Made by a program: the position numbers and the translations under genes. Positions 1 through 64,000 of a DNA stretch of 64,000 nucleotides are shown here, piece after piece; positions within the stretch are counted from its first letter, which is position 1, and each line of letters starts with the position of its first letter. The notes under the pieces are model-generated. The model was not told the origin of the DNA, did no database searches, and was given only the letters and a program-made list of their open reading frames with translations. The stretch spans positions 1-64,000 of the forward strand of contig CAVQNT010000003.1 in NCBI GenBank assembly GCA_963714275.1. The letters run 5' to 3'. This stretch comes from Candidatus Bathyarchaeota archaeon. Lineage in GTDB: Archaea; Thermoproteota; Bathyarchaeia; Bathyarchaeales; DTEX01.

Positions 1-110
1 CACACAAAACTAAATTGAATCATTGAGTTCTGCATTGAAAAGAATGTCATTGATAACGTCAATGAACAGATCTAAATAGCGGCTTTATTCATACCGCCTG
101 TCTATCATGA

Positions 111-1047
111 TTAGGGACCGATTTTGATGTTGCCATTTGAGGTTCTACCCCGAATTACAACTTGGACATTTTGGTCCTTGAATCCCGTTGTTCTCGCAAT
201 TTTGCTGGTTCTCTCGTTCTTAGTGTATTCTAGGGCAGTCAGGTCTATCGTGACTTTGCCATTGCTTGTTGAAAGGTCTAGGTCTGTACGCCACGTTCGA
301 CGATGACAAAACGGTGAGGGCCACCTGCCCGTTGCTTGTTTCTAAATTGTAGTTGCTGCTGTTTTTGCATGGGATTGTGAGCTCGATCTTTCCGTTGCTT
401 GTGTTAAGGACCGTGGATACTGCCTCAATCTCACCTGTGATTGCGCCGTTGCTACTGGAACCTTGGGTATTGTTCGCGTAAACATTGTTTAGAACCAGCC
501 TGACCGTTGCTTGTTTGGATGTCAATTGAGTCTCCGTTGATGTTGGTGAGGTAGATGCCGCCGTTGGACGACTGAAGGTCAAGGCTTATTGGGCAGCGAG
601 GTGGGAAGCCTTGCAGTCACCTCAATTGCAAGCTTTCTCAAATATCGGGAAAATCATAATTCAGCACGATTCTCAATGCGTTCTGGACTCTTTGTTCGGT
701 CACGCTTATGTTAAGGCTGTCGATGATGCTCTGCGCCTCGATATCTGTGTATCCTTTCGCCTTAATCGTCAGCTCAATCCGATATCCGGGAAATGGTCCC
801 ATGTAGATACATTTATCGGACCGTTTCTGTTCGCTACTGCCAGAACAATGGCATTAGCATTGACATTACCTTCAAATCGCATCGTCTTTTGAGCCTCTGT
901 ACCGAGCCATCCCAGAGAGCATGTCTCCATAGGGTATGGGAGCGTTGGCTTCTGACCTTTCCCGTTTCTTACACCACATGTAGGACAGAAATACGCGTTT
1001 TCAGGAAGATCTTTGCCACATTTTGGACAAAACACCATACCTATCAC
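111..1047 (-). pseudogene. Zinc-ribbon + DUF4097 (adhesin-like beta-solenoid) protein, disrupted
   Basis: N-terminal CPKCG..CPTCG zinc ribbon (769..1047). Downstream fragments carry repeated TSNG-x-I motifs (TSNGKI, TSNGQV, SNGAI). Several frame breaks and possible deletions. Confidence 0.6.
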
Positions 1048-1211
1048 CTATATAATATATCATGAAAATAAAAAGGGTTGCTTAAAAGAGATATCTGTTC
1101 TATCCTTATGGTCACAAAGAACCAAAAGGAGGGGACTATAAAAAAAGAATAAGTTCTTAAACTAACACACATAAAGAGAGTATACCTTTGCAGTGAGGAG
1201 GATTGTGTAGT

Positions 1212-2773
1212 ATGGATTTAAGAAAGGCTTGATATTTAGTATAACATGTGATTATTTCCGTGTTCATAATTCATCTTTCTCTTCCGTTTTTTGTCTCTGT
1301 TCATTTGTCTTTGGCAAATCCGGATTACACTTATTATGGCGTTGTTCCCGCAGAAATCTACAGATACATTCTCAACGATTGGGCCGAATTCGAAAACCCG
1401 TGGTTGAACCTTTCATCAGGCTGGATACTCGGACCTGAAAACTCAGGACTACTCGCTGGCTCATTAGCCCAGAACGGTTTCATGGTAGCAACAAAATCGC
1501 TGCTCGTGATTGTTGCATATGCGGACGACACCAACGTGGAGGTTTACGATCTAACGACGAGCATTCGGATTTCTCAAGGTAACTTAAACAGCATGGGGAA
1601 GCTTCTTGTTTTGCTCGATAATGGCACGCACTTCAAGGTAGTCTCAGACAAGATGGTTTCTGTGGAACTACTGAATTATCAGCAAATTCCGTCCGCCGAT
1701 GCATTGGTAGGACCGTTGCCCCACACCTACTATACATCCGTTAACGGTTTGTACGTCGACAAGGAATTCATGTTGATGGCTTCCGAGCAAATGGGCCTGT
1801 ACACTGACCAAGGATATGGCGCATTCTATACCATACTGGCTGTTGAAAAATCGACAGTCACGGTAACTGACGATGAGGGTGGTTCGAACTCATATTCGCT
1901 TGACGCCAACTCATACAAGTGCATAATGCTTGAACCCTTCAAAGTCTACAGAATCGAGTCCACAGGCAACATCATGGTCCAGTCAGGTTCGATCCCTGGC
2001 CCGGGGGGAAATTATAATGGAAATTCGTGTTATCCAGTTCCTGCTGCTGAAGGAGGGTTCGTTGGAACGTTCTTCATAACACGATCTAATAGAGAGAGTT
2101 GGGATAATGTCAAAGATTATGGATTCATGATATTGGCTTCCCAAGACACGAAAGTGAAATTGTTTGACCTTGACACTAAGCAATTAATAAACGAGATTTC
2201 AGTGACGGGCGGAAGCGGGATCACGATTAAACCGAAATACTCCGCAATAGTTTTGCAAAGCGACAACCCAATCACGGTATGCTACACTGACAGCGGCAAC
2301 ATCGAACAAGCAAAAGCCCAGCAAGGAGGAACATACGCCGGATACGGGAATGGAGTGATGTTCATTACCATTCAACCAGCAGAAGACACAATGATTCATT
2401 TGCCCACCGATGCACATGTCGAGACATACTTCTTCGCGAGCGAGGCAACCCAATTAATGATTGACGGCAACACCCAAACATTGCAGGCTAACGTTGGCTT
2501 ACTATACACTGTGCCAGGAACTCACACAATTCAATCCGACCACAATGTCGTCGTGCAAATCAACTTCTGGCCTCTCGTACCCAAAATCAAGGTCTCTGGT
2601 TCACTGGGGCAGCAATACCGTGCATAGAAACAGTGAACGACAACCCAAATGTTACATTATCGCCTATTGAGGGCTTTCCAATGATGTACGTGATCGTTGG
2701 GGCAGCTGTTGCAGCAGTCGCTGTGATTGTTGTACTCTTAGTAATGAGGAGATGCGGCGGCAAACCGAGCTAA
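1212..2773 (+). CDS. Secreted, C-terminally anchored IgGFc-binding-like surface protein, paralogue 1 (frameshifted)
   Basis: Signal-like N-terminus, then YYGVVP, DDTNVEVYDL, ESTGNIMVQS, SDNPITV. After a frameshift near 2590 it reads ...EGFPMMYVIVGAAVAAVAVIVVLLVMRRCGGKPS*. Aligns along its length with 45148..46660. Confidence 0.7.
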
Positions 2774-2848
2774 AAAACCATGGAAAAATCATGTTCGGTC
2801 CAAGTTGGCTGGTTCCAAAGAACAATAATAGCTCCCAATTTTTTATTT

Positions 2849-3049
2849 TTAGGAGCTAGTTGGTAGCCAGTCTAAGGCGTGCTGAGCGATCCAATCATGA
2901 GTCCCACAATCTAGATTGGATGGATCTGAACTGAAGCCACCATTGCTCCAAGCATAAACGACTTGAGATGAAAAAGACGAAAAAAAACATAAATGAAAAA
3001 ACAATACTTCTTTTTTATTTTCCCCATGTAGGTAATACCCAAATGTCAC
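2849..3049 (-). pseudogene. N-terminal relic of a zinc-dependent phospholipase C / P1-nuclease-family protein
   Basis: Signal peptide ending in VYA, then W-SNGG...GTHDWIAQHALDWLP (mature N-terminal Trp and THxxI zinc ligands). Truncated after about 35 mature residues. Confidence 0.6.
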
Positions 3050-3298
3050 AATGACTTACCAATAATATATAATTTTCATTCAAGAACTTTGCTGGTTCAA
3101 ACAAACAGAAAAAGATGGAAAAAAGACATATGCAAGAAGTCGCTTTCAATCATTGAATTTCTTAGTTAAAAGTAATGAAAATTTTAGTCAAATCCAAACT
3201 TCTCTATATAAAAAATAAAGAAAACACACAATGCAATAACATTTTAAATATCAAAAAAGAGATAATTCGGATTAATCAAAGTAAAAGAGCGAATTGGA

Positions 3299-3652
3299 AT
3301 GTTTATAAATATTGTTAGATGGCGTGTTCCTAAAGCGAATAGTAAAAAGCAATTTGAGGTCTGGCGTGAAATAATGGACTACCAGAGGTCTCATCCAGAG
3401 AAGGTTTACTACACTAGGTCTCGGTTCTTCACCTTTTCTGAAGAAGGATCGTCTGAGGAAAACTGGATGTTCCTGGATGAGTATGAGCACCGTGAAGATT
3501 ACAACAAATGGATGAAGGCTGTGCGTGAAGACCCAGAACTAATGAAACTCATGGACGATTGGTTCCCCAAATGGGACGCTCTGATTGTTCCTGGGTCTAG
3601 GAAAGGAGAAGTCTGGACTGAAGTTGAGAAGCTCAGGGTCAAGGTCAAGTAA
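3299..3652 (+). CDS. Small dimeric alpha/beta-barrel (ABM/NIPSNAP/DUF1428-like) protein
   Basis: 117 aa. Pattern IVRWRVPK...WMFLDEYEHREDY...EVWTEV is typical of ferredoxin-like barrel proteins. TTTAAATA box upstream. Confidence 0.5.
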   Translation: MFINIVRWRVPKANSKKQFEVWREIMDYQRSHPEKVYYTRSRFFTFSEEGSSEENWMFLDEYEHREDYNKWMKAVREDPELMKLMDDWFPKWDALIVPGSRKGEVWTEVEKLRVKVK

Positions 3653-3908
3653 GTGTTTGTCTTGAAAACTAGCTGACTCGGAAGATGAGCTTGATTGAGT
3701 TATCCGATGGAAGTTAGGCGAGCTTATCAAGATTGTGCCATTAGAGGAAAAACAGAATTTAAATTGCGTTCTTAATTGAAGTGTTTCTGTAAACGCCATT
3801 AGAACTATCCACAAATGTAAGCATCAATCCTTGGATCAGGACATTCTTCTTTATCTCTTCTTTTACACAATTGATAACTTATCAGGAAGGATGGAACGTA
3901 CAAGATTT

Positions 3909-3992
3909 AACGAGGAAACTGTTTTATTTGCCAAGTTTCTGAGAAATGAAAGAGAAACATGGATTCCCAGAACGTCTATTTTTGATTTCTAA
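3909..3992 (+). pseudogene. Putative Cas1-solo (casposase-like) C-terminal relic, copy A
   Basis: Translates NEETVLFAKFLRNERETWIPRTSIFDF*. This resembles, from recollection, the C-terminal tail of Bathyarchaeia Cas1-like proteins. Shares 39 identical bp with copy B. Confidence 0.5.
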
Positions 3993-4105
3993 CTTCTATC
4001 GAGAATTCTCTCGATATTTCTTTTCTCTTTTCTTCTTCTGTGCTCAATGAATTATTTTAGGCTTAAATATTCACGCGCGCTTAAATTCTTGGAGGGTGAT
4101 TCGTA

Positions 4106-4547
4106 ATGTCAATAAAAGAAATTAAGGCGCTCGAGCGTCATGTTCTTAGAGGAACACAACAAGGGAAAGGCGGCTGCCATGGCAGTAATGGACGAGGTAT
4201 ATGCCACTGACTTCGTCTATCACGGTAGCACCGAGAGCGAGGATATACACGGCCTTAAGGACTTAAAACAATCTATGAGCGAGTACTTCAACGTGTTTCC
4301 CGACCTTCATTACACCTTGGATGACATGGTCGTCGAAGGGGACAAGGTAGCGGTACGCTGCACAGTGACTGGCACACATAAAGGTGAATTTATGGGCATC
4401 CCCCCAACCAATAAGAAGGTGAAGGTGCAGGCAATCGCCATCGACCGTGTCGTTGGCGGCAAGATCGTGGAAGAATGGGGAATATCTGATACTCTGGGCT
4501 TGATGCAGCAACTCGGAGTTGTACCTACGCCTAAGAAGGGAACATAA
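4106..4547 (+). CDS. Ester cyclase / SnoaL-like (NTF2 fold) protein
   Basis: FPDLHYTLDDMVVEGDKVAVR..TGTHKGEFMGIPPT..GKIVEEW..D.LGLMQQLG. GGAGGG RBS. Frameshift near 4140. Confidence 0.9.
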
Positions 4548-4618
4548 CCTCACTGATACCATTCCAGACTTCAACTTCCACCTCTTTTTATGTTCGTATA
4601 GACTTGTTGTGTCAATGT

Positions 4619-4809
4619 GTGTTTTTTTGTGTGTGTGTTTTTAGAGAGAGTGTATATGTGTGAGTGAATGAGAAGGAAAGCAAGAGCGTATAAAAGATTT
4701 AGTGTGTGGGGATTAAATTTTTAACCTTTCTCTCTTTACTTTTCTATTACTCTATATATTACCCTCTTCACACACGCACAGGCGTGTGTGCGACTCACAC
4801 AAAAAACAC
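4619..4809. repeat. Quasi-palindromic MITE-like element, copy 1 (core GATTAAATTTTTAACC)
   Basis: Terminal inverted repeats GTGTTTTTTTGTGTG (4619-4633) and CACACAAAAAACAC (4796-4809). GT/GA-rich left arm, CA/CT-rich right arm, core at 4711-4726. Confidence 0.6.
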
Positions 4810-4928
4810 TAAACGATGTAATCAGGCGCTTCTCTGCACAAGCGACCACGTTCTCGCCACATATCAAGAACGAACTCGTCTATGATCTCATCAGCCTTCT
4901 TACGCTTAGGCTTCTTCTTAGCCATCAT
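4809..4928 (-). CDS. Small basic hypothetical protein (39 aa)
   Basis: MMAKKKPKRKKADEIIDEFVLDMWRERGRLCREAPDYIV*, preceded by a purine-rich GAGGAGAGG RBS-like sequence. Confidence 0.45.
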   Translation of the reverse strand: MMAKKKPKRKKADEIIDEFVLDMWRERGRLCREAPDYIV

Positions 4929-5155
4929 GCTTCCTCTCCTCTAAGCTTAGCCTAAAGCAGAAGACCTCTATCATTCATAGAATTTCTGATTTAACTCTCA
5001 AAGAAGCTATCTGGATAGATCGGGAAACAGACTACAAGAAAGACTATCCAGAGTTACCTCCATTTATTACTGATTCAGTCAAACTATTTGGATTATATCC
5101 AGTAGCGATAATGAAAAAGATATTTGATGAGCTTAGAGAGAAGAGAGGAAATAGC

Positions 5156-5361
5156 ATGAAGAACACTGAATGTACAATCTACATTACTACCAAAAATGGC
5201 TGGGTACAGAGTGACCGTAAGGGGAAGAATGGCTGGACACAAACTAGCCAAAATGGTAAAGTTCGCCAGCTCAAGTGCAGAGCAGTCTGTTGTCACACAT
5301 CCTCCCTCGACTTGCAGTAGCTGGAAACCTTAGTGTTAGGGTGGAGCCTGATGCCAAATGA
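5156..5361 (+). CDS. Small hypothetical protein (frameshifted)
   Basis: MKNTECTIYITTKNGWVQ..KNGWTQTSQNGKVRQL, continuing out of frame as ..AEQ.LSHILPRLAVAGNLSVRVEPDAK*. Confidence 0.4.
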
Positions 5362-5374
5362 GATATATGGAGAT

Positions 5375-5472
5375 GGAAGTCTGGGAATCCATGTTTCTCT
5401 TTCATTTCTCAGAAACTTAGCAAACAACAAGGCTTCTTCATTAATCAGCGTTTCTAAGGTCTGCTTACTGCC
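5375..5472 (-). pseudogene. Putative Cas1-solo (casposase-like) C-terminal relic, copy B
   Basis: Translates GSKQTLETLINEEALLFAKFLRNERETWIPRL. Begins directly after the ACTAGCTCACT motif. Inverted relative to copy A. Confidence 0.55.
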
Positions 5473-5740
5473 AGTGAGCTAGTCATGGTCTGAGAATATG
5501 CGGATAGTAGCTTGGGTTACTCTTTTATCGCATAATCAAGGATTGCTCAAATGGTTTCTGATGCAATGTATAAAGCAAGGTTCAACCTTGAAGGTTTCGC
5601 CAAAGGGAGATAAGCCACCACCAAGAGTTGTTTTTCGTTATGGTAGACAAGAGAAGCAAATTCGAAGTTTTCTAAGCTTCCGAAAACTCATCAATAATAT
5701 TTTATGGAACTTGAACGGTTAGTAACCGCAGATTAACGAT

Positions 5741-5840
5741 CATTATTCGGTTATTGTTCGTTTGTTGTTTGTTCATTGTTCGGTTATATGTTCGTTCATT
5801 GTTCGGTAATTGTTCGTTCACTACTCGGTCATTCTCGGTT
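5741..5840. repeat. Array of about nine 11-bp direct repeats, consensus YATTGTTCGKT (iteron-like)
   Basis: cattattcggt|tattgttcgtt|tgttgtttgtt|cattgttcggt|tatatgttcgtt|cattgttcggt|aattgttcgtt|cactactcggt|cattctcggtt, followed by a T-rich tract at about 5885-5950. Confidence 0.8.
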
Positions 5841-5990
5841 TTCACTTGATAGACATATGGATATGAATTGAACAATATTTGTGTGTTTTTTTTATTTTTT
5901 ATATTTTATTTTTTATACACAAAAAAAGAGAAACGGGCGGATTATTTTTTTCTTAGGTGGGGCAAAGACTTGAACATCGCTGGTTGTTGG

Positions 5991-6341
5991 TTATTTCTTT
6001 TTAGGTGGAACAGGCGTTTGCACATCACTTGTTGTTCGGTACACCACGCTTGAAACAAACCTCGTATTATCCGTGAAGTCCCATGTCTTATCAGAGTACT
6101 CTTGCATAGTTTTTGATGCCCTTATCTTGTCTAAAGTTGCCCAATTGGGAATTTCATACCAGTCGATAATAGCATCATCGCCAAATCCAAGAATGGGGAA
6201 GTATGTGTCAATGTATTTAAAGCCTGTTTCCTTTTCCTCTCTTTTGAAAAGGTCTTTTGCATCGTCAGAAAGGAGCCATTTCTGATATTCAGCCATTTTT
6301 TCCGCCTTAATATAGTATTTCGCAGCAAGAAACATCTTCAA
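5991..6341 (-). CDS. Small dimeric alpha/beta-barrel (NIPSNAP/ABM-like) protein
   Basis: 116 aa, KYYIKAEKMAEYQKWL...DWYEIPNWATLDK. GGAGGAG RBS. Confidence 0.55.
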   Translation of the reverse strand: MKMFLAAKYYIKAEKMAEYQKWLLSDDAKDLFKREEKETGFKYIDTYFPILGFGDDAIIDWYEIPNWATLDKIRASKTMQEYSDKTWDFTDNTRFVSSVVYRTTSDVQTPVPPKKK

Positions 6342-6399
6342 ACTCCTCCAACAATTCTCTTCATTGCATGATCATAAAAGCTTATCGTAGAAAACATGA

Positions 6400-6572
6400 G
6401 GGTGAGAGTGAGATTGGGTTTGGTTTGGGGGTTAAAAATTTAATCTTTTCTTCTTCTACAACTACTAACGTTTTCTATCCGTCCTTCTCTAGTCCTTTAC
6501 CTCTCTCTCCTCACAATACGAAAAAATATACTCATACACATGTGAGAGAGAATAATACATCACACAAAAAAC
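6400..6572. repeat. Diverged second copy of the GATTAAATTTTTAACC element (inverted)
   Basis: Exact reverse-complement core GGTTAAAAATTTAATC at 6430-6445. Ends in CACACAAAAAAC (6561-6572). A partial third core lies at 13467-13480. Confidence 0.55.
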
Positions 6573-6618
6573 CTAGAGTAAGGTATTCTCATTTCTTAAA
6601 AGAACTAGCTTGTTTTAA

Positions 6619-7409
6619 TTAGTGTTCGACAATCTTTGGCAGGGCTTTTGCTATCATACTCCCATGATATGGGTCTAAGGCTGATTTCATATTTCTGTTA
6701 ATTCGTTTTTGATATTCGGTGAACATTCTTTCTATCTCTTTATGGCTTGTATTGGCCAGATGCTCAAGTGTCTTGAATCCCATACTGTAATAATGGTTTA
6801 CACATTTCCCTCTGCAAAATGGGATGCGGCTAAAATCTGCCTTGTTTAGTAATTCATACAAGAACTCCTCGGGAACACTAGTTTCTTTCGATAATTTTTT
6901 TCTTCCCGCTTTTGTGTGTCCCACCTCGAATAAATCAAGGGTGAACTTAATATTGTTTTTACGTAAAGTCATTGCGAATTTCTGTTCATCATGTTTTCCT
7001 TGTCCACTAATTCACTTAAATAAATTTTTTGGGGAAGAACCCAACTTCGTAGATAGTGAAGAAACCCGATCAAATCGTTAATTGTAATATTAGTTTTTTG
7101 AAGAAACAATTCAGCCTTTTCTTTGGTATCTATCGTTAATAATAAACCAGTATAACAGGAAATGCCTGACTCATTAAAATGCTTAATTATTTTTTTAATA
7201 AATGCGGAATATTGGACATACCGTTGTTTAGGGTCACTATCTAGCATTTTTTCAACAAAATGTATGCTTTCATCCATACTATGATCATAATTCTTTTTAA
7301 TGACAGAATACGAAAAAACATCCAGAAATAATTTTATTAACCCTTCATAAGTTTTTGCGCCCGTTCCACCCAAATCTATTTTAGACCAGTTAATTTCCAC
7401 CTGAAACAC
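6619..7409 (-). CDS. DUF4332-like (helix-hairpin-helix) protein, frameshifted
   Basis: Two adjacent ORFs. C-terminal TKAGRKKLSKETSVPEEFLYELLNKADFSRIP..G..YYSMGFKTLEHLA matches the DUF4332 pattern. Confidence 0.65.
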
Positions 7410-7450
7410 CTTAAATCTTCAATCATTATATCGATATTTGACTAGCTCAG

Positions 7451-8446
7451 CTACATGACAGAAGGCAGATGCGGACCTGAAAGGATTTCCTTTATCACTT
7501 CCATTGTTTTAGCAGCGTCTCCGAAGTTTGTTATGGGTTGCATGTCCGCCTTTATGCAGTCGATGAAGTTGCGGTTTATCTGAAAAGAACCGTCAAGATG
7601 CGTTTGTGGTGCGTTGTTCCCAATTATTTCTTCATTCTTGACAATGTTTACTTCTTGATAGGGTTGATTGTCCTTCAGGATTTTGTAATAATCTATTCCA
7701 CGTATCCCAGGAATGTCACCATAGGCCGAGATGCCTTTGGAGTACATCTCGAAGTATAGGACTCGTCCGCCCGAAGTTCTATTACTGGTAAGGATGCCCA
7801 CTCCGCCACTTTCGAATTCTAACACGGCAGTGTAAAAGTTCAAATGATCCTGTGTGTTGTTGTATAGTTGCCCGCTTAGGCTTCGAACCTTCTTGACGTC
7901 GCCACCAATCCAACGCAGTAAATCCACTACGTGGACAACATCATGGGTAAGACTGTCATATTCACCTTTCCACTCACCATACTTATGGAATGCCGTCATA
8001 CAATATAGGATTCTTCCTCTTTCCTCCACAATCTTTTTCGCCTCAACGACGCAGGGATGAAAGCGCCTTTGGAAGCCGACCGCGGTCTTGCAGTCGTTCT
8101 CTTTGGCTAGTTTAGCCCATTTTATTGTTTCTTTAACATCGGTGCCTGGTGGCTTCTCAATAAATATATTTTTACCTCGTTTGAGAGAGTAGGTCACTAG
8201 GGGATCTAAAAACGTTGGTTGCATAATGATGTATACTGCGTCTAAATCCATCTTCTTAAGCATTAATTTGTAGTCTGTGTATCGCCCCCTGATTCCATAT
8301 TTATTTGCGGTGGATTTCACCCTCTCCTCGTTCAAATCGCATATTGCCATCATTTCTATATCGCTCATTTCAGATAGAGAAGCATAATGCGTTTGCGCAC
8401 GACCGCCTGCCCCAATCATTCCAATTTTTATCTTATCCATTTTCAC
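7451..8446 (-). CDS. Gfo/Idh/MocA family oxidoreductase
   Basis: IGMIGAGG Rossmann motif, IEKP, GFQRRF, HDVVHVVD. Confidence 0.92.
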   Translation of the reverse strand: MKMDKIKIGMIGAGGRAQTHYASLSEMSDIEMMAICDLNEERVKSTANKYGIRGRYTDYKLMLKKMDLDAVYIIMQPTFLDPLVTYSLKRGKNIFIEKPPGTDVKETIKWAKLAKENDCKTAVGFQRRFHPCVVEAKKIVEERGRILYCMTAFHKYGEWKGEYDSLTHDVVHVVDLLRWIGGDVKKVRSLSGQLYNNTQDHLNFYTAVLEFESGGVGILTSNRTSGGRVLYFEMYSKGISAYGDIPGIRGIDYYKILKDNQPYQEVNIVKNEEIIGNNAPQTHLDGSFQINRNFIDCIKADMQPITNFGDAAKTMEVIKEILSGPHLPSVM

Positions 8447-8618
8447 AACGCTTCATGGAATAACAATGTTTCACTATTAAAATCCTCCCTTCTAAATTAG
8501 CTAACTTGCGATTCAACTTAGTATCCAGAACGGACTGGGAGCTAGATTCCATCAAAAAAGACACAACACAAAGTTATCCTATGTTTTCACAGCACCAAAG
8601 TTTTAATAACTCACTTTC

Positions 8619-9928
8619 ATGACATTGATGAAATTGATGAAAAAAATGACGAAAAATCTTGTGGAAGATACCGATTCTTGGAGTTCATCGTCTCCAGAAC
8701 CATCGCTAGCACCCAAATTCAGAGTTGAGAAGGCTGAATCCGGTGGAGACGTTCTTGTAATTGCTGGAGGTGGGAACCCATACTGTTTTGGTAGATGGAC
8801 GAGGCATATTCCAGTTGAAGGTGGCAAAACCTACAGATTTAAAGTACGTTTTCAATTTACTGGAATCGATGACCTAAACCTCAATGTTCTTAATATGCTA
8901 ACCTGGAGGGTGGGAAATAATCCTGAAACTCAATGCCCTCAAGATTATATAGAACACCTCTATAAGGAAAAAGACTACGTAATTGGTGAACAAGTTTTCA
9001 CAGCTAAAAAAGAAGCTTAATGGCGTAGATTTAGGTCTTCTTTTACGCTTCATCGCTGAAGGTGAAGTTAAATGGAATCTGGTAGAATTTATTGAAGATA
9101 AGCCTCCAAAACCAAGATACGTTACTGTAGTAACTATGCGGGGAAAGCCAAGCCAGCCTAGTATGCTAATAAAGAATTTAAAGTATTGGGCTGATCTGAT
9201 AGATCTTGCGGCATCGTATAAACCTGATTTAATTTGTCTTCCAGAAGCTATGAATGCATATTCAATCGTCCAAACTTCACTCTATGAAGTGGCTGAACCT
9301 ATACCTGGTCCAACATATAAAATGATGAAAGAAAAGGCCAAAAAATATCAAACATATGTCTGTGGATGCTTTTACGAGCGAGAGCAAAATTTTGTCTTCA
9401 ATACTGCAGTTCTCTTTGATAGAAAGGGGAATGTGGTTGGAAAGTATCGTAAGGTTCATCCCTACTGGCCAGAAGAACTTCAAGGTTGTAGTCCAGGAGA
9501 TGATCTTCCAGTCTTTAAGACCGATTTTGGTACTGTGGGAATCGTTATTTGTTACGACAGACTGGTTTGCCGAGACAACTAGGCTTCTTGCACTTAAGGG
9601 TGCAGAAATTATTCTTTTTCCCAACGCTGGATATGAAAAGAAATTATTACCTGCCCGAGCTATCGATAATAATGTTTACTTCGTAGTAGCTTCCTTGTTT
9701 AGTAACGCAGTCATCATGGATACGCTTGGAGACGCCTTGGTTGAAGCCAGTTCTGACGGCATCATATCAGCTAAGATTGATCTGAATAGTAAACCTACAC
9801 CTCATCCTAATGCTGGAGGAACCTTGAATGCAAGTCCCGGGGGAAGACGAGGAACACGTAATTCACCTTCCTTGAAGTTGTACCAAGAGATTCTGCGGGA
9901 AGTTGCCCGATGGAAAAGCAAGACATAG
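8619..9928 (+). CDS. Carbon-nitrogen hydrolase (nitrilase family) with N-terminal beta-sandwich extension, frameshifted
   Basis: Catalytic triad motifs LPE, YRKVH and ICYD, plus GAEIILFP. Three overlapping ORFs. Confidence 0.85.
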
Positions 9929-9974
9929 TAGCTAGCCAATAACACTTTCTTTACCCTATTGTTTAGCAACATGG

Positions 9975-11354
9975 TTATAGATTGAGTCCCTTTATCGAGG
10001 AACCTAGACCTACTGGCTCTAATGAGTCTGTTCGGATGATTCCGTCTTTTACTTCGAAGAGGCTTCTATGCCTGTTTTGAACCTCCTGATAGGCGAAGGG
10101 TAGGTATTGCCTGGCGTTATATTCAAATCCCTTTAATGGTTTTGTGCGGCTGGCTAGACTCGCCGAGTGCACCAAAGCTCAAGCCTGGGCATGTTAGGTC
10201 TTGAATTGAGTATGGAATTCGTTTATGCTCCATCTTAGCGATATATATGAGACTCGAGGAATACCATTTACAGGCTTTTACAGCAACCCCTGACCACCCA
10301 AGGTTAAGTGCCAAGTCAAAAGTCTTAAAATCCGTTACACCCTCATCAGCGAGCACAGGCTTAATATTCGCAACCTCCTTCATAGAAAACATGTGATTAA
10401 CAAATTCTCTTTCAGTAGGCTGCTCTAAATAGAGAAGCCGATTAAACGCCATCGGCGAGGCTTCTCTCAATTTCCTTAAATATTCCAAGGTTGCATCTGG
10501 GTTCAGGTTCATCTCGTTAGCGTCCGATGAAAGGTAAAACTCTTCTCGTCCCCTTCTTTTGAGAGTTTCCTGAGCTATCTCGGCAACGGACTTTGTTCTC
10601 TGGACATCCCAATCGATATTTGTCCCACTCAGCTTCACTTTTAAACAGAAGACACCGTCGCGTTCAATCCATTCCTCTAAGCTGACAGGCAATCCATCCT
10701 TTGGGTCGCTTGCATCAACTTCATCCCTTGTCAACTTGTCCAAGGCACCTACTAAGTGGAAGATTGGAAGTTCCTTCACATAACTCGGTCTAAGATAGTC
10801 TGAAATGTATCTACCTCGAAATTCATCTCCTAAATAGAAGCTAAGGTCGTGCTCCATGAACTTCGGGCTGTAACCATCGTAAGAGCATATCCCATTCACA
10901 CGTCCAAAAGCATCATGTAACGCGGCATCTATAGGCGAAGTAGCTACGAGAACACCTAAAACTGGCATGTTGACTTGAAGGCCAAGCTCTTTGTCAACTT
11001 CCTCTGCGATCTTGAAGATCTCTTGTTTTGCTCCTAACATTATATTAATTGGATGTGCATATTTTTTTGATGAACTTTTTTCTAGGAATCGACAAGCTTT
11101 TTCACCTACTATCATCATTGCCCTGAGCTTTTTTCATGAGGTATCGTAAAGTCTGGAAACGCCCATTGATCCATAATGGGCATTGCACCTATGCCATCTG
11201 TCACATGACCCTTCTTGTTTTCAACTGTGGCCTTGACGATCATAGAAGTGGACTCATTGACAACAACTTTGCCAAATTTCAAGGGAACACGGAAGTTATC
11301 AGTCTTAAAAAAAGGGGCAAGTTTCAGAATCTTGATGTCCGAGTCTAATGTCAA
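9975..11354 (-). CDS. Mandelate racemase / enolase superfamily protein, frameshifted
   Basis: DAALHDAFG, LKVKL, DANE, LEQP, ADEG, VAVKACK motifs. Confidence 0.85.
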
Positions 11355-11399
11355 TTATGTCATCCTCAATGTTAGTAGGTATTGCGCCAATTCAAGAAG

Positions 11400-12236
11400 T
11401 TAATAAATATCCTTGAGTACGGTTTTCAGGTATCCTAGGTCTTCTCTTGTCTGAAAAATTAAATGTTGAAAGTCCAAGTCTTCATATTCACTGTGAACCG
11501 AGACATACTCGTTGAAACCTATCTCCTTCAGCCGTTTAAAAAGTTCAGGCCAGGGCACAATTTCTTCCTTTAAAGGCAACATCTGTATCTTCCATTTCTT
11601 CATATTGTCATGCTCATCGGTTACTTTAACCCAACGATAATTTTTAGTCGCGACAAGTCGTATGTAAGGTGCGAGTAGGTCGATGGCCATCTCCCAGCCT
11701 TGGGCTCCTAACTCCGCAAACATGTGTCCTGGATCTATATATGCGCCTATAAGGTTAGGATCACGATCCTTCAAAAACATATACAGTAATGCCGGATCAC
11801 CACTCATATATGGTCCAGCATGAATGTGAATGGTCGCAGTGACACTGTATTTCTCGCTTAAGGAGCAGATTGCATCGATCTTCTTGTTTATTTCATCAAT
11901 CTGGTTTTTGATTTTGCTGAAGCCTTCGTACTTCCAGTAGCCAAGCTTGATGTATTCAACGTCGCAATGTGCAGCCATCTTAAAAATCTCTTCAGCATGA
12001 CCTGTCTTCGCGTCAGTTATATTTGTTGTAATCATGGGAACACATAGACCTTTAGACTTAATGATATCGACTACCTCAGGCAATCTCTTTAGGACATCTT
12101 CAGGAAGAACGTATCCTTCTTCACGAACGGTGAGGTCTGCACCTTCAAATCCCATCTCAGCAATAATATCTGCAGCTTTATCAATAGGTAGGTTTCCTTT
12201 GTTCTTCAACATCTTCGTGAACATCAGAATCCTCAT
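11400..12236 (-). CDS. Sugar phosphate isomerase/epimerase (AP endonuclease 2 TIM barrel)
   Basis: GFEGADLTVR, HIHAG, YIDPGH, SVHSEY. Confidence 0.85.
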   Translation of the reverse strand: MRILMFTKMLKNKGNLPIDKAADIIAEMGFEGADLTVREEGYVLPEDVLKRLPEVVDIIKSKGLCVPMITTNITDAKTGHAEEIFKMAAHCDVEYIKLGYWKYEGFSKIKNQIDEINKKIDAICSLSEKYSVTATIHIHAGPYMSGDPALLYMFLKDRDPNLIGAYIDPGHMFAELGAQGWEMAIDLLAPYIRLVATKNYRWVKVTDEHDNMKKWKIQMLPLKEEIVPWPELFKRLKEIGFNEYVSVHSEYEDLDFQHLIFQTREDLGYLKTVLKDIY

Positions 12237-12346
12237 AGTCTTACCTAGCTATTCAAAAGAGTAGCAATGCATAAAGCCTTTTTTATCTCTTAAGTTAAGA
12301 GACATGCCACTAAAACTATTATTGTACAACTGAAGGAGAAATAGAA

Positions 12347-13369
12347 ATGCCAAAAAAGAAAATATTGTGCATCCCCACAAGGGATCACCTGGAGTATGTA
12401 TTTTCCAAACCGACTTTCAACATGTTGAAGCACAACTTTGATGTGGAATTCAACGTTTTAACCAGAGATTACACATCCGACGAAGTGGCTACCCGAATCA
12501 AGGGGTTCGACGCTTTGATTACAGGCTGGGGATCTCCTGTTTTGACAGCAAATGTCTTTGATAATGCTGATAGCTTGAGGATCATTGTTCACTCAGCTGG
12601 CTCAGTGAAGAATATACTAACCAATGATGTTATTCAAAGGTTTATTATTCCTAAGAAGATTTGTATTTGTAATGCTCCGAGGGCTATTGCATACAATGTT
12701 GCAGAAACAACCTTAGGCTTACTCATTATGATGAGCCACAGATTGATTGATTATGCAGTAAATTTTAAAGAGAAAGCGTTATGGAGAGACCCAAGCATAT
12801 CTAGAGAAGTTTTAACGGTTAATGGTAGTACCATTGGAATTGTGGGAGCAAGTATTGTAGGGAGAGAAGTCATTCGCCTATTGCAGCCCTTTGACGTAAG
12901 GATTTTGGTTTACGACCCCTATCTATTAGTCTCGGATGCAGAAAAGCTTTGTATCAAGAAAACAAGTCTTGAGGACCTGTTCAGTCGGTCAGACTTTGTA
13001 AGTATTCATGCACCATTAACGGATGAAACTTATCACATGATAAATGAACACCACCTAAAACTTCTGCGCGATGGAGCAGTTTTAGTTAATACTTCTCGTG
13101 GGAAGGTCATAGACCAAGAAGCGCTTTTAAAAGAAGCTGAGACAGGAAGAATTTTCGTTGCCCTTGATGTCACAGATCCCGAGCCTTTACCAACTGAGTC
13201 TCCTCTGAGAGAGCTTAGGAATGTCGTAGTCACACCTCATGTCGCAGGCATGGGGACATATGGGATGAAGAAGATAGGTGAGGTGACGCTTCAGGCATTA
13301 GTCGACTTCTTTGCTGGCAGAAAAGTCAAAAATAAGGTTAACTTAGAGAAATATGATATACTCGGATAA
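12347..13369 (+). CDS. D-isomer-specific 2-hydroxyacid dehydrogenase
   Basis: IGIVGASIVG, HAPLTDET, NTSRG, LDVTDPEP, TPHVAG. Confidence 0.93.
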   Translation: MPKKKILCIPTRDHLEYVFSKPTFNMLKHNFDVEFNVLTRDYTSDEVATRIKGFDALITGWGSPVLTANVFDNADSLRIIVHSAGSVKNILTNDVIQRFIIPKKICICNAPRAIAYNVAETTLGLLIMMSHRLIDYAVNFKEKALWRDPSISREVLTVNGSTIGIVGASIVGREVIRLLQPFDVRILVYDPYLLVSDAEKLCIKKTSLEDLFSRSDFVSIHAPLTDETYHMINEHHLKLLRDGAVLVNTSRGKVIDQEALLKEAETGRIFVALDVTDPEPLPTESPLRELRNVVVTPHVAGMGTYGMKKIGEVTLQALVDFFAGRKVKNKVNLEKYDILG

Positions 13370-13534
13370 AAGCATCTTCAAGAGCTAACTAGCTAAAGAT
13401 ATTAAGTTAGCTGACTTCTTCGATACATTGCAAAGCGGATAAGAAAGAAAATAAGAGAGAGAAAAAGGTTAAAATTTAATTCTGACCAGATTTTTGAAAG
13501 CTTAAGCTGACTGGCTTTTAAAAATATTCTATTC

Positions 13535-14461
13535 TTACAGGTACATGTCGAACCATGTCTGGGCGAGTTTTAGGAAGTTTGGTGTGTAAGCGTGGCCTTG
13601 ACCGTGAAGCTCGATGATTGCTCTGGTGTTGGGCAGCCTCTCGTATAATGAGTGTATTGTGTCAGTTGGGCATGCGTCGTCAAGTTCTCCAACTGTGAGT
13701 AGTACTGGATACTTCATGCGCTTGGCGTGGAGTATGGTGTCAACGAAACCTAAAGTATAGAAGCTTTTTTGGAAAGCTTTCTTGTCTTTCGGTAGGTGAG
13801 AAATGAATATTGCGTATGCTCCTTTGTTTTCTTTTGAGTATGCCATGCGAAAACTGGTGAGGAAAGGAACATCAGCAGCTACTGCTCCAACGATGTTTTC
13901 GTCTGAGAGAATGCTGGCTAGGATGAGTGAGGCTCCTCCGCCTTGGCTGCTGCCATAGAATCCGAATTTTGTGTCAACTCTTGGTTGTTTTTGTAGCCAT
14001 CGGAATGCTATGACGGCGTCTTGAAACCAGAAGCGGTATCCATACTCCCTAGGCTTATCGAGGTTTTTATAAAGGACTTGAGGTGTGTTGTCTTGCTCTC
14101 TCCAGCCAAAATTTCCGGGTCCGTCTGGTCCGTTGTAGCCTCTTGGGTTAATATGAAGAATGTGGTATCCAGCGTGAACTAAGTCTGGATGAGATGATGT
14201 TTCTGTTCCATACCCGGGTACATGGATTAGGGTCTTGTGAATGCCGGATATTGGGCATTCCTGCCATAGGCACCAGAAGGGCTGTCCGTCAGTGCCTTTA
14301 AACTTTAGCCATGTCCCTAACCCAGCGTGGTAGTCATAGGCCTCGTTTGGCTTGGCAGCACGTTCAATTTTTTCTATTGGTTCGGGGTCTTTGAGCACTT
14401 CTAAAAGTGCATCATGCCAGTATGATTCTACTTCAGCTTCGGACGGATAATTATCTGACAT
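13535..14461 (-). CDS. Acetylxylan esterase / cephalosporin-C deacetylase (CE7-like alpha/beta hydrolase)
   Basis: GSSQGG nucleophile elbow, DVPFL, D..CP and GH catalytic motifs. Confidence 0.85.
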   Translation of the reverse strand: MSDNYPSEAEVESYWHDALLEVLKDPEPIEKIERAAKPNEAYDYHAGLGTWLKFKGTDGQPFWCLWQECPISGIHKTLIHVPGYGTETSSHPDLVHAGYHILHINPRGYNGPDGPGNFGWREQDNTPQVLYKNLDKPREYGYRFWFQDAVIAFRWLQKQPRVDTKFGFYGSSQGGGASLILASILSDENIVGAVAADVPFLTSFRMAYSKENKGAYAIFISHLPKDKKAFQKSFYTLGFVDTILHAKRMKYPVLLTVGELDDACPTDTIHSLYERLPNTRAIIELHGQGHAYTPNFLKLAQTWFDMYL

Positions 14462-14750
14462 AATTGCAAACCTGCGTTAAGAATTTCCTGATTGAAGCAT
14501 CATCTGTCTCTAAAACTTTGGTTTTGAACCAAATATATATTTCGACGTCAACAAAGGTTGATTTTTTTAGAAACAAAACATAACATTGACCCGACCAAAT
14601 AGGTCTTATGGGTGTCTCAATGTAGCAAAGTCTAGCTAGCTAGCCATCACAAATAAAACACTACTTCAGGTATAAAAAATCACAACCTTAATCCTCAATA
14701 AAGCTTCCACTAACCGATTTAATGAAAAGCTCTAAGGTCTAAGTTAAGTT

Positions 14751-15882
14751 TTAAGCATGGTATTTGCCGTATTTTCTGGCTTCGTCAACCATTGTGTATA
14801 TGTTTTCGACCTTGCAGTTTGCGTGTAACGAATTGCTTGATGCGAGAATGTAGCCTCCGTCTTTGGCTGCGGCGTCTATGCATCGGCGGACATCTCTTCT
14901 AACATCTTCCTCTGTTCCGAAGGGCAGAACGTAGCGGCAGTCAACGTTTCCGAGGATGCAGACTCGGCTTCCATACCTTGCTTTAACGTCTTTCAGGTCC
15001 ATGGCTCCCGGCTCAACTGGGTGGATGCCGCGGATTCCAGCCTCAACCATGTCGTCAAGAATCGGGTAAACGTTTCCGTCTGAATGTTTCAGAACCGGGA
15101 CTCCGTTCTTTTTGGCTAAGGCGACCATGCTGCGGATGTTGGGAACTCGAACTCCCTGAACTGTTTCAGGCTCATCAGTGGCGAATGGCAGTCCGCATAG
15201 TCGTCTGTTATGAACGCCACTTCAGCGCCGGCTTCAAGCATCAGTTTTACCATGCCACGGCAGGTTTCAGCAATTTTGTCCATAAATTTCCTCAGCTGCT
15301 AAAGGTTTGCGGTACATGTCTATGATGAGTTTGTCGATTCCACCTCGAACTTGGAAAGCCATATGCCAACCTGCGTGTCCCTGACAGACAACAGCGACAT
15401 CCTTATCCTTAAGAGGTTTGATGGACTTTTCAGCCATCTCATACATGCCTTCAGCCTCAGGGTCAGGCGGCACGTAGTTCTCCATGCCTTCTTCGGTTTC
15501 CACTGTTGCGCTGACCCACCAAGTTGTTTTTGTGTCCCGCCTGGAATCCAGTATTCTCCCCCACTCGTCGATGAACCGGGTTGCAGAAAGAAACCGAGGC
15601 TTGTAGCCCATACTGCAAAGCGCATAGTCACTTATGGCTGGAACAGCGTCAAACCCAAGCCTTCAGACACGCCTTTCCAAGAGCAATTCTGCTTTGGACC
15701 GAGGCTGCCCAGGGATTGTCTTCCGAACCAGCTATGAGGCTGAACCCGCCTAGGCTTTCGCCCGTTATCGCCTCTATGATCGGCGGGTCAAGACCAAGAT
15801 CCGTGATCGGAACCATGTCCGGCTGCTTCAGGTCAACCGCAGCGTAGAACCTTTCCCGACGCGACATACCCATACATGTCAA
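14751..15882 (-). CDS. Uroporphyrinogen decarboxylase / MtaA-CmuA family protein, frameshifted
   Basis: MSRRER...PDMVP, DEWG, TDDYA, HSDG, GNVD, GGYILASSNS. Confidence 0.85.
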
Positions 15883-16249
15883 CCACCTGAAAGACTATAC
15901 AGCGTACATTGCATAACTTTTTCTCTTCTTCGACACAAAAAAGAGCTGAAAAGGGCTTAACTGTTTTCAGATTGATTCTAAGAGTGGTTCAGACAGTACT
16001 GAGGGTAGTACTAAAATATGTTTAGTGATGATTTAATTATAATATTTTTCCTCATCAACCATTTTATCTATAATCGTGAAAGTTTTTTTTGAGAATGTTT
16101 TTCCTTGAACGTAAAGGAGCAAAACTCCAACTATAGTTAATGATTGCCCTCATGGAGAGATGGAGAAATTCCCTAGAAGGTTGCAATAAATATTCATCAG
16201 CACAAAGAAAAGAATTATGCAATAAGCTTATATAATTATTAACAAAAAA

Positions 16250-17772
16250 TTGGAATGCATAGTGAAGAAGGGAAAAAATGAGTTGTCTGAAAGATTATTT
16301 TCTAAGTCCATACTTAAAATGAAAGAGTTTGAAATGAAGAGAGAAATTAGAGATCCTCTGTACAATTATATTCATATCAATGAGTTTGAAAATGACATAA
16401 TTGATACCGAAGAATTTCAGAGGCTTGACCGTATTTTTCAAATGCCCACTGCAAGATTTGTTTATCCGAGTGGTACTTATACAAGGAAATCGCACTCACT
16501 CGGCGTTATGTACTTAGCTAACAAAGCATTTCTTCATATCCTTTACTCTCAATGTAAAGATTTCCATCAGATAAGCCCTTTATTTTTTGAGCCAATTGTA
16601 AGAAAGGATACAAAAGCTCAACTAAATCTTTTGGACCAGCAACCACTACAGGATTGGTGGGATAAAAAAACGTTTACAGAATTAATACAGTGTTTAAGAC
16701 TGGCGGCTCTTCTTCATGATATTGGGCATGCTCCTTTTACTCACCTCTTCGAAGATGTTTGTATGGAACTGAGCGAGAGAGAAAAAGATAGTCAGTTTAG
16801 GTTTAACCATGAAGAAATGTCACGTAAGATTATTAAAGAAAGATTGGCTGATAAGTTTAAAGATCCTATTAATGTAGATGACATTATTCAAATACTTTCT
16901 CCACCAGATGAATCTAATGCACCTAGATTTCTTCACGAAATAATTGACGGACCATACGATTGCGACAAACTAGACTATTTACTACGAGATTCATACCATA
17001 TCGGAACAAAAGAATATGGAAGTATTGATTACGAAAGGATAATAGATGGTTTCAGAGTTAATGGTCTCAAGTTACTCGTTTCAAAATCAGCAATTGGTGC
17101 TCTAATGAACAGTTTTAACGCAATACAATCTATGTATACAAATGTCTACTATCACAAGACATCTAGAATTTTTGATTTTATGATTTCTGATGCATTAATG
17201 TTAATCCCAAATTACATTAGAGATATGATATCAAGTGTTAATGAATTTATAGGATATGATGACTTTAATTTCATCACGGAAATTAAGCATAGACGTAATA
17301 GCAGCGGAAAGGATAAGTTTAAGAGAAGCTTACGAAATTCTAAAAAAAGTCATGAATAGGGAAAAAGCATACAAATCAATCTACTCCCATAATATAACTC
17401 TAGGAATAGTGAGAGATAGAGAAACAGATTTTATCCAGTTGAAAAAAGACTTAGAGGAAACTGCTAAAGACTTGAAGATTATTGTTGATTTTAGAGCTAG
17501 AATCCGTCCTGTAGGGATTAACATGGAAAGTCTACGCTATTGGTTAATTCATGATAACATTTTTGATGAGGATGACCCGACTTCTCCTACAAAAAATCTG
17601 GAAGAGATATCTAAGGCATACTTCGGAGCCTCTTAGAAAATATCAGATATTATTTTACATTTTTGTCGAAAGAAACCCGCCAAAAAAATTTAATTATCGT
17701 ATCAACCGAATAATAGAAACAGCCGAACAAAAGTTAAAAGAAATAGAAAAGGAAGAAGAAAAATTAGGTTGA
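16250..17772 (+). CDS. HD-domain dNTP triphosphohydrolase (SAMHD1/YwfO-like), frameshifted at the 3' end
   Basis: IRDPL, FQRL..I.Q, R.SHSLG, LLHDIGHAPFTH, D.DKLDYLLRD, VYYH. The real start is probably the ATG near 16319 or 16334. Confidence 0.9.
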
Positions 17773-18309
17773 AAGTTCACGGAGTAAGATATTTGCTTTT
17801 TCGTTCTCGTCCCCCCTCAAAATATTTCCATTATACCAAAGTAAGCAAGTAATCATCTGGAGATCCTCAGGCGAATACTTTGAAAGACCACTTCCTACGT
17901 TTCGGGCTTTTTTGAGTAGCGAGTTGTCCATATTGTGGTTAGAAGCTTATTTGAGTTCTCCAATAGGAATGAATAATCTATGTGAAGCGTAAGACTAGAC
18001 ACGCCCAACCTAGCAAATCCCTCGAAATCCTGATAGTAATTAGGCAATCCCATAATCTTTTGACCAATATATATCCCATTATTAATACTGCGTCGATACT
18101 TTTTCTGAAAGCCTTCCAAGAAAGAGTTTAACATGCCAATTCTTTCCATATTATGCATTTTTTATTACACTCCCTTGAGTCCCAATTTTTCATCATGTCA
18201 TATATATAATTTTTCATCATACGAGCTCAAACATAAACCGTATTTAACTCCTATGTGCCAGACCGTATAGGGGGAGGGGGATCTCTAAGATTTTGTCCCA
18301 TCCTTCTCC

Positions 18310-18589
18310 TTATTTTTCCAGCCTTCTCCTCATCAGCCATCTGTTCGGTCCGATGACCTGGCAATCATATCCGCTATTAGCCAATTTGACCAATTCATCA
18401 TCAGTTTCAACTATTTTGCTCTCACAGGTTTCATTTCCATTCTCCTTTAACATCTTTAAAAACGCTTCCTTTACTCTTGGCTCTGCATGAACTCCTTCAG
18501 TCTTGCATCTATTTTTTTGTCTATTTCTTCAGGGGACGGTCCGCTTTGGGTTCCACTAATAGATTCAGATATTTTTCTCTATGCCTGTC
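18310..18589 (-). pseudogene. C-terminal relic, possibly of an archaeal tyrosine integrase
   Basis: With frameshifts reads ..IEK.LSISGTQSGPSPEEIDKKIDARLKEFM.EPRVKEAF..ESKIVETDDELVKLANSGYDCQVIGPNRWLMRRRLEK*. Resembles the KIV..EEL..L..G(W/Y) tail of archaeal integrases. No catalytic residues present. Confidence 0.3.
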
Positions 18590-18753
18590 ACTAGCTGACC
18601 TAACGAGACCTAAAAGGGGATAGTTCAACAACACGTTTGTAAAGGGGCACTATCTGGAACCCTGACTGCAACAGATGCTGAAAAAACCTAGGGGGTAGGG
18701 GCTGAGAAATATTAATGTCAGACCTTTTTCTAAGGTGTTAAACATTTTAGAGT

Positions 18754-19638
18754 TCAAAATTGTAATAGGCTTGTTTGGCTCTTATCTAATGAACATTTCA
18801 TTCTGAATTCGCAGTAATTGCATTTCCATGAATTCTCTTTTGTGACTTTTACAGCTTCTCTTTCGCCTAGCCAGTAGTCTTTTGTAAAGTCTATGTATTC
18901 TGCAAATTTCTTTTCATCGAACTTGAATCTATGTTCACCTATCAGTTTTCTAATTTGCTGGTATTCATAGAGAATTGTTAGTTCTTTTGAGGTGTCAGGA
19001 AGATTTGGTAATAGCTTGAATGTGGCTCTGGCTAGTTTGTTAATGTTTGGTTCTATATGTATCTCTTTGGAAACAATTTCTTCTTCAAATTCTTTGCTTA
19101 TTTTAGTAGATAGATCGAAATTATAGAAAGACATTAGATCATTGTGAGTGAAAGAGCCAAGTTTTGAATCTTCAAAAAGTTTGTAATATAACATGAGTTG
19201 AAATTCATTAGGGATCATCTGTTCAATTCTTGGCATGTTTTTTCCCCTTCTGGTTTTGTGATCAAGAATTTCAACCATTTCGTTTCTTATCCTCAGCTAC
19301 ATTGATCATTCTAAAACAAAGATCGAGTCTATTCTTCCAAAAACAGGCAGTTCTCTAGTCAATCCCGTAGCCTTAAGTCGTGTAATGCCTACTTGGGCAT
19401 TATGAAGGCGAACTGCAATTTCATCTTCTGTGGTTTCAGTTTTTACAGGAATTAATTCAGCAATTTCTTCATGAAGTTGACTGTGCCTTTTGGTTCCAAT
19501 AATCTCTTCTTCTTTCTTTTTTTCTCCATATTCAAATCTAAACTCTAATTGTTTCTCGCACCAGAGTTGATTAGCAAGCCAGTGGACAGCTACACCCTTT
19601 TTCCCATATTTTTCTATTGGAGTAGACAGCTGAATCAT
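18754..19638 (-). CDS. Exonuclease V (Exo5) / Cas4-like PD-(D/E)XK nuclease with Fe-S cysteines, frameshifted
   Basis: WCEKQ, GTKRH..LHEE, RELPVFG, DHKTR, QLMLY, and C-terminal KCNYCEF..KC. Confidence 0.85.
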
Positions 19639-19661
19639 CCTATCCTGATAGCTTTGTCTAT

Positions 19662-20223
19662 CTAATCTGAAAACGATTTTTTGTTTTTTTGGATTAGAAA
19701 CCAGTAGGTTAGTAGGTCTTTTTCTTTGGTTTCGTAGTCTGGAAGTTTCTTGTTTATGAGTTTCCAGAATGTTTCGTTATGTTTTCTTTCTATGGAGTGG
19801 GCTGTTTCGTGGTAGATGATGTATTCGATTAGGTTCTTGTGGCAAGTATTTTAGGAGGGTGTTGACGGTTAGGTTTCCGTTTTTGCTGTGGCTTGCCCAT
19901 TTTGTCTTCATTTTTCTGAAATAGATTCTGTTTATCTTTGTGTTGAGTTCTGTTTGATAGTTTTGGGCGAGTGTGTTAACGAGGATTCTTAGTTCTTTGT
20001 CTGTTCTGTTTTGGTTGATGGTTTTGGTTTTTGCTTCTTCGAGGGCTTTTTTTATGAGATTGTTGTTTCTGTTGTATCCATTTTTTGTATTTTTCGAGGG
20101 TTTGTTTTTCGCTTTTGTAGCTTTTTGGCAATATGAGGAGTAGGGTGCCTGTTTTGAATTCGAGGCGTGGGTGTTTTACGTCGCGGTAGGCGAGTGTGTA
20201 TTCGATGTTGTGTCTTTATCCAT
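19662..20223 (-). CDS. M48/YgjP-like (SprT) zinc metallopeptidase coupled to type I R-M, frameshifted
   Basis: RKMKTKWASHS..GNLTVN and YIIYHETAH..ERKHNETFW. Its start overlaps the hsdR stop (ATGGATAA). Confidence 0.8.
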
Positions 20224-23200
20224 AGGTTTTCACGCTTTCCATTATTTTTTGGTAGAGTTGTTCCAAGGTCGGATAGGCTTATGCCGTATTGTTTGATGTA
20301 TTTTCTGAGGTATTTGCGGATTTCTCGTTCTATGGTTTTTCTTGTGGTTTGTTGGTATTGCCAGCCTTTGAACATTTGTGGTTGCAGTTTGCTGGTGAGT
20401 TCTTGTATGTCTTGGGTTAGGTTTTTGTCTGTCCAAGTGTTTTTTCCAGAGTTAGGAGTATGGCGTATTGGAGGTCTGTGAAGCCGAGTTGTTTTTGGCG
20501 GGTTTGGAGTTGGTTTATTTCGTTGATGATTTGGGTGGCTTCGTTGTAGATTTTTTCGTAGTCTTTGGTTTTTTCTTTCCAGAGTTTGAGGATGCGTTCG
20601 ACTTTTTCTGTTAGGGTTTCGTAGATGGGGTTTCTTGTGTTTGTCTATGATTATGAAGCGGTTTAGTGTGAAGAGGATGTTGGCGGCTTTTTCTTCTTTG
20701 GTTTTGGCTTTTTCTTGGAGGTTTTTGAGGTAGTCTGCGTCGAATTGTATGGTTGGGTATTGTTTTTCTATGTCGGCGAGTTGGGTGGTTTTGTAGACGT
20801 ATTTGAGGGTTTTTTGGAAGTATTTTTGAACATACCGATATTCTTCATATCGTTCTTGTCTGAGCCAGTGGATGTAGTAGCCGTAGACTTGTGTGAGCCA
20901 TGCGTATTCTTTTAGTTTTTGGAGTTTTATTTCGTGGGTTCCGAGGAGTTCGAAGAGTTTTCTGAGGTGGCGGTAGTTTTGTTGGAATTTTTTGGCGTTT
21001 TGTTCGTTTGTTGTGATGGTTTCGAAGGCTTTTAGCATGGTTTGTCTGTCGTATTGGTCTTTGGGGATGTCTTGGAAGAGTGCCATTGTTTCGTCGATGG
21101 TCTGGGTGAATTCTTGGGTTAGTTTGTTTATGGTCGAAAGTACGCCTGTGATGTCTTCTTTTGTGTAGTTTTCGAAGGCTTGGGTGAATTCTTTGAGTAT
21201 GCCGACGTAGTCGATTATGAGGCCTGCTTCTTTGAGGTCTTTGTATGGTCGGTTTGTTCTTGCTATGGCTTGGAGGAGTCGGTGTTCTTTTAGGGGTTTG
21301 TCGAGGTACATGGTTTGGAGGATTGGTGCGTCAAAGCCTGTTAGGAGCATGTCGGTTACGATGAGGATTTTGGGGTAGTCTTCTTCTTTGTATTTGTCGA
21401 CTGATTTCTTTCCTTATGTCTTCTATTTCTTTGCCGTGGTATCGGGTGGTTAGTTCTTTTAGGTAGTCTTGGATTTCTTGTGGGTCGGTTCTGGTGAAGG
21501 TCATGACGACTTCTGAGTATTCTTTTGGTAGGAGTTTGTCGAGTTCGCGTTTGTAGCGGACGCATGCACGTCTGTTGACTGCTACGATGAGGGCTTTGAA
21601 TTTGCCGTCGAGGTTTTCTTTGAAGTGTTGTGCGATGTCTTGGGCTACGAGTTTTATGCGGTCGGTGTTTTCGAGGAAGACTTTTATGGTGTTGAGTTTT
21701 TGTTTGATTTTTTCTTCTGTTTTTTCTCGGTATTCTTCTGGTATTTCTTCGAATTCTACTTGGATGAATGTATCCAGCATTTCTTTTTTGAGGTGGACGT
21801 CTTTTTCTAATCTGGGCTGATAAGCGATTTTTAGGGTGAAGCCGTCTTCGATGGAGTCGATGATGAAGTATTTGTCGAGGTATGTTTCTTTTGGTGGGTA
21901 GCTGAATTCTGTGGTATGTGTCTCTGCCTGTTTTTGCGATTGGTGTGCCTGTTAATGCGAAGGCGGAGGCGTTTTTGAGTGTTTGTTTCATTTGGGCTGC
22001 GAGGATTCCGTATTGTGTGCGGTGGGCTTCGTCTATGAAGAGGATGACGTTTTTTCTGGTTTGGATGGTTTCGTGTGTTTTTGATAGTGTGTCAAGTTCT
22101 TTTTGGAGTTCGCTTAGTTCTTCGGGGCGGAATTTGTGGATTAGGGTTATGAAGATGCCGCGTTTTCCTCGGTTTTCGTCGTGTTTTAGGATTTGTCTTA
22201 ATGCGTGTATGCTGTCTATGGTTTCGGGTTTGGTTATGTCGAGGGCTGTGAATTCTTGGTATAGTTGTTCTTGGAGTTCTTCGCGGTCTACGATGAAGAA
22301 TATGGTTGGGTTTTCGAGGGTGTGGGTGGCGGTAGAGTTTGTTTGCTGCGAATATCATTGTTAGGGTTTTGCCGATGCCTTGCCAGTGCCAGATTAAGCC
22401 TTTGTTTTTGGTTTCTTTTCCTTGTAGGTAGGCTATTACGCGGTTGACTATTTGTTCGGATGCGCGGTATTGCATGTAGCGGGTTATGACTTTTGTTGTG
22501 GTGCCGTGTTCTATGCGGAAGAATAGGTAATGTTTTAATTATGTTGAGTAGAGTGTTGTGGTGTGAGCATTTCTATGGTTGAGTCTATTGGGTCGGTTTG
22601 TCTGGTTCTCGCCATTGGTGGATTTTTACGTCTTCTTGTTGCCATGGGGCGGTTGGGAAGTATCTGGCTGTTTGTTCGGCTGCTATGCCTATTTGGACGT
22701 ATTTGTATGGTTCTGGAACTGTTTGTTCGTATTCTTTTATTTGTTTATAGGCGGTGTACCAGTTTTCTGTTAGGCTTGTGGGGTTTTTGCATTCTATATT
22801 GGCGGTTGGGATGCCGTTGATGTAGAGGATTATGTCGTTTCGGATTTGTTTGTCGCCGCATTGGTGGATGACTTGGCGGGATATGGTGAAGTCGTTGTTT
22901 TGTATGTTATCGTAGTCGAAAAGCCTGACGTATTTGACTACTCGTTCTTTTTCGAATTTTATTGGGATGCCGTATTTGAGGTAGTTGAGGATTTTTTTGG
23001 CGTCTTCGCTTCCGCTGGTTCTGAGTTTTAGTTCGTTTAAGGACTTGTTTTATTTCTTCGTCGCCTATGCTGAGGTTAGCGTTTAAGCGTTTTAATGCAC
23101 GAATTAGTGTGGGAGTGAGGAGAGGCTCTTCCAGGTTTTCTCTTTCAAGGTTGTCGGCTGGTACGAATTTCCAGCCTTTTTCCTGAAGCTTTTGGATGAA

Positions 23201-23239
23201 ATAATCTTCCACGAGGGATTTTTCACTAAATAATGGCAT
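20216..23239 (-). CDS. hsdR: Type I restriction endonuclease subunit R (many frameshifts)
   Basis: SEKSLVE N-terminus, GLIWHWQG.GKT, FIDEAHR, TGTP, MLLTGFDAP, LLQAIARTNR. Confidence 0.92.
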
Positions 23240-23246
23240 GGGATAA

Positions 23247-24443
23247 TCAATCCACCTTAACCCTAACTTTACCAGTAAGAAGTAAATCCATCAAACCTTG
23301 CTTGACATGTTCAAATCTTGCCTTTTCGATTTGCTCGATTGAAAGCTCTTGTCAATCGTCATAATGATTTCCGCTATTTTTTGCTGTTCTAGAAGTGGTG
23401 GATAGGGTAACATTCTGGAATATGCTAAATTTCTTTTCAATCCCGGTACGACATCAGCCAAGTGCAACCTTGCCAGATTTAGGTGTGATAGTTCATAGAA
23501 TAGCCATCTTAAAAAAACATCACTTCTTTTAGTTTTCACGTAATAAGTTGTATCAATTGGCCAATAGTCCTCATCGATCCAAGAGACCGCTCCGATGGTT
23601 CCTTTTCTGCCGACAACAATCCCTGCACCTTTGACTAACGCCTTATTGTGATATCCAACAATCCCGTTTGAGCCGACAACAGGATAGCGTCCTTCAAGTC
23701 TACTATTTCGCGGTAACCCTTTTCCATATTCTAACGAAATGATGTCGCCAAGTTTCAAGACATCCCATTCTTTGGGTGTTTTTCCTATTGGTGTTTGTTT
23801 GTATTCTGTGTGTCCTAATCCATTTATTAAAAGCGTCTGCATCATTCCCTTCTTCAAACGCTCAGTCTTTGCAATAACCTCATCAGTCTTCGCAATAGCT
23901 GAAATCGACAATGGACAGGTCTTCTACAATCTTGCGTTGTTCTTGGATTGGTGGAAGTAAAATCTGAATCTTACAGAATAGTACTTTCTTTATTGCCCTT
24001 CTTCTCTGCACTGCGCCAGCAGATAGTTTGAAAAACTCATTAAGCATTTTCCTTATCCTTATCAAATAATCCAGAAAAAGATAATCTACCTTAGTACTCG
24101 GCATCCAAGTAACATATGCTGGACTAACTAAGCCAGCTTCCATGTTTTTGAGAAAATAAATGGCGCCTTCCCAAATGACGTAAGGATTGTAAACCAGCCA
24201 TCCACGTCTAATTATTTTGTATTCATCGACATTACTCGTCGCTACTCTCTTTTCAAATCGTTGAGCCTGTGGAATTAAGCCAAATTTTCTGGTTAAAGAC
24301 AAGACCTGCATTTTCTCAGTGTTTTCTACATCTTTAACTCTCAGATCCACTTCTTCAAGAATATCACTTAACCTCACTATCTCCCAGTCTCTTGGTTTTT
24401 TTCCAATCGATGTTTCCGTGAAATCAGTTTGTTTGTAAAACAC
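23247..24443 (-). CDS. hsdS: Type I R-M specificity subunit S (frameshifted)
   Basis: Repeated conserved segments (IGKKPRDWE / IGKTPKEWD; PPIQEQRKI / PPLLEQQKIAEI; KKGMMQTLL / LLTGKVRV) flanking two variable TRDs. Confidence 0.92.
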
Positions 24444-26210
24444 TAATTGGATTCACCCACCACTTGGTTTATTGCAGAGAGAAGAGTCTTCAACCTATTT
24501 GCGGTTTCTTGCCATTCGCGTTCCAATTCTTTAAGTTCACTAAGTTCCTTTGAAACGTCGATTTTTTCTTCTTCAACTATTGGCATCACGTAAAGGGTCA
24601 TACTAAGATTGAAATCGTTCTGCTTGGCCTCATCAAGAGAAGCAATTCTTGAAAAACCCTTCTCCTCACGAAAATTCTTGTAAGCATCAACTACTTTTTT
24701 AATGTGATTTTCCCCAAGCCTATGTAGTTTCCGCACCTCTGGATGCTGCTCAAACCGATCGGAACGCATTGATAAAGAGCACCTTGCCTTTTCTTTCTTC
24801 TGGCTTATTCTTTCTAAAAACCATGATTGCACCATGTGCCGGAGTATTGTAAAACAGCAGTTCGGGCAACAAGATAACAGCCTCGATCAAATCGTCTTCC
24901 AAGATCTTCGAGCGTACTGCTACCTCTTTACCCCCTCTCGTCAAACAGCTGTTATCGATGACAACTCCAACCCTTCCAGTATCATTCTTCGTTGAAGCAA
25001 TCATGTGTTGAATCCAAGCCCAATCCGCAGACTGCTTAGGAACAAAACCGTAGTTAAACCTCTGTTTCCAGAATTCTCCTTTCTTCAAGACTTCCTCATT
25101 ATAACCATCCTGATTCCAAGGCGGATTAGCCACAACCACATCAAACCGCTTTAAGCCTTCGCCTTCCTTAAACTTCGGATAAAGAAAAGTATCCCCAAAC
25201 TCCAAATGACAATCCCGAATATCATGAATAAACATATTCATCTTAGCCAAAGCAAGAATACCCTGGTTCGCCTCCTGCCCAAACAAAAACACCTTACCAG
25301 CCTCTTCCTTGCCAAGATTCTCCTCAACATGTTTAAACGCAGAAATCAACATCCCCCCAGACCCAGCAGCAGGATCGTAAACACTATCCATAGGCTTCGG
25401 ATCCAGAATCTCGATTAGCAACTTAATGACTTCTCGAGGCGTGTAAATCTCACCCTCCTTCGCTTTCATAGGCGCAAAATACCGAAGAATCCACTCATAC
25501 GCATCACCTAAGACATCAGCAGAAACATGATTCAACTTCCGCTCACTAAACAACTCAACCAACTGTCGCAAAATCTCCGCGTTCTCACGGCTACCAGCGA
25601 ACTGAATAAAATCCACACTGTCCACGACATCCTTAAGCTCAGGATTCCGCTCAGCAATAACCTTCAAACCCCTCGACAAACGCTCAGTAAGCCCACTCAC
25701 GTCTTTACGTAGATTTTCCCACAAAAATTCTTCAGGTAAATCAAACCAATGAAACTCATTTCGCCGAGCTTCAGCCTTCGCATCTTCCTCGCTGAAACCG
25801 TCAGCCAAAGCCTCCTTGTACGCTTCTTGATACTCCATATCCCACTTGTCGCTAATACGTTTCAAGAAAAGCAGTATGAGAATAAACTTGTAATCAACTC
25901 GGGTCCGAATCAAATCCGCAGCCCGCTTCAACAAACCATCAATTTCGCCTCTTCCCAGCTTCTTCTCAAACGCTTCATCTTTGCTCTTTAACCGATACAA
26001 CTTCTGCCGAGCATCCCGAACATCAGACTCAACCAAAAGCAAACCCGCCTTCCGTAACTCAGACAGAAAAACAGGAACCTGCTCCCAAGCATCCTTATTG
26101 CGGTCCATCAAAACCTTCGCAGCATCCTCAAACCGAAAAGTGGAACTATCAAAAGTGGCCAACAAAATCTCGTAACGACGCTCAACCCAACTTGGAATCT
26201 CTCTATTCAT
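24443..26210 (-). CDS. hsdM: Type I R-M N6-adenine methyltransferase subunit M with N-terminal winged-helix extension
   Basis: GEIYTPREV, DPAAGSGG (motif I), NPPW (motif IV), LPELLFYNT. About 75-aa N-terminal wHTH-like region. Frameshift near 24760. Confidence 0.93.
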
Positions 26211-26244
26211 GGAACGAACCCCAGGATATGAATAAATAGAAAAG

Positions 26245-26275
26245 TATATAAAGCTTACGCTTATTAAATAAGCTT
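26245..26275 (-). promoter_or_regulatory. hsdM TATA box and adjacent palindromic operator candidate
   Basis: TTTATATA on the minus strand at 26245-26252. Palindrome GCTTATT-A-AATAAGC at 26259-26273. Confidence 0.45.
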
Positions 26276-26325
26276 AATGAAAATAACTTATCTATTTCTT
26301 CTCTGGAATAAAATTGATTGTGCTA

Positions 26326-26349
26326 TTAGCTAGCTAGCTCAGCTAACTT
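26326..26349. repeat. Longest copy of the dispersed AGCT/CTAG-periodic boundary motif
   Basis: TTAGCTAGCTAGCTCAGCTAACTT. Relatives at 7441, 13382, 14632, 32131, 46764, 47833, 56536, 59330, 63221 and elsewhere. Confidence 0.8.
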
Positions 26350-26402
26350 ATAATCACAAGTTAACATATAAGATGTGATCAACCAATACAATCAAAAGAT
26401 AG

Positions 26403-27137
26403 TTGGCTGAAAACCTCCTCCTTAAATCTAAACTGGAGCAATCTAAATTGGATGTGCCATCTAAGGATAAGGTATTAGTAGGCATTGTAAAAGAATGCAT
26501 TAATAAATTGGTTGAGACGTTCCTTTCGAATCCTTATTTGTTTTATACTGAAAGTGATTTGCACTGCTATCTCTACAACCTACTTTATTGTAAAAAGGTT
26601 CAATCTGGTTTGGATGACATATTTGAAACATGTGACAAAAAGCAGAGCATTCTATTGCATAAGGAGTACCCAACGAAGGAACGATACAGCAGAAAACATC
26701 TAAAAATCAAGCCGGAAGGATCGCGTGGCCATTTCGACTTGTGCATTTGGAATCCAACATTAGTCAATGAAAGGTTGTTTCGTGCCAGTAAAACTGAAGA
26801 CATTGAGAAAGAACAACAAACGTATATTGCTATTGAATTCAACCTTGCTGAGCGCAATTCCAGCCTTGAGGATGCAATCCACCATATGAAGTGGGATGGA
26901 TTAAAACTAAGTGACTATGCAGCGCTTGAACAAACTAAAGATCCAAAGGAGAATGTAAGTAACGAAGTAAAATATGGCTATCTATTATTCTTTGTACGCG
27001 ACTGGATTCACAGTGACGAATTCTTAAGAAGAATAAGAGAAGAAATTCCCAAAGAACCCGAAGTAGTCATGTTATACATTGAAAGTAGTGGGTCAAAAAG
27101 AATAATCAAGACACTATCCCAAAAACCTCTTCATTAA
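26403..27137 (+). CDS. Hypothetical PD-(D/E)XK-fold nuclease-like protein
   Basis: YTESDLHCYLY, HKEYPT, RGHFDLCIW, IAIEF. Intact 244 aa, inside the defence island. Confidence 0.55.
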   Translation: MAENLLLKSKLEQSKLDVPSKDKVLVGIVKECINKLVETFLSNPYLFYTESDLHCYLYNLLYCKKVQSGLDDIFETCDKKQSILLHKEYPTKERYSRKHLKIKPEGSRGHFDLCIWNPTLVNERLFRASKTEDIEKEQQTYIAIEFNLAERNSSLEDAIHHMKWDGLKLSDYAALEQTKDPKENVSNEVKYGYLLFFVRDWIHSDEFLRRIREEIPKEPEVVMLYIESSGSKRIIKTLSQKPLH

Positions 27138-27278
27138 CAGAAATCTAACCTTAAAAGGCTGCTCGGATCGAGATTCATAGAGATGGGACCTTGATCTTGG
27201 AGAATTTAGGGTAGGTAGTTATAGTTTACATCATATTATAGTTTAAACTCTTTAATCTTGACGATTTTGAGATGGCGT

Positions 27279-28286
27279 CTATTCTTCTTCCTCAAGTTCA
27301 GTTAAGACCCAGATCTGCTTGAGTGGAATAAGGGCTTTGATTTCTGCTGGCAAGTTCGTGTAGTTACGCAATAACTCTTCTATCACTTCTTTGGATTCCC
27401 AGAGTTTTATTTTGAAGACATCGTCTTTCGCTTCATTGAATACAGTTTTCTTAAAACCTCCCCAAGAAACCAACAGCCCATGCGTTGCATTCATTCGATT
27501 TGTCTTATCTCTAAGTTCCCTATAAACTGAGACTTCTATTGGTGAGTCTTGAGATTTGACTTGAACACATATCTGCGGTTCGGACAACCCAAGAGCCCCA
27601 GAGGAACTGTGATGTCTACTGCACCATCAGGACCAGGCGGAGAAACGATAGTTTTGAAACCTTGCGCCTCTAAAATCCCAGCCACTAACCTTGCGAGCTC
27701 ATGGCCTTTAAATTTTCGTGAGATATGATCTCGCAATTGGTCCATTGCCATCTGTACGAGATCAATAGGAGCTTCCTCCTCTTCCTCTATTTCCTTTAGT
27801 GGTTCTTTCGCGCCTTTGACAAAGTCAATTATTCTTTTTTCAGCTTCGTGTTTCTCAGCTTTTGCTGAAAGTCATTGCAGAACCAAATGTATAAAGGAGA
27901 TCTTGATCAAAGTAATCCCTCGCAATGTTCTTCTTGACCCACTTGACATTATGTGTATGCTGCATATCAGACCCTAAATCAGTTCTAAAGTTGTATTCGC
28001 TTTGAATCTCGCCAATCCAAATGGTCCCACTTGTCTTCATAGGGACAACGACAAAATCTCCAATCTTGACATTTCTCAAAAAGGCATAAATCTGCCCGAT
28101 GTGGTTCCTCTTGCGACCTTCGGATGCGTCTGGCCAGACCATTTCGTATAAAGAAATCAATTCTTCCTTGGACTTTACCTTAGAAAGATCAGCAAGTAAA
28201 CCAAAACCAATAGCTATGACGTTGTTTTCAATGAAACGGCTTTCACGTTCGCCTCTTTTTCCACCCTTACAAACCCAGAATGTCAT
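27279..28286 (-). CDS. Mrr-family (type IV) restriction endonuclease, frameshifted
   Basis: N-terminal FWV.KGG..GERE..F...NVIAIGF domain. C-terminal Mrr_cat with GPDGAVDI, CVQVKS and GLLVSWGGF. Confidence 0.88.
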
Positions 28287-28446
28287 GATTTATTTTTTAC
28301 TATTAATCTATATATTAGTTTTTCAGAACACACACATGGGAAACAGAAAAACAGCTATTAGTTAATTCAACTATTTGCTCATAGCCTTAATTTTTAGAGA
28401 TACTTTTTATATGTAAAGAGTTAAAATTAATGTTGGGGATTCAAAA

Positions 28447-29331
28447 ATGAAACTTTTTCGGATAGAAGGCGAAAGACTTGCGTCGATAAATGAAACTTTT
28501 TTTGATCTTGAGAGAGAAATCCAAAAAATCACTGAAGATAACCTTCAAGTTATCTTTGGTTTAGAATTTGTTTCTTCCGAATACAACTTGGAAGACTATT
28601 GGCTTGATACGTTGACTTTTAATTCAGAGACTAAGGCTTTTGAAATTATTGAGTTCAAAAAGAAACAAGACCTCTCTATCATGGATCAAGGGCAAACTTA
28701 CCTTAATCTAGTGTTAGATCACAAGGAAAAAGTTCTCTTAGAATACAATGAAAAGAAAAATAAAAATTTTAGAATGAAAGATATTGACTGGAGCCAAACT
28801 AGAGTTAAGTTCATTGCCCCTACATTTACACGTTACCAAAAAAGAGCTTTCGAATCCTAAGTCTCCTTTCGAACTTTACGAAGTAAAGAGATATAGTCAT
28901 GACATTATTGGCTATGAGCCGGTTCAACCATTCATTATTTCACGAACAGGTCAACAGACTCATCTTTAACAGGAAAGGCAGGAAAAGAGATTGTAGTCAA
29001 TACGCCAGAGGATATTATTGCGAAAATGCCACCTCTCTTGAAGGATGTAGCGAGAACTATTGAAGAAAGAACACTTGAGTTAGGAAGCGATGTTGAAGAA
29101 GGAGCTGGAAAATTATCTATATCTTTCAGAACTAAGAAGAGGACTTTCCTTCAAATATGGCTTTCAAAAGATTATCTCCAGATTGGTTTTCCCTACGGAC
29201 ATAAGATAACAGATGATAGGAATTTGTTAAAAGGTAGAGGAAAAACTAACAGATTCATTAACATTTCGTCAGCAGACAAAATTGGAGAAATAGAAGATTA
29301 CATTAAACAGGCTTATCAAAATTCACTTTAG
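28447..29331 (+). CDS. NucS-like endonuclease + DUF5655 protein, frameshifted
   Basis: LEREIQK..E.NL...FGLEFV..E, LDTL, IIEFKK, QG.TY, IDWSQTRVKFIAP.F..Y. C-terminal DUF5655-like domain. Confidence 0.75.
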
Positions 29332-29511
29332 GTCGATTAATCATCGTTTGGATTAAATGCTAGTGAGGACAAGTGCAGCTCTTAAATTTACCATTCATTG
29401 TGATTATGATTTTCCAAGATATTTACACATGTTAACTATCTAGCGTATGTTTGGTAGGTTGAAATGAATATAGTTTTTTCTTTCACAAAACACTCGCTTC
29501 ATACTTACGGT

Positions 29512-30080
29512 TTAGAGAGAAATTTCTGCCACTACTGGCAGATGGTCGCTGAGGTTTCTGGTTGCTTCATTATTTAGCACAAAGCAGGATTTGACCTTAT
29601 TCGCGAGATTTTGGCTTACAAACAAGTGGTCGTCTTGAAATGGATACTTACTGTCTTTGCGATAATATGTCTGTTCCTCGACTTCGTGAAACTTATGGTG
29701 GCAATCGAAAAAAATGCTTTTTGATAAACGTTCAAAAAAAGAACCGTGACCATGACCTGGCCAAACTTTCTCAGCCAACCGTGCAGTATTCAAGTCTCCT
29801 CCAACTATGAAACTTTAATTTTTACTGAGACTAAACGACCTGGATATTTTTCCATAATCGTAAATTCTTCTGTTAGCAAGTTTTGGCTGTAAAGGGCTGT
29901 TCCTCATCCACTATGGACTTTTTTAAGTAATAAACTTTCGTCTTTAAACATTTTTGTTGGACCCACTTCTTGGAGAAGTGCTAGGTCAGGTTTTATTTGA
30001 TTTCTCAAGTAATCCCAAGCTTTCGCATGTTTCGACCTGTGAAGCCAAAATCCAAGGTTCCAGATTACTACTCTCAGCAT
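29512..30080 (-). pseudogene. Endonuclease/exonuclease/phosphatase (EEP) family protein, disrupted and shortened
   Basis: MLRVVIWN..AWDYL..PDLALLQEV, GGDLN, QDDHLF, SDHLPV. The central part appears partly deleted. Confidence 0.75.
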
Positions 30081-30171
30081 TTCTCACCTACTAGTTTATG
30101 AATACATGAAACTTAGTAGCAAGCAACTATGAGAATAAAATAATTAACATGTAATGGTAAAATTGATTAGT

Positions 30172-30674
30172 TTACGGTTTTTTCATGATTTGTAAGGCCT
30201 GATCTTTGAAATGTGTAATATCGTCGTCTTTAACTCTAGTGAATATTTCTTCAATTTTATGAAAATCCTTGTTAAGATTGTATTCTTCCTTTATCTCAAG
30301 TTCACTCACCATTTGAGCATAGAATACGTTGCCAGAAGGCACAACTACAACCAGAACAGAGTCATCCCAAAATTCTTTATAATTCGAGATTTTTAGATTG
30401 GTGACTTTTGCTTCCGTGGAGCTCTTCGCATCTTTATCTCAACAAGCATCACATCGTCTCTTTGGTCATCATAGACGAGTAGATCTGGAGAAGATCGTAT
30501 TCTTCTTGCTGTTCTGGAGTTTTTGGAGTTCACTTGATTTAACTTTTTCTTAATGTCAGAAAGTGTACTCTCATAACCATAAGGAAAAACGCCATATCCA
30601 GATTTTTCAAATAGAAATCTCACTACATCTTTAATTGAGTTTCCTTTGAGCATATGATCATAAAATGTACTCAA
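30172..30674 (-). CDS. Small PD-(D/E)XK nuclease-like protein, frameshifted
   Basis: KG..I...V..L..KSGY.V.PYGYE, SPDLLVYD, LVEIKMR, then FWDDSVLVVVVP. Confidence 0.7.
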
Positions 30675-30860
30675 TAAAATTCTCCTCAGATATTGATTCT
30701 CAAATTCACATATTTAAAAACTATGAACCAAAGAAAAACGCTTATATTTCAAACCCTTATTGTGTAAGTGAAATCAAGCTATTTATAGACTTTCATTTTA
30801 AAAGTAAAAAACAAAGTATTTAAACTAACATACACATAATATCCATTGGAATAAAAGCAT

Positions 30861-31205
30861 ATGTCTGATAATATTCAGATTCTTCTGGAAACTTCGGATA
30901 GACTCAATAGTAAGACCATTTCCTTGACCAGATGCCTAATTCTAACTCTACTATCCTATTTTGTAGACGGCGTTCAATATAGAGAATTGAAGGCTGCGTT
31001 ACGGATTTCAGATGGTAAACTCATTTCAAACCTTAATCAATTGAGAAAAATGGGCTACATTCAAAAATCCGCAGTGAAACTAGAACACAAGAAACTAGAT
31101 GTCTATCTACTTACTACCGAAGGCAGAAAAGAACTAGAAAAAATAATAAAATGGACGGATTTAATAAAAAAGGTAGCGCAAGTAAGTGATGAAAATGCAA
31201 AATAA
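30861..31205 (+). CDS. Winged-helix transcriptional regulator (ArsR/HTH_34-like)
   Basis: YRELKAALRISDGKLISNLNQLRKMGYI...YLLTTEGRKEL. TTTAAA TATA box upstream. Confidence 0.88.
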   Translation: MSDNIQILLETSDRLNSKTISLTRCLILTLLSYFVDGVQYRELKAALRISDGKLISNLNQLRKMGYIQKSAVKLEHKKLDVYLLTTEGRKELEKIIKWTDLIKKVAQVSDENAK

Positions 31206-31720
31206 TTTTGATATAGTAATAGCAGTCTCTTATATTTCTGGATATTAAACCAAACATTCATCAATATAAAGGGAGATTCATAATTCAAAAAACAGTTCAT
31301 TTGGCACAAGCCCTTGGTTTAAAAACCGACTATTATTTCACAATATATGTTTCCGGACCTTATTCACCAGCATTAGCACATGAATATTATCAACATTCTG
31401 AGAGACTTGCTTCTCTTCAAACTGACTACGAATTAACTCCCCAAGACATACAACTTCTTGAGAACATAAAAAAGTGTTGCGACTTATATGAAGATGCATT
31501 TCTTATGGAAGCCACCTCCACAATCGTTTATCTAATGAAAAATAGACCAGAACTTAAAGAAGACGATGTATTGATACAACTCAAATGGCTGAAACCTCAC
31601 TTGAACGATCAGATTCGAATCATAGGATTAACCAGAGCCAAGGCTTTGCTGTTCAAACCAAAATATTTCACCGAGGAATTAAAGAAAGAGCTAGAAGAAT
31701 GGGAAAAAATCGATGACTAG
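31189..31720 (+). CDS. YwgA / Panacea (DUF4065)-like putative antitoxin, frameshifted near the start
   Basis: Repaired frame gives GRFIIQKTVHLAQALG..YYFTIYVSGPYSPAL and MEATSTIVYL. Confidence 0.65.
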
Positions 31721-31730
31721 ATGAGAAACA

Positions 31731-32072
31731 ATGCTTCCTGCAATAAGAATCAAAGACATCTGGAGGGTTTCACTCAAAGATGTTGTAGGCCACGAACAAA
31801 TGGGAGAACGTCCTGCATTAGTACTTGCAGTCCATAAACAAGCAGGTCTTTGCATGCGCATACCATTTACAACAAACCTAGATGAGTTAAAAATGCCTTA
31901 TACTCATTTAATAAAAAGTTCGGAAAATAATGGTTTGACAAACGATTCTGTGGCATTAGTCTACCAACTAAGGTGCCTTACTTCCACAAGATTTTTACTT
32001 AAACTTGGTGTCATAGAGCAAACCCATTTTGACAACATTAAAACACTCATGAAGAATTATCTAAATCTATAA
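31731..32072 (+). CDS. mazF: PemK/MazF family endoribonuclease toxin
   Basis: DIWRVSL..VVGHEQMGERPALVL, IPFTT, NGL..DSVALVYQLR.L. Confidence 0.9.
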   Translation: MLPAIRIKDIWRVSLKDVVGHEQMGERPALVLAVHKQAGLCMRIPFTTNLDELKMPYTHLIKSSENNGLTNDSVALVYQLRCLTSTRFLLKLGVIEQTHFDNIKTLMKNYLNL

Positions 32073-32354
32073 AGTCCAAGTTATTTAGAAAGCAAATTTG
32101 TTATGGTGTCTTCAGCAGGTTAGAAGCGTTTTAGTCAGCTAACTAGTGAGCTTAACTTTATCTTCACAGACCGCTTATGTTTTAGTCTGTTAATGTCTCA
32201 TAAGCTGACGGATTTCGAGATGTTTGCTGCCATAATCTCCTCGTTGTTTGGCGTCTTCACGAAAGCTGGGACATTCCTCTGTTTCGTCGCCTTGTAAGAA
32301 ACAAAAAGTCATTCACCAAGATCCAGACTCTGTTGTTTTATCAAGCAGCCCGAC

Positions 32355-33047
32355 TTACTCTTCTATCATTTGGCAAAAATATACCCTATATCCCCTTTGC
32401 TCAGATGGTGAGCTTATAAAAGAAGAGTTGTCTCGTTTTTTGTAGAAGTATAGTCCTAATGCAATTATGGTCAAGACAATTATAATGACTCCAAAGAACA
32501 TGTATACAAAATACCACGGTATCGGGTCGATAATTGCGAAGGTTTCGATGCTATCCTCGAAGTTGGAAAGGAACTGCTGGTATCGAGCTGTGACAGCAGC
32601 GTACGTTACAATATATATCCTCAGGTTCCTGACCATCATGACCATGTTAATCATGAGATCATACCCCCCTGTGGAGACAGCGGCAACAATCTCATAAGCG
32701 TTGACACCATTGATGATCCTCTCGGACTCGGAAATGATAAAGGAACTGTTGAACATTGTTGGATACTGGTCCTTGATGGATGTAGCCAAATCTTCCAGTG
32801 TTATATCAGACGAAGTGGTTTCAATATTGATCTGAATCAGTACAAGGCCTTCATCCTCCCATGTCGGCTCGAAGAAGGTTACCATAGCAGTTCCCGATGT
32901 TGTCTCATTAATAGTCCATCCTGAAGGTTCCTCAATCGAAAAAAAGTTCGCATTACTTGTATAAGCATGCACGGAATCCACAGAAACATGTAACAAAAGA
33001 ATAATGACCGCAACCGTCAACGTTTTCTTTATACCTAGAACCATCAA
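32355..33047 (-). CDS. Secreted PsbP/Mog1-like domain protein with C-terminal TM helix
   Basis: Signal peptide, FSIEEPSGW, INGVNAYEI, YIVTY..YQQFL..F...IETF, then a TM segment. Confidence 0.65.
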   Translation of the reverse strand: MMVLGIKKTLTVAVIILLLHVSVDSVHAYTSNANFFSIEEPSGWTINETTSGTAMVTFFEPTWEDEGLVLIQINIETTSSDITLEDLATSIKDQYPTMFNSSFIISESERIINGVNAYEIVAAVSTGGYDLMINMVMMVRNLRIYIVTYAAVTARYQQFLSNFEDSIETFAIIDPIPWYFVYMFFGVIIIVLTIIALGLYFYKKRDNSSFISSPSEQRGYRVYFCQMIEE

Positions 33048-33259
33048 ATAGCCTCATTTTCTGCATTATTCAAAAAGTGCTCTTAATAGCCTTTTGCATC
33101 ATTGTTCGAAAAAACAAAAAAACCACCAAAATGGTAACTTTTTAACATACAATGGTGACCATGTTTACAATGAAGGTAAGTATCTTAACTACAACAATCT
33201 TAATGAAAACCTAACCTAATAATGAATAGAGTATATTAATCCAAAAATAAGGAGGAAAA

Positions 33260-34634
33260 ATGATGAATAATCGAAGTAATATGTCTATTCAACTTCATCC
33301 CGATAATCTGCATTATTTCTTGTTTCGAGGCAAACCTACTATTCTCGTAACCTCAGGAGAGCACTATGGGGCGGTATTAAACCTCGATTTTGATTACACG
33401 TCGTATCTTAAAGAATTACATTCTAACGGACTTAACCACACACGTCTTTTTTCTGGCGTCTATCGTGAAGTTTCTGAGTCATTTGGTATTACGGATAATA
33501 CGCTAGCTCCATCACAAGACTGCTACATTTGCCCTTGGGTACGTAGTAGTGTATCAGGCTGCTACGATGGAGGAAATAAATTTAACTTAACCAAATGGAA
33601 TGAAGCATACTTTGAACGCTTAAGAGATTTTTTCACTCAAGCCAGCTATCTAGGCATTGTGGTGGAGATGAATCTTTTCTGTCCCTTCTATACTGAGGAA
33701 CTTTGGAACGTAAATCCTATGAACGCAACTAACAACATCAACAATGTTGGTGATTGTGATAGAACTGAGGTTTACACCCTTAAGCATAAAGACTTAACCA
33801 TGGTGCAGGAAGTCGTTACCCGAAAAATCGTTCAGGAACTCAAGGGCTTCGATAATCTTTACTACGAGGTTTGCAACGAGCCATATGCAAGCGTAGTGAC
33901 GACGGATTGGCAGCACAACATCGTCGACATAATAGTTGATGAAGAAAAGGAATTCGCAGCCAAACACCTGATTTCAATGAACATCGCTAATGGAAGGGCG
34001 AAAATTCAGAATCCTCACCCCGCAGTCTCTATTTTCAACTTCCATTACACCCACCCGCCTGACACAATCGAAATGAACTACAGAATAAACAAGGTCATAG
34101 GAGAAAATGAAACCGGCTTCCGTGGTAAAGAAGACGTACTTTACCGCACCGAAGGCTGGGACTTTCATCGCAGGCGGCGCACTTTACAATAACCTAGATT
34201 ACTCCTTCACCTGCAAACATCCAAAAGGAACATTATCAGAATATAACTCTCCCGGCGGAGGCAGCCCAAAACTGCGTCACCAACTAAAAATTCTGAAGGA
34301 CTTCATAAACAACTTCAATTTCATCAAGATGAAACCAGACAATAAGGTTATTAAAGGTGGATACGTCAGCAGTCCATTGTCTGGCACTCCAACTCAAGCT
34401 AACATTACAGCTCGTGTCTTAGTAGAAGCAGGTGAACAGTATGCGATCTACGTTAATGGTGGTACAAAGGTCGACGTAAAAATAAGCCTCCCTAAAGGTC
34501 ACTATTATGCGGAATGGGTAGACACGAAAACCGGAAGAATAGAGAAGACCGAAGAGTTTAACCATGCTAGCGGAAACAAAATACTTTTTTCGCCAGATTA
34601 TAAAGAGGATATAGCATTACGAATAATAACATAA
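33260..34634 (+). CDS. GH5-like (clan A) glycoside hydrolase with C-terminal beta domain, frameshifted
   Basis: HPDN.HYFLFRGKP, WNEAYFERL, YEVCNEP acid/base motif, FNFHY, GENETGF. Confidence 0.75.
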
Positions 34635-34880
34635 AAAAAATAAGCTTGCTAGAGCGAATTAGCGCGCGCGCAAGAAGCCTCTGGACTCTTATGACACCGT
34701 ATTGAAAATGGAGCTAGATGGAAAACCTGAGACGGTCACTAACTTCCGACAAATACCTTAGATGCCAAATTTTATTTTATATTACGATTTTCGCATAAAG
34801 GAGCTAATGGTAAACACATACACTGAAGGTATGCTAGTTAGCATAAGCTGGTGGTAGTGATTCGAGGAACCCGATTTTTC

Positions 34881-35856
34881 CTAATGTTGATAAATCTCAA
34901 GATTTAACCAGGCGCGTTCACTTTCTGTTAAAGAATGGTTAAACGCTTTGATATTATCCTCCAACTCTTGACGGTTTGCTGCGCCAACTATGGGAAACAC
35001 GTTCAACTTAGAACCAAGGATGTAGGCAAGCACAAGTTGAGGGACACTTATCCCCTTTTCTTTAGAGAGAAGTAACGTTCGTTCTAGTCTCCTGAAGTTT
35101 TGTTCATGACAATATGCCTTAAGACATGCCTCATCCAGTGTCGATTTTTGCTCCTCGAAATTGTCAGGAGTAATTCGTCCTGAAAAAAGACCACGAGCAA
35201 GACTTGAGTATGCTAAAATTGGCATCTGATTCGCTATGTACCACTCTTGTGCCTTAAGGTTCATAGGACCACTTATACTCACACAACCTCCTCCCCAAGG
35301 ATCCTCTACCTGTTCAGCCAAACTATAATTAGGGCTACTAGCAACAAAAGGGGTTAAACCATGCTTTCTAGCATATTTGTTTGCTTCAATAATGCGTTGG
35401 TGTGTCCAGTTTGATCCACCAAAGGCATGAATTATGCCCGCTTGTAAATGTTCATTCAGTATTTCCACGATCGGACCCACTGAAACTGCTGGGTCATCTC
35501 GATGAAGCATATACAAGTCAATGTAGTCAGTCTTTAACCGAGCTAGTGAGTCGTATAGGTCAGAGGTTAAGTCAAAGGGGGTCACACGTGAACGATCAGC
35601 ATTAGGATGGCATCCTTTAGAAATAATAACAACCTTGTCTCGATTTCCGCGCTTTTGCATCCACTGACCTAATCCACGTTCGCTATCACCTCCAGCATAT
35701 ACATGTGCAGTATCGAAAGCCTGTATAGCCTAACTCAAAAGCAGCATCAAGAAGCTCAAAACTCCGTCCAAGGTCTCGTACTGATATGATCATTGTTCCT
35801 AAGACTAGCCGTGAAACAGGCTTAGTAACACCAGAGATAGTTCCATTCATCAACAT
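34881..35856 (-). CDS. Aldo/keto reductase, frameshifted
   Basis: SRLVLGT, FDTAHVY, SKG, DYIDLYMLHRDD, GGSNW, AYSSLARG. Confidence 0.9.
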
Positions 35857-36845
35857 GTGTAATCCACTTTTTTCTCCATTGGGTAGGTTAACCCAATCAA
35901 AGCACGCACATGATCCATAGTCTGTACAATAGCGAGTGATTCGTCCAAAGGCATCCTCGAACTTTCAGTTTTCCCAGCTTTTAGACAAGACATAACTTCA
36001 GCTGCCTCAAAGTGGTATCCTGCTTCTCCCAAATTTTTCACCGGATCCTTACCTTCTATTTCTAAAACCGCAGAAGTAGTATGCCAGAAGCCTGGAATGT
36101 GAATAGAACCTAAAGTTCCTAAGATTCTTGCTTCCTGAGGAGTGTTTGTCCGTATTGAGCAGAATAATAATGCTAATGCTCCATCATCATAACGTAATAA
36201 CATAGCAGTCTGTTCATCTACGCCAGTCTCTCCGATATATGCATCAGCCATTACCTGCCTTGGAGAAGCATCATAGACCATGTAAGTAAGGGCAACCGTA
36301 TAAACTCCGACATCTAAAAGCGCCCCACCAGCTAGATTCGGATTTAACAATCGGTCTTGAGGATTCCATCCTGTTCGGAATCCAAAGTCGGATAATAATA
36401 TACGTACATCACCAATGGTCTTCTTCCTTAACCAATCTTTAACCTGTTGTATTACGGGAAGAAAACGGGTCCACATACCTTCCATAAGGAACAATTTTTT
36501 CTTCCGGGCCAATTCCACCATTTCACGTAATTGCCCTTCATTCATAGCCATCGGTTTCTCACAGAGAACCGCCTTATTGTTTTGTAAACATAATAATGTA
36601 TGTTCCTTGTGAAAGGTATGAGGAGTGGCTACATAAATAACATCAACATCGGGATCTGTTACTAATTTATCATAATTACCGTATGACCGTGCTATACCGA
36701 ATGTCTGGGCAAATTTATTAGCCCTTGCTTTAGAACGAGAGCCAACTGCAAGAAGATTGGCTTCCGGAAGGTTTACTAAATCAGTCGCGAATTTTGTAGC
36801 GATTCGACCAGGACCGAGGATTCCCCAGTTGATTATGCTTTTCAT
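35850..36845 (-). CDS. Gfo/Idh/MocA oxidoreductase (dihydrodiol / D-xylose dehydrogenase-like)
   Basis: WGILGPGRIA, CEKP, MEGMWTRFLP, GGALLDVGVY. Confidence 0.92.
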   Translation of the reverse strand: MKSIINWGILGPGRIATKFATDLVNLPEANLLAVGSRSKARANKFAQTFGIARSYGNYDKLVTDPDVDVIYVATPHTFHKEHTLLCLQNNKAVLCEKPMAMNEGQLREMVELARKKKLFLMEGMWTRFLPVIQQVKDWLRKKTIGDVRILLSDFGFRTGWNPQDRLLNPNLAGGALLDVGVYTVALTYMVYDASPRQVMADAYIGETGVDEQTAMLLRYDDGALALLFCSIRTNTPQEARILGTLGSIHIPGFWHTTSAVLEIEGKDPVKNLGEAGYHFEAAEVMSCLKAGKTESSRMPLDESLAIVQTMDHVRALIGLTYPMEKKVDYTC

Positions 36846-37200
36846 TACATCCCATATTTTTCACTTAATCTATTTATAGGCAATCGTAGAAAGAGTCGAT
36901 TTAATTATCGAGGGTGTTCTATAAATCTGCGTAAAAACTTTGGTATTGAAGACTTGAACTTGGAGACTTAAACTTTAAACCACGTATAATGTTTATTATC
37001 GCCAGCAATTAGGAGGTAAAACATCAATATTTAGGGTTGTAAGAAAAATTTTGTTATGTTTAAATTTTTTTCAGAAATAGAAGAAGAATTTAAATCGTAA
37101 AGTACATTTCTAATCAGATTTCGAATAAAAAAATGTTTTGGAGAAACTGAAAAGATAAGCTTCCTCAGACTTCTGAGAATTACATAACCTTCAGTTAAGA

Positions 37201-37290
37201 AGAAGAACGGAGAAGACCGAAGAGTTTAACCATACAGGTGGAAATAAACACTTGTTTCTCCAGATTATGAAGAGGACATAGCGTTACGAT
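37201..37290 (+). pseudogene. Relic copy of the 3' end of the GH5-like gene (34533-34625)
   Basis: GAGAAGACCGAAGAGTTTAACCAT is identical. Translates EKTEEFNHTGGN.TLVSPDYEEDIALR versus EKTEEFNHASGNKILFSPDYKEDIALR. Confidence 0.85.
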
Positions 37291-37382
37291 TAACTAGCTT
37301 TTTCTGTGGTCATCATTTCTATTCAATGAGTTGAAAAGTTTTAAATTTACTTACATTTATCTTCTAGGCTAGGTTTAGCGAA

Positions 37383-38499
37383 ATGTGGGATTTAAGGTAT
37401 CAAAAACAGAGAAGAACAAAAGAGGAACTCATTAAACATCTAAACGAGTTTAACCTTGACCTTAAATTTAGTGTTGGAATTTGGTACTTTAGCTCTATGG
37501 GAAGTAGGTTTCATGAACCTTACGGAGATCCAAAAAATGTCGAAGAAAGGCTAGATATAATTAAGGAAACAGCAGAATATGGAGTCAAGGCTGTAGAGGC
37601 ACATTATCCCAGTGAAGTCAACGAGGAGAATCTTCATCAATATAAGCAACTGGAAAAAGAAACTGGGATCAAACTCGTCAACGTTGGACCTTTTGCTTTT
37701 TACAGCAGAGATTTTGAATTTGGTTCCCTTTCTAACCCTTCTGAAAAACGTCGTAGAAAGGCTCAGGAGATGCTTGTTGGCTGTTTGAGGCTTGTAAAAG
37801 ACTCCGGTGCCACTCACTGCGGTATATGGCCTGGCATCGATGGATACACTTACTCTTTTGGAACAGTTTTTTACCAGATGTGGGATTTTTTTGAAAGGGC
37901 ATTAGCTGAAGTTATGGATCAAGTTCCCGGAGTCACGGTGGCTATTGAAACCAAGCCTTATGAACCTGTGCCAAACAACATTTACAGAAATACGTCGGAT
38001 GGAATTATAGCAGTCTAGAGATATTGAAACTAGATTGAAATCGAAGACTAACCAGGACCTTCTTGAGAAAGGATACGCCTTAGTTGGGCTTCAACCTGAA
38101 ATAGGTCACATACTTATGGGTTTTGAGGATGCTGCTTATGCTTTTAGTAGAATAGCGAGAGAAGGAAGGTTGGTTCATACTCACTGGAACAGCCAACCGT
38201 CGGGCAATTATGATCAAGATCTGAATGTTGGAGTCCTAGGATGGGAGCAAGCTGAGGCAGCTTTGTATGCTTTGAAGGCAATAGGTTATCGTGGTTACTT
38301 TGGAATAGACATTAACCCGGAAAGAATGCCGCCGTTGAAAGCCATCGAGATTAACACCAAGGTGCTTAGGATAATGAACGAAAGAATCAACAATCTTCCT
38401 CACGAAGAAATTGTCGAATGCTACTATGATCCAGAAAGACATAGAGGAGATTTGGAATTAATATTAGCTGGAGCAAAAAAGAAAGGGGCAAAAAATTAA
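37383..38499 (+). CDS. xylA: Xylose isomerase-family protein, frameshifted
   Basis: WPGIDG, ETKPYEP, PEIGH, HWN.Q...YDQDL metal-binding motifs. Adjacent to xylulokinase. Confidence 0.75.
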
Positions 38500-38579
38500 A
38501 TTAAAACTTACGGGTTTCCTAGAATTGAACATCTCGTGATGTTGAATATTTAAATATAGAAAACTTTCACAATTTTATA

Positions 38580-40105
38580 TTGAAAGAAATGGTTCAGTTA
38601 ATGGGAATTGATGTAGGTACATCAAGCACTAAAGTTTTAGTTGTCAACGAGAACGGAAATGTTAATGCTAATGCTTCCTGTGACTATCCTATTTCAAATC
38701 CCTCTCCAGACTGGGCTGAACAAGACCCAGAATGGTGGTGGAACGCTGTTAGAATTGGAGTTAAGAAAATTTCGAGTCTTTCCAAAGTTAAATTATCCAA
38801 TATTTCAGCTATCGGTCTTACAGGACAGATGCATGGAACTGTCTTGCTTGGAAGAGACCTCAAACCACTAAGACAATCCATAATTTGGGCGGATAAAAGA
38901 AGCATCCCTCAATGCAAGGAAATCTATGAAAGAATTGGCAAGAAAGAGATTCAAAAAACACTGTGTAACCCGATTATGCCAGGATTTATGGCTGCTTCTT
39001 TGCTTTGGATAAAGGAAAATGAACCTTCAATCTTCAAAAAGGCTTTCAAAGTTCTCCCGCCTAAAGATTATATTAGGTTCAGACTAACAGATTCCTGTAT
39101 TACGGATGTCTCTGATGCTTCAGCAACGCTTCTTTTTGATATAAAAAGAAGGAAATGGGCAAGTCAGATACTTTCAACACTTGGATTTTCGTCGGAGTTA
39201 TTTCCTGAATTCTTTGAATCTGTCAATGTAACCGGCGAAGTATCAGCTGACGCCTCCAACGAAACTGGTTTACCTAAGGGACTCCCAGTCATAGCTGGAG
39301 GAGGAGACTCTCCAGTTGGAGCAGTGGGTTGTGGAGCCATAAAAGAAGGCATAGTCTCTTCAAACATAGGCACTGGAGGACAGATTTTCACCACGCTAAA
39401 TAAGCCTGAAGCTGATCCGTTAAGTCGGATTCATACTTTCTGTCACGCTGTTCCGGGGAAATGGCATCTTCAAGGAGCAATTTTGGCAGCTGGCTTATCA
39501 TTAAGATGGTTTAAAGAAAATCTTGGTCAAATGGAACAGACCTTGGGAAATCTCTGTAACACTGATCCCTACAATCTACTTTCCAAAGAAGCTGAATTAG
39601 CAGAGCCTGGTTGTAAGGGTTTGATTTTTGTTCCTTATCTCCTTGGGGAACGTTCACCTCACATGGATCCTAACGCAAGAGGCGTTTTGTATGGTTTAAG
39701 TTTGGAACATAAAAGGTCGCACTTGGTTAGGTCAGTCATGGAAGGTGTTGTTTATGCTCTCAGGGATTCATTGGAAATCTTCAGGGAATTGGGAGTTAAA
39801 GCTGAAAAGGTTATCGCTCGAGGAGGCGGAGTGAGGAGCTCATTATGGAGGCAGATCCAGACTGATATCTTCAATATGGAAGTGATTTCTACGAATGTCA
39901 AGGAGGAAGTCGCTTATGGAGTGCGCTTCTTGCCGGAGTCGGTGTCGGCATTTATGATGATTTAGAAAAGGCATGCCAAGAAACTATTCGTACTTCTAAC
40001 AAAGAGATGCCAAATTCTAAAAGAACAAAAGTTTATGATGAATATTACAAGATTTATACTAGATTGTATTCCGCGTTAAAAAACATCAATACTATTCTAA
40101 TGTAA
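38580..40105 (+). CDS. xylB: Xylulokinase (FGGY family), 3' frameshift
   Basis: GIDVGTSSTK, GLTGQMHG, PKDYIR, GGGD, HTFCHAVPG, PYLLGERSP, EGVVY. Confidence 0.92.
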
Positions 40106-40256
40106 GAAGTCTTTTGGATAGTTTTCAATATCCTATAATTTTTATTAAAGACATTTCATCCTCTCGATGTTTTACCGAGATTTAAGGTAATAAAAGTCTC
40201 TTATGAAAAAATAAATTGGATAAACAATAATTTTAAAATTGTGAATACTGAACATA

Positions 40257-41277
40257 TTGAGAAAGAAGAAAATGAATAGTCGAGAACGTGTGATAAAGGC
40301 TGTAGAATTTAAGGGACCAGACCGTGTGCCTAACGGTTGCTATTGGCTACCAGGAGCCTTTAATAAGTATGATGGAGAGTTGGAGAACCTGTTTCTCCGC
40401 TACCCAAAAGACTTTCACCAATTCGTAGTAGCTTCTCAAGATCGTGGCTACCCTATCAAGAGGGCATTAACAAAGATATCTGGGGATGTGTCTGGAAAAA
40501 CATTAAACCAGGAATTCTTGGACGCATCATTGAACATCCATTATCTGACTGGAAAAATCTAGAAAATTGTAAGCTGCCTGACCCTTCTGGACTCATCAAC
40601 TTCAACGAGACTAATAAAAAATATACGTCTAAATAAACACGAACGCTACATTTTAGGAGACTCAGAAAACTTCTTTGAACGGCTACATTGGTTACGCGGT
40701 TACGAAAAAACATTAATAGACATAACGACAGGCAGTAAAGAATTCAAAAAGTTAATTGACGCCATGTTCAATTTAAAGGTCAATTTCATTAAACGTTGGT
40801 TTGAGCTCTGACATTGATGGTCTCTACTTCTCAGACGAAAGGGGAACCATGCAAGGGCTAATGATAAATCCGAAACTTTGGCGCGCATACTTCAAGCCTT
40901 GCTACCAAAAAATGTTCGACATTGTACATAAGGCTGGAAAACACGTATTCTTTCACAGCGACGGAAAAGTCATAGACATCATACCAGACTTCATTGAAAT
41001 GGGGGTTGACGCAATAAATGTCCAAGTGAACCTCATAGGCATCGACAAAATAAGCAAAGAATTCGGCGGAAAAATTTGCATTCTCGCTGATGTTGACCGA
41101 CAATTTATTCTTCCATTCAGTACAGTGGATGGAGTAAGGGATCACATAAAAAACATAATTCAATCTTTAGCACATTTCAATGGCGGATTAATAGCATGGG
41201 GAGAAATAGGACCAGATGTCCCATTATCAAACGCAGAAGCTTATGCTACAGGCATTTGCAGAATATGGGAAATATGA
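40257..41277 (+). CDS. Uroporphyrinogen decarboxylase / MtaA-CmuA family protein, frameshifted
   Basis: MNSRERV..PDRVP, DIWGCVW, FFERLHWLRG, FHSDG, DVDRQ, GGLI. Confidence 0.82.
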
Positions 41278-41315
41278 AAAAGCACAACAACATAATTTCA
41301 TCAAATAAATTTGGT

Positions 41316-42673
41316 TTAATAGAAAGTTTTGTCCTGAATACGCCTTAGCTTCAAAAGAAAGGAATCCTCGTTCAATTCAACATCATCATAAGTCAGTACG
41401 CCATCTGATGGAACCTTTTTCGCCACATGAATGTTTTCAGCTAATCCGAGTGGCAGAAGATTTTCATTCCTGGCAACATCCGCTTTTTCTGCAAGTCCAT
41501 ACAATGTGTATCCTCCTCCGCCGTCTAAAAGGTCTCCAGGTTTTAGAGATCTCTTTGTTGCAGCTGAAAACCTCAGCTGAAGGCACAGTTGGTAGCGGAC
41601 AACCTGTAGGCTCATTATATAAAACGGCTCGAATCAGCGAGATTGAGGCTTCAAGACCTGCCCAATGATATGGGCGATAAACCAGCGCGTTTTTGCCTTT
41701 TCCGCCTCTTGGCGACTCATACGTTTTAAAGAGTCCTCTTACGTCTCTGCTGTCGCTGGTGACTACAACAAAGACTCCCCATCGGATATCGTTTTTGACC
41801 TGCGTTCCGTCCGGTCGAACACGGGTGATAACATCGATGACACCCTCGTCTTCTAGAATGCCGCCATCTTTTTTCAAGCTGAAGAAGCTTAGGTACATCC
41901 TTTATTGAGCCCAGCGGAAAATGCATACCCCTAATATCTGGCTTAAGCCCTGTTGCGTTGCAGACTGCAACCATCTCCACAGCACACTTAGTCGTGTCGA
42001 TAAAGGAATTATACATTTTAGGGTTCAGTTTCAAACGGTCAATCTCTTCTTGCGTGAACCCGAACCTTTGCAATGAGTCGGCGGGGGTCCCATGTCTCCA
42101 TTCAAGCCTTGCTGCTGTTCCTTCACCTGCAGCCACTACCTTGAACCCTGAGGAAACAGCCCAGTTGTAGAGTTCGCATATTAGAGCTGGCTGGTCTCCA
42201 TAGGCTTGGCTGTAGACGACACCTTGCTCTTTCGCTATTTTAGACAATATGGGTCCAACAACGCATTCGGCTTCCACAGTAGCCATCACAATGTTCTTTC
42301 CACTGTTTATCGCGTCATAAGCATGTTTTGCCGCAACTTCTGGCACACCCGTTGACTCAAGGATGACATCCACATCGCTTTTTATTAGCACATCACTCTT
42401 TTTTGTTATAACAGGAATCTTCTTCTCTATGTGATGGTTTGCTGAGTCAACATCGTTTACTTTTATTATTTCCCGAGGCTTTCGATGGGCAAACCTTACG
42501 AATCCACGAGTTGCCTTATCTTCGTCGATGTCGGCTATGATAGAAACTGTCATTCCCGGAATTCTGGAAACTTGCCCTATTGTTGAACAACCGAAGAATC
42601 CCGCGCCAATTACGCCTACCTTGATAGGAGTGCCACTTTTTTCAAGGTCAATTAGCTTATACCTCATAATCAT
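41316..42673 (-). CDS. Homoserine-dehydrogenase-like NAD(P)-dependent oxidoreductase with C-terminal SAF domain, frameshifted
   Basis: GVIGAGFFG, GDQP, NPKMYNSFID.TK, YRPYH, LDGGGGYT.YG, LPLGLA. Confidence 0.85.
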
Positions 42674-42728
42674 ACACTTAAGTAAAATATTTGAACACTC
42701 AAGAAATAAGGATTTAAAATGTTAGGTC

Positions 42729-43767
42729 GTGACACTGATGAAGGTTTTAGTTATTGGCGGTACGGGTCTAATCAGCGCAGCTGTTACTCGTTTTCTTGTT
42801 GAACATGGTGATGATGTGACTATTTATAACCGAGGGAAAAGAGTTGCAGAAGTTCCCAGCAATGTAAAGAGGGTTGTGGGTGACCGTCAAAATTACCCAT
42901 TTTTTAAAAGCCAAATAGTGAAAATGGGAAATTTTGATTGCGTCATTGACATGATCTGTTTTTTGCCTGAGGAAGCTGAAAATGCAGTCCGCATATTTAA
43001 GGGTCGAACTAAACAATACATTTTCTGTAGCACTGTAGACGTATACACTAAACCAGGTAAACAATATCCCGTAACTGAGGATGCTGAAAAGAAACCTCAA
43101 ACAACTTTTTCTTATGCCTTTAACAAGGCTGCGTGTGAAAGAATCCTTTTTGATGCAGATCGCAACAAACATTTTTCTTTGACTGTCATTAGACCAGCCT
43201 ACACTTATGGTGAAGGGGCAGGAATTCTACACACTTTTGGGTGGGGAACATATTTTCTCGACCGCATACGCAAGGGAAAATCTGTCATCGTACATGGTGA
43301 CGGAACCTCTTTTTGGGTAGCCTGCCATCGGGATGATGTGGCTCGAGCGTTTGTTGGGGCAGTGGGCAACGAAAGTGCATTTGGGAAGTCTTATCACGTG
43401 ACTGGCGAAGAATGGATGACGTGGAACAGTTATCATCAAAAGGTTGCTGAAGCCTTGAATGCACCGCTACCTATACTTGTTCATATTCCTACTGATTTTC
43501 TGCGAAAAATTGCGCCAAAACAGGCTGAATTGTGTGCAGAGAACTTTATGTTCAACAACATCTTCGACAACAAAGCAGTCGAAGTCTGACTTAAGCTTTA
43601 GATATACTGTTCCTTGGGTTGAAGGAGTCAGGCGAGTTGTAAGTTGGTTGGAGAACCATGGAGGATTAGAAAACAGCGACGACTTCCTGTTTTATGACCA
43701 AATTTTAGAAGCTTGGCAACGACTCAGTGAAAACATGAAGACCCAGTTGTCAGGCATAATTCTTTAG
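42729..43767 (+). CDS. NAD-dependent epimerase/dehydratase, 3' frameshift
   Basis: IGGTGLIS, YAFNK (YxxxK), RPAYTYG, DDVARAF. Confidence 0.9.
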
Positions 43768-43901
43768 CCCAATTAATAATCATTTTTGCATAATACTCTA
43801 GAGGCAAATGGAAAACATGGCTTCCTATTTGCCTTCTATTTAATAAACCATTTATAGTAAAAGGAAAACAAAATCTTTCTAATTGTAAACACACTCTGAT
43901 T

Positions 43902-44975
43902 GTGACCATTATGGCGACTTTGGATAATGCGTTTAGTTCGTCTTTGCCGCTGATTCCAAAACCAAAAATTGATTTGTCGAAGGTGCCTAGACTCGTTATG
44001 GCATTTTATCATGATTGGTACGGAAACGTTTCTGGTCCATCTGGCCAATGGGCTCATTGGGATCATCCGATTTGGGTTACGAGTACTGGGCAGGAAGTTG
44101 GAAGGCATAATCCGAACAATTATGTTAATTCCAAGCGGAGAGACATTGGGGCAACTAACTATCCACTAAAAGGCCCTTACGATAGCAGAGATCAAGAGAT
44201 AATTAAATGGCACATTAAGTCAGCTCACGAAGCAGGCATAGACGTCTTTGCCATTGATTGGTGGGGAGATACGAGTAACAAAGAATTTACAGATGCGACC
44301 ATGAAGATCCTTATGGACCTAAATGAAGAAGAGGATCTGGGAATGAAGTTTTGCATCCTTTTTGATGGGCTTTGGGGTCATCCGCAGCCACCATTACTCG
44401 ATATAACAATTACAAGGTTGAAGTATGCGATTAAGAAGTACGGAAATAGAACATCTTACCTTAAAGTGGAAGGTTTACCTGTCTTCTTCATTTATGCGAC
44501 AGAGGTTTATGCCGTCAACACGTGGAGCGACATAATATCTACAATTAGGCACGACGGTTATTCTGCACTTTTCTTCAGTGATGCTTTCAAAGAAGAATAC
44601 GCTGAAGTGTTTGATGGATTACAAAATTATGCACCTCCCGGATTGTTTGTTCCAAAACAAAATTTCACGAAAGCTTACCTTAACATAGCGCAATTAGCAA
44701 AAAAACGAAGTGAACCTTACGGATTTGCTGTAATTCCTGGATACAATGACACTAAGGTTAGACAGCCCGGCATGATAGTCTCCCGAGAAAACGGCGCGAC
44801 ATATGAAAAGACATGGAAAGCTGTCCTCTCCAGTGGCTGCCAATGGGCTCTAATCACTAGCTGGAATGAGTGGCATGAAGGAACAGAAATTGAACCAAGT
44901 ATAGAATATGGACATCAATATCTAGAGATGACAAAAAATTACTCAAAAATTTTTAAAACTGAAAGGAACCCATAA
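43902..44975 (+). CDS. Glycoside hydrolase family 99-like (endo-alpha-mannosidase/mannanase)
   Basis: AFYHDWYG, YPLKGPYDS.D, AGID.F..DWW, PGYND, ITSWNEWHEGTEIEP. Confidence 0.85.
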   Translation: MTIMATLDNAFSSSLPLIPKPKIDLSKVPRLVMAFYHDWYGNVSGPSGQWAHWDHPIWVTSTGQEVGRHNPNNYVNSKRRDIGATNYPLKGPYDSRDQEIIKWHIKSAHEAGIDVFAIDWWGDTSNKEFTDATMKILMDLNEEEDLGMKFCILFDGLWGHPQPPLLDITITRLKYAIKKYGNRTSYLKVEGLPVFFIYATEVYAVNTWSDIISTIRHDGYSALFFSDAFKEEYAEVFDGLQNYAPPGLFVPKQNFTKAYLNIAQLAKKRSEPYGFAVIPGYNDTKVRQPGMIVSRENGATYEKTWKAVLSSGCQWALITSWNEWHEGTEIEPSIEYGHQYLEMTKNYSKIFKTERNP

Positions 44976-44992
44976 ATTAGCCGCGTTCTTCA

Positions 44993-45070
44993 AGCGATGA
45001 CCTTTTCAGCCTTAACTCCCAATTCCTTAAAGATCTCCAGTGAATCTCTAAGCATAAACAACACCCCTTC
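44993..45070 (-). pseudogene. 78-bp internal relic of a second xylulokinase allele
   Basis: Reverse complement aligns to xylB 39741-39818 (EGVVYALRDSLEIF.ELGVKAEKVIA). Confidence 0.85.
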
Positions 45071-45147
45071 AAGCTAGTAATATATATCAAAAGTTGAGAA
45101 TACATAACTCAGGATATTAGTGAGCTAGTAAATGAGTGTTTGAAGAT

Positions 45148-46660
45148 ATGCGCCATAATAAAAATTTGAAAACTCATTTACGCATGTTTCTCATGACTTT
45201 GTTGATGATTTGCCTTATTCTGCCATCTTCCTTTCATTCGTCCTTAGGAAACCCGGCTTAATACTTATTATGGTGTTGTGCCCTCAAAAATTTTCTTATA
45301 TTTACTTAATGATGCGAACAATTTTACTTCAGGCTGGGTACTGGGCAGTAATTCTTCTCGTACAGGTTCTCCTGGTCTTAATGGTAAAACCGTTGCGACG
45401 AAAGCTTTACTTGCGATTGTTGCTGCAGAGAACGACACAAACGTTAAGGTTTACGATCTGACGTTGAACAGCCTGATCTCACAGGATCATATAGATAGTA
45501 TGGAGAAGCACCTTGTTTTATTGGCTAATGGCACCGTATTCAAGGTTGTTTCAGATAAGCAAGTTTCTGTTTTGTTGCTCAACTATCAAAATATGCCTGT
45601 TGGCGCCGTTACAGAAGGACCACTGCCCTATACATTCTACACTGATGTTCATGGCTTGTATGTCGGCAAAAAATTCGTTCTCATGGCTTCTGAGCAAATA
45701 TTTTATTCGGAAAATAAATTTTACACATTACTAGCCTTGGAAAAATCCAAAGTCACTGTGACCAGAGATGATAGTCAACAAAACGAATATTCTCTTGATG
45801 CAAACTCATACACAACCATGTTGCTTGATATCTTCAGAGTCTACAAAATCGAATCAACAGGCAACATAATGGTGCAATCAAGCACAACTTGGGCTGATAT
45901 AGGAAGCGGCCTTTCTCCGCTCCGTTATAAAGCATCTTATCCGGTTCCTTGTGCCACAGGAGGCTTTGTTGGGCAGTTCTTCGTGGTAAAAGCGAGGAAA
46001 GGATGGGACCCCGATACAGATTACGGGTTTCGAATATCAGCTTCAGAAGATACGAAAGTGAAAGTTTTTGATCTCTCAACAAAGCAAGTGGTAAATGATT
46101 TATCAGTGAAAGGAGGAACCGGAATTGGGTTCCAACCGTCAGCGGATGCAATAGGCATGCAGAGCGATAAACCGATCACATTATTATACTTTAACAATGG
46201 CACCCTCGGCACGTCAAGAACTGCACAAATTGGTGTAGGAGTAATGTTCATGGGCATTCAACCTAACCAAAACACTCCAATCTACTTACCCACTGATACC
46301 AATGTCGAGGTATACTTCTTCGTAAACGAAGAAACAGAACTGATGGTTGATGGTTCCAGTCAAACAATCCAGCCTGATCAGCCAAAATTGTATATCCTAT
46401 TAGGAACTCACACGATACAAGCCGACCACAACGTTATCCTCCAAGTCAACTTCTGGCCCAACGAACCCGAATATCAGGGATTATGGTTCCCAGGAGCAGC
46501 AATACCATGCATAGAAACGGTTGCTAACAACCCAACTGTCACATTGACCCCTCTCGGAGAAGGCTTCCCGATGATGTACATAATAGCTGGAGCAGGCGCC
46601 GCAGTCGCTGTCATTGTCGTTGTCTTAGTGATGAGAAGACGGGGCGGTAAACCAAGCTAG
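45148..46660 (+). CDS. Secreted, C-terminally anchored IgGFc-binding-like surface protein, paralogue 2 (5' frameshift)
   Basis: YYGVVP, ENDTNVKVYDL, ESTGNIMVQS, SDKPIT. Ends EGFPMMYIIAGAGAAVAVIVVVLVMRRRGGKPS*. Confidence 0.72.
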
Positions 46661-46823
46661 AACGCCCCAAAAATTCGCAGTTAAGGCAAAAATTCCTCCC
46701 TTCATTTTTACTCAGAGATCTACTTTTAAACCTTGATTCTTGGCGTTTTACTAAATAATTATATAGCTAGCTAGCTAGCAAAACAATTAAGGGTAGAAAA
46801 GAGACAACAAATGGGATAGAATC

Positions 46824-47822
46824 TTGAACTCCAGAGAGAGATTTGCTGCTTCGCTCCGCTTTCAACAACCAGATAGGATACCATTCTATGACGAGGAGAT
46901 TCGTGAAGAAACCTTAGCACGCTGGTATGAGCAAGGATTGCCAAAAGGTAGGGATCCGAGGGAGCTTTTTAGGTTAGAAAAGTGGGATATTGTGCCAGTC
47001 AACTTGGAAATGATCCCAGAATTTCAAGGACGATTCAGGTCTAGGAAGGATTCCGAGAGACTTAAAAAATCATTCAATCCAGACGAATCATCAAGGTATC
47101 CCACCAATTGGGAGAACCTCGTTGGTCGATGGGAGGATCGCGACTATCCACTCGGAATATCGGTTTGGGAAGGATTCTTTCAACCATTCAATTCTGGAAG
47201 TGTACCAGATACAGTGTATCATTCGCTCACGGATATTGTCCGAATGATATACTCAAATCCTGAACTCTTGGTAGAGACGGTCAACTTCATCGCCGAATTC
47301 GTTATCAGAACGATGAGCAAAACGCTCGATGAAGTGAAGATTGATTATGCTATCATATGGGAACCCATTGCAGAAAACAAAGGTCCTGCAATTTCACCTC
47401 CAAGTTTTCAAGATTTAGTGATCCCATGCTACAAGAGAATTATAGAAACCCTCAACAGTCACGGAATTGACATAATCATTCTCAGCACCTTTGGAAACGT
47501 GAAAGAACTGATTCCTCTATGCCTTGATGTAGGGATTAACGTATTATGGTGTAGAGGAACCAAACCTGCAGGAGTAGACTATGTCGCCCTAAGGAAGAAG
47601 TACGGGCAAAAGCTAGCTCTAATAGGTGGCATAGACATAGGATGTTTGACTGAAGACAAAGAGGCAATCAAAGCTGAAATATACTCTAAGGTTCCACCAC
47701 TCCTCTCTTCAGGAGGATACATTCCCATGTTGGACGGAAGAGTACGTGAAAATATACCCTTTGAAAATTATGCCTACTATAGGAGACTCATTGAAGAAAT
47801 AGCCTGCAAGAAAATGGAATGA
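46824..47822 (+). CDS. Uroporphyrinogen decarboxylase / MtaA-CmuA family protein
   Basis: MNSRERF..PDRIP, GPAISP, GGID, GGYIP..D. Intact 332 aa. Confidence 0.85.
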   Translation: MNSRERFAASLRFQQPDRIPFYDEEIREETLARWYEQGLPKGRDPRELFRLEKWDIVPVNLEMIPEFQGRFRSRKDSERLKKSFNPDESSRYPTNWENLVGRWEDRDYPLGISVWEGFFQPFNSGSVPDTVYHSLTDIVRMIYSNPELLVETVNFIAEFVIRTMSKTLDEVKIDYAIIWEPIAENKGPAISPPSFQDLVIPCYKRIIETLNSHGIDIIILSTFGNVKELIPLCLDVGINVLWCRGTKPAGVDYVALRKKYGQKLALIGGIDIGCLTEDKEAIKAEIYSKVPPLLSSGGYIPMLDGRVRENIPFENYAYYRRLIEEIACKKME

Positions 47823-47891
47823 TTAAAAACCATAGCTAGCTCACTTAAATTCTAACAAGCGAGCTGGCCAGAGACTGAGTTCAAACACGCG

Positions 47892-48158
47892 TTATTTAGG
47901 ATTTAGCCACACTCTCAACATGAAGCCTAGTTTATTCAGATCAAATGCCCAAATTACTTCCCAAGGTATGGTTATGCGTCCACCGCGTAGAAGTTTAGCG
48001 ACAAAATCTTCGCTACCAAGTTTGCCAATTGGTTGAATTCTTACCTTTAATAGTTCTCCAGGTTCCAGTTTATAGCGCCCCCTAACCTCTACAGGTATCT
48101 GGACACGATTCAACTTCTGCATCTTCACTAAAAACATAACAGTTTCAGTTAAAGGCAT
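47892..48158 (-). CDS. Tandem AbrB/MazE-like DNA-binding protein
   Basis: MPLTETV.F...QKLNRVQIPVEVR..YKLEPGELLKV and a second repeat GGRITIP. Confidence 0.7.
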   Translation of the reverse strand: MPLTETVMFLVKMQKLNRVQIPVEVRGRYKLEPGELLKVRIQPIGKLGSEDFVAKLLRGGRITIPWEVIWAFDLNKLGFMLRVWLNPK

Positions 48159-48451
48159 GCTTCCACCAGACACGTATAGTTCCAGCTTCATGAACCCTAT
48201 TTGGCTTAGTCACTGTTAGTTATGATGCATCTATGTCAATTCATGACAAAGTATGGATTTTTTTTCAATTCCAATCTCAGCAAAAAATTCTACGTTTGCT
48301 AGCCTAGCCCAAAAATAGTCCTTCTTAATCATGCATAGTTCATTCAAATTCCTGTGCAAAGAAGAGTGCTTCTCCGAATCTTTTACATTTTTCGTTAATC
48401 CTTTTTAAATGCTTTCGTTTTTTGATCGTTTGAGAACTGTGTGACGAGCCT

Positions 48452-49988
48452 TCAGGAGCTACCCGGATAATCTAGGGAGTAGTGGATTCCACGGGTCTCT
48501 TTTCGTCGCATGGCTGAGTTGATAATTAGGTCAGCTGCCAAAGCCATGTTACGGAGTTCTACGAGGTCTTCGGTTATTAAGAAGTCCCAGTAATATTGGT
48601 CGATTTCTCGCCTGAGGAGGGTTATGCGGTCTTTAACTCGGGCTAATCGCTTGTTGGAACGTACGATTCCCACATAATTCCACAGCAGACGACGTATTTC
48701 ATCCCGATTGTGGGTGACAACCACCATCTCGTCACTGTCTACAGCTTCACCGGGTTCCCAAGGTGAAAAAGGCTGAAGGGAGATCCTTTTTTTCAAGAGT
48801 TTTTTGCATCTTTCAGCCTGTGTATTTTCCACAGACAAGCCCTTCTATGATAGAGTTGCTTGCTAACCTGTTTGCTCCATGGAGCCCTGTACAGGCAACT
48901 TCACCTATGGCGTATAGTTTTTCAACGTCGGTTTCGCCCTCTACAGTTGCTTTTACGCCTCCGCAACAATAATGGGCGGCGGGAACTACTGGGATCGGCT
49001 CCTTAGTGATGTCAATTCCGAAAAGGAGGCATTGTTCATAAATCTCAGGAAAGCGGGATTGAATGAAGTCAGGATCCTTCATCGAGATATCGAGTAAGAC
49101 ATAATTTTCACCGCTCATCTTTAATTCGTTATCTATTGCTCGTGCCACATTGTCTCTTGGAGCGAACTCCATCATGGGATGATAGTCGCTCATGAACCGA
49201 AGTCCTCTTTTATTCGTAAGGATTGCTCCCTCACCCCTAAGAGACTCTGATATCAAAAAGGACTCTGCTAGTGGATGATACAGCGTCGTCGGATGAAACT
49301 GGGTGAATTCCATGTCCATTATGGCTGCTCCAGCCCTGTAAGCCATAGCTATCCCATCTCCTGTGGCAACAGCTGGATTTGTGGTATGAATGAAAATCCT
49401 GCCAATGCCTCCTGTTGCCAATATGGTCAATTTGGATACGAAACTGCGGATCGTAGAGCTCTTTCTATCCAGAACATAACAGCCTACACATAGATTATTC
49501 TTAACAACTAAGTTGACTGCAATCTGGTTCTCAAGTATAGTGATGGAAGGATGCTCTGAAGCGGCTTTTAACAGGACCCGCTCAACCTCCCTACCTGTGA
49601 GGTCGTTAGCGTGAACTATGCGACGTTTAGAGTGTCCTCCCTCAATGCCTAGGTCGAAATCGCCAGTTTCTGTCCTGTCGAAATCTGCACCCATCTCTTC
49701 AAGTTCTTTGATGCATGCGGGTGCAGTTCGAATGATTTTTTCAACGACATTCCTGTCACATAGCCCATCACCACAAACTAACGTATCATTGATGTGGCTT
49801 TCAAAGGAATCATCTGGAGACAAAACTGCAGCCAATCCTCCCTGAGCATAATTCGTGTTTGACTCAGCCTTTTCCTTTTTAGTGATCATAAGTACATGCG
49901 CAGAATCAGCAATTCTCAATGCAAAAGACAATCCTGCTACTCCGCTTCCAATCACCAAAACATCTGAGGACATGTCTGCGTGTTCCAT
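48452..49988 (-). CDS. nadB: L-aspartate oxidase, frameshifted
   Basis: [64 protein letters not shown]. Confidence 0.95.
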
Positions 49989-50132
49989 TCAGTTCACGCC
50001 TTCCTAATCAGACCTTAAGCCTATATTAATAGAAATACTAAAGAAACTGAAGAGCTTTCTCGACCTTCCGGTAGCATCATTCTTTTTACATCTAGAATTA
50101 AAGAGAGAATATGAACAAAACTAAAATAATAT

Positions 50133-51018
50133 TTAACTCAAGTATTTTTTCAAAAACGTCACAACTCGACTAAAAGCATCAGCCACTGCCGGATCCCTAA
50201 AGTCCTTATCAAAACCATGCTCGCCATCATGGATGGTAATCAGTTCATGCTTTACGCCAACGTGCGCAAGTTCGTTTGCCATCATTAATGATTGGCTGTA
50301 AGGCACGTCTGTGTCTTTGTCACCATGCAAAAGCATTGTCGGTGGATATTCTTTTGTTATGTTACGGATTGGGCAAAATGAATCAAATACTTTGGGCTCT
50401 GTATTCGGATCATGCCCCGACATTTCCTTGGGCCAAAGACCATGTTGGCGACAGTAAAGGTAAAATCGTCCTCGATTAGGTTGACTTAGGGCTTCCGAAA
50501 TTACTGGTCCGCCTACAGATGCATATGCTTCTTCTTTTGGAACAAGGGACTGCTTACAATAAAAAGGATCAGGTTTGCTGTACCAGTCTCCAGTGATATC
50601 GCCATAGCCATAAAACGAAATGAGTGCTTTTGGGCGTGGATTAACACAAAATCCCGCCATTAATGTCAAATATCCTCCAGCAGAATGACCAATTATAGAC
50701 TATGCGATTTGGATCAAGATTTAAAAGATGAGAACTTTCTTCACGAATCCATTTATAAGTATCTTGGATATCCTCAATAATTGCTTTCAATTTAGTTTCC
50801 GGGGCTAAACGATAGTCAATTGAAATTAAAGTATATCCTGCCTTAACATATAGTCCAATCTGATCAGGGTTGATGTTTTCCCTGTGGCCCGTAATTAATG
50901 CGCCACCATGTATCCACATTACTACTGGACGATTAACATCATCCGAAACCGTATATACATCTGCCTTAATCTCACATCTTTCAACAATCTTGTAAGTGAA
51001 ACTTTGTTTATCAATCAT
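50133..51018 (-). CDS. Alpha/beta hydrolase (esterase, HSL/BD-FAE-like), frameshifted
   Basis: IHGGALI, DYRLAPE, GHSAGGYL, HGDKDTDVP, HGFD. Confidence 0.9.
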
Positions 51019-51066
51019 TATTGAACACTTTTAATTAATTATCAAATACGAATCAGTATAAAATTT

Positions 51067-52416
51067 TTAACCTAGACTAGTAAATCCTCTGAGGTTGTCA
51101 AGGACAATCCTTAAGGGCTCTTCCTTTTCCTTAATTTTCAAGGAGAAGTTCAAGTTCTCTGGTTTAGTTTTAGCTGGGATGGGGACTAGAAGACGCCGGT
51201 TGGCCCAGTAATGTAGAAGAAAGGTTTTTTGGGTTATGGGCTTATGGTCTACCTCAACCGTTACATCGATTTCGACCTCACGTTTGCTGTGGCTGATGGC
51301 GTCAAGGGCGATGTGGGTGATTGGGTGGCTTTCCTCAGGTTTTAGGGGTCTGCTTAAGACTGCCTCTCCCTTCCCGGTCGGGATTTTCCAGAGCGCGGAA
51401 CCTATGCCCTCTGTTACACCTTCTGGATAGGCTACTTTTTCAAGGTTGCCGTTTATCCATATACCTCGGCTCTTATAGGATGTGAGGATTCCCCGGCTGA
51501 CACTCCAAGAGCTCAGATCCTTACCTTCGAAGCTACCAAGCAATACGCCGGGTGTGTATGGCCATAAAGCATCTTCAGAAACGGGCATCCATGAGCTTTC
51601 TGCGTCGAAATCTTCTTTATACATCTTCATCAAAATGTTCATGTCCACTGGAATAATATAGACCTCGCTTTTGAAGTGTGGAAAATTTCTCCTAGTATCC
51701 GTTTCAGTGGCCACATCACTGTGTAGACATGGCCCCCATCGGATACCAATATGATAGGCATTCTCGCTAGCCACTGTTATCATATAAGAATTGTCATTTG
51801 CTACCCATCCCACTAGCGGGGAAACTACCACACTCTTTGAAGTAGACCAGCTGAGGGCAGTTTGCGCAAATTTTCTCGTCTTGAACAGCTGAATCCAAGG
51901 GCCTCCATCATCGCTTCCTATATGATACTCGGACCGGCCACGTTCAGCATCCGAAATCCAGCCAAACCCTCTACCCTCAAAGAATGCGAAAGACTTTCGT
52001 GCCATCTCAAAGGGAGGGTGATTCTCATCGGAGAACAGGTGACTCGAGAAGCAGGTGTTGAAGGCAGTTAATTTTACCCCTGATGGCAATTCTAACATCT
52101 CGCCTTCAACCTTTACCCGAAAAGATTCAGCTGAGAATTTCAGCCTAAGTAGGTAAGGTAGTTCATCCAACCCGTCAAGATTTCCGTGCAGCATAAGTTC
52201 TAGGCTGTTCTCAGATTTCTTTTCCTCAATCTTCCTTACGTTGCAATAGGGATGGGCGCCTCGGTCTTCCAAGGAACTTATACTGACTTGTTCCATATTA
52301 AAGGTAAGTTCTGGCTTGGAAGGAAACATCCTAGACATCATTTTTACAGAGCATGTCTGATTTTCCTTATGTTCTATAAGTAGTAACTTTATTGAACGGT
52401 CTTTTTTTCGAGGCAT
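51067..52416 (-). CDS. Hypothetical protein (beta-rich; possible C-terminal carbohydrate-binding-like domain)
   Basis: Intact 449-aa ORF. C-terminal SFEG....W...EGVTEG..S....LDNLR pattern resembles CBM-type sandwiches. Confidence 0.6.
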   Translation of the reverse strand: MPRKKDRSIKLLLIEHKENQTCSVKMMSRMFPSKPELTFNMEQVSISSLEDRGAHPYCNVRKIEEKKSENSLELMLHGNLDGLDELPYLLRLKFSAESFRVKVEGEMLELPSGVKLTAFNTCFSSHLFSDENHPPFEMARKSFAFFEGRGFGWISDAERGRSEYHIGSDDGGPWIQLFKTRKFAQTALSWSTSKSVVVSPLVGWVANDNSYMITVASENAYHIGIRWGPCLHSDVATETDTRRNFPHFKSEVYIIPVDMNILMKMYKEDFDAESSWMPVSEDALWPYTPGVLLGSFEGKDLSSWSVSRGILTSYKSRGIWINGNLEKVAYPEGVTEGIGSALWKIPTGKGEAVLSRPLKPEESHPITHIALDAISHSKREVEIDVTVEVDHKPITQKTFLLHYWANRRLLVPIPAKTKPENLNFSLKIKEKEEPLRIVLDNLRGFTSLG

Positions 52417-52543
52417 AAAACTTTCTTCACTATTCCAGTTGAGTTAACTAATTACGAACATTATTACTCAATTAATCAAGTAATGTGTTTATTAGTACAG
52501 TTGCTTTATATGAAAAAATGTCTCGTTCAGGAGAATTTGAGAT

Positions 52544-54419
52544 TTGACTGGGACAGAGCGTGGCTTATTTATTGTGGTTGCATTTCTTTCACTTTTGCTT
52601 ATTGGCACTCTTGTTAGGCTTGTCTATGTTTCAGACGAAATTGCAGTCATTAATGCGCTTTTGCGCAATCAAACACTCCAGATAGAATATCTAAATAGGG
52701 TAAACGCTCAACTACAAGAGTTGGTGGACATGATGAGAAGAGATATAGGAGTTCAAAGGCTTGCGCCTGACACATTGAACTTAGCTGACAATACCCTACT
52801 GGGCGTCGGCTTCATAATAAACAATCTGGGTCCACAAGGCCCCTATTGGGGAGCTCACCTTCTAGGTCCTGCGCCATATCTGGAACTGACGACATATGTA
52901 GATTGGGGTGGCTTTGAAATGCCAATAGAGGCGAGTGTGAGTAATTCGCTTTTAGCGTTGATTCTTCAACGCCACATGTTGGGTGGCAATTATGGTGAGG
53001 AGACTGAGAATGCATACAAAAACCTTGTGTTTGAATCTGTCGATAAATTGGGAGCACTTGGGTTTGTGAATACTGCTGGAGGAGAAGGATTTCATTTATT
53101 GGTGGCATGGTACGCCCTGACTGAAGATGGAAGAATAAAAGGGATCATAGAAAGTGCAGTCCAGGATTTGGGAAACAATGTGATCCTGCATCATGATTCT
53201 GAAATGAACCACGATTACGTTACAATTGGGGGTACTGATCCCGTTGCACAATGGGCAGCGTCGGGCGCATTTACCCAAATCGAGCCTCTCGTAAGATGGT
53301 ATGAAATCAGTGGAGATGCGTCTGCGTTAAACTTAGCCGGAAACATGACTAACTGGTTCCTGTATCACTCAACCTTTGTTAACTATGATGGAAGCTTCGA
53401 CCTGTCGGAAGAAGGGAAGGGAGTTTTTACAGACCATGTTTACCACCGTATGGCAGCTGTCGCAGGCGTCATTAAGTACGGTATTGTGACGGGAAAACAT
53501 GATCTTGCGGAGTGGGGTAAGCGAATCTTCGACTACGTATGGGGCTTCAGCGGAGGAATAGGCTTCATCCCCGAGAGACTTAAGCAGCCTTACGGATCAG
53601 AAACTTGTGCCATAAGGGCTATGGTTGTTTCTGCTATACTCCTTGCGAAGGCTGGATATCCGGAATATTGGAACATTGTTGAACGTATGGCTAGGAATCA
53701 GATGGTTGAGAATCAGTGTACTGGATGTGAGCTGGATAAAGCAGCCTGCTCAGGAATTGAGTGACACTGAAACGAGGTCTTACTATAATGTAGCCAATCG
53801 AATACTCGGGTCATGGTCTGGTTGGAGTGACCCTAACGACTGGGTTAGTTTAAGGACGAGGGGAACGGATTCATCTCAAACCCAGAACTGTTGCTACAGA
53901 GGAGGCGAGATGTTATACGTTGTTTGGCATAACATCGTGACTACAAATGAATCAGGAGTCAATGTCAACCTTTCCTTGAATAGAGATTCAAAATGGGTTC
54001 TAATAAGGAGTTACATGCCCTATGAAGGTAAAGTTGAGATCTTGGTTCACGACGCACCAACCCTTTATGTGCGGGTTCCAGACTGGGTTGAAAGAACACG
54101 AGTAAACGTCACGGTAGACGGTAATCCACGAACCTTCGAGTGGAATGGCGAATATGTTAAGCTCATAGGTCTCAGATTCAACGAGAATGTTACGGTGACA
54201 TATCCTCTGAGAGAATTGAAGGAGACGGTGCGGATTGGAGGAGCCGTCGACATTACTCCGCCAGAATACACCTTGACATGGCGCGGAGACACCGTGGTCG
54301 AGATATCTCCAAAAGGAACGATCTGTCCCCTCTACCAGAGAGAACACTTCAAACAGGAAAAGGCACCTATGAAGATAACCACGTTCTATTTTCCCGAGGA
54401 AGAACTATCCTTCCCGTAA
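52544..54419 (+). CDS. Membrane-anchored GH127 (beta-L-arabinofuranosidase)-like protein, frameshifted
   Basis: N-terminal TM and coiled coil, SETC, ERMARNQ..E.Q, NCC, GVNVNL.LNR, SYMPYEGKV, VRVPDW. Confidence 0.7.
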
Positions 54420-54566
54420 ACCTCTACAACACTTCCTTGCCACGTGAGCACAGATAATTCTCCATAGTAGATAGCTAACAGGTCTTACCATAACACTTTA
54501 TATGAGATTAGCAAAAGGTGAATTATGAGTGGTTGAAGAATCTGAAACTTTGAAGCTGAGACCTTT

Positions 54567-55918
54567 ATGAATTCCGCTGAGCAAAAGCGATTTGTTGGGA
54601 TGAAGGGGTTCACTGTTATTTGGATAGGTCAGCTGTTCTCTTTACTCGGTACTTCCATGACTGCATTTTCACTTACAATTTGGGCTTGGCAACTAACGGG
54701 TAAAGCAACCGCGTTAGCTTTAGTGGCTTTTTTTAATTTTGTTCCTTTATTGTTGACAACACCCTTTGCAGGGGCTATTGTAGACCAGTCAAACCGAAAA
54801 AGAGTGATGATTAGTGCTGATCTAGCTGCGGGTTTACCTACTGTGGGTATGCTATTGCTTAATACTGCTGGCAATTTGCAGATTTGGCATGTATATATTG
54901 CTACGGGTATCGCTGGTGTATTTCAAGCATTTCATTTTCCAGCTTATTCAGCAGCTGTGACAATGATGGTGCATAAAGAACAATATGGTCGTGCCAGCGG
55001 AATGCTTTCAGCAGCAGAATTTGCTTCAGGAATTTTTGCCCCAGTTGTTGCTGCCATAATGATGAATATTGTGGGTCTTAATGGCGTAATGACCATAGAC
55101 ATAATTACTTTTATTTTTGCCATTTTTTTATTGATGCTCATTAATATTCCGCAGCCTTTAGTCACGGACGAAAGACATGATGAAGCCAGAAACATTAGGA
55201 AGCAATTATTATTTGGATTTAGTACATTTTTAAAAGACCTAGCTTGTTAGGGCTTCAGCTAGTTTTGTTTTCGAGCAATTTGCTATCGAGCTTTGGCAAC
55301 ACTGTTGTGTCTCCAATGATTCTAGCCCGCACTAATAATAATTCGATTTTGTTAGGGAGCGTTATGTCTGCTGCCGGAATCGGGGGAGTTGTAGGTGGTG
55401 CAGTGTTATCAATCTGGGGTGGACCAAAACGTAAAATCCACGGCGTACTTATGGGAAATATATTAATGAACTTGCTTGGTTGGTTTTTTGTGGGGCTAGG
55501 ACAAAATTGGATTATATGGACTTTAGCAGCGTTCATAGGCGTCTTTTTCCTTCCGATACTAAACGGTTCAAATCAAGCCATTTGGCAAGTTAAAGTTCCC
55601 CCTACAATGCAAGGGCGTGTTTTTGCTGCTAGGCGTTTTATAGCACAAATGGGAATGCCGCTTGGTATGCTTCTCGCGGGTTCTTTAGCTGATGGTTTTT
55701 TTGAACCAGCTATGACGTCGAATGGTAATCTTGCAGCAATTTTCGGAAACTTAGTTGGCACAGGACCAGGATCTGGCATGTCACTCATGCTTATTATCGC
55801 TGGTTTATTTGGAACAATTGCAGGTATAGGTGCGTATAGATTTCGTGCAATACGAGACGCTGAAGATATCCTGCCAGATTATGACGTATCCCAGAAGGAT
55901 CTGACTCACAGCGTATAA
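54567..55918 (+). CDS. MFS transporter (DHA3/MefA-like), frameshifted
   Basis: WIGQLFSLLGT.MT, GAIVD..NRKRVM, WQVKVP..MQGRVF. About 12 TM segments. Confidence 0.9.
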
Positions 55919-56166
55919 GTCCCCCACACAACACAACAAGCTCAAAACGAAAACGCACTTAATTTCCATGACAGTTTCAGTTACAAGCATGCTTCACCAG
56001 CCTTCCCTGTACTTCAAACACCTTTTGTAACCTTCTGCAGCCTTCTGTAAACGTGAGATAAGCCAAATTTAAACCCTGTTTTATAAAAACAGACTGAAAC
56101 AGACTTATCATAAAGCTGCATTCTGCACTGTCCTACAATTGAAGGAAGAGAAATCATATGAATTAG

Positions 56167-56466
56167 TTATTTGTTGGGCACAACCTCGCTATAACGGTCA
56201 AGTTGACTCTTGATGGCTTGCATTTTTGTTAACTCTTTCTCCGCCAGCTCCAAGTAACTGCGATGAAAAGCCAGCTTCTCTTCTAAACGTTGGATCCTCT
56301 TTTTATGATACTCGATGAAACTGCGCAAAACAGCCTCATCATAGAAGGGTCCAATGTAAACAGATGAAACCTTCTTCCCAATCCTCGCAACCTGATAAAC
56401 ATACTTCTTCTTACCTCGAGTCTTGATGACAAACGCACCCGCACGGATATCTTTCGGTCTAGGCAT
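56167..56466 (-). CDS. Small basic protein resembling the SSV1 ORF D-335 / integrase N-terminal domain, plus coiled coil
   Basis: FVIKTRGKKKYVYQVARIGKKVSSVYIGP matches the K..GR.YVY...(G)K...YVGP pattern. GGAGGG RBS and TTTAAA box. Confidence 0.5.
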   Translation of the reverse strand: MPRPKDIRAGAFVIKTRGKKKYVYQVARIGKKVSSVYIGPFYDEAVLRSFIEYHKKRIQRLEEKLAFHRSYLELAEKELTKMQAIKSQLDRYSEVVPNK

Positions 56467-56640
56467 AAAATCCCTCCACAGTCATGCCTTCAGATAGTAC
56501 TAATCATTAGTTTAAATATGCTAGCTGATCATCTTGCTAGCTCAGCTAAGTAAAATGAGTAGTTATCTATCTAAGAGTAAAATATATTAATGGTAAAAAG
56601 TGAAGTCCTAATTGCTTCCCTAAATGATTGAGGTTTCAGT

Positions 56641-57093
56641 ATGGAAAGGGACAGAACTCGCAAACGATATCTCTCAGGAGTCATTTGGGACGTCTACTTA
56701 TTTATTTTAACATCTAACGAGCCGGTGGGTGTTCGAGACGTCTGGAGAGGTCTCAAACTGTCTAGTCCCAGCCTCGCCCAATATCATATCAATAACCTTC
56801 TAGAAATGAAACTTATAGGCCAAGCAGAAGACGGAAGATATAAAGCAGAAGAAAAGAGCAGTTTAGAAGTCCTCAGAAACTTTGTCCTCCTTAGAGGTCG
56901 ACTGATTTCAAGAATGATTTTCTACGCAGCCTTTATTCTTGGCTTACTATTAGTGTACTTATTATTTGAACCTAAAAAATGGGACTTCAGGGACCTTCTA
57001 GTAGTCGCCATAGGACTATTCAGCCTCATTGTCTTCTCATACGAGGCTTTCATGCAACATAGAGGAATAAAGACCGGTGTTCAAAAGCTTTGA
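56641..57093 (+). CDS. Winged-helix regulator with two C-terminal TM helices
   Basis: PVGVRDVWRGLKLSSPSLAQYHINNL..L...GRY, then two hydrophobic segments. Confidence 0.8.
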   Translation: MERDRTRKRYLSGVIWDVYLFILTSNEPVGVRDVWRGLKLSSPSLAQYHINNLLEMKLIGQAEDGRYKAEEKSSLEVLRNFVLLRGRLISRMIFYAAFILGLLLVYLLFEPKKWDFRDLLVVAIGLFSLIVFSYEAFMQHRGIKTGVQKL

Positions 57094-57127
57094 ATGGTTT
57101 TTACTAAAGGTTTGAACACATGTTCTA

Positions 57128-59186
57128 ATGTCTAGTATTAAGAGAAGCCCAGTCTTTATAATAGTTAGTGACAACAAAATGATTGGACACTCTGTATATC
57201 CAAACTACGGAAAAAAACTGTTATTGAAAACCTCTGCAGCGCTACTTCTAGGAATAACTTTGGGAACAATGCTGTTTAGCCTAGGCGGATTATTATCGCC
57301 AATCATCCCTGGACCAATAGTGTTCTCAGGCGCGTCGCCCATGGTGAGGTTCTCATCATACGGCGAACTTAAGACATTTGTCAACAAAACTGGATCAATA
57401 TCTGGGCCATGGAGGTACTTCCTTGACAGCGCCAAAGCAGGAACCGCAACGAATGCACCGGCAGCAGCGGCCGCAGAAGGCGCTTATTCAGCGCCCCGTT
57501 ACTCCCAAACTAATGTTCAAGTTGAGGGAGTAGATGAGGCCGACATAGTGAAGACAGACGGGCAGTACATTTACCTTGTATCAAATGGGAAGGTCTTGAT
57601 TATAGAAGCATATCCAGCTGAAAATGCCAGAGTTGTCGCTGAAATACCGTGGAACGGAACGATTTTCGGATTATACGTCAATGGAGACAGGCTTGTCTTC
57701 TTCGGAGATCAAGGCAGATATTTCATTAGACCAATGCTCGATTTTGCAGCGCCTTGGTACTACGGAGGCTTCGAAACATACATTCAGGTGTATGACATCT
57801 CGGATAGAACAAATCCTGTCCTAGGCTAGGAACGTTACTGTTGATGGTGGTTACACAAACTCCAGAATGATTGGCGACTACGTGTATGTTCTATTGAACT
57901 CACCGGTCTACGTGAAGGAAGACAATGAAGTTTTCCTTCCATCAATAAGCGACAACAGCAAAGTCGAATCCGTCGATGCTACAGACATATACCACTCAAA
58001 CGTTACTGACTACTATTACTCGCTGACAATGATTCTCGCTCTGAATGTCCAGAACGACCAAGAACCAATAGCTCAAGATAATTTTATGCTGGGGTACGCA
58101 AGTTCAATCTTTGTCTCCCTGACCAATATTTATGTTGCAATACCAAAGTATGAGCAAGATGGAACACAGAAAACTGAGGTTCACAAGATACATGTAGACA
58201 ACAGCAAAATAACTTACGAAGCTGCCGGCAAAGTGCCTGGGTACATTTTAAACCAGTTCTCCATGGACGAATACAATGGCTACTTTAGAATAGCGACAAC
58301 AGAATACAATTATGGAGTAGTCTATGAAGATACAAAGAACGGAACAGTAACAGTTACCAAAATCGAAGAACCTACAATCGTGAATAACGTGTACGTTCTA
58401 AACCAGAGCATGGCAACTGTTGGAAGCCTTGAGGGACTTGCTCCAGGAGAAAGAATATACTCTGCACGGTTCATAGGAGCCCGATGCTACTTGGTCACAT
58501 ACGTCCAAGTTGACCCGCTTTTCGTAATAGACCTCAAAAACCCAGAAGACCCCAAAGTGCTAGGCGAACTAGTGATGCCGGGATACTCAAATTACCTACA
58601 TCCGTACGACGAGAACATATTGATCGGCATAGGCAAGAACTCCACTGAAGTACAAGGAGAATGGTGGGGAGCCTATTATCTAGGCGTCAAAATCTCACTG
58701 TACGACGTCAGCGACGTTGAACATCCAAGGATAATAAAGGACCTCATGATCGGTGACAGAGGAACAGACTCAACCGCTTTAACAGACCATAAAGCTTTCC
58801 TGTTCGACAAGGAACTGAACCTTCTTGCAATACCTATCCTGCTTGCAGAGATAGATGAATCAAAATATCCTGATGGAGTCCCATCAACCGCCTATGGCGA
58901 ATACGTGTGGCAAGGACTTTACGTCATGGACATAACCGCGAATGACCTTACACTCAGAGGCACAATCACCCACATAGACAACTTACAAGATGGCTACATA
59001 CTTTGGGAATACCAAATAGAGAGATCTCTGTACATCGAAAACATGCTTTACACCATATCGAACATGAAGATCAAAATAAGTGACCTGACGACCCTTAAAA
59101 CAGTAAACGAAATTATCATTAACAACAGTAGTAGCAATGGCAGTAGCGATGGAAGTAGCAGTGGAAGTAACGGTGGAAGAGAATAA
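57128..59186 (+). CDS. Secreted beta-propeller domain protein (Beta_propel family), frameshifted
   Basis: YSQTNVQVEGVDEADIVKTDG, LNQFSMDEY.G.FRIATT, GERIYSARF, VDPLFVIDL, PGYSNYLHP, DHKAFL. Confidence 0.92.
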
Positions 59187-59342
59187 ACTACCTAAAACGT
59201 TTATAGCCCCTTTTTCTATTTTTTTTAATCCTTAACATGCTTATGAATTGGCAATATGGACTATAGGCACACATTTTTTTATATGATAGGTTCATAAAAA
59301 AGGGAAGGAGTGCCTAGATCATCCTGAGAAGCTAGCTACTTA

Positions 59343-59567
59343 ATTTTAGGTTTATCAACCTTCTATCAGACACCTGAAGAATTGATTTTAGCAAAGTTAC
59401 GCATGATAAAGGCTACGATCCCTAAAGAAAGATCTCTAAAAGACGAAGACGATGTGAAAGCAATCATGAAATTTACCAAAGTAGACATAAATGCCATTAA
59501 GAAAAAGGCAAAAAGAAACAAAACACTAACAATATTAGAAACCATGATGCCTCAATCAATCAGCTAA
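59343..59567 (+). pseudogene. C-terminal relic of a nucleotidyltransferase-like (AbiEii/DUF6036-type) protein
   Basis: ILGLSTFYQTPEELILAKL...R.LKDEDDVKAI (PE.LI..KL...R.KD..D signature). No N-terminal half. Bounded by AGCT motifs. Confidence 0.55.
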
Positions 59568-59748
59568 TAAAAGTCAGCTAGTCGAGTACTGAACCGAGTA
59601 TTGATCTGAAACCATGTAAAATAGATCATATTGAGAATTCTCTCTGCACTATGGCTGCCCTATGCGCATTATCAACCAGTACGACATAAAGCTTAAAAAC
59701 ACTCAGATTACTCTTTGAAACGACCGAAACAAAGGTGATGAAGAAAAT

Positions 59749-61713
59749 ATGGCCACTTGTCAAAATATTCCTCTCATACCTCGGAAAGTGCTTTTCGGTA
59801 ACCCAGACAAAGCCTCGCCCCAACTTAGCTACGACGGGAAGAGGCTAGCATTCCTGGCGCCTGTGAAAGGCGTACTCAACGTCTGGGTTGGTTCTGTCGA
59901 CGACCTTGCAGCAGCCAAACCCGTCACAAAAGACACGTACCGCGGGATACGCATTTACCTCTGGGCTTACACAAACAGGCACATACTTTACCTTCAGGAC
60001 AAGGCTGGCGACGAGAACTGGCGGATCTACGCCACTAGCCTAGACACAGGCGAGACGAAAGACCTCACCCCCTTTGAGGAAGTCCAAGCCAGAATTCAAC
60101 ATTGTAGCCCAAAGTTCCCTGAAAAGATCCTCGTTGGGCTAAACAACCGCGTTCCTCAGTTCCACGACATTCACCAAATAAACATCCTCACAGGTGAAAT
60201 GTCGCTCGTTCAAAAGAACCCAGACTTCTCCGACTTTGTTACAGATGACAATTATAACGTCAGATTTGCATCGCGGTTCACGCCTGACGGTGGAAACGAA
60301 CTTTTCAAGCCGACGGATGATGGCAGTTGGAAGCCGTTTATGAAGATCTCTATGGAGGACTCGCTAACCACAGGTGCTGTAGGGTTTGACAAAACGGGTA
60401 TGATCCTCTACATGGTCGACAGCCGCGACCGAGATACCTCAGCCCTGACAACTCTCAACCTCGAAACAGGCGACGAGACTATGCTGGCTGAGAACCCAAG
60501 TGTAGATGTCAGCAACGTGATGATGCACCCGACAGAGAAGCATGTTCAAGCAGTTTCTTTCAATTACAAACGGGAGAGCTGGCAAGTCCTTGATAACTCC
60601 ATTGAGGGCGACTTTTCGTACCTTATCAAAGTTGCACAAGGCGACATGAACCCCATTAGCCGTACGCTTGACGATAAACACTGGATCGTCATGTACATAG
60701 TGGACAACGGGCCAGTGCACTACTACTACTATGACCGTGCGAAGAAGAAGGCGCAATTCCTTTTTACGAACCGTAAAGAACTGGAAGGCTTGCCCTTAGC
60801 GAAGATGCATCCTGTCATCATCAAGTCTCGGGACGAGCTTGACCTAGTTAACTACTTGACAACTCCTCTAGAAGCAGACTCCGAAGACGATGATATTCCT
60901 GATAAGCCCTTGCCCTTGGTGCTGGTCGTCCATGGCGGGCCATGGGGACGTGACACTTGGGGCTACGACTCTATGCACCAGTGGCTGGCCAACCGAGGAT
61001 ATGCAGTATTGAGCGTCAATTTCCGAGGGTCAACTGGGTTTGGTAAGAAGTTCATTAATGCCGGCAACATGGAATGGGCTGGCAAGATGCACGATGACTT
61101 AATCGACGCCGTGCAGTGGGCCTTCGAGAAAAAGATAGCTGAACCTAAACGCGTCGCAATCATTGGTGGAAGCTTCGGGGGATACGCTACCCTTGTGGGA
61201 CTAACATTCACACCTGAAACATTCGCATGCGGAGTGGACATAGTGGGCCCTTCGAACTTGGTGACACTGCTTAAATCGATCCCGCCTTATTGGGCGCCAC
61301 AGGTCGAATTGTTTAAAAAACGTGTCGGAGACCACACAACGGAAGAAGGCAAAGCGTTCCTTAGAAAACGTTCCCCACTAACCTATGCAAAACGCATCAA
61401 AAGACCACTTCTAATCGGGCAAGGCGCAAACGACCCACGCGTAAAGCAGGCTGAGTCAGACCAAATCGTCAACACAATGCAGAAAAAGGGAATCCCAGTC
61501 ACTTATGTGCTTTATCCGGATGAGGGACATGGGTTCGCAAGACCAGAAAACAGGCTTTCATTTTTCGCTGTCGCTGAAGCATTCCTCGCTAAGTGTCTGG
61601 ATGGAAGATTCGAGCCAGTCGGGAATGACCTCAAAGACTCAACCATCACCGTTCCGGTTGGAACCGAGCACATCTCTGGGCTTTCATCCCTCCTGCCACA
61701 GAATCCTCCGTAA
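59749..61713 (+). CDS. S9 family peptidase (dipeptidyl aminopeptidase / acylaminoacyl peptidase)
   Basis: VHGGPW, NFRGSTGFG, GGSFGGY, NDPRV, DEGHGF. Intact 654 aa. Confidence 0.95.
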   Translation: MATCQNIPLIPRKVLFGNPDKASPQLSYDGKRLAFLAPVKGVLNVWVGSVDDLAAAKPVTKDTYRGIRIYLWAYTNRHILYLQDKAGDENWRIYATSLDTGETKDLTPFEEVQARIQHCSPKFPEKILVGLNNRVPQFHDIHQINILTGEMSLVQKNPDFSDFVTDDNYNVRFASRFTPDGGNELFKPTDDGSWKPFMKISMEDSLTTGAVGFDKTGMILYMVDSRDRDTSALTTLNLETGDETMLAENPSVDVSNVMMHPTEKHVQAVSFNYKRESWQVLDNSIEGDFSYLIKVAQGDMNPISRTLDDKHWIVMYIVDNGPVHYYYYDRAKKKAQFLFTNRKELEGLPLAKMHPVIIKSRDELDLVNYLTTPLEADSEDDDIPDKPLPLVLVVHGGPWGRDTWGYDSMHQWLANRGYAVLSVNFRGSTGFGKKFINAGNMEWAGKMHDDLIDAVQWAFEKKIAEPKRVAIIGGSFGGYATLVGLTFTPETFACGVDIVGPSNLVTLLKSIPPYWAPQVELFKKRVGDHTTEEGKAFLRKRSPLTYAKRIKRPLLIGQGANDPRVKQAESDQIVNTMQKKGIPVTYVLYPDEGHGFARPENRLSFFAVAEAFLAKCLDGRFEPVGNDLKDSTITVPVGTEHISGLSSLLPQNPP

Positions 61714-61808
61714 AATAGCGCGCGCTGTCATGAAACGTTCTAGGTTATTGTCAATTTTTCGTTATGTCTTGGCAAAGAATATAAAGCATTATACGATATT
61801 CATGGTTA

Positions 61809-62658
61809 GTGATGTTCTTGGTTTTTTGTATAAAATGTGGAGCAGAAATAGACGAAAACGCGAAGTTTTGTCCTAAATGTGGCGCAAGTGTATCTGCCAT
61901 TGAGACGCAGAGCGCGTCCATAAAATACGAAATTAAGTATCGACCATCGTATTCTCTTCTCGAGGTTCAGCTACCGAACAACGGTTTCATCACGGCTGAA
62001 GCTGGCGCCATGGTTTACATGAGCAGCAATGTTGAAGTAAAAACCCACACGAGGGTTGAGCGGTCAGGACTTTTAGGCACACTCAAGGTTTCAGTGCTTG
62101 GCGGAGAAACGCTGTTTATCAATGACTTCTTTGCCCGTGGCGGAGATGCCAAAGTCGGGTTCGTTTCAGCTCCGCTTGGCGACATTACACGATTAGAGAT
62201 TAACCAAAACAAGGGATACATCATTCAAAGATCCGCTTACATTGCCTCCACGCCAAATGTTAAACTGGACACTCAGTGGCAAGGTTTCACGAAGGGGTTG
62301 TTTGGTCAGAACCTGTTCATGATTAAGACCCTGGGCGATGGAGACGTTTTCGTGAACACTTTCGGAGCTATAGACAAGCATGATTTGGGACCTGGAGAAA
62401 AGTTGATTGTGGACAACTACCATTTAGCCTGCCCTGAGCACGACTTGCCAGTATCAAGTGCGTATGTTCGGAGGACTCAAGTCCACATTGTTGAGCGGAG
62501 AAGGGCTCATTACGGAAGTGACTGGACCCGGAGAAATCTACGTTCAAACCAAGAACCCTCGCGAATTTGCAGACTGGCTCTGGAGATACATAGGTCCAAA
62601 GGTTCACGGTGCTAGCGCTATTAGCAGTCATGGATATACGCATAAAATACCTCATTGA
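61809..62658 (+). CDS. Zinc-ribbon + TIGR00266/AIM24 family protein, 3' frameshift
   Basis: CIKCG..FCPKCG, AEAGAMVYM, GGETLFIN.F, VDNYHL, SGEGL...TGPG.IY.QTKNP. Confidence 0.9.
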
Positions 62659-62791
62659 TTCTTGCATTCTGCACGTCCACTTTGCTCATTGCTTTTCAAT
62701 ACATTCAATGCAGCAATATCAACGTAGAATTCAAAGCTCTGAATCAATTAGGTGGTGGTGGATTATATTTTAATCAACTAACCAAAACCTA

Positions 62792-62970
62792 TCATAGTTC
62801 TATTCCGAACTTTTCCTTTAATTCTTTTCTACCTTGTTCAGATAGATACCATTTGGTTCCTCTTCCACCTGAACCCTGTTGCTTTAACCAACCTTGTTTT
62901 ACACAGTACTCAAGAAACTTGGCTCCTAACCAAAAGGGATTAATTAGTTTTTCAAACATTTTCCCACTTG
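62792..62970 (-). pseudogene. Winged-helix protein C-terminal fragment
   Basis: LINPFWLGAKFLEYCVKQGWLKQQGSGGRGTKWYLSEQGRKELKEKFGIEL*. In-frame stop upstream. Confidence 0.4.
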
Positions 62971-63476
62971 AATGACCTATCGTTTTTTTATTAAAGGGGT
63001 ATATATCTAAATGATATAAAATTTCATATACCTATAAAAAATTATTAAATTTTACAAATTAGATCTGGATGGAAGCTTTAAATAAGATACTGCCCACGAT
63101 GTTTCCATCCAGATCACCTAATGCATAACAAAAGAATTTCAGAGAACATGATAAATTATTGACTGTTAATATGCACGCTAGATTTTTTTCTTTTTCTTTT
63201 CTCTCTGATATCAATTTCAACAGCTGAGCTAGATAACTAACTGTAGTGCAGATAGCTCGCAGTAAAAATTCATTTTTGTTTCAAATGAGGAAATGATTTG
63301 AAGTCGACTTTTTGTAAAGTTTTGGTAATTCGTCTTGTTATACTGTCATTAATCTTTTTTGTTTATTCATAAATTGTGAAAAGATATTTAAAAAAAACAG
63401 CGCTGTTAACAAAAATTTTTTATAGATATAATGACTAACAATTATCATAATCTTATTAAATAAGAAGGAATCAGAG

Positions 63477-64000
63477 ATGAAAGTAAAAACTAGTATCATG
63501 AAGGAATTTTATACAGCAGCAATCATAATCCTCTTGATATGTAATTTTTCTCTTTTTTTCTTCCTCACAAACGTCTATGAGGTGTATGCGCAGGAAAAAT
63601 ATGATTATTACGGTTATGTTCCAGCGAAAATGTGGCGGTACAATTTGACTGACGAAAATAATCTTACTTCAGGCTGGAGGTTAGCCACAAATTCGACGAG
63701 GACATCTGGGATTACGACAGCTGGGTTGGTGGCAGTCGTGGGTATAGTTAACAGCACTCACGTAAAAGTCTACAGTATGGATAATGGCTCATTGGTTTCC
63801 CAAACAACAATAGACAGCATGCAGAAATATTACGCTGTCTTCAAGAATGGAACCCTTTTTAGAGTTGAAACAGACAAGTTAGCAAACGTTTATCTCCTTA
63901 ATTACGGGTCAGTTCCCGCTTGGAACGCAACTAATGCAGCTGCCGATTCGTTTTATCAGTCAACCAGCGGAACTTACGTTGGGAAAGAGTTTATTTTGTT
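63477..64000 (+). CDS. IgGFc-binding-like surface protein, paralogue 3 (runs off the window; not in the ORF track)
   Basis: MKVKTSIMK..signal..YAQEKYDYYGYVPAKMWRY...SGW...STHVKVY..IDSMQK..NGTLFRVETDK..LLNY..GTYVGKEFIL aligns with paralogues 1 and 2. Confidence 0.8.
   Translation, partial: MKVKTSIMKEFYTAAIIILLICNFSLFFFLTNVYEVYAQEKYDYYGYVPAKMWRYNLTDENNLTSGWRLATNSTRTSGITTAGLVAVVGIVNSTHVKVYSMDNGSLVSQTTIDSMQKYYAVFKNGTLFRVETDKLANVYLLNYGSVPAWNATNAAADSFYQSTSGTYVGKEFIL

Follow-up and report, generated by a model that had tools for sequence, protein, structure and literature searches.

Short self-complementary (CTAG)n tracts at gene-module joints in the accessory DNA of a Bathyarchaeia genome

The window analyzed here is a 64,000-nt stretch of a 2.64-Mb Bathyarchaeia genome (G000 below; other G-numbers denote relatives), in which genes such as hsdMSR, a mazF-like gene and a piece of a carbon-nitrogen hydrolase gene are interspersed with short tracts built largely of TAGC units. 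A first-pass annotation had described about 25 copies of a degenerate motif, and the strings it quoted are present at all 22 of the coordinates it gave. By a seed-word criterion there are 24 loci, 14 of which contain at least two overlapping seed words and 10 of which are strong; five of the examples (2853, 8497, 18590, 37291 and 45071) are 9-11-nt partial matches that are too weak to be counted alone. The main features are as follows, none of them assigned to a strand.

3670-3678: tract TAGCTGACT, 17 nt 3' of the ORF at 3299-3652, with a within-genome homology end at 3679
5473-5482: tract AGTGAGCTAG, in a 1.4-kb non-coding gap
7442-7453: tract CTAGCTCAGCTA, flanked by minus-strand ORFs 6969-7409 and 7451-8446
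9926-9937: TAGTAGCTAGCC, in which the first TAG serves as stop codon for ORF 9356-9928 (the carbon-nitrogen hydrolase piece)
13382-13416: GAGCTAACTAGCTA and AAGTTAGCTGACT, two short tracts amid convergent genes 12347-13369 and 13535-14461
14632-14644: pure tract CTAGCTAGCTAGC
26326-26345: TTAGCTAGCTAGCTCAGCTA, longer than any other window locus, in the gap that separates the divergent hsdM (24750-26210, minus strand) and ORF 26403-27137
32132-32152: TAGTCAGCTAACTAGTGAGCT, 59 nt 3' of the mazF-like gene (31731-32072)
45071-45077: AAGCTAG; homology with the orthologous locus of G002 begins at the next base, 45078
45118-45128: tract TAGTGAGCTAG, found at the same place in G002, where it is 4 nt shorter (TTAGCTAGT)
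46764-46779: pure tract (TAGC)4, separating genes 45278-46660 and 46824-47822
47833-47845: TAGCTAGCTCACT, 10 nt past the stop of gene 46824-47822
56520-56548: GCTAGCTGATC and CTAGCTCAGCTA, in a divergent gap
59330-59338: tract AGCTAGCTA, 3' of gene 57867-59186
59572-59580: tract AGTCAGCTA
63222-63232: tract AGCTGAGCTAG, in a long non-coding gap

All 14 loci with at least two overlapping seed words fall between gene calls (which are crude throughout this analysis), and none lies within the hsdMSR stretch at 20-26 kb. The word AGCTAGCT occurs eight times in the window versus 0.74 expected, a count reached by none of 100 shuffles, and TAGCTSAGCT has seven matches at four sites versus 0.16 expected. 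Only one window locus, 3670-3678, abuts a within-genome homology end. A metagenome scan with a 26-nt flank of the 26326 locus returned no matches, and the 47833 locus is represented in an independent metagenome contig (JGI; flanks 99% alike) by the pure tract TAGCTAGCTAGCTAA, which ends in TAA.

Across the genome, 45 sites of TAGCTAGCTA are present where about one is expected. Counted on both strands against a Markov-4 model, TAGCTAGCTA occurs 90 times (2.3 expected), AGCTCAGCTA 99 times (6.6 expected) and TAGCGCGCGC 45 times (0.3 expected). Between 92 and 97% of such pure words are intergenic (97% for TAGCTAGCTA), and they are still enriched 12-26-fold over an intergenic-only expectation (TAGCTAGCTA, 78 versus 6.6). 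The core feature is (CTAG)n, a self-complementary tract of roughly 2-5 tetranucleotide units, written TAGCTAGCTA and so on, beside which a sister form, TAGC(GC)nGCTA, occurs. Pure (TAGC)n loci are 8-20 nt long, 203 of them with at least 8 nt and 68 with at least 10 nt. They fit the definition of a microsatellite, a head-to-tail repeat of a 1-6-nt unit whose copy number varies between individuals: a contig of another run differs from G000 by -4 nt at a tract and another difference is +GC in the (GC)n form, and the 45118 tract differs by 4 nt between G000 and G002. The flank logo falls to background beyond about 4 nt, and we rejected a larger hidden element, such as a MITE, on that ground. Within intergenic gaps the tracts are evenly spread and keep no particular distance from starts or stops, which led us to reject a link to promoters or terminators. 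Every class of gap carries loci; their density is highest in convergent gaps, with 64 loci in 99.6 kb versus 69 in 135.6 kb of divergent gaps. The observed/expected ratio of CTAG is 0.91 in this genome (AGCT, 0.95; GGCC, 0.34); CTAG is thus neither avoided nor favored, and its frequency gives no indication of a restriction system that cuts it.

The motif is confined to one subclade: TAGCTAGCTA has 45 sites in G000, 17 and 4 in its congeners G002 and G004, respectively, and between none and three in each of the other 28 relatives. Its distribution along the genome is also uneven, with 18 strong loci in C5:160-180 kb and long stretches elsewhere that contain none. The tract-rich C5 region has only scattered matches in four congeners, and the tract-free region C2:160-180 kb is syntenic at 73-89% identity; the tracts are therefore dense in non-syntenic DNA and absent from a syntenic core region. 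In G002, four small ORFs are separated by four tracts in a layout like that seen in G000.

The tracts are located in non-coding accessory mosaic DNA, at the joints of unrelated or duplicated one- to three-gene modules and of gene fragments. A strong locus is found no more than 10 nt from 59 of the 720 intergenic homology ends of dispersed duplicates, versus 10.6 expected (5.6-fold; the maximum in 200 random draws of intergenic positions was 23), the ends being non-independent in that several pairs come from one family. The same test gave 41 versus 5.8 (7-fold) for pure tracts only and 16 versus 2.3 for tracts of at least 10 nt. In 48 of the 59 cases the homology edge falls between -4 and +5 nt of the tract edge. 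Homology runs on past the tract at none of 89 ends, and at 77 of these 89 the partner copy has no strong tract. Twelve fragments of 84-397 nt have a tract at both ends; they are mutually unrelated, and for nine of them the source has no tract. Likewise, the module at C5:160507-162416 carries a tract at each of its two new joints, whereas a different, tract-free context is common to its paralog and to the copies in G001, G002, G004 and G005. Truncated ends of gene relics behave similarly: 18 of 364 lie within 10 nt of a tract versus 4.0 expected, compared with none of 273 natural gene ends (3.2 expected). The proposed association between relics and the motif thus holds genome-wide, at 4.5-fold, but it is partial, since 346 of the 364 truncated ends have no tract. 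Tracts are likewise lacking at 661 of the 720 homology ends, and at most tracts no junction can be detected.

Strain comparisons point in the same direction. We compared the rich region with contigs of four runs from four studies, that is, with independent metagenomes, in some of which parts of the region have no or low cover. Sediment sequencing data with parts of one region of this population come from 24 runs in 19 studies. Four of the 12 listed strain indels lie inside tracts (-4 nt, -1, -1 and +GC, the last in a (GC)n form), and some of the 1-nt "strain" indels are perhaps non-biological, since the G000 assembly is error-prone exactly at CTAG and AGCT. Of 11 listed strain joints, five have an end at a tract, and one joint has a tract within the inserted letters. 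A contig from run X1 in which the upstream flank of one module copy is joined to the flank downstream of that copy's 98% paralog was left out, as it may be chimeric across the repeat. No empty site that would distinguish a target site from a scar was found. Together, the homology-end, relic-end, strain-joint and regional data bear out the central claim of the first-pass annotation, that the tracts mark gene-module junctions in hypervariable, non-syntenic DNA.

The explanation that we favor, tentatively, is illegitimate end joining at self-complementary tracts, which would remain as scars and could serve as joints again. What we infer here concerns the break-and-join chemistry, the origin of the first tract and the enzymes that would act on it. 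The events would be illegitimate and Ku-independent: a break within or beside a tract would be rejoined to another end via the self-complementary 4-nt register, such that any two tract ends could pair, whichever way they face and with a choice of several registers. Units would be gained or lost by slipped pairing or fill-in, and loose DNA fragments could become trapped between two tract halves. Ku (PF02735) was not found in G000, and the control search of 14 genomes found it in Bacillus subtilis only; any end joining would therefore rely on microhomology. An open-access word search, run without supplements, returned no report of CTAG tracts at junctions or of such an archaeal motif.

Microhomology-mediated end joining and template switching leave filler or captured DNA at joints and do not need Ku. 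The tracts resemble the products of such joining in that unrelated sequences are joined, copied short fragments are present at the joints and small indels are of unit size. Ordinary microhomology joints share no recurring sequence, however, whereas here one self-complementary tetranucleotide tract recurs. Interstitial telomere-like repeats, which mark chromosome breakpoints in eukaryotes, offer another parallel, being simple short repeats at old rearrangement joints that are themselves fragile; the tracts differ from them in that no telomerase or linear ends are implied and the unit is self-complementary. Bacterial REP/BIME elements, 20-40-nt imperfect palindromes with a conserved head that are tied to a RAYT (Y1) transposase, are likewise short palindromic intergenic repeats that are lineage-specific, linked to rearrangement and present in hundreds of copies, but the repeat described here is a simple 4-nt one without conserved flanks and has neither the length nor the flanks of a REP. 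A further parallel is a reaction reportedly observed by Liang, Jensen and Frank-Kamenetskii in 2004 and by Ogata and Miura, in which palindromic tandem repeats are made in vitro by thermophilic polymerases acting with a restriction or nicking enzyme. Its products, like the tracts, are tandem self-complementary short units, and synthesis of this type would account for the occurrence of (CTAG)n as well as (GC)n. In contrast to the genomic tracts, polymerase repeat synthesis is an in vitro reaction, and there is no known candidate in G000 for an enzyme that cuts the tract.

A second explanation, which we consider doubtful, is that the tract is a functional cis element (an operator for an island regulator, a chromatin or insulator site, or a methylation cluster) found at junctions owing to its abundance in islands. 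It has a palindromic core of 10 bp, the most repeated genes include small winged-helix regulators, and the 45118 tract keeps its place in G002 while the 47833 locus has flanks conserved on both sides in another strain. The stability of these two tracts, between species or strains, indicates that tracts could be functional cis elements. An element of this kind is difficult to reconcile with uniform positions in gaps, the use of every gap class (convergent most densely) and variable length. Nor does abundance in islands account well for the junction enrichment, which was measured against intergenic positions and places the tract within a few nucleotides of the homology edge. Base modification is hinted at by the error-proneness of CTAG/AGCT, and N4/N6 methyltransferases are present in G000, one of them (C2:149617-150270) with 94-96% identity across the three tract-bearing genomes; the same enzyme, however, is also found in G003, G006, G013 and G021, which have 0-1 sites each. 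Both methyltransferases considered as tract partners were rejected, one being family-wide and the other present also in these four tract-free genomes.

It is also possible, though we think it unlikely, that a recombinase or nuclease, as part of a dedicated cut-and-join system with site specificity (whether integron-like or new), recognizes the palindromic tract and inserts, excises and shuffles cassettes of one to three genes. Integron cassette arrays are known from bacteria and, as described by Ghaly et al. (2022; PMC9668308), from archaeal MAGs; their attC is a structure-specific folded site on which an IntI with a specific extra domain acts, and the cassettes mostly share one orientation. 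An attC site folds as a single strand with paired R''/L'' and L'/R' arms, and the IntI, a tyrosine recombinase, is encoded beside the array. The layout in G000 and G002 resembles such arrays, with functionally unrelated one-gene modules bounded by a short recurring site in a variable part of the genome. In addition, fragments are tract-bounded at both ends, the trait is lineage-specific, and palindromic tracts resemble the binding sites of dimeric enzymes. The site itself, however, is unlike attC, consisting of an 8-20-nt tract of variable length without a significant fold or orientation bias. Folding of the 14 window loci as DNA, with 35-40 nt added on each side, revealed no attC-like hairpin (z-scores from -1.66 to +0.33, none beyond -2), no loci were paired at a spacing of 20-120 nt, and the non-palindromic variants showed no orientation bias relative to flanking genes (AGCTCAGCT classes, 38, 27, 26 and 29). 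There is also no conserved flank beyond about 4 nt, and module copies elsewhere usually lack the tract (77 of 89), unlike those of integrons.

The search for an enzyme is no more favorable to such a system. Tyrosine integrases (PF00589) are among the repeated genes of G000, but the repeated family occurs in 23 of 31 relatives irrespective of tracts and was rejected as the tract enzyme for lack of co-distribution. Searches of G000, which is 91% complete, found no DDE transposase of families PF01609, PF13359, PF00665 or PF13358 and no TnpB (PF07282). The annotation's "integron-like" label is therefore not supported, and no nuclease, recombinase or polymerase could be tied to the tracts. There is an outside chance of a new cut-and-join system in this Bathyarchaeia subclade, in which a nuclease or recombinase would recognize (CTAG)n, possibly marked by base modification, as a universal, orientation-free joint with which gene modules and fragments are captured, duplicated and shuffled. 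If true, this system would be an analogue of integrons in which a 10-14-bp palindromic joint replaces attC, and would explain the swollen mosaic genome (2.64 Mb versus 1.1-2.2 Mb in relatives). Bathyarchaeia are among the most abundant uncultured sediment archaea. One short tract that recurs at the joints of modules and gene fragments, varies between strains in many sediments and is bound to a subclade provides a concrete handle on archaeal genome plasticity. If an enzyme system lies behind the tracts, they represent a new route to cassette arrays; if not, they are a clear natural microsatellite hub for illegitimate recombination in a Ku-less organism.

Selection for multi-frame stop pads, which would block ribosomes at new joints, seems quite improbable to us. 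The letters fit this suggestion of the first-pass annotation: TAGCTAGCTAR stops three frames and YTAGCTAGCTAR six, period-4 triple stops are enriched 1.39-fold, the commonest period-4 words are TAGCTAGCTAG (44) and TAGCTAGCTAA (27), tracts overlap a gene 3' end in 12 of the 287 loci that face one, and the independent allele at 47833 is a pure tract ending in TAA. The statistics do not, as compact all-frame arrangements at other periods are depleted (0.83-0.88 for periods 5, 7 and 8), and generic selection for three-frame stops was rejected for this reason. Moreover, TAA ends more long ORFs than any other stop (335 of 761), yet period-4 words with TAA or TGA are rare (TAACTAACTAA, 4), the sister motif TAGC(GC)nGCTA has no internal stops, and close relatives manage without tracts. 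The flanks favor Y before and R after the core, which would provide a third stop on each strand, but C-to-T decay of tract ends accounts for them equally well.

It is very unlikely that the tracts are target-site duplications and excision footprints piled up by repeated visits of a transposon that inserts at CTAG or YTAR. Cut-and-paste elements leave palindromic footprints, several IS families use CTAG-containing targets, and in the YTAR register the loci read as runs of CTAG, TTAG and CTAA units. No matching element was found, however: repeats of at least 330 nt are made up of cellular genes, integrases, a wHTH gene and cas1, and neither they nor the 20 longest products of repeated genes include a transposase. 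That the searches for the DDE families and TnpB named above found none argues against footprints too, as does the lack of relationship among the inter-tract fragments.

That the tracts are a product of sequencing or assembly is scarcely credible and, for the core tract, already largely refuted, because, although the degenerate variants resemble errors and the assembly, in 10 contigs, has many split genes, enrichment of the pure tract extends to G002 and G004 (taken as short-read assemblies from the contig name of one relative), tracts with both flanks are spanned by contigs from independent runs and by the JGI contig, the 45118 tract is kept in place between species (G002), and repeats of 10-16 nt are too short to mislead a long-read assembler.

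Assembly quality does bear on the form of the motif. Much of its degeneracy in G000, including the TCAGC, GTGAG and TGAC units that the earlier description took as part of it, probably arose from pure (CTAG)n through consensus error or hypermutation, judging from the letters of short-read relatives and of an independent contig, which have pure (CTAG)n at sites that are degenerate in G000. Few contigs (10 only) together with many split genes are often seen in long-read-only assemblies, and this may be one of them. Methylation sites, offered earlier as an alternative, may be indirectly right, given the error-proneness at CTAG/AGCT. A 9.1-kb inverted duplicate (98% identity) shows no indel of at least 2 nt at its three internal loci, on the basis of which we rejected fast tract change inside this recent duplicate, and the letters at those loci differ in an error-like pattern. 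The practical lesson is that an unreliable CTAG/AGCT consensus inflates the apparent "degeneracy" of the motif, and some apparent pseudogenes may stem from it. As a side observation on the same assembly, a haloarchaeal origin was rejected: its SSU rRNA is archaeal, but its long ORFs have a median pI of 6.9.

The strings quoted by the first-pass annotation, which described a degenerate intergenic (TAGC/TCAGC/TAAC)n motif at gene-module junctions, are present at 22 of 22 coordinates. Within the window, AGCTAGCT occurs 8 times versus 0.74 expected, a count reached in 0 of 100 shuffles, and TAGCTSAGCT gives 7 matches at 4 sites versus 0.16 expected. Genome-wide, with words counted on both strands against a fourth-order Markov expectation, the observed and expected counts are 90 versus 2.3 for TAGCTAGCTA (corresponding to 45 sites), 84 versus 2.1 for GCTAGCTAGC, 99 versus 6.6 for AGCTCAGCTA, 48 versus 3.6 for TAGTCAGCTA, 44 versus 1.9 for TAGTGAGCTA and, for a second palindrome family, TAGCGCGCGC, 45 versus 0.3. 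The tetranucleotides CTAG and AGCT are ordinary in this genome (G000), with observed/expected ratios of 0.91 and 0.95, the former showing no restriction-type avoidance of CTAG. GGCC is strongly avoided genome-wide (0.34) and CCGG and GATC less so (0.65 and 0.66), the pattern to be expected if restriction-modification selects against them. By crude gene calls made for this analysis (76% of the genome coding), 92-97% of pure words, meaning exact (TAGC)n, are intergenic, and pure words are 12- to 26-fold enriched over intergenic-only composition. The core is best described as two AGCT units at spacing 0 (135 versus 12) or 1 (144 versus 11), with no enrichment of AGCT pairs at spacings 2 and 3. 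Merging overlapping seed words yielded 1111 loci genome-wide, including 339 "strong" ones; the window holds 24 loci, 14 with at least two seed words and 10 strong. Flanks are not conserved beyond ~4 nt of the motif, so the motif does not represent the core of some larger element. The observation of these tracts is solid and unusual, and the assembly quality calls for caution.

G000 comprises 2.64 Mb in 10 contigs with 43% G+C, an archaeal small-subunit rRNA (1492 bits) and a proteome that is not acidic (median pI 6.9 for 761 long ORFs). The window, 64 kb at the start of contig C3, encodes sugar metabolism, oxidoreductases, a type I restriction system, a mazF-like toxin and many proteins of unknown function, and its genes for Exo5, HsdR, HsdS, an S9 peptidase, a beta-propeller protein, an MFS transporter and a flavoprotein are in pieces.

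Split genes in the window, at least two pieces each
8619-9928: CN hydrolase
18754-19638: Exo5
48452-49988: fumarate-reductase-type flavoprotein
50133-51018: S9 peptidase
54567-55918: MFS transporter
57128-59186: beta-propeller protein

Some of these breaks may be consensus errors and not pseudogenes. CTAG or AGCT lies within the 20-60 nt shown at 6 of 8 gene-break regions inspected. HsdR is spread over at least three ORFs and HsdS is also split; the minus-strand HsdR pieces are covered by a stretch of extreme strand composition (20001-24000; GC skew +0.40 and AT skew -0.52 at 20-22 kb). The window also contains three genes or pieces of the uroporphyrinogen-decarboxylase (URO-D) family, which includes methyltransferases of methylotrophic pathways (14751-15882, 40801-41277 and 46824-47822; one fragmented).

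Probably little of the motif's degeneracy is real. G002, a congener, has 17 pure sites and 0 copies of TAGCTSAGCTA, and the sites fetched from G002 and a second congener, G004, a biased sample picked around known pure hits, consist of a clean TAGCTAGCTA plus 0-1.5 further units. G000 also contains a 98% identical inverted duplicate in which several letters differ at each of two internal loci with identical flanks; real inheritance would have left the two versions reverse-complementary, which they are not. Duplicates with identity of 90% or more show 16.7 and 9.7 differences per 100 columns at tract loci; the corresponding figures are 7.1 and 6.3 for isolated CTAG/AGCT, where gaps are elevated about five-fold, and 4.4 and 3.4 for all other positions. 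Around 47833, an independent metagenome contig (99% over 520 nt) has pure TAGCTAGCTAGCTAA versus TAGCTAGCTCACTTAA in the window. These comparisons suggest (CTAG)n as the true motif and an unreliable G000 consensus at CTAG/AGCT. There is a counter-example at position 634 of L035, the tract-rich accessory region C5:160001-180000, where other runs read AGCTGAGCT and G000 reads AGCTGACT, indicating that the one-base-spaced form exists beyond the G000 data. G000 is probably a long-read assembly, because it combines 10 contigs with many split genes, and base modification at CTAG/AGCT would account for consensus errors.

The motif is a lineage-specific trait. TAGCTAGCTA sites number 45 in G000, 17 in G002 and 4 in G004, all of one genus, versus 0 in four other congeners, 0-3 in 24 further relatives and 7 for a reversed-word control in G000. 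Loci are strongly clustered (18 strong at C5:160-180 kb, 27 at C2:340-400 kb, none in some 80-100-kb stretches). When one rich and one empty 20-kb stretch were compared with four congeners, the empty stretch was syntenic along almost its full length (73-89% identity), whereas the rich stretch gave only scattered matches on different congener contigs; positions 40-60 kb of the window resemble the latter, where the genes each have their match on a different contig in the relatives. Upstream of the G002 ortholog, the tract at 45118 is still in place but 4 nt shorter, and G000/G002 homology starts at the base immediately following a short tract at 45071. A 2-kb stretch of G002 contains four small ORFs set apart by four tracts.

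Self-comparison of the genome (613 non-self matches) gave 720 de-duplicated intergenic match ends, of which 59 have a strong locus no more than 10 nt away, versus 10.6 expected and a maximum of 23 in 200 random draws of intergenic positions, though repeat families supply several pairs and these ends are not independent events. Restricting the count to pure (TAGC)n tracts left 41 ends versus 5.8, and to tracts of at least 10 nt, 16 versus 2.3. In 48 of 59 unique cases the offset between homology edge and tract edge is -4 to +5 nt; homology resumes past the tract at 0 of 89 tract-adjoining ends, and at 77 of 89 the corresponding end of the partner copy lacks a strong tract. Tracts flank twelve fragments of 84-397 nt on both sides, whereas 9 of the 12 source copies have none at either end; some fragments are plainly gene pieces, one beginning exactly at its source gene's start codon. 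At C5:160-180 kb, tracts bound nearly every one-gene module; the paralog of module 160507-162416 and its copies in G001, G002, G004 and G005 share a different, conserved, tract-free upstream context, indicating that the tract belongs to the new joint and not to the module. At the protein level, a strong locus is found no more than 10 nt from 18 of 364 truncated intergenic relic ends (expectation 4.0, highest of 300 draws 13), compared with 0 of 273 natural protein ends (expectation 3.2). The proposed placement at module junctions is therefore borne out in part: tracts do stand at homology and relic ends, but the majority of such ends have none. Separately, a 9.1-kb inverted duplication (98% identity; C2:80457-89565 and C2:962456-971573) lies near both ends of the 1-Mb contig.

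What has to be explained is a set of self-complementary 4-nt and 2-nt repeats, in dispensable DNA of one subclade only, that lie exactly where unrelated segments join, flanking captured fragments on one side or both, are absent from the source copy, vary by whole units and have no polarity. We favor, at somewhat less than an even chance, the reading that illegitimate break-and-join events left the tracts as scars and can re-use them as joints. Because the tracts are self-complementary, any two ends that bear one could pair, whatever their orientation and with several possible registers; unit number would change through fill-in or slipped pairing, and fragments would be caught between two tract halves. 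Ku (PF02735) was not found in G000, and joining would therefore depend on tract microhomology. Near-identical copies of parts of L035 occur in 24 public runs, spread over 19 studies of freshwater sediment, wetland, peat and similar samples, so the population or its modules are widespread. Contigs from four runs (four studies) were compared with the rich region, in which tract loci cover <2% of the stretch: 4 of the 12 best-supported indels listed (57 more lie beyond these) fall inside tracts, namely -4 nt, -1 nt twice (loss of the middle base in AGCT-N-AGCT) and +GC within the (GC)n form, and 5 of the 11 best-supported joints listed have an end at a tract, one with extra letters between its sides that contain tract. 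No empty site was found, and the tracts may be either pre-existing targets or scars made at joining.

That the tracts are cis elements or methylation clusters is unlikely. One N4/N6 methyltransferase is 94-96% identical across the three tract-bearing genomes, yet four tract-free genomes encode it too. Distances to gene 3' and 5' ends in host gaps fit uniform placement, except that 12 loci overlap a stop codon; strong loci fall in tandem (159), divergent (69) and convergent (64) gaps, totaling 390, 136 and 100 kb, and in called genes (47). A dedicated recombination system, the "integron-like" proposal included, is slightly less likely again. Tyrosine integrases do occur among the repeated genes, together with cellular genes, a winged-helix gene and cas1, but their family is found in 23 of 31 relatives irrespective of tracts, and four DDE transposase families (PF01609, PF13359, PF00665, PF13358) and TnpB (PF07282) were not found in G000. 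Loci do not pair at 20-120 nt, non-palindromic variants have no orientation bias to neighboring genes, and 14 window loci with flanks fold no better than shuffles (z -1.66 to +0.33), so an attC-like site is not supported. The integrase family has 10 matches in G000, several broken; cas1 has repeat depth 2 (C4:100201-101235 and further copies), and small winged-helix (HTH_45) genes are repeated up to six-fold. Three-frame stop pads are improbable: period-4 triple stops are up 1.39-fold, but those at periods 5, 7 and 8 fall below expectation (0.83-0.88) and TAA- and TGA-based period-4 words are rare, though TAA is the commonest stop of long ORFs. Transposon footprints are very improbable, and an artefact is hardly credible, since a 3.4-kb metagenome contig spans three tracts with their flanks and the layout is thus no assembly accident of G000.

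Among known systems, the layout resembles an integron cassette array, and integrons have been described in archaea (PMC9668308); the G000 tracts differ in lacking a folded attC and a common cassette orientation, and the integron-like reading fails on these two defining features, the ones examined. In the way it works, microhomology-mediated joining with captured filler DNA is the closer match, and the peculiarity of G000 is that one simple tract recurs at the joints. Tract position is reminiscent of the telomere-like repeats found interstitially at eukaryotic breakpoints, and the tracts themselves of palindromic tandem products of polymerase-plus-endonuclease reactions in vitro. A word search of the open-access literature, weak evidence of absence from print, found no description of such tracts, which may thus be new.

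Other intergenic words are also over-represented: CCCAAACCCA/TGGGTTTGGG (54 versus 6.8) and TTAAATTTTA (86 versus 12.3), which co-occur as ...GATTAAATTTTAATCCCAAACCCAAACCC... beside (AG)n runs, and TCTGATTTGT and TTTGTGTGAC (52 versus 5.8 and 40 versus 4.3), which form GGTCTGATTTGTGTGACA, a sequence also present beside the G002 ortholog of gene 45278-46660.

Examples of other over-represented intergenic words
Window ~6400-6450: flank of copy C3:6576-6444
C2:357396-357532: further example

Follow-up and report, generated by a model that had tools for sequence, protein, structure and literature searches.

Two short remnants of cas1-like genes lie on opposite strands of the window, that is, the whole 64-kb stretch of Candidatus Bathyarchaeota DNA that was analysed, and the tips of both coincide with an exact 39-nt inverted repeat (Table 1). 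The 39-mer occurs at these two sites only in the window when up to 3 mismatches are allowed, and none of 100 dinucleotide shuffles yielded any match to it. Around the exact arms extends a longer repeat of 65 nt (3907-3971 and 5380-5444) with 88% complementarity and 1408 nt between its arms. All eight mismatches of this longer repeat are confined to its 5′ 26 nt, five of them being third-codon-position changes, and by our own arithmetic the probability that all eight differences would land there is ~3e-4. Copy A translates as ...RFNEETVLFAKFLRNERETWIPR followed by TSIFDF and a stop, and copy B as a stop, LTGSKQTLETLINEEALLFAKFLRNERETWIPR and then LPSPY.... The exact inverted pair reported in the original prediction, together with its translations, was reproduced in both respects. 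A larger inverted duplication including the flanking genes for 117 aa and 116 aa was ruled out (BLASTP E=0.28).

Table 1. Features of the two cas1 remnants and their surroundings in the window.
Feature	Position	Strand	Remarks
AT-rich arm of outer inverted repeat	3200..3231		partner at 5879-5924; 26 nt at 96% and 20 nt at 85%
cas1 remnant A	3801..3992	+	decayed 3′ fragment; tblastn to about residues 278-343 of a 344-aa relative, 42% identity
Exact 39-nt arm	3933..3971	+	tip of cas1 remnant A; codons for KFLRNERETWIPR
SnoaL-like gene	4140..4547	+	PF07366, E=1.4e-38; A-side cargo, flanked by remnant A and the palindrome
GT/GA-rich flank, A side of the palindrome	4590..4710	-	profile matches the palindrome part alone, E=0.47
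Element end	4703..4779	+	nhmmer E=6.8e-6, profile positions 3-91; reads rightwards to remnant B
AT-rich near-palindrome, 16 bp	4711..4726		variant of GATTAAAWTTTAATC, the core at which terminal inverted repeats begin in related elements
Lysine-rich ORF, 39 aa	4812..4928	-	matches no family; has the palindrome on one side and remnant B on the other
Exact 39-nt arm	5380..5418	-	tip of cas1 remnant B
cas1 remnant B	5380..5478	-	profile positions 308-340; near the family consensus
3′ half of element gene Y	5483..5722	+	residues 79-157 and stop; opposite strand to remnant B, adjoining it
Partner arm of outer AT-rich inverted repeat	5879..5924		about 160 nt past the stop of the Y fragment
Second 16-bp core	6430..6445		perfect inverted copy of 4711-4726; profile E=0.049

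Remnant A is clearly recognisable at profile positions 316-341 only, and its frame runs into a stop of its own 6 codons past WIPR. Remnant B has an in-frame stop before it, and a family-like ending is absent after WIPR. Both are devoid of the catalytic part of the gene and cannot encode the enzyme. A Pfam search of the two 33-aa window peptides gave no match, their link to Cas1 being established through relatives only.

The fragment adjoining remnant B belongs to gene Y, which encodes an uncharacterised protein of ~165-195 aa and, according to blastp family clustering, lies beside full-length cas1 in related loci. It shares 66% identity with the Y protein of locus L050 (E=1e-40) and 53% with that of L028 (E=3e-30). 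Since the two pieces abut on opposite strands, the pair would mark the junction of an internal deletion at ~5473-5482. The near-palindrome between the remnants is situated 740 nt past tip A and 654 nt past tip B, and it lies within a match, reading towards remnant B, to a terminal-repeat profile that was built from 16 ends of related elements. The polarity of this match and its distance, both as in related loci, identify it as the predicted cas1-proximal end of the B element. The flank on the A side is a weak candidate for a degenerated end of the A element. At the second core, which follows a (TTTGG)n-like run and precedes a CT-rich flank, the B remnant may reach its far boundary, or another element may begin; the two cores of the window are related as inverted copies (16/16 positions versus 12/16 as direct copies) and are therefore not a simple duplication pair. 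The outer AT-rich repeat could represent two degenerate element ends, or else low-complexity sequence that matches by chance. No matching pair of terminal inverted repeats was found in the window for either remnant, one end only being supported, and the flanks of the palindrome had no partners in the 64 kb.

Relatives were sought with the 61-aa reading frame and with an alignment of 62-aa C-termini. Among the matches listed, 99 of 120 carried the Cas1 domain PF01867 (best E-value 1e-9), and in all 39 relatives of at least 320 aa the motif is the extreme C-terminus, confirming the proposal that the peptide is the C-terminus of a Cas1 protein. The parent family, from Bathyarchaeia, measures 340-345 aa. 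PF01867 was found on the full-length genes of all 17 loci scanned (E=1e-38 to 4e-51), 16 times as a single reading frame; in L047 cas1 is split by a stop, and its larger piece matches PF01867 at 4.7e-32. A full-length relative scored 134.9 bits against TIGR00287, whose cut-off is 71.7. That full-length parent genes exist in related genomes, as the original prediction required, is borne out by 34 full-length proteins, all of which preserve the catalytic E, H, D and E/D; within the protein, conservation is highest in the tail. The best match among solved structures was a CRISPR Cas1 (4n06, E=1.7e-20), followed by the M. mazei casposase (6opm, E=3.7e-13). None of the 78 related loci contained a CRISPR array, and no match to Cas2, Cas4 or PolB was found among 149 neighbouring proteins of the 17 loci with full-length genes, nor in the scanned reading frames of nine repeat-bounded elements. 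The family is thus independent of CRISPR and at home in Bathyarchaeia, as had been suggested. The search for CRISPR-like arrays was likewise empty in the 64-kb window, in agreement with the earlier reading of it, and so were those for tRNA genes and Rfam families.

The full-length gene had been supposed to be casposon-like, and it does sit in elements with terminal inverted repeats, which surround cas1 or its 5′-truncated piece at nine related loci. The six strongest repeat pairs span 119-320 nt at 93-100% identity (L002, 146-154 nt, 98-99%; L006, 123 nt, 98%; L033, 119 nt, 100%; L023, 122 nt, 95%; L053, 305 nt, 99%; L046, 320 nt, 93%), and three weaker pairs span 36-44 nt. The terminal repeats start with a 15-bp AT-rich near-palindrome. 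Comparison of this 15-16-bp core between the two ends favoured a direct repeat in six of the nine pairs (15/15 positions direct versus 12/15 inverted in L006; 16/16 versus 12/16 in L046) and an inverted one in three, with few informative positions because the core is nearly palindromic. The 15-bp palindrome may be duplicated at insertion, a call that is provisional in view of the three inverted pairs. Elements are 3-10 kb in size, and cas1 always points towards the nearer end; in all nine repeat-bounded elements this end lies 0.7-3.1 kb past the cas1 stop, at a 15-bp near-palindrome distinct from the tip. The tip itself is therefore not the element end, and this part of the original prediction was not upheld.

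The arm between cas1 and its nearer end carries variable cargo, often defence genes. A gene set also recurs in the elements; it encodes an AAA+-like ATPase and a wHTH regulator together with two unknown proteins. The module proteins X, Y, Z and f10 matched no family in PADLOC, NCBIfam or PHROGs, and the wHTH protein gave weak Csa3, ArsR or Lrs14-like matches only. Searched against solved structures, the profile of X retrieved only weak matches to AAA+ lids (best E=0.0066), and in the protein atlas X falls into unnamed, virus-rich clusters. The element of L002 comprises five reading frames, of which Cas1 alone had a significant family match, and other transposase or recombinase families were not found in the scanned reading frames of the repeat-bounded elements. 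At L023 and L033 the repeats enclose a 3′ fragment of cas1 only, beside a fragment of Y or Z. When the end profile was applied to loci outside its construction, a facing element end lay 0.3-3.3 kb downstream of 11 of 66 tails, compared with 4 of 66 in the other orientation and with 0 and 1 of 72 upstream; overall, a facing end was detectable for only 19 of 76 tails. Full-length modules were flanked by no copies of the tip, inverted or direct, beyond chance matches of 11-13 nt. The (TTTGGG)n runs of L050 were an exception in the search for repeats flanking such modules.

The observation that only the 3′ tip of the gene is repeatedly retained was extended by the survey of related loci, in which 71 of 101 cas1-like units were truncated at the 5′ side with the 3′ end kept, 22 spanned the full length, 5 were cut by contig or locus ends, 2 were internal pieces and 1 was 3′-truncated. 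Gutted derivatives outnumber intact copies by about 3:1 in this tail-seeded sample, an excess inflated by the way of sampling, since the tail both served to find the seeds and is better conserved than the rest of the protein. By our own reading of the results, the 3′ end was also kept in 14 of 16 fragments that did not seed a locus. Comparison of 98 tail copies (4753 pairs) gave in-register exact runs of at least 39 nt in 3 pairs only. One of these is the window pair, the only one of the three with identity reaching right to the tip; L022/L055 and L062/L066 each span two different genome records and are taken to be orthologues. In 19 other pairs of tails from the same locus the longest common run did not exceed 22 nt. 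Nucleotide conservation of the tip, which the original prediction had proposed to compare, is seen at the codon level only across genomes, third positions being free to vary.

Taken together, these findings suggest that the two window tails are probably the 3′ remnants of two Cas1-solo genes belonging to polymerase-less, casposon-like transposons gutted by internal deletion. On the B side, the 5′ half of Y, the other element genes and codons 1-307 of cas1 would all have been lost in a single deletion of ~3.7 kb that turned the B element into a gutted, non-autonomous one. Remnant A would be the older and more decayed remnant of a second element, facing the same palindrome from the other side, and the layout of two remnants could result from repeated insertion into a palindromic, duplicated target. 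The step-like identity profile, our one indication on this point, suggests that the perfect 39-nt identity arose by recent gene conversion or recombination between the inverted tips and does not reflect a conserved cis-acting site. Tails would be common because the last cas1 codons survive internal deletions in which the cargo arm and the ends of the element are spared. The claim that the tips bracket a 1.4-kb cargo segment was not upheld as a description of one unit: besides the SnoaL gene, the segment has an element end and palindrome in its middle (4703-4779), so that it is better explained as two remnant arms meeting there. One observation speaks against internal decay as the full account: between L004 and L027 (94% identity over 6 kb), and again between L010 and L025, the homologous stretch stops no more than 10 nt from where the tail ends. 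On sequence comparison, a break at this place in two syntenic pairs, unpredicted by such decay, does favour a junction role for the tip.

These breaks also speak for the view of the original prediction that the cas1 tip acts in cis. As an element end, a site of recombination or a subterminal site bound by Cas1, the tip would for that reason be kept in every derivative and stay identical within a genome. The 39-nt identity stops exactly at the tip while the upstream part of copy A has decayed, a unit of 117-nt tail and downstream gene recurs with a different upstream context in L010/L055, and the tail is preserved in 14 of the 16 non-seed fragments and in the gutted, repeat-bounded elements of L023 and L033. 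We nevertheless regard this view as unlikely, given the position of element ends at the palindrome and inverted repeats, the free variation of third codon positions in the tip between genomes, the short runs shared by the 19 other same-locus pairs and the full-length modules that carry no flanking tip copies. A related possibility, distinctly unlikely in our judgement, is that the last ~40-130 nt of cas1 would form an internal cis element, such as a subterminal integrase-binding site or an enhancer, kept in every mobilisable gutted derivative and homogenised within the genome. If this were true, non-autonomous elements that carry cargo and are mobilised by Cas1 would be numerous in Bathyarchaeia, inserting successively into a 15-bp palindrome duplicated each time, and their repeat-insert-repeat arrangement would offer a living analogue of the proposed step from casposon to CRISPR array.

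Islands that target tRNA genes offer another precedent, after which the tails would be attachment-site copies left by tyrosine-integrase elements that target the 3′ end of cas1 and bring along part of the gene. One tyrosine-recombinase family (PF00589) occurs in 6 of 78 loci, a frequency that by our own rough estimate is about the chance level; L024 has ~8 kb with integrase fragments between two direct tails, and in L029, L071 and L076 the integrase is encoded on the strand opposite to the tail, 0.7-2.3 kb upstream. Such an origin is very unlikely, as no such integrase is present in the window or, at 72 of 78 loci, within 10 kb, the cas1 fragments reach 260 codons, far above the length of an attachment site, and the window copies are inverted rather than direct. 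That the perfect 39-bp inverted repeats, which kept their identity despite the decay of neighbouring sequence, form a working DNA-inversion switch flipping the intervening segment with the SnoaL gene and a promoter is highly improbable: no recombinase family was detected in eight reading frames scanned between 1248 and 7409 (a subset of the frames there), 19 other two-tail loci lack a comparable identical pair, and the SnoaL gene lies with its own flanks inside the segment, so that flipping would have no obvious effect on its expression. Hardly credible, and already disfavoured, is the explanation of the copies as unrelated pseudogene debris, identical by coincidence of strong codon conservation. 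The tail is indeed the most conserved part of the protein, but runs of 39 nt are as rare as noted above, the two other instances being taken as orthologues, and the Y fragment and element end beside copy B make up an organised remnant. The reading as remnants of two gutted elements is the one that we retain.

Read as remnants of gutted elements, the peptide-coding repeat pair is a legible fossil of a poorly described family of Cas1-driven transposons, and the remnants show how often such elements lose their middle yet keep their arms. The palindrome core string was absent from the literature searched, and none of the matches listed joined Cas1-solo with Bathyarchaeota. Relative to that literature, several features appear to be new, namely terminal inverted repeats of up to 320 nt starting at one conserved 15-bp palindrome, the probable duplication of this palindrome, the set of AAA+-like, two unknown and wHTH genes, the defence-gene cargo and, in our tail-seeded sample, the preponderance of gutted derivatives. 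Polymerase-less Cas1 transposons that would insert repeatedly into a duplicated palindrome bear on the origin of CRISPR repeats and of the adaptation module, and the element ends and target defined here are directly testable by integration assay.

Internally deleted DNA transposons of the MITE-like or Ds-like type keep their arms and lose the middle with the transposase gene, have variable breakpoints and outnumber intact elements. L033, with 100% identical 119-nt ends around a gutted interior, is of the same make. The derivatives described here keep 1-3 kb of cargo genes and so are not miniature, and their mobilisation in trans by Cas1 is putative. A tyrosine-recombinase attachment site comes with an integrase gene next to part of the target gene and with direct repeats at both ends, in contrast to the sporadic integrase of our loci and the inverted copies of the window. 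A site-specific inversion switch has an invertase beside its repeats, and no recombinase family appeared among the eight reading frames scanned in the window. With the CRISPR adaptation module, the elements have in common the Cas1 fold and catalytic residues, and integration that would duplicate a short palindrome recalls the duplication of the CRISPR repeat; the array and cas2 belong to that module, whereas here arrays are absent (78 loci and the window) and so are Cas2 and Cas4 (17 loci).

Among casposons, families 1-4 share with the present elements a Cas1-family integrase, the lack of an array and cas2, and terminal inverted repeats (PMC9939771). According to the accessible parts of that source, all described casposons have a family B DNA polymerase, the A. 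boonei enzyme makes a 15-bp duplication, and both tandem insertions into one target and a target with a palindromic sequence are known. By comparison, no polymerase was found in the elements studied here, the core is direct-like in six of nine pairs only where those families have target-site duplications of about 14-15 bp, and the target is an intergenic palindrome in place of the 3′ end of a tRNA or protein gene. Cas1 is nonetheless the only recombinase among the scanned reading frames, as in the description of casposons given in the same source.

The family was also compared with the proposed family 5 casposases (Front Microbiol 2022, PMC9755687). In the accessible parts of that article, the Cas1-solo proteins of this group measure 329-347 aa and have subtype I-A Cas1 as their neighbour in classification; their active-site residues are kept and a C-terminal HTH is lacking; DNA polymerase is absent in most, the neighbours are poorly conserved hypothetical proteins, and terminal inverted repeats were reported in five of the contigs of the study, some of them from family 5. 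Two sequences printed in its supplement end in ETLINEEA..AKYLR...W.PR, a tail that is also found in the Bathyarchaeia Cas1 proteins. Those parts of the article do not describe the 15-bp palindromic core or its duplication, the AAA+-like, Y, Z and wHTH gene set, the gutted derivatives or the 5′-truncated tails. Tail motif, mean length of 343 aa, lack of a polymerase and inverted repeats all agree, and the Bathyarchaeia family thus appears to match family 5, the comparison resting on printed motif and lengths rather than on alignment or phylogeny. The window, for its part, holds dead remnants and no element.

The inverted pair in the window is what two dead, polymerase-less Cas1 transposons have left behind. 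One or both were gutted by internal deletion, and the remnants lie tail to tail around an element end and its target palindrome. The repeat itself is real: the exact 39-mer occurs twice, no third copy was found in the window at up to 3 mismatches and 0/100 shuffles gave a match. The translations of both copies agree with those of the original prediction, and the absence of a CRISPR-like array from the window, also claimed there, was confirmed, as no such array, tRNA gene or Rfam match was found in it. When the repeat was extended to 65 nt, all 8 mismatches fell within the 5′ 26 nt and most were third-codon-position changes. The pair is thus made up of a stretch diverged in a codon-like manner and, after it, a 39-nt tip of perfect identity with an abrupt end behind the WIPR codons.

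Longer proteins were searched with the 61-aa reading frame from copy B, which matched 127 of 141 candidates. PF01867 (Cas1) was present in 99 of the 120 matches listed out of these 127 (best E=1e-9), and in all 39 matches of at least 320 aa the motif lay at the extreme C-terminus, followed by 2-33 residues, mostly 3-6. Full-length relatives passed the curated Cas1 cut-offs; their best solved-structure match was A. fulgidus Cas1 (4n06, E=1.7e-20), with the M. mazei casposase ranking behind it (6opm, E=3.7e-13), and the catalytic Glu, His, Asp and Glu/Asp were kept in 34/34 full-length sequences. The original identification of the peptide as a Cas1 C-terminus is therefore correct.

Related loci were collected by a genome scan with an alignment of C-terminal stretches, which gave 361 pattern matches, 127 of them confirmed; the best 80 were kept, yielding 78 loci, almost all from Bathyarchaeia records, under a ranking that prefers longer matches and under-samples short tails. 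A profile of the 34 full-length proteins, run against six-frame translations of these loci and the window, matched 125 stretches that merged into 101 cas1-like units: 22 spanning the full length (three frameshifted or decayed), 71 truncated at the 5′ side but retaining the 3′ end (69 from the loci and 2 from the window), 5 interrupted where a contig or locus ends, 2 internal pieces (one a tail with an in-frame stop) and 1 truncated at the 3′ side. Because every locus was found via its tail, the fair sample is the 21 units that were not the seed of any locus, namely 4 full-length genes, 1 unclassified unit and 16 fragments, and the 3′ end was kept in 14 of these fragments. Old fragments are most easily detected by the tail, since this is the best-conserved part of the protein. 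The count of 98 tail copies excludes tblastn matches below 30 bits. The sole 3′-truncated cas1, in L019, is frameshifted and accompanied by a separate tail 6.7 kb off in inverted orientation; the two do not represent a simple break, because they overlap in the gene map. A few loci with this Bathyarchaeia-type Cas1 tail come from genome bins whose titles name other phyla (Acidobacteriota genera for L033 and L066, Terriglobia for L038, and other archaeal phyla for L028 and L032), which could reflect mis-binning or transfer.

This cas1 family does not belong to a CRISPR system. By k-mer scan, 0/78 loci had a CRISPR array, and Pfam searches found no Cas2, Cas4 or DNA polymerase among 149 neighbouring proteins of 17 full-length genes. 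A recurrent gene set without Pfam families was present instead: X (~300-366 aa), with Walker A-like and Walker B-like motifs in the alignment consensus and weak AAA+ matches to solved structures; Y (~165-195 aa); Z (~105-150 aa); and a wHTH protein, the regulator, directly upstream of cas1. A protein of ~110-120 aa is sometimes present downstream. The DNA past the cas1 stop is variable and often carries defence genes, including a ThaI restriction-modification pair, a type I restriction system, Fic, a CAP12-type TIR, HEPN/AbiV, PLD, and NERD with a RelA/SpoT-like gene.

Inverted repeats were sought by self-comparison of each locus (of the first 16 kb in the case of the window) and kept if at least 35 nt long with E<=1e-6. 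They were found around cas1 or its fragments in 9 loci, three of which were confirmed by an independent tool. In the smallest element, L002, which has five reading frames, Cas1 is the sole recognisable recombinase. The original reading of a Cas1-solo, casposon-like gene was right.

Positions of features in the window and in related loci
Feature	Position or span	Repeat	Match or content
Window: 39-nt arm of remnant A	3933-3971 (+)	39 nt, exact
Window: 39-nt arm of remnant B	5380-5418 (-)	39 nt, exact
Window: extended repeat	3907-3971 / 5380-5444	65 nt, 88% complementarity
Window: remnant A (tblastn)	3801-3980		42% identity to residues 278-343 of the relative P0016
Window: core copies	4711-4726, 6430-6445, 13467-13481, 62761-62775
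Window: element end	4703-4779 (+)		E=6.8e-6, profile positions 3-91
Window: AT-rich inverted repeat	3200-3231 / 5879-5924
Window: SnoaL-like frames	ATG at 4106; 4140-4547
Window: Y fragment	5483-5722 (+)		66% identity to L050 Y residues 79-157 (E=1e-40); 53% to L028 Y (E=3e-30)
Window: tandem array	5742-5820	11-nt unit ATTGTTCGTTT, 6.9 copies
Window: overlapping frames	8619-9020, 8983-9582, 9356-9928
L002 element	4608 bp	146-154 nt, 98-99%	cas1 full length
L006 element	6427 bp	123 nt, 98%	cas1 full length
L053 element	8495 bp	305 nt, 99%	cas1 full length
L046 element	9000 bp	320 nt, 93%	cas1 tail only
L023 element	3196 bp	122 nt, 95%	cas1 positions 251-340 only
L033 element	3573 bp	119 nt, 100%	cas1 positions 216-341 only
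L001 element	7663 bp	36 nt, 89%	cas1 full length and a tail
L017 element	8016 bp	38 nt, 89%	cas1 full length
L063 element	9997 bp	44 nt, 89%	cas1 full length
L019 truncated cas1	10055-11009 (-)		profile positions 2-317
L019 separate tail	3186-3389 (+)		profile positions 274-341
L046 end-like repeats	2055-2363, 5829-6017, 10736-11054, 18151-18450
L050 runs	4915-4947, 10156-10196	(CCCAAA)n / (TTTGGG)n, inverted
L053 tail-like pieces	4941-5012, 10561-10614		18-24 codons, E=2e-5 and 2e-4 (Z=1000)
Core sites elsewhere (examples)	L010:11998, L039:1972, L058:6311

Each repeat starts with a core, the 15-16-bp AT-rich near-palindrome GATTAAAWTTTAATC or a variant of it; the sequence after the core is CT- or CA-rich and includes a TATATA-like motif. 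Few core positions separate a direct from an inverted repeat, because the core is almost palindromic; on these few informative positions a direct repeat fits better in 6/9 pairs (15/15 against 12/15 in L006, 16/16 against 12/16 in L046) and an inverted one in 3/9 (L033, L017 and L063). Outside L002, the left flank is TTTGGG and the right flank CCCAAA, and sites lacking element flanks resemble (TTTGGG)n-core-(CCCAAA)n, as expected from insertion into the palindrome with a 15-bp duplication, which is the probable mode of integration. The GATTAAAWTTTAATC core is found in many Bathyarchaeia genomes (37 sites, 27/79 sources), often within a longer palindrome whose arms are (TTTGGG)n or (TTGG)n and (CCCAAA)n or (CCAA)n; we found no mention of the exact string in the literature searched. 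In its native role the core may be a promoter, a terminator or a site bound by a protein. Three loci showed further arrangements. In L050, a full cas1 module lies between inverted runs at which a pattern search found no core palindrome, and which may be a variant end type. L046 carries four copies of one long end-like repeat within 16.4 kb, two per orientation, which suggests that elements are nested or lie side by side there and that one or more of them has no cas1 remnant. In L053, short tail-like pieces flank the full cas1 module on both sides in direct orientation, inside one repeat-bounded element.

Remnant B retains traces of such an element. Back to back with it, ~10 nt away on the opposite strand, lies the C-terminal half of gene Y, and the mutual orientation of Y and cas1 is that seen in elements such as L050, L028 and L001. 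Arithmetic on L050 coordinates as a yardstick puts the missing piece at ~3.7 kb; it would have run from the 5′ half of Y through Z, X and the regulator to cas1 codons 1-307. A like scar, in which the 3′ part of Y or Z adjoins a 3′ part of cas1, occurs in L008, L023 and L033. A profile of 16 element ends matched a stretch 654-677 nt past the tip of B, an element end reading towards B with canonical polarity and distance. Among loci outside the profile-building set, a facing end lay 0.3-3.3 kb downstream of 11/66 tails and an end in the other orientation of 4/66; upstream of the tail the counts were 0/72 and 1/72. Over all loci, 19/76 tails had a facing end, excluding the false end of the 3′-truncated L019 gene. 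Just past the stop of the Y fragment there is a tandem array, also readable as a 22-nt unit.

Remnant A, of which the profile recognises solely the last 26 codons, likewise faces the palindrome, at a distance of 740 nt; on its side the profile match is limited to the palindrome itself (E=0.47). Neither self-comparison nor comparison of the palindrome flanks with the window found a partner end for A or B, and the core copy at 6430-6445 is an inverted, not a direct, copy of that at 4711-4726. The AT-rich inverted repeat may be a relic of the far boundaries. Two other regions of the window may have disrupted frames. The ATG at 4106 opens a frame resembling the SnoaL N-terminus, out of frame with the one after it, and the SnoaL gene may be frameshifted near 4138. 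Farther along, three same-strand reading frames overlapping in different frames may be one gene broken by frameshifts.

The upstream part is decayed in copy A, whereas in copy B it is near the family consensus. Together with the codon-like differences in the adjoining 26 nt, this contrast indicates that the tails come from different cas1 genes and that the tip of one was recently overwritten. The simplest cause of the 39-nt identity would be gene conversion or recombination of the two inverted remnants, which are 1.4 kb apart, and the striking repeat would then be the product of a recently homogenised tip. Such a block is exceptional: an identical run of 39 nt was reached by 3/4753 tail pairs, the other two being between different genome records; the 19 other same-locus pairs had common runs of at most 22 nt.

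The original prediction had instead proposed that the cas1 tip acts in cis as an element end or recombination site. The first proposal was not borne out: in 9/9 elements cas1 points to the nearer end, 0.7-3.1 kb away, and the tip is not an element end. The tip as a recombination site is a less likely rival reading, prompted by junctions at or near the tail in three of the locus pairs with at least 400 nt in total at >=80% identity. Between L004 and L027, identity is 94% across 6 kb of upstream sequence and the tail, and all similarity is gone within 10 nt of the tail end. It is likewise lost within 10 nt between L010 and L025 (85% identity), returning at the core palindrome past a replaced stretch that measures 1.8 kb in one locus and 3.2 kb in the other, and L010 and L055 have in common a 117-nt tail and the downstream gene (92% identity) in different upstream contexts. 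These comparisons point to exchange of the arm past cas1, with the break at the end of the gene. A tyrosine integrase, a family found near tails in 6/78 loci, may account for a minority of tails.

In the review PMC9939771, a casposon is defined as a cas1-polB island that has both terminal inverted repeats and target-site duplications, the duplication is 15 bp for the A. boonei enzyme, and four families are described, with a gene for a polymerase in every casposon identified. The elements found here share the Cas1, the inverted repeats and probably the duplication, but have no polymerase in the neighbourhoods scanned. The 2022 paper PMC9755687 proposes 'family 5' casposases, which are Cas1-solo proteins placed beside Cas1 of subtype I-A and retain their active-site residues. 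They have no HTH domain, most have no DNA polymerase, and their neighbours are hypothetical. The paper reports TIRs in five of its contigs, some of them of 'family 5', and its supplement, in which the mean length is 343 aa, includes two sequences ending with the tail motif seen here. Because the described features and the tail motif agree, we file the parent cas1 under the proposed 'family 5', a tentative placement by printed motif and described features.
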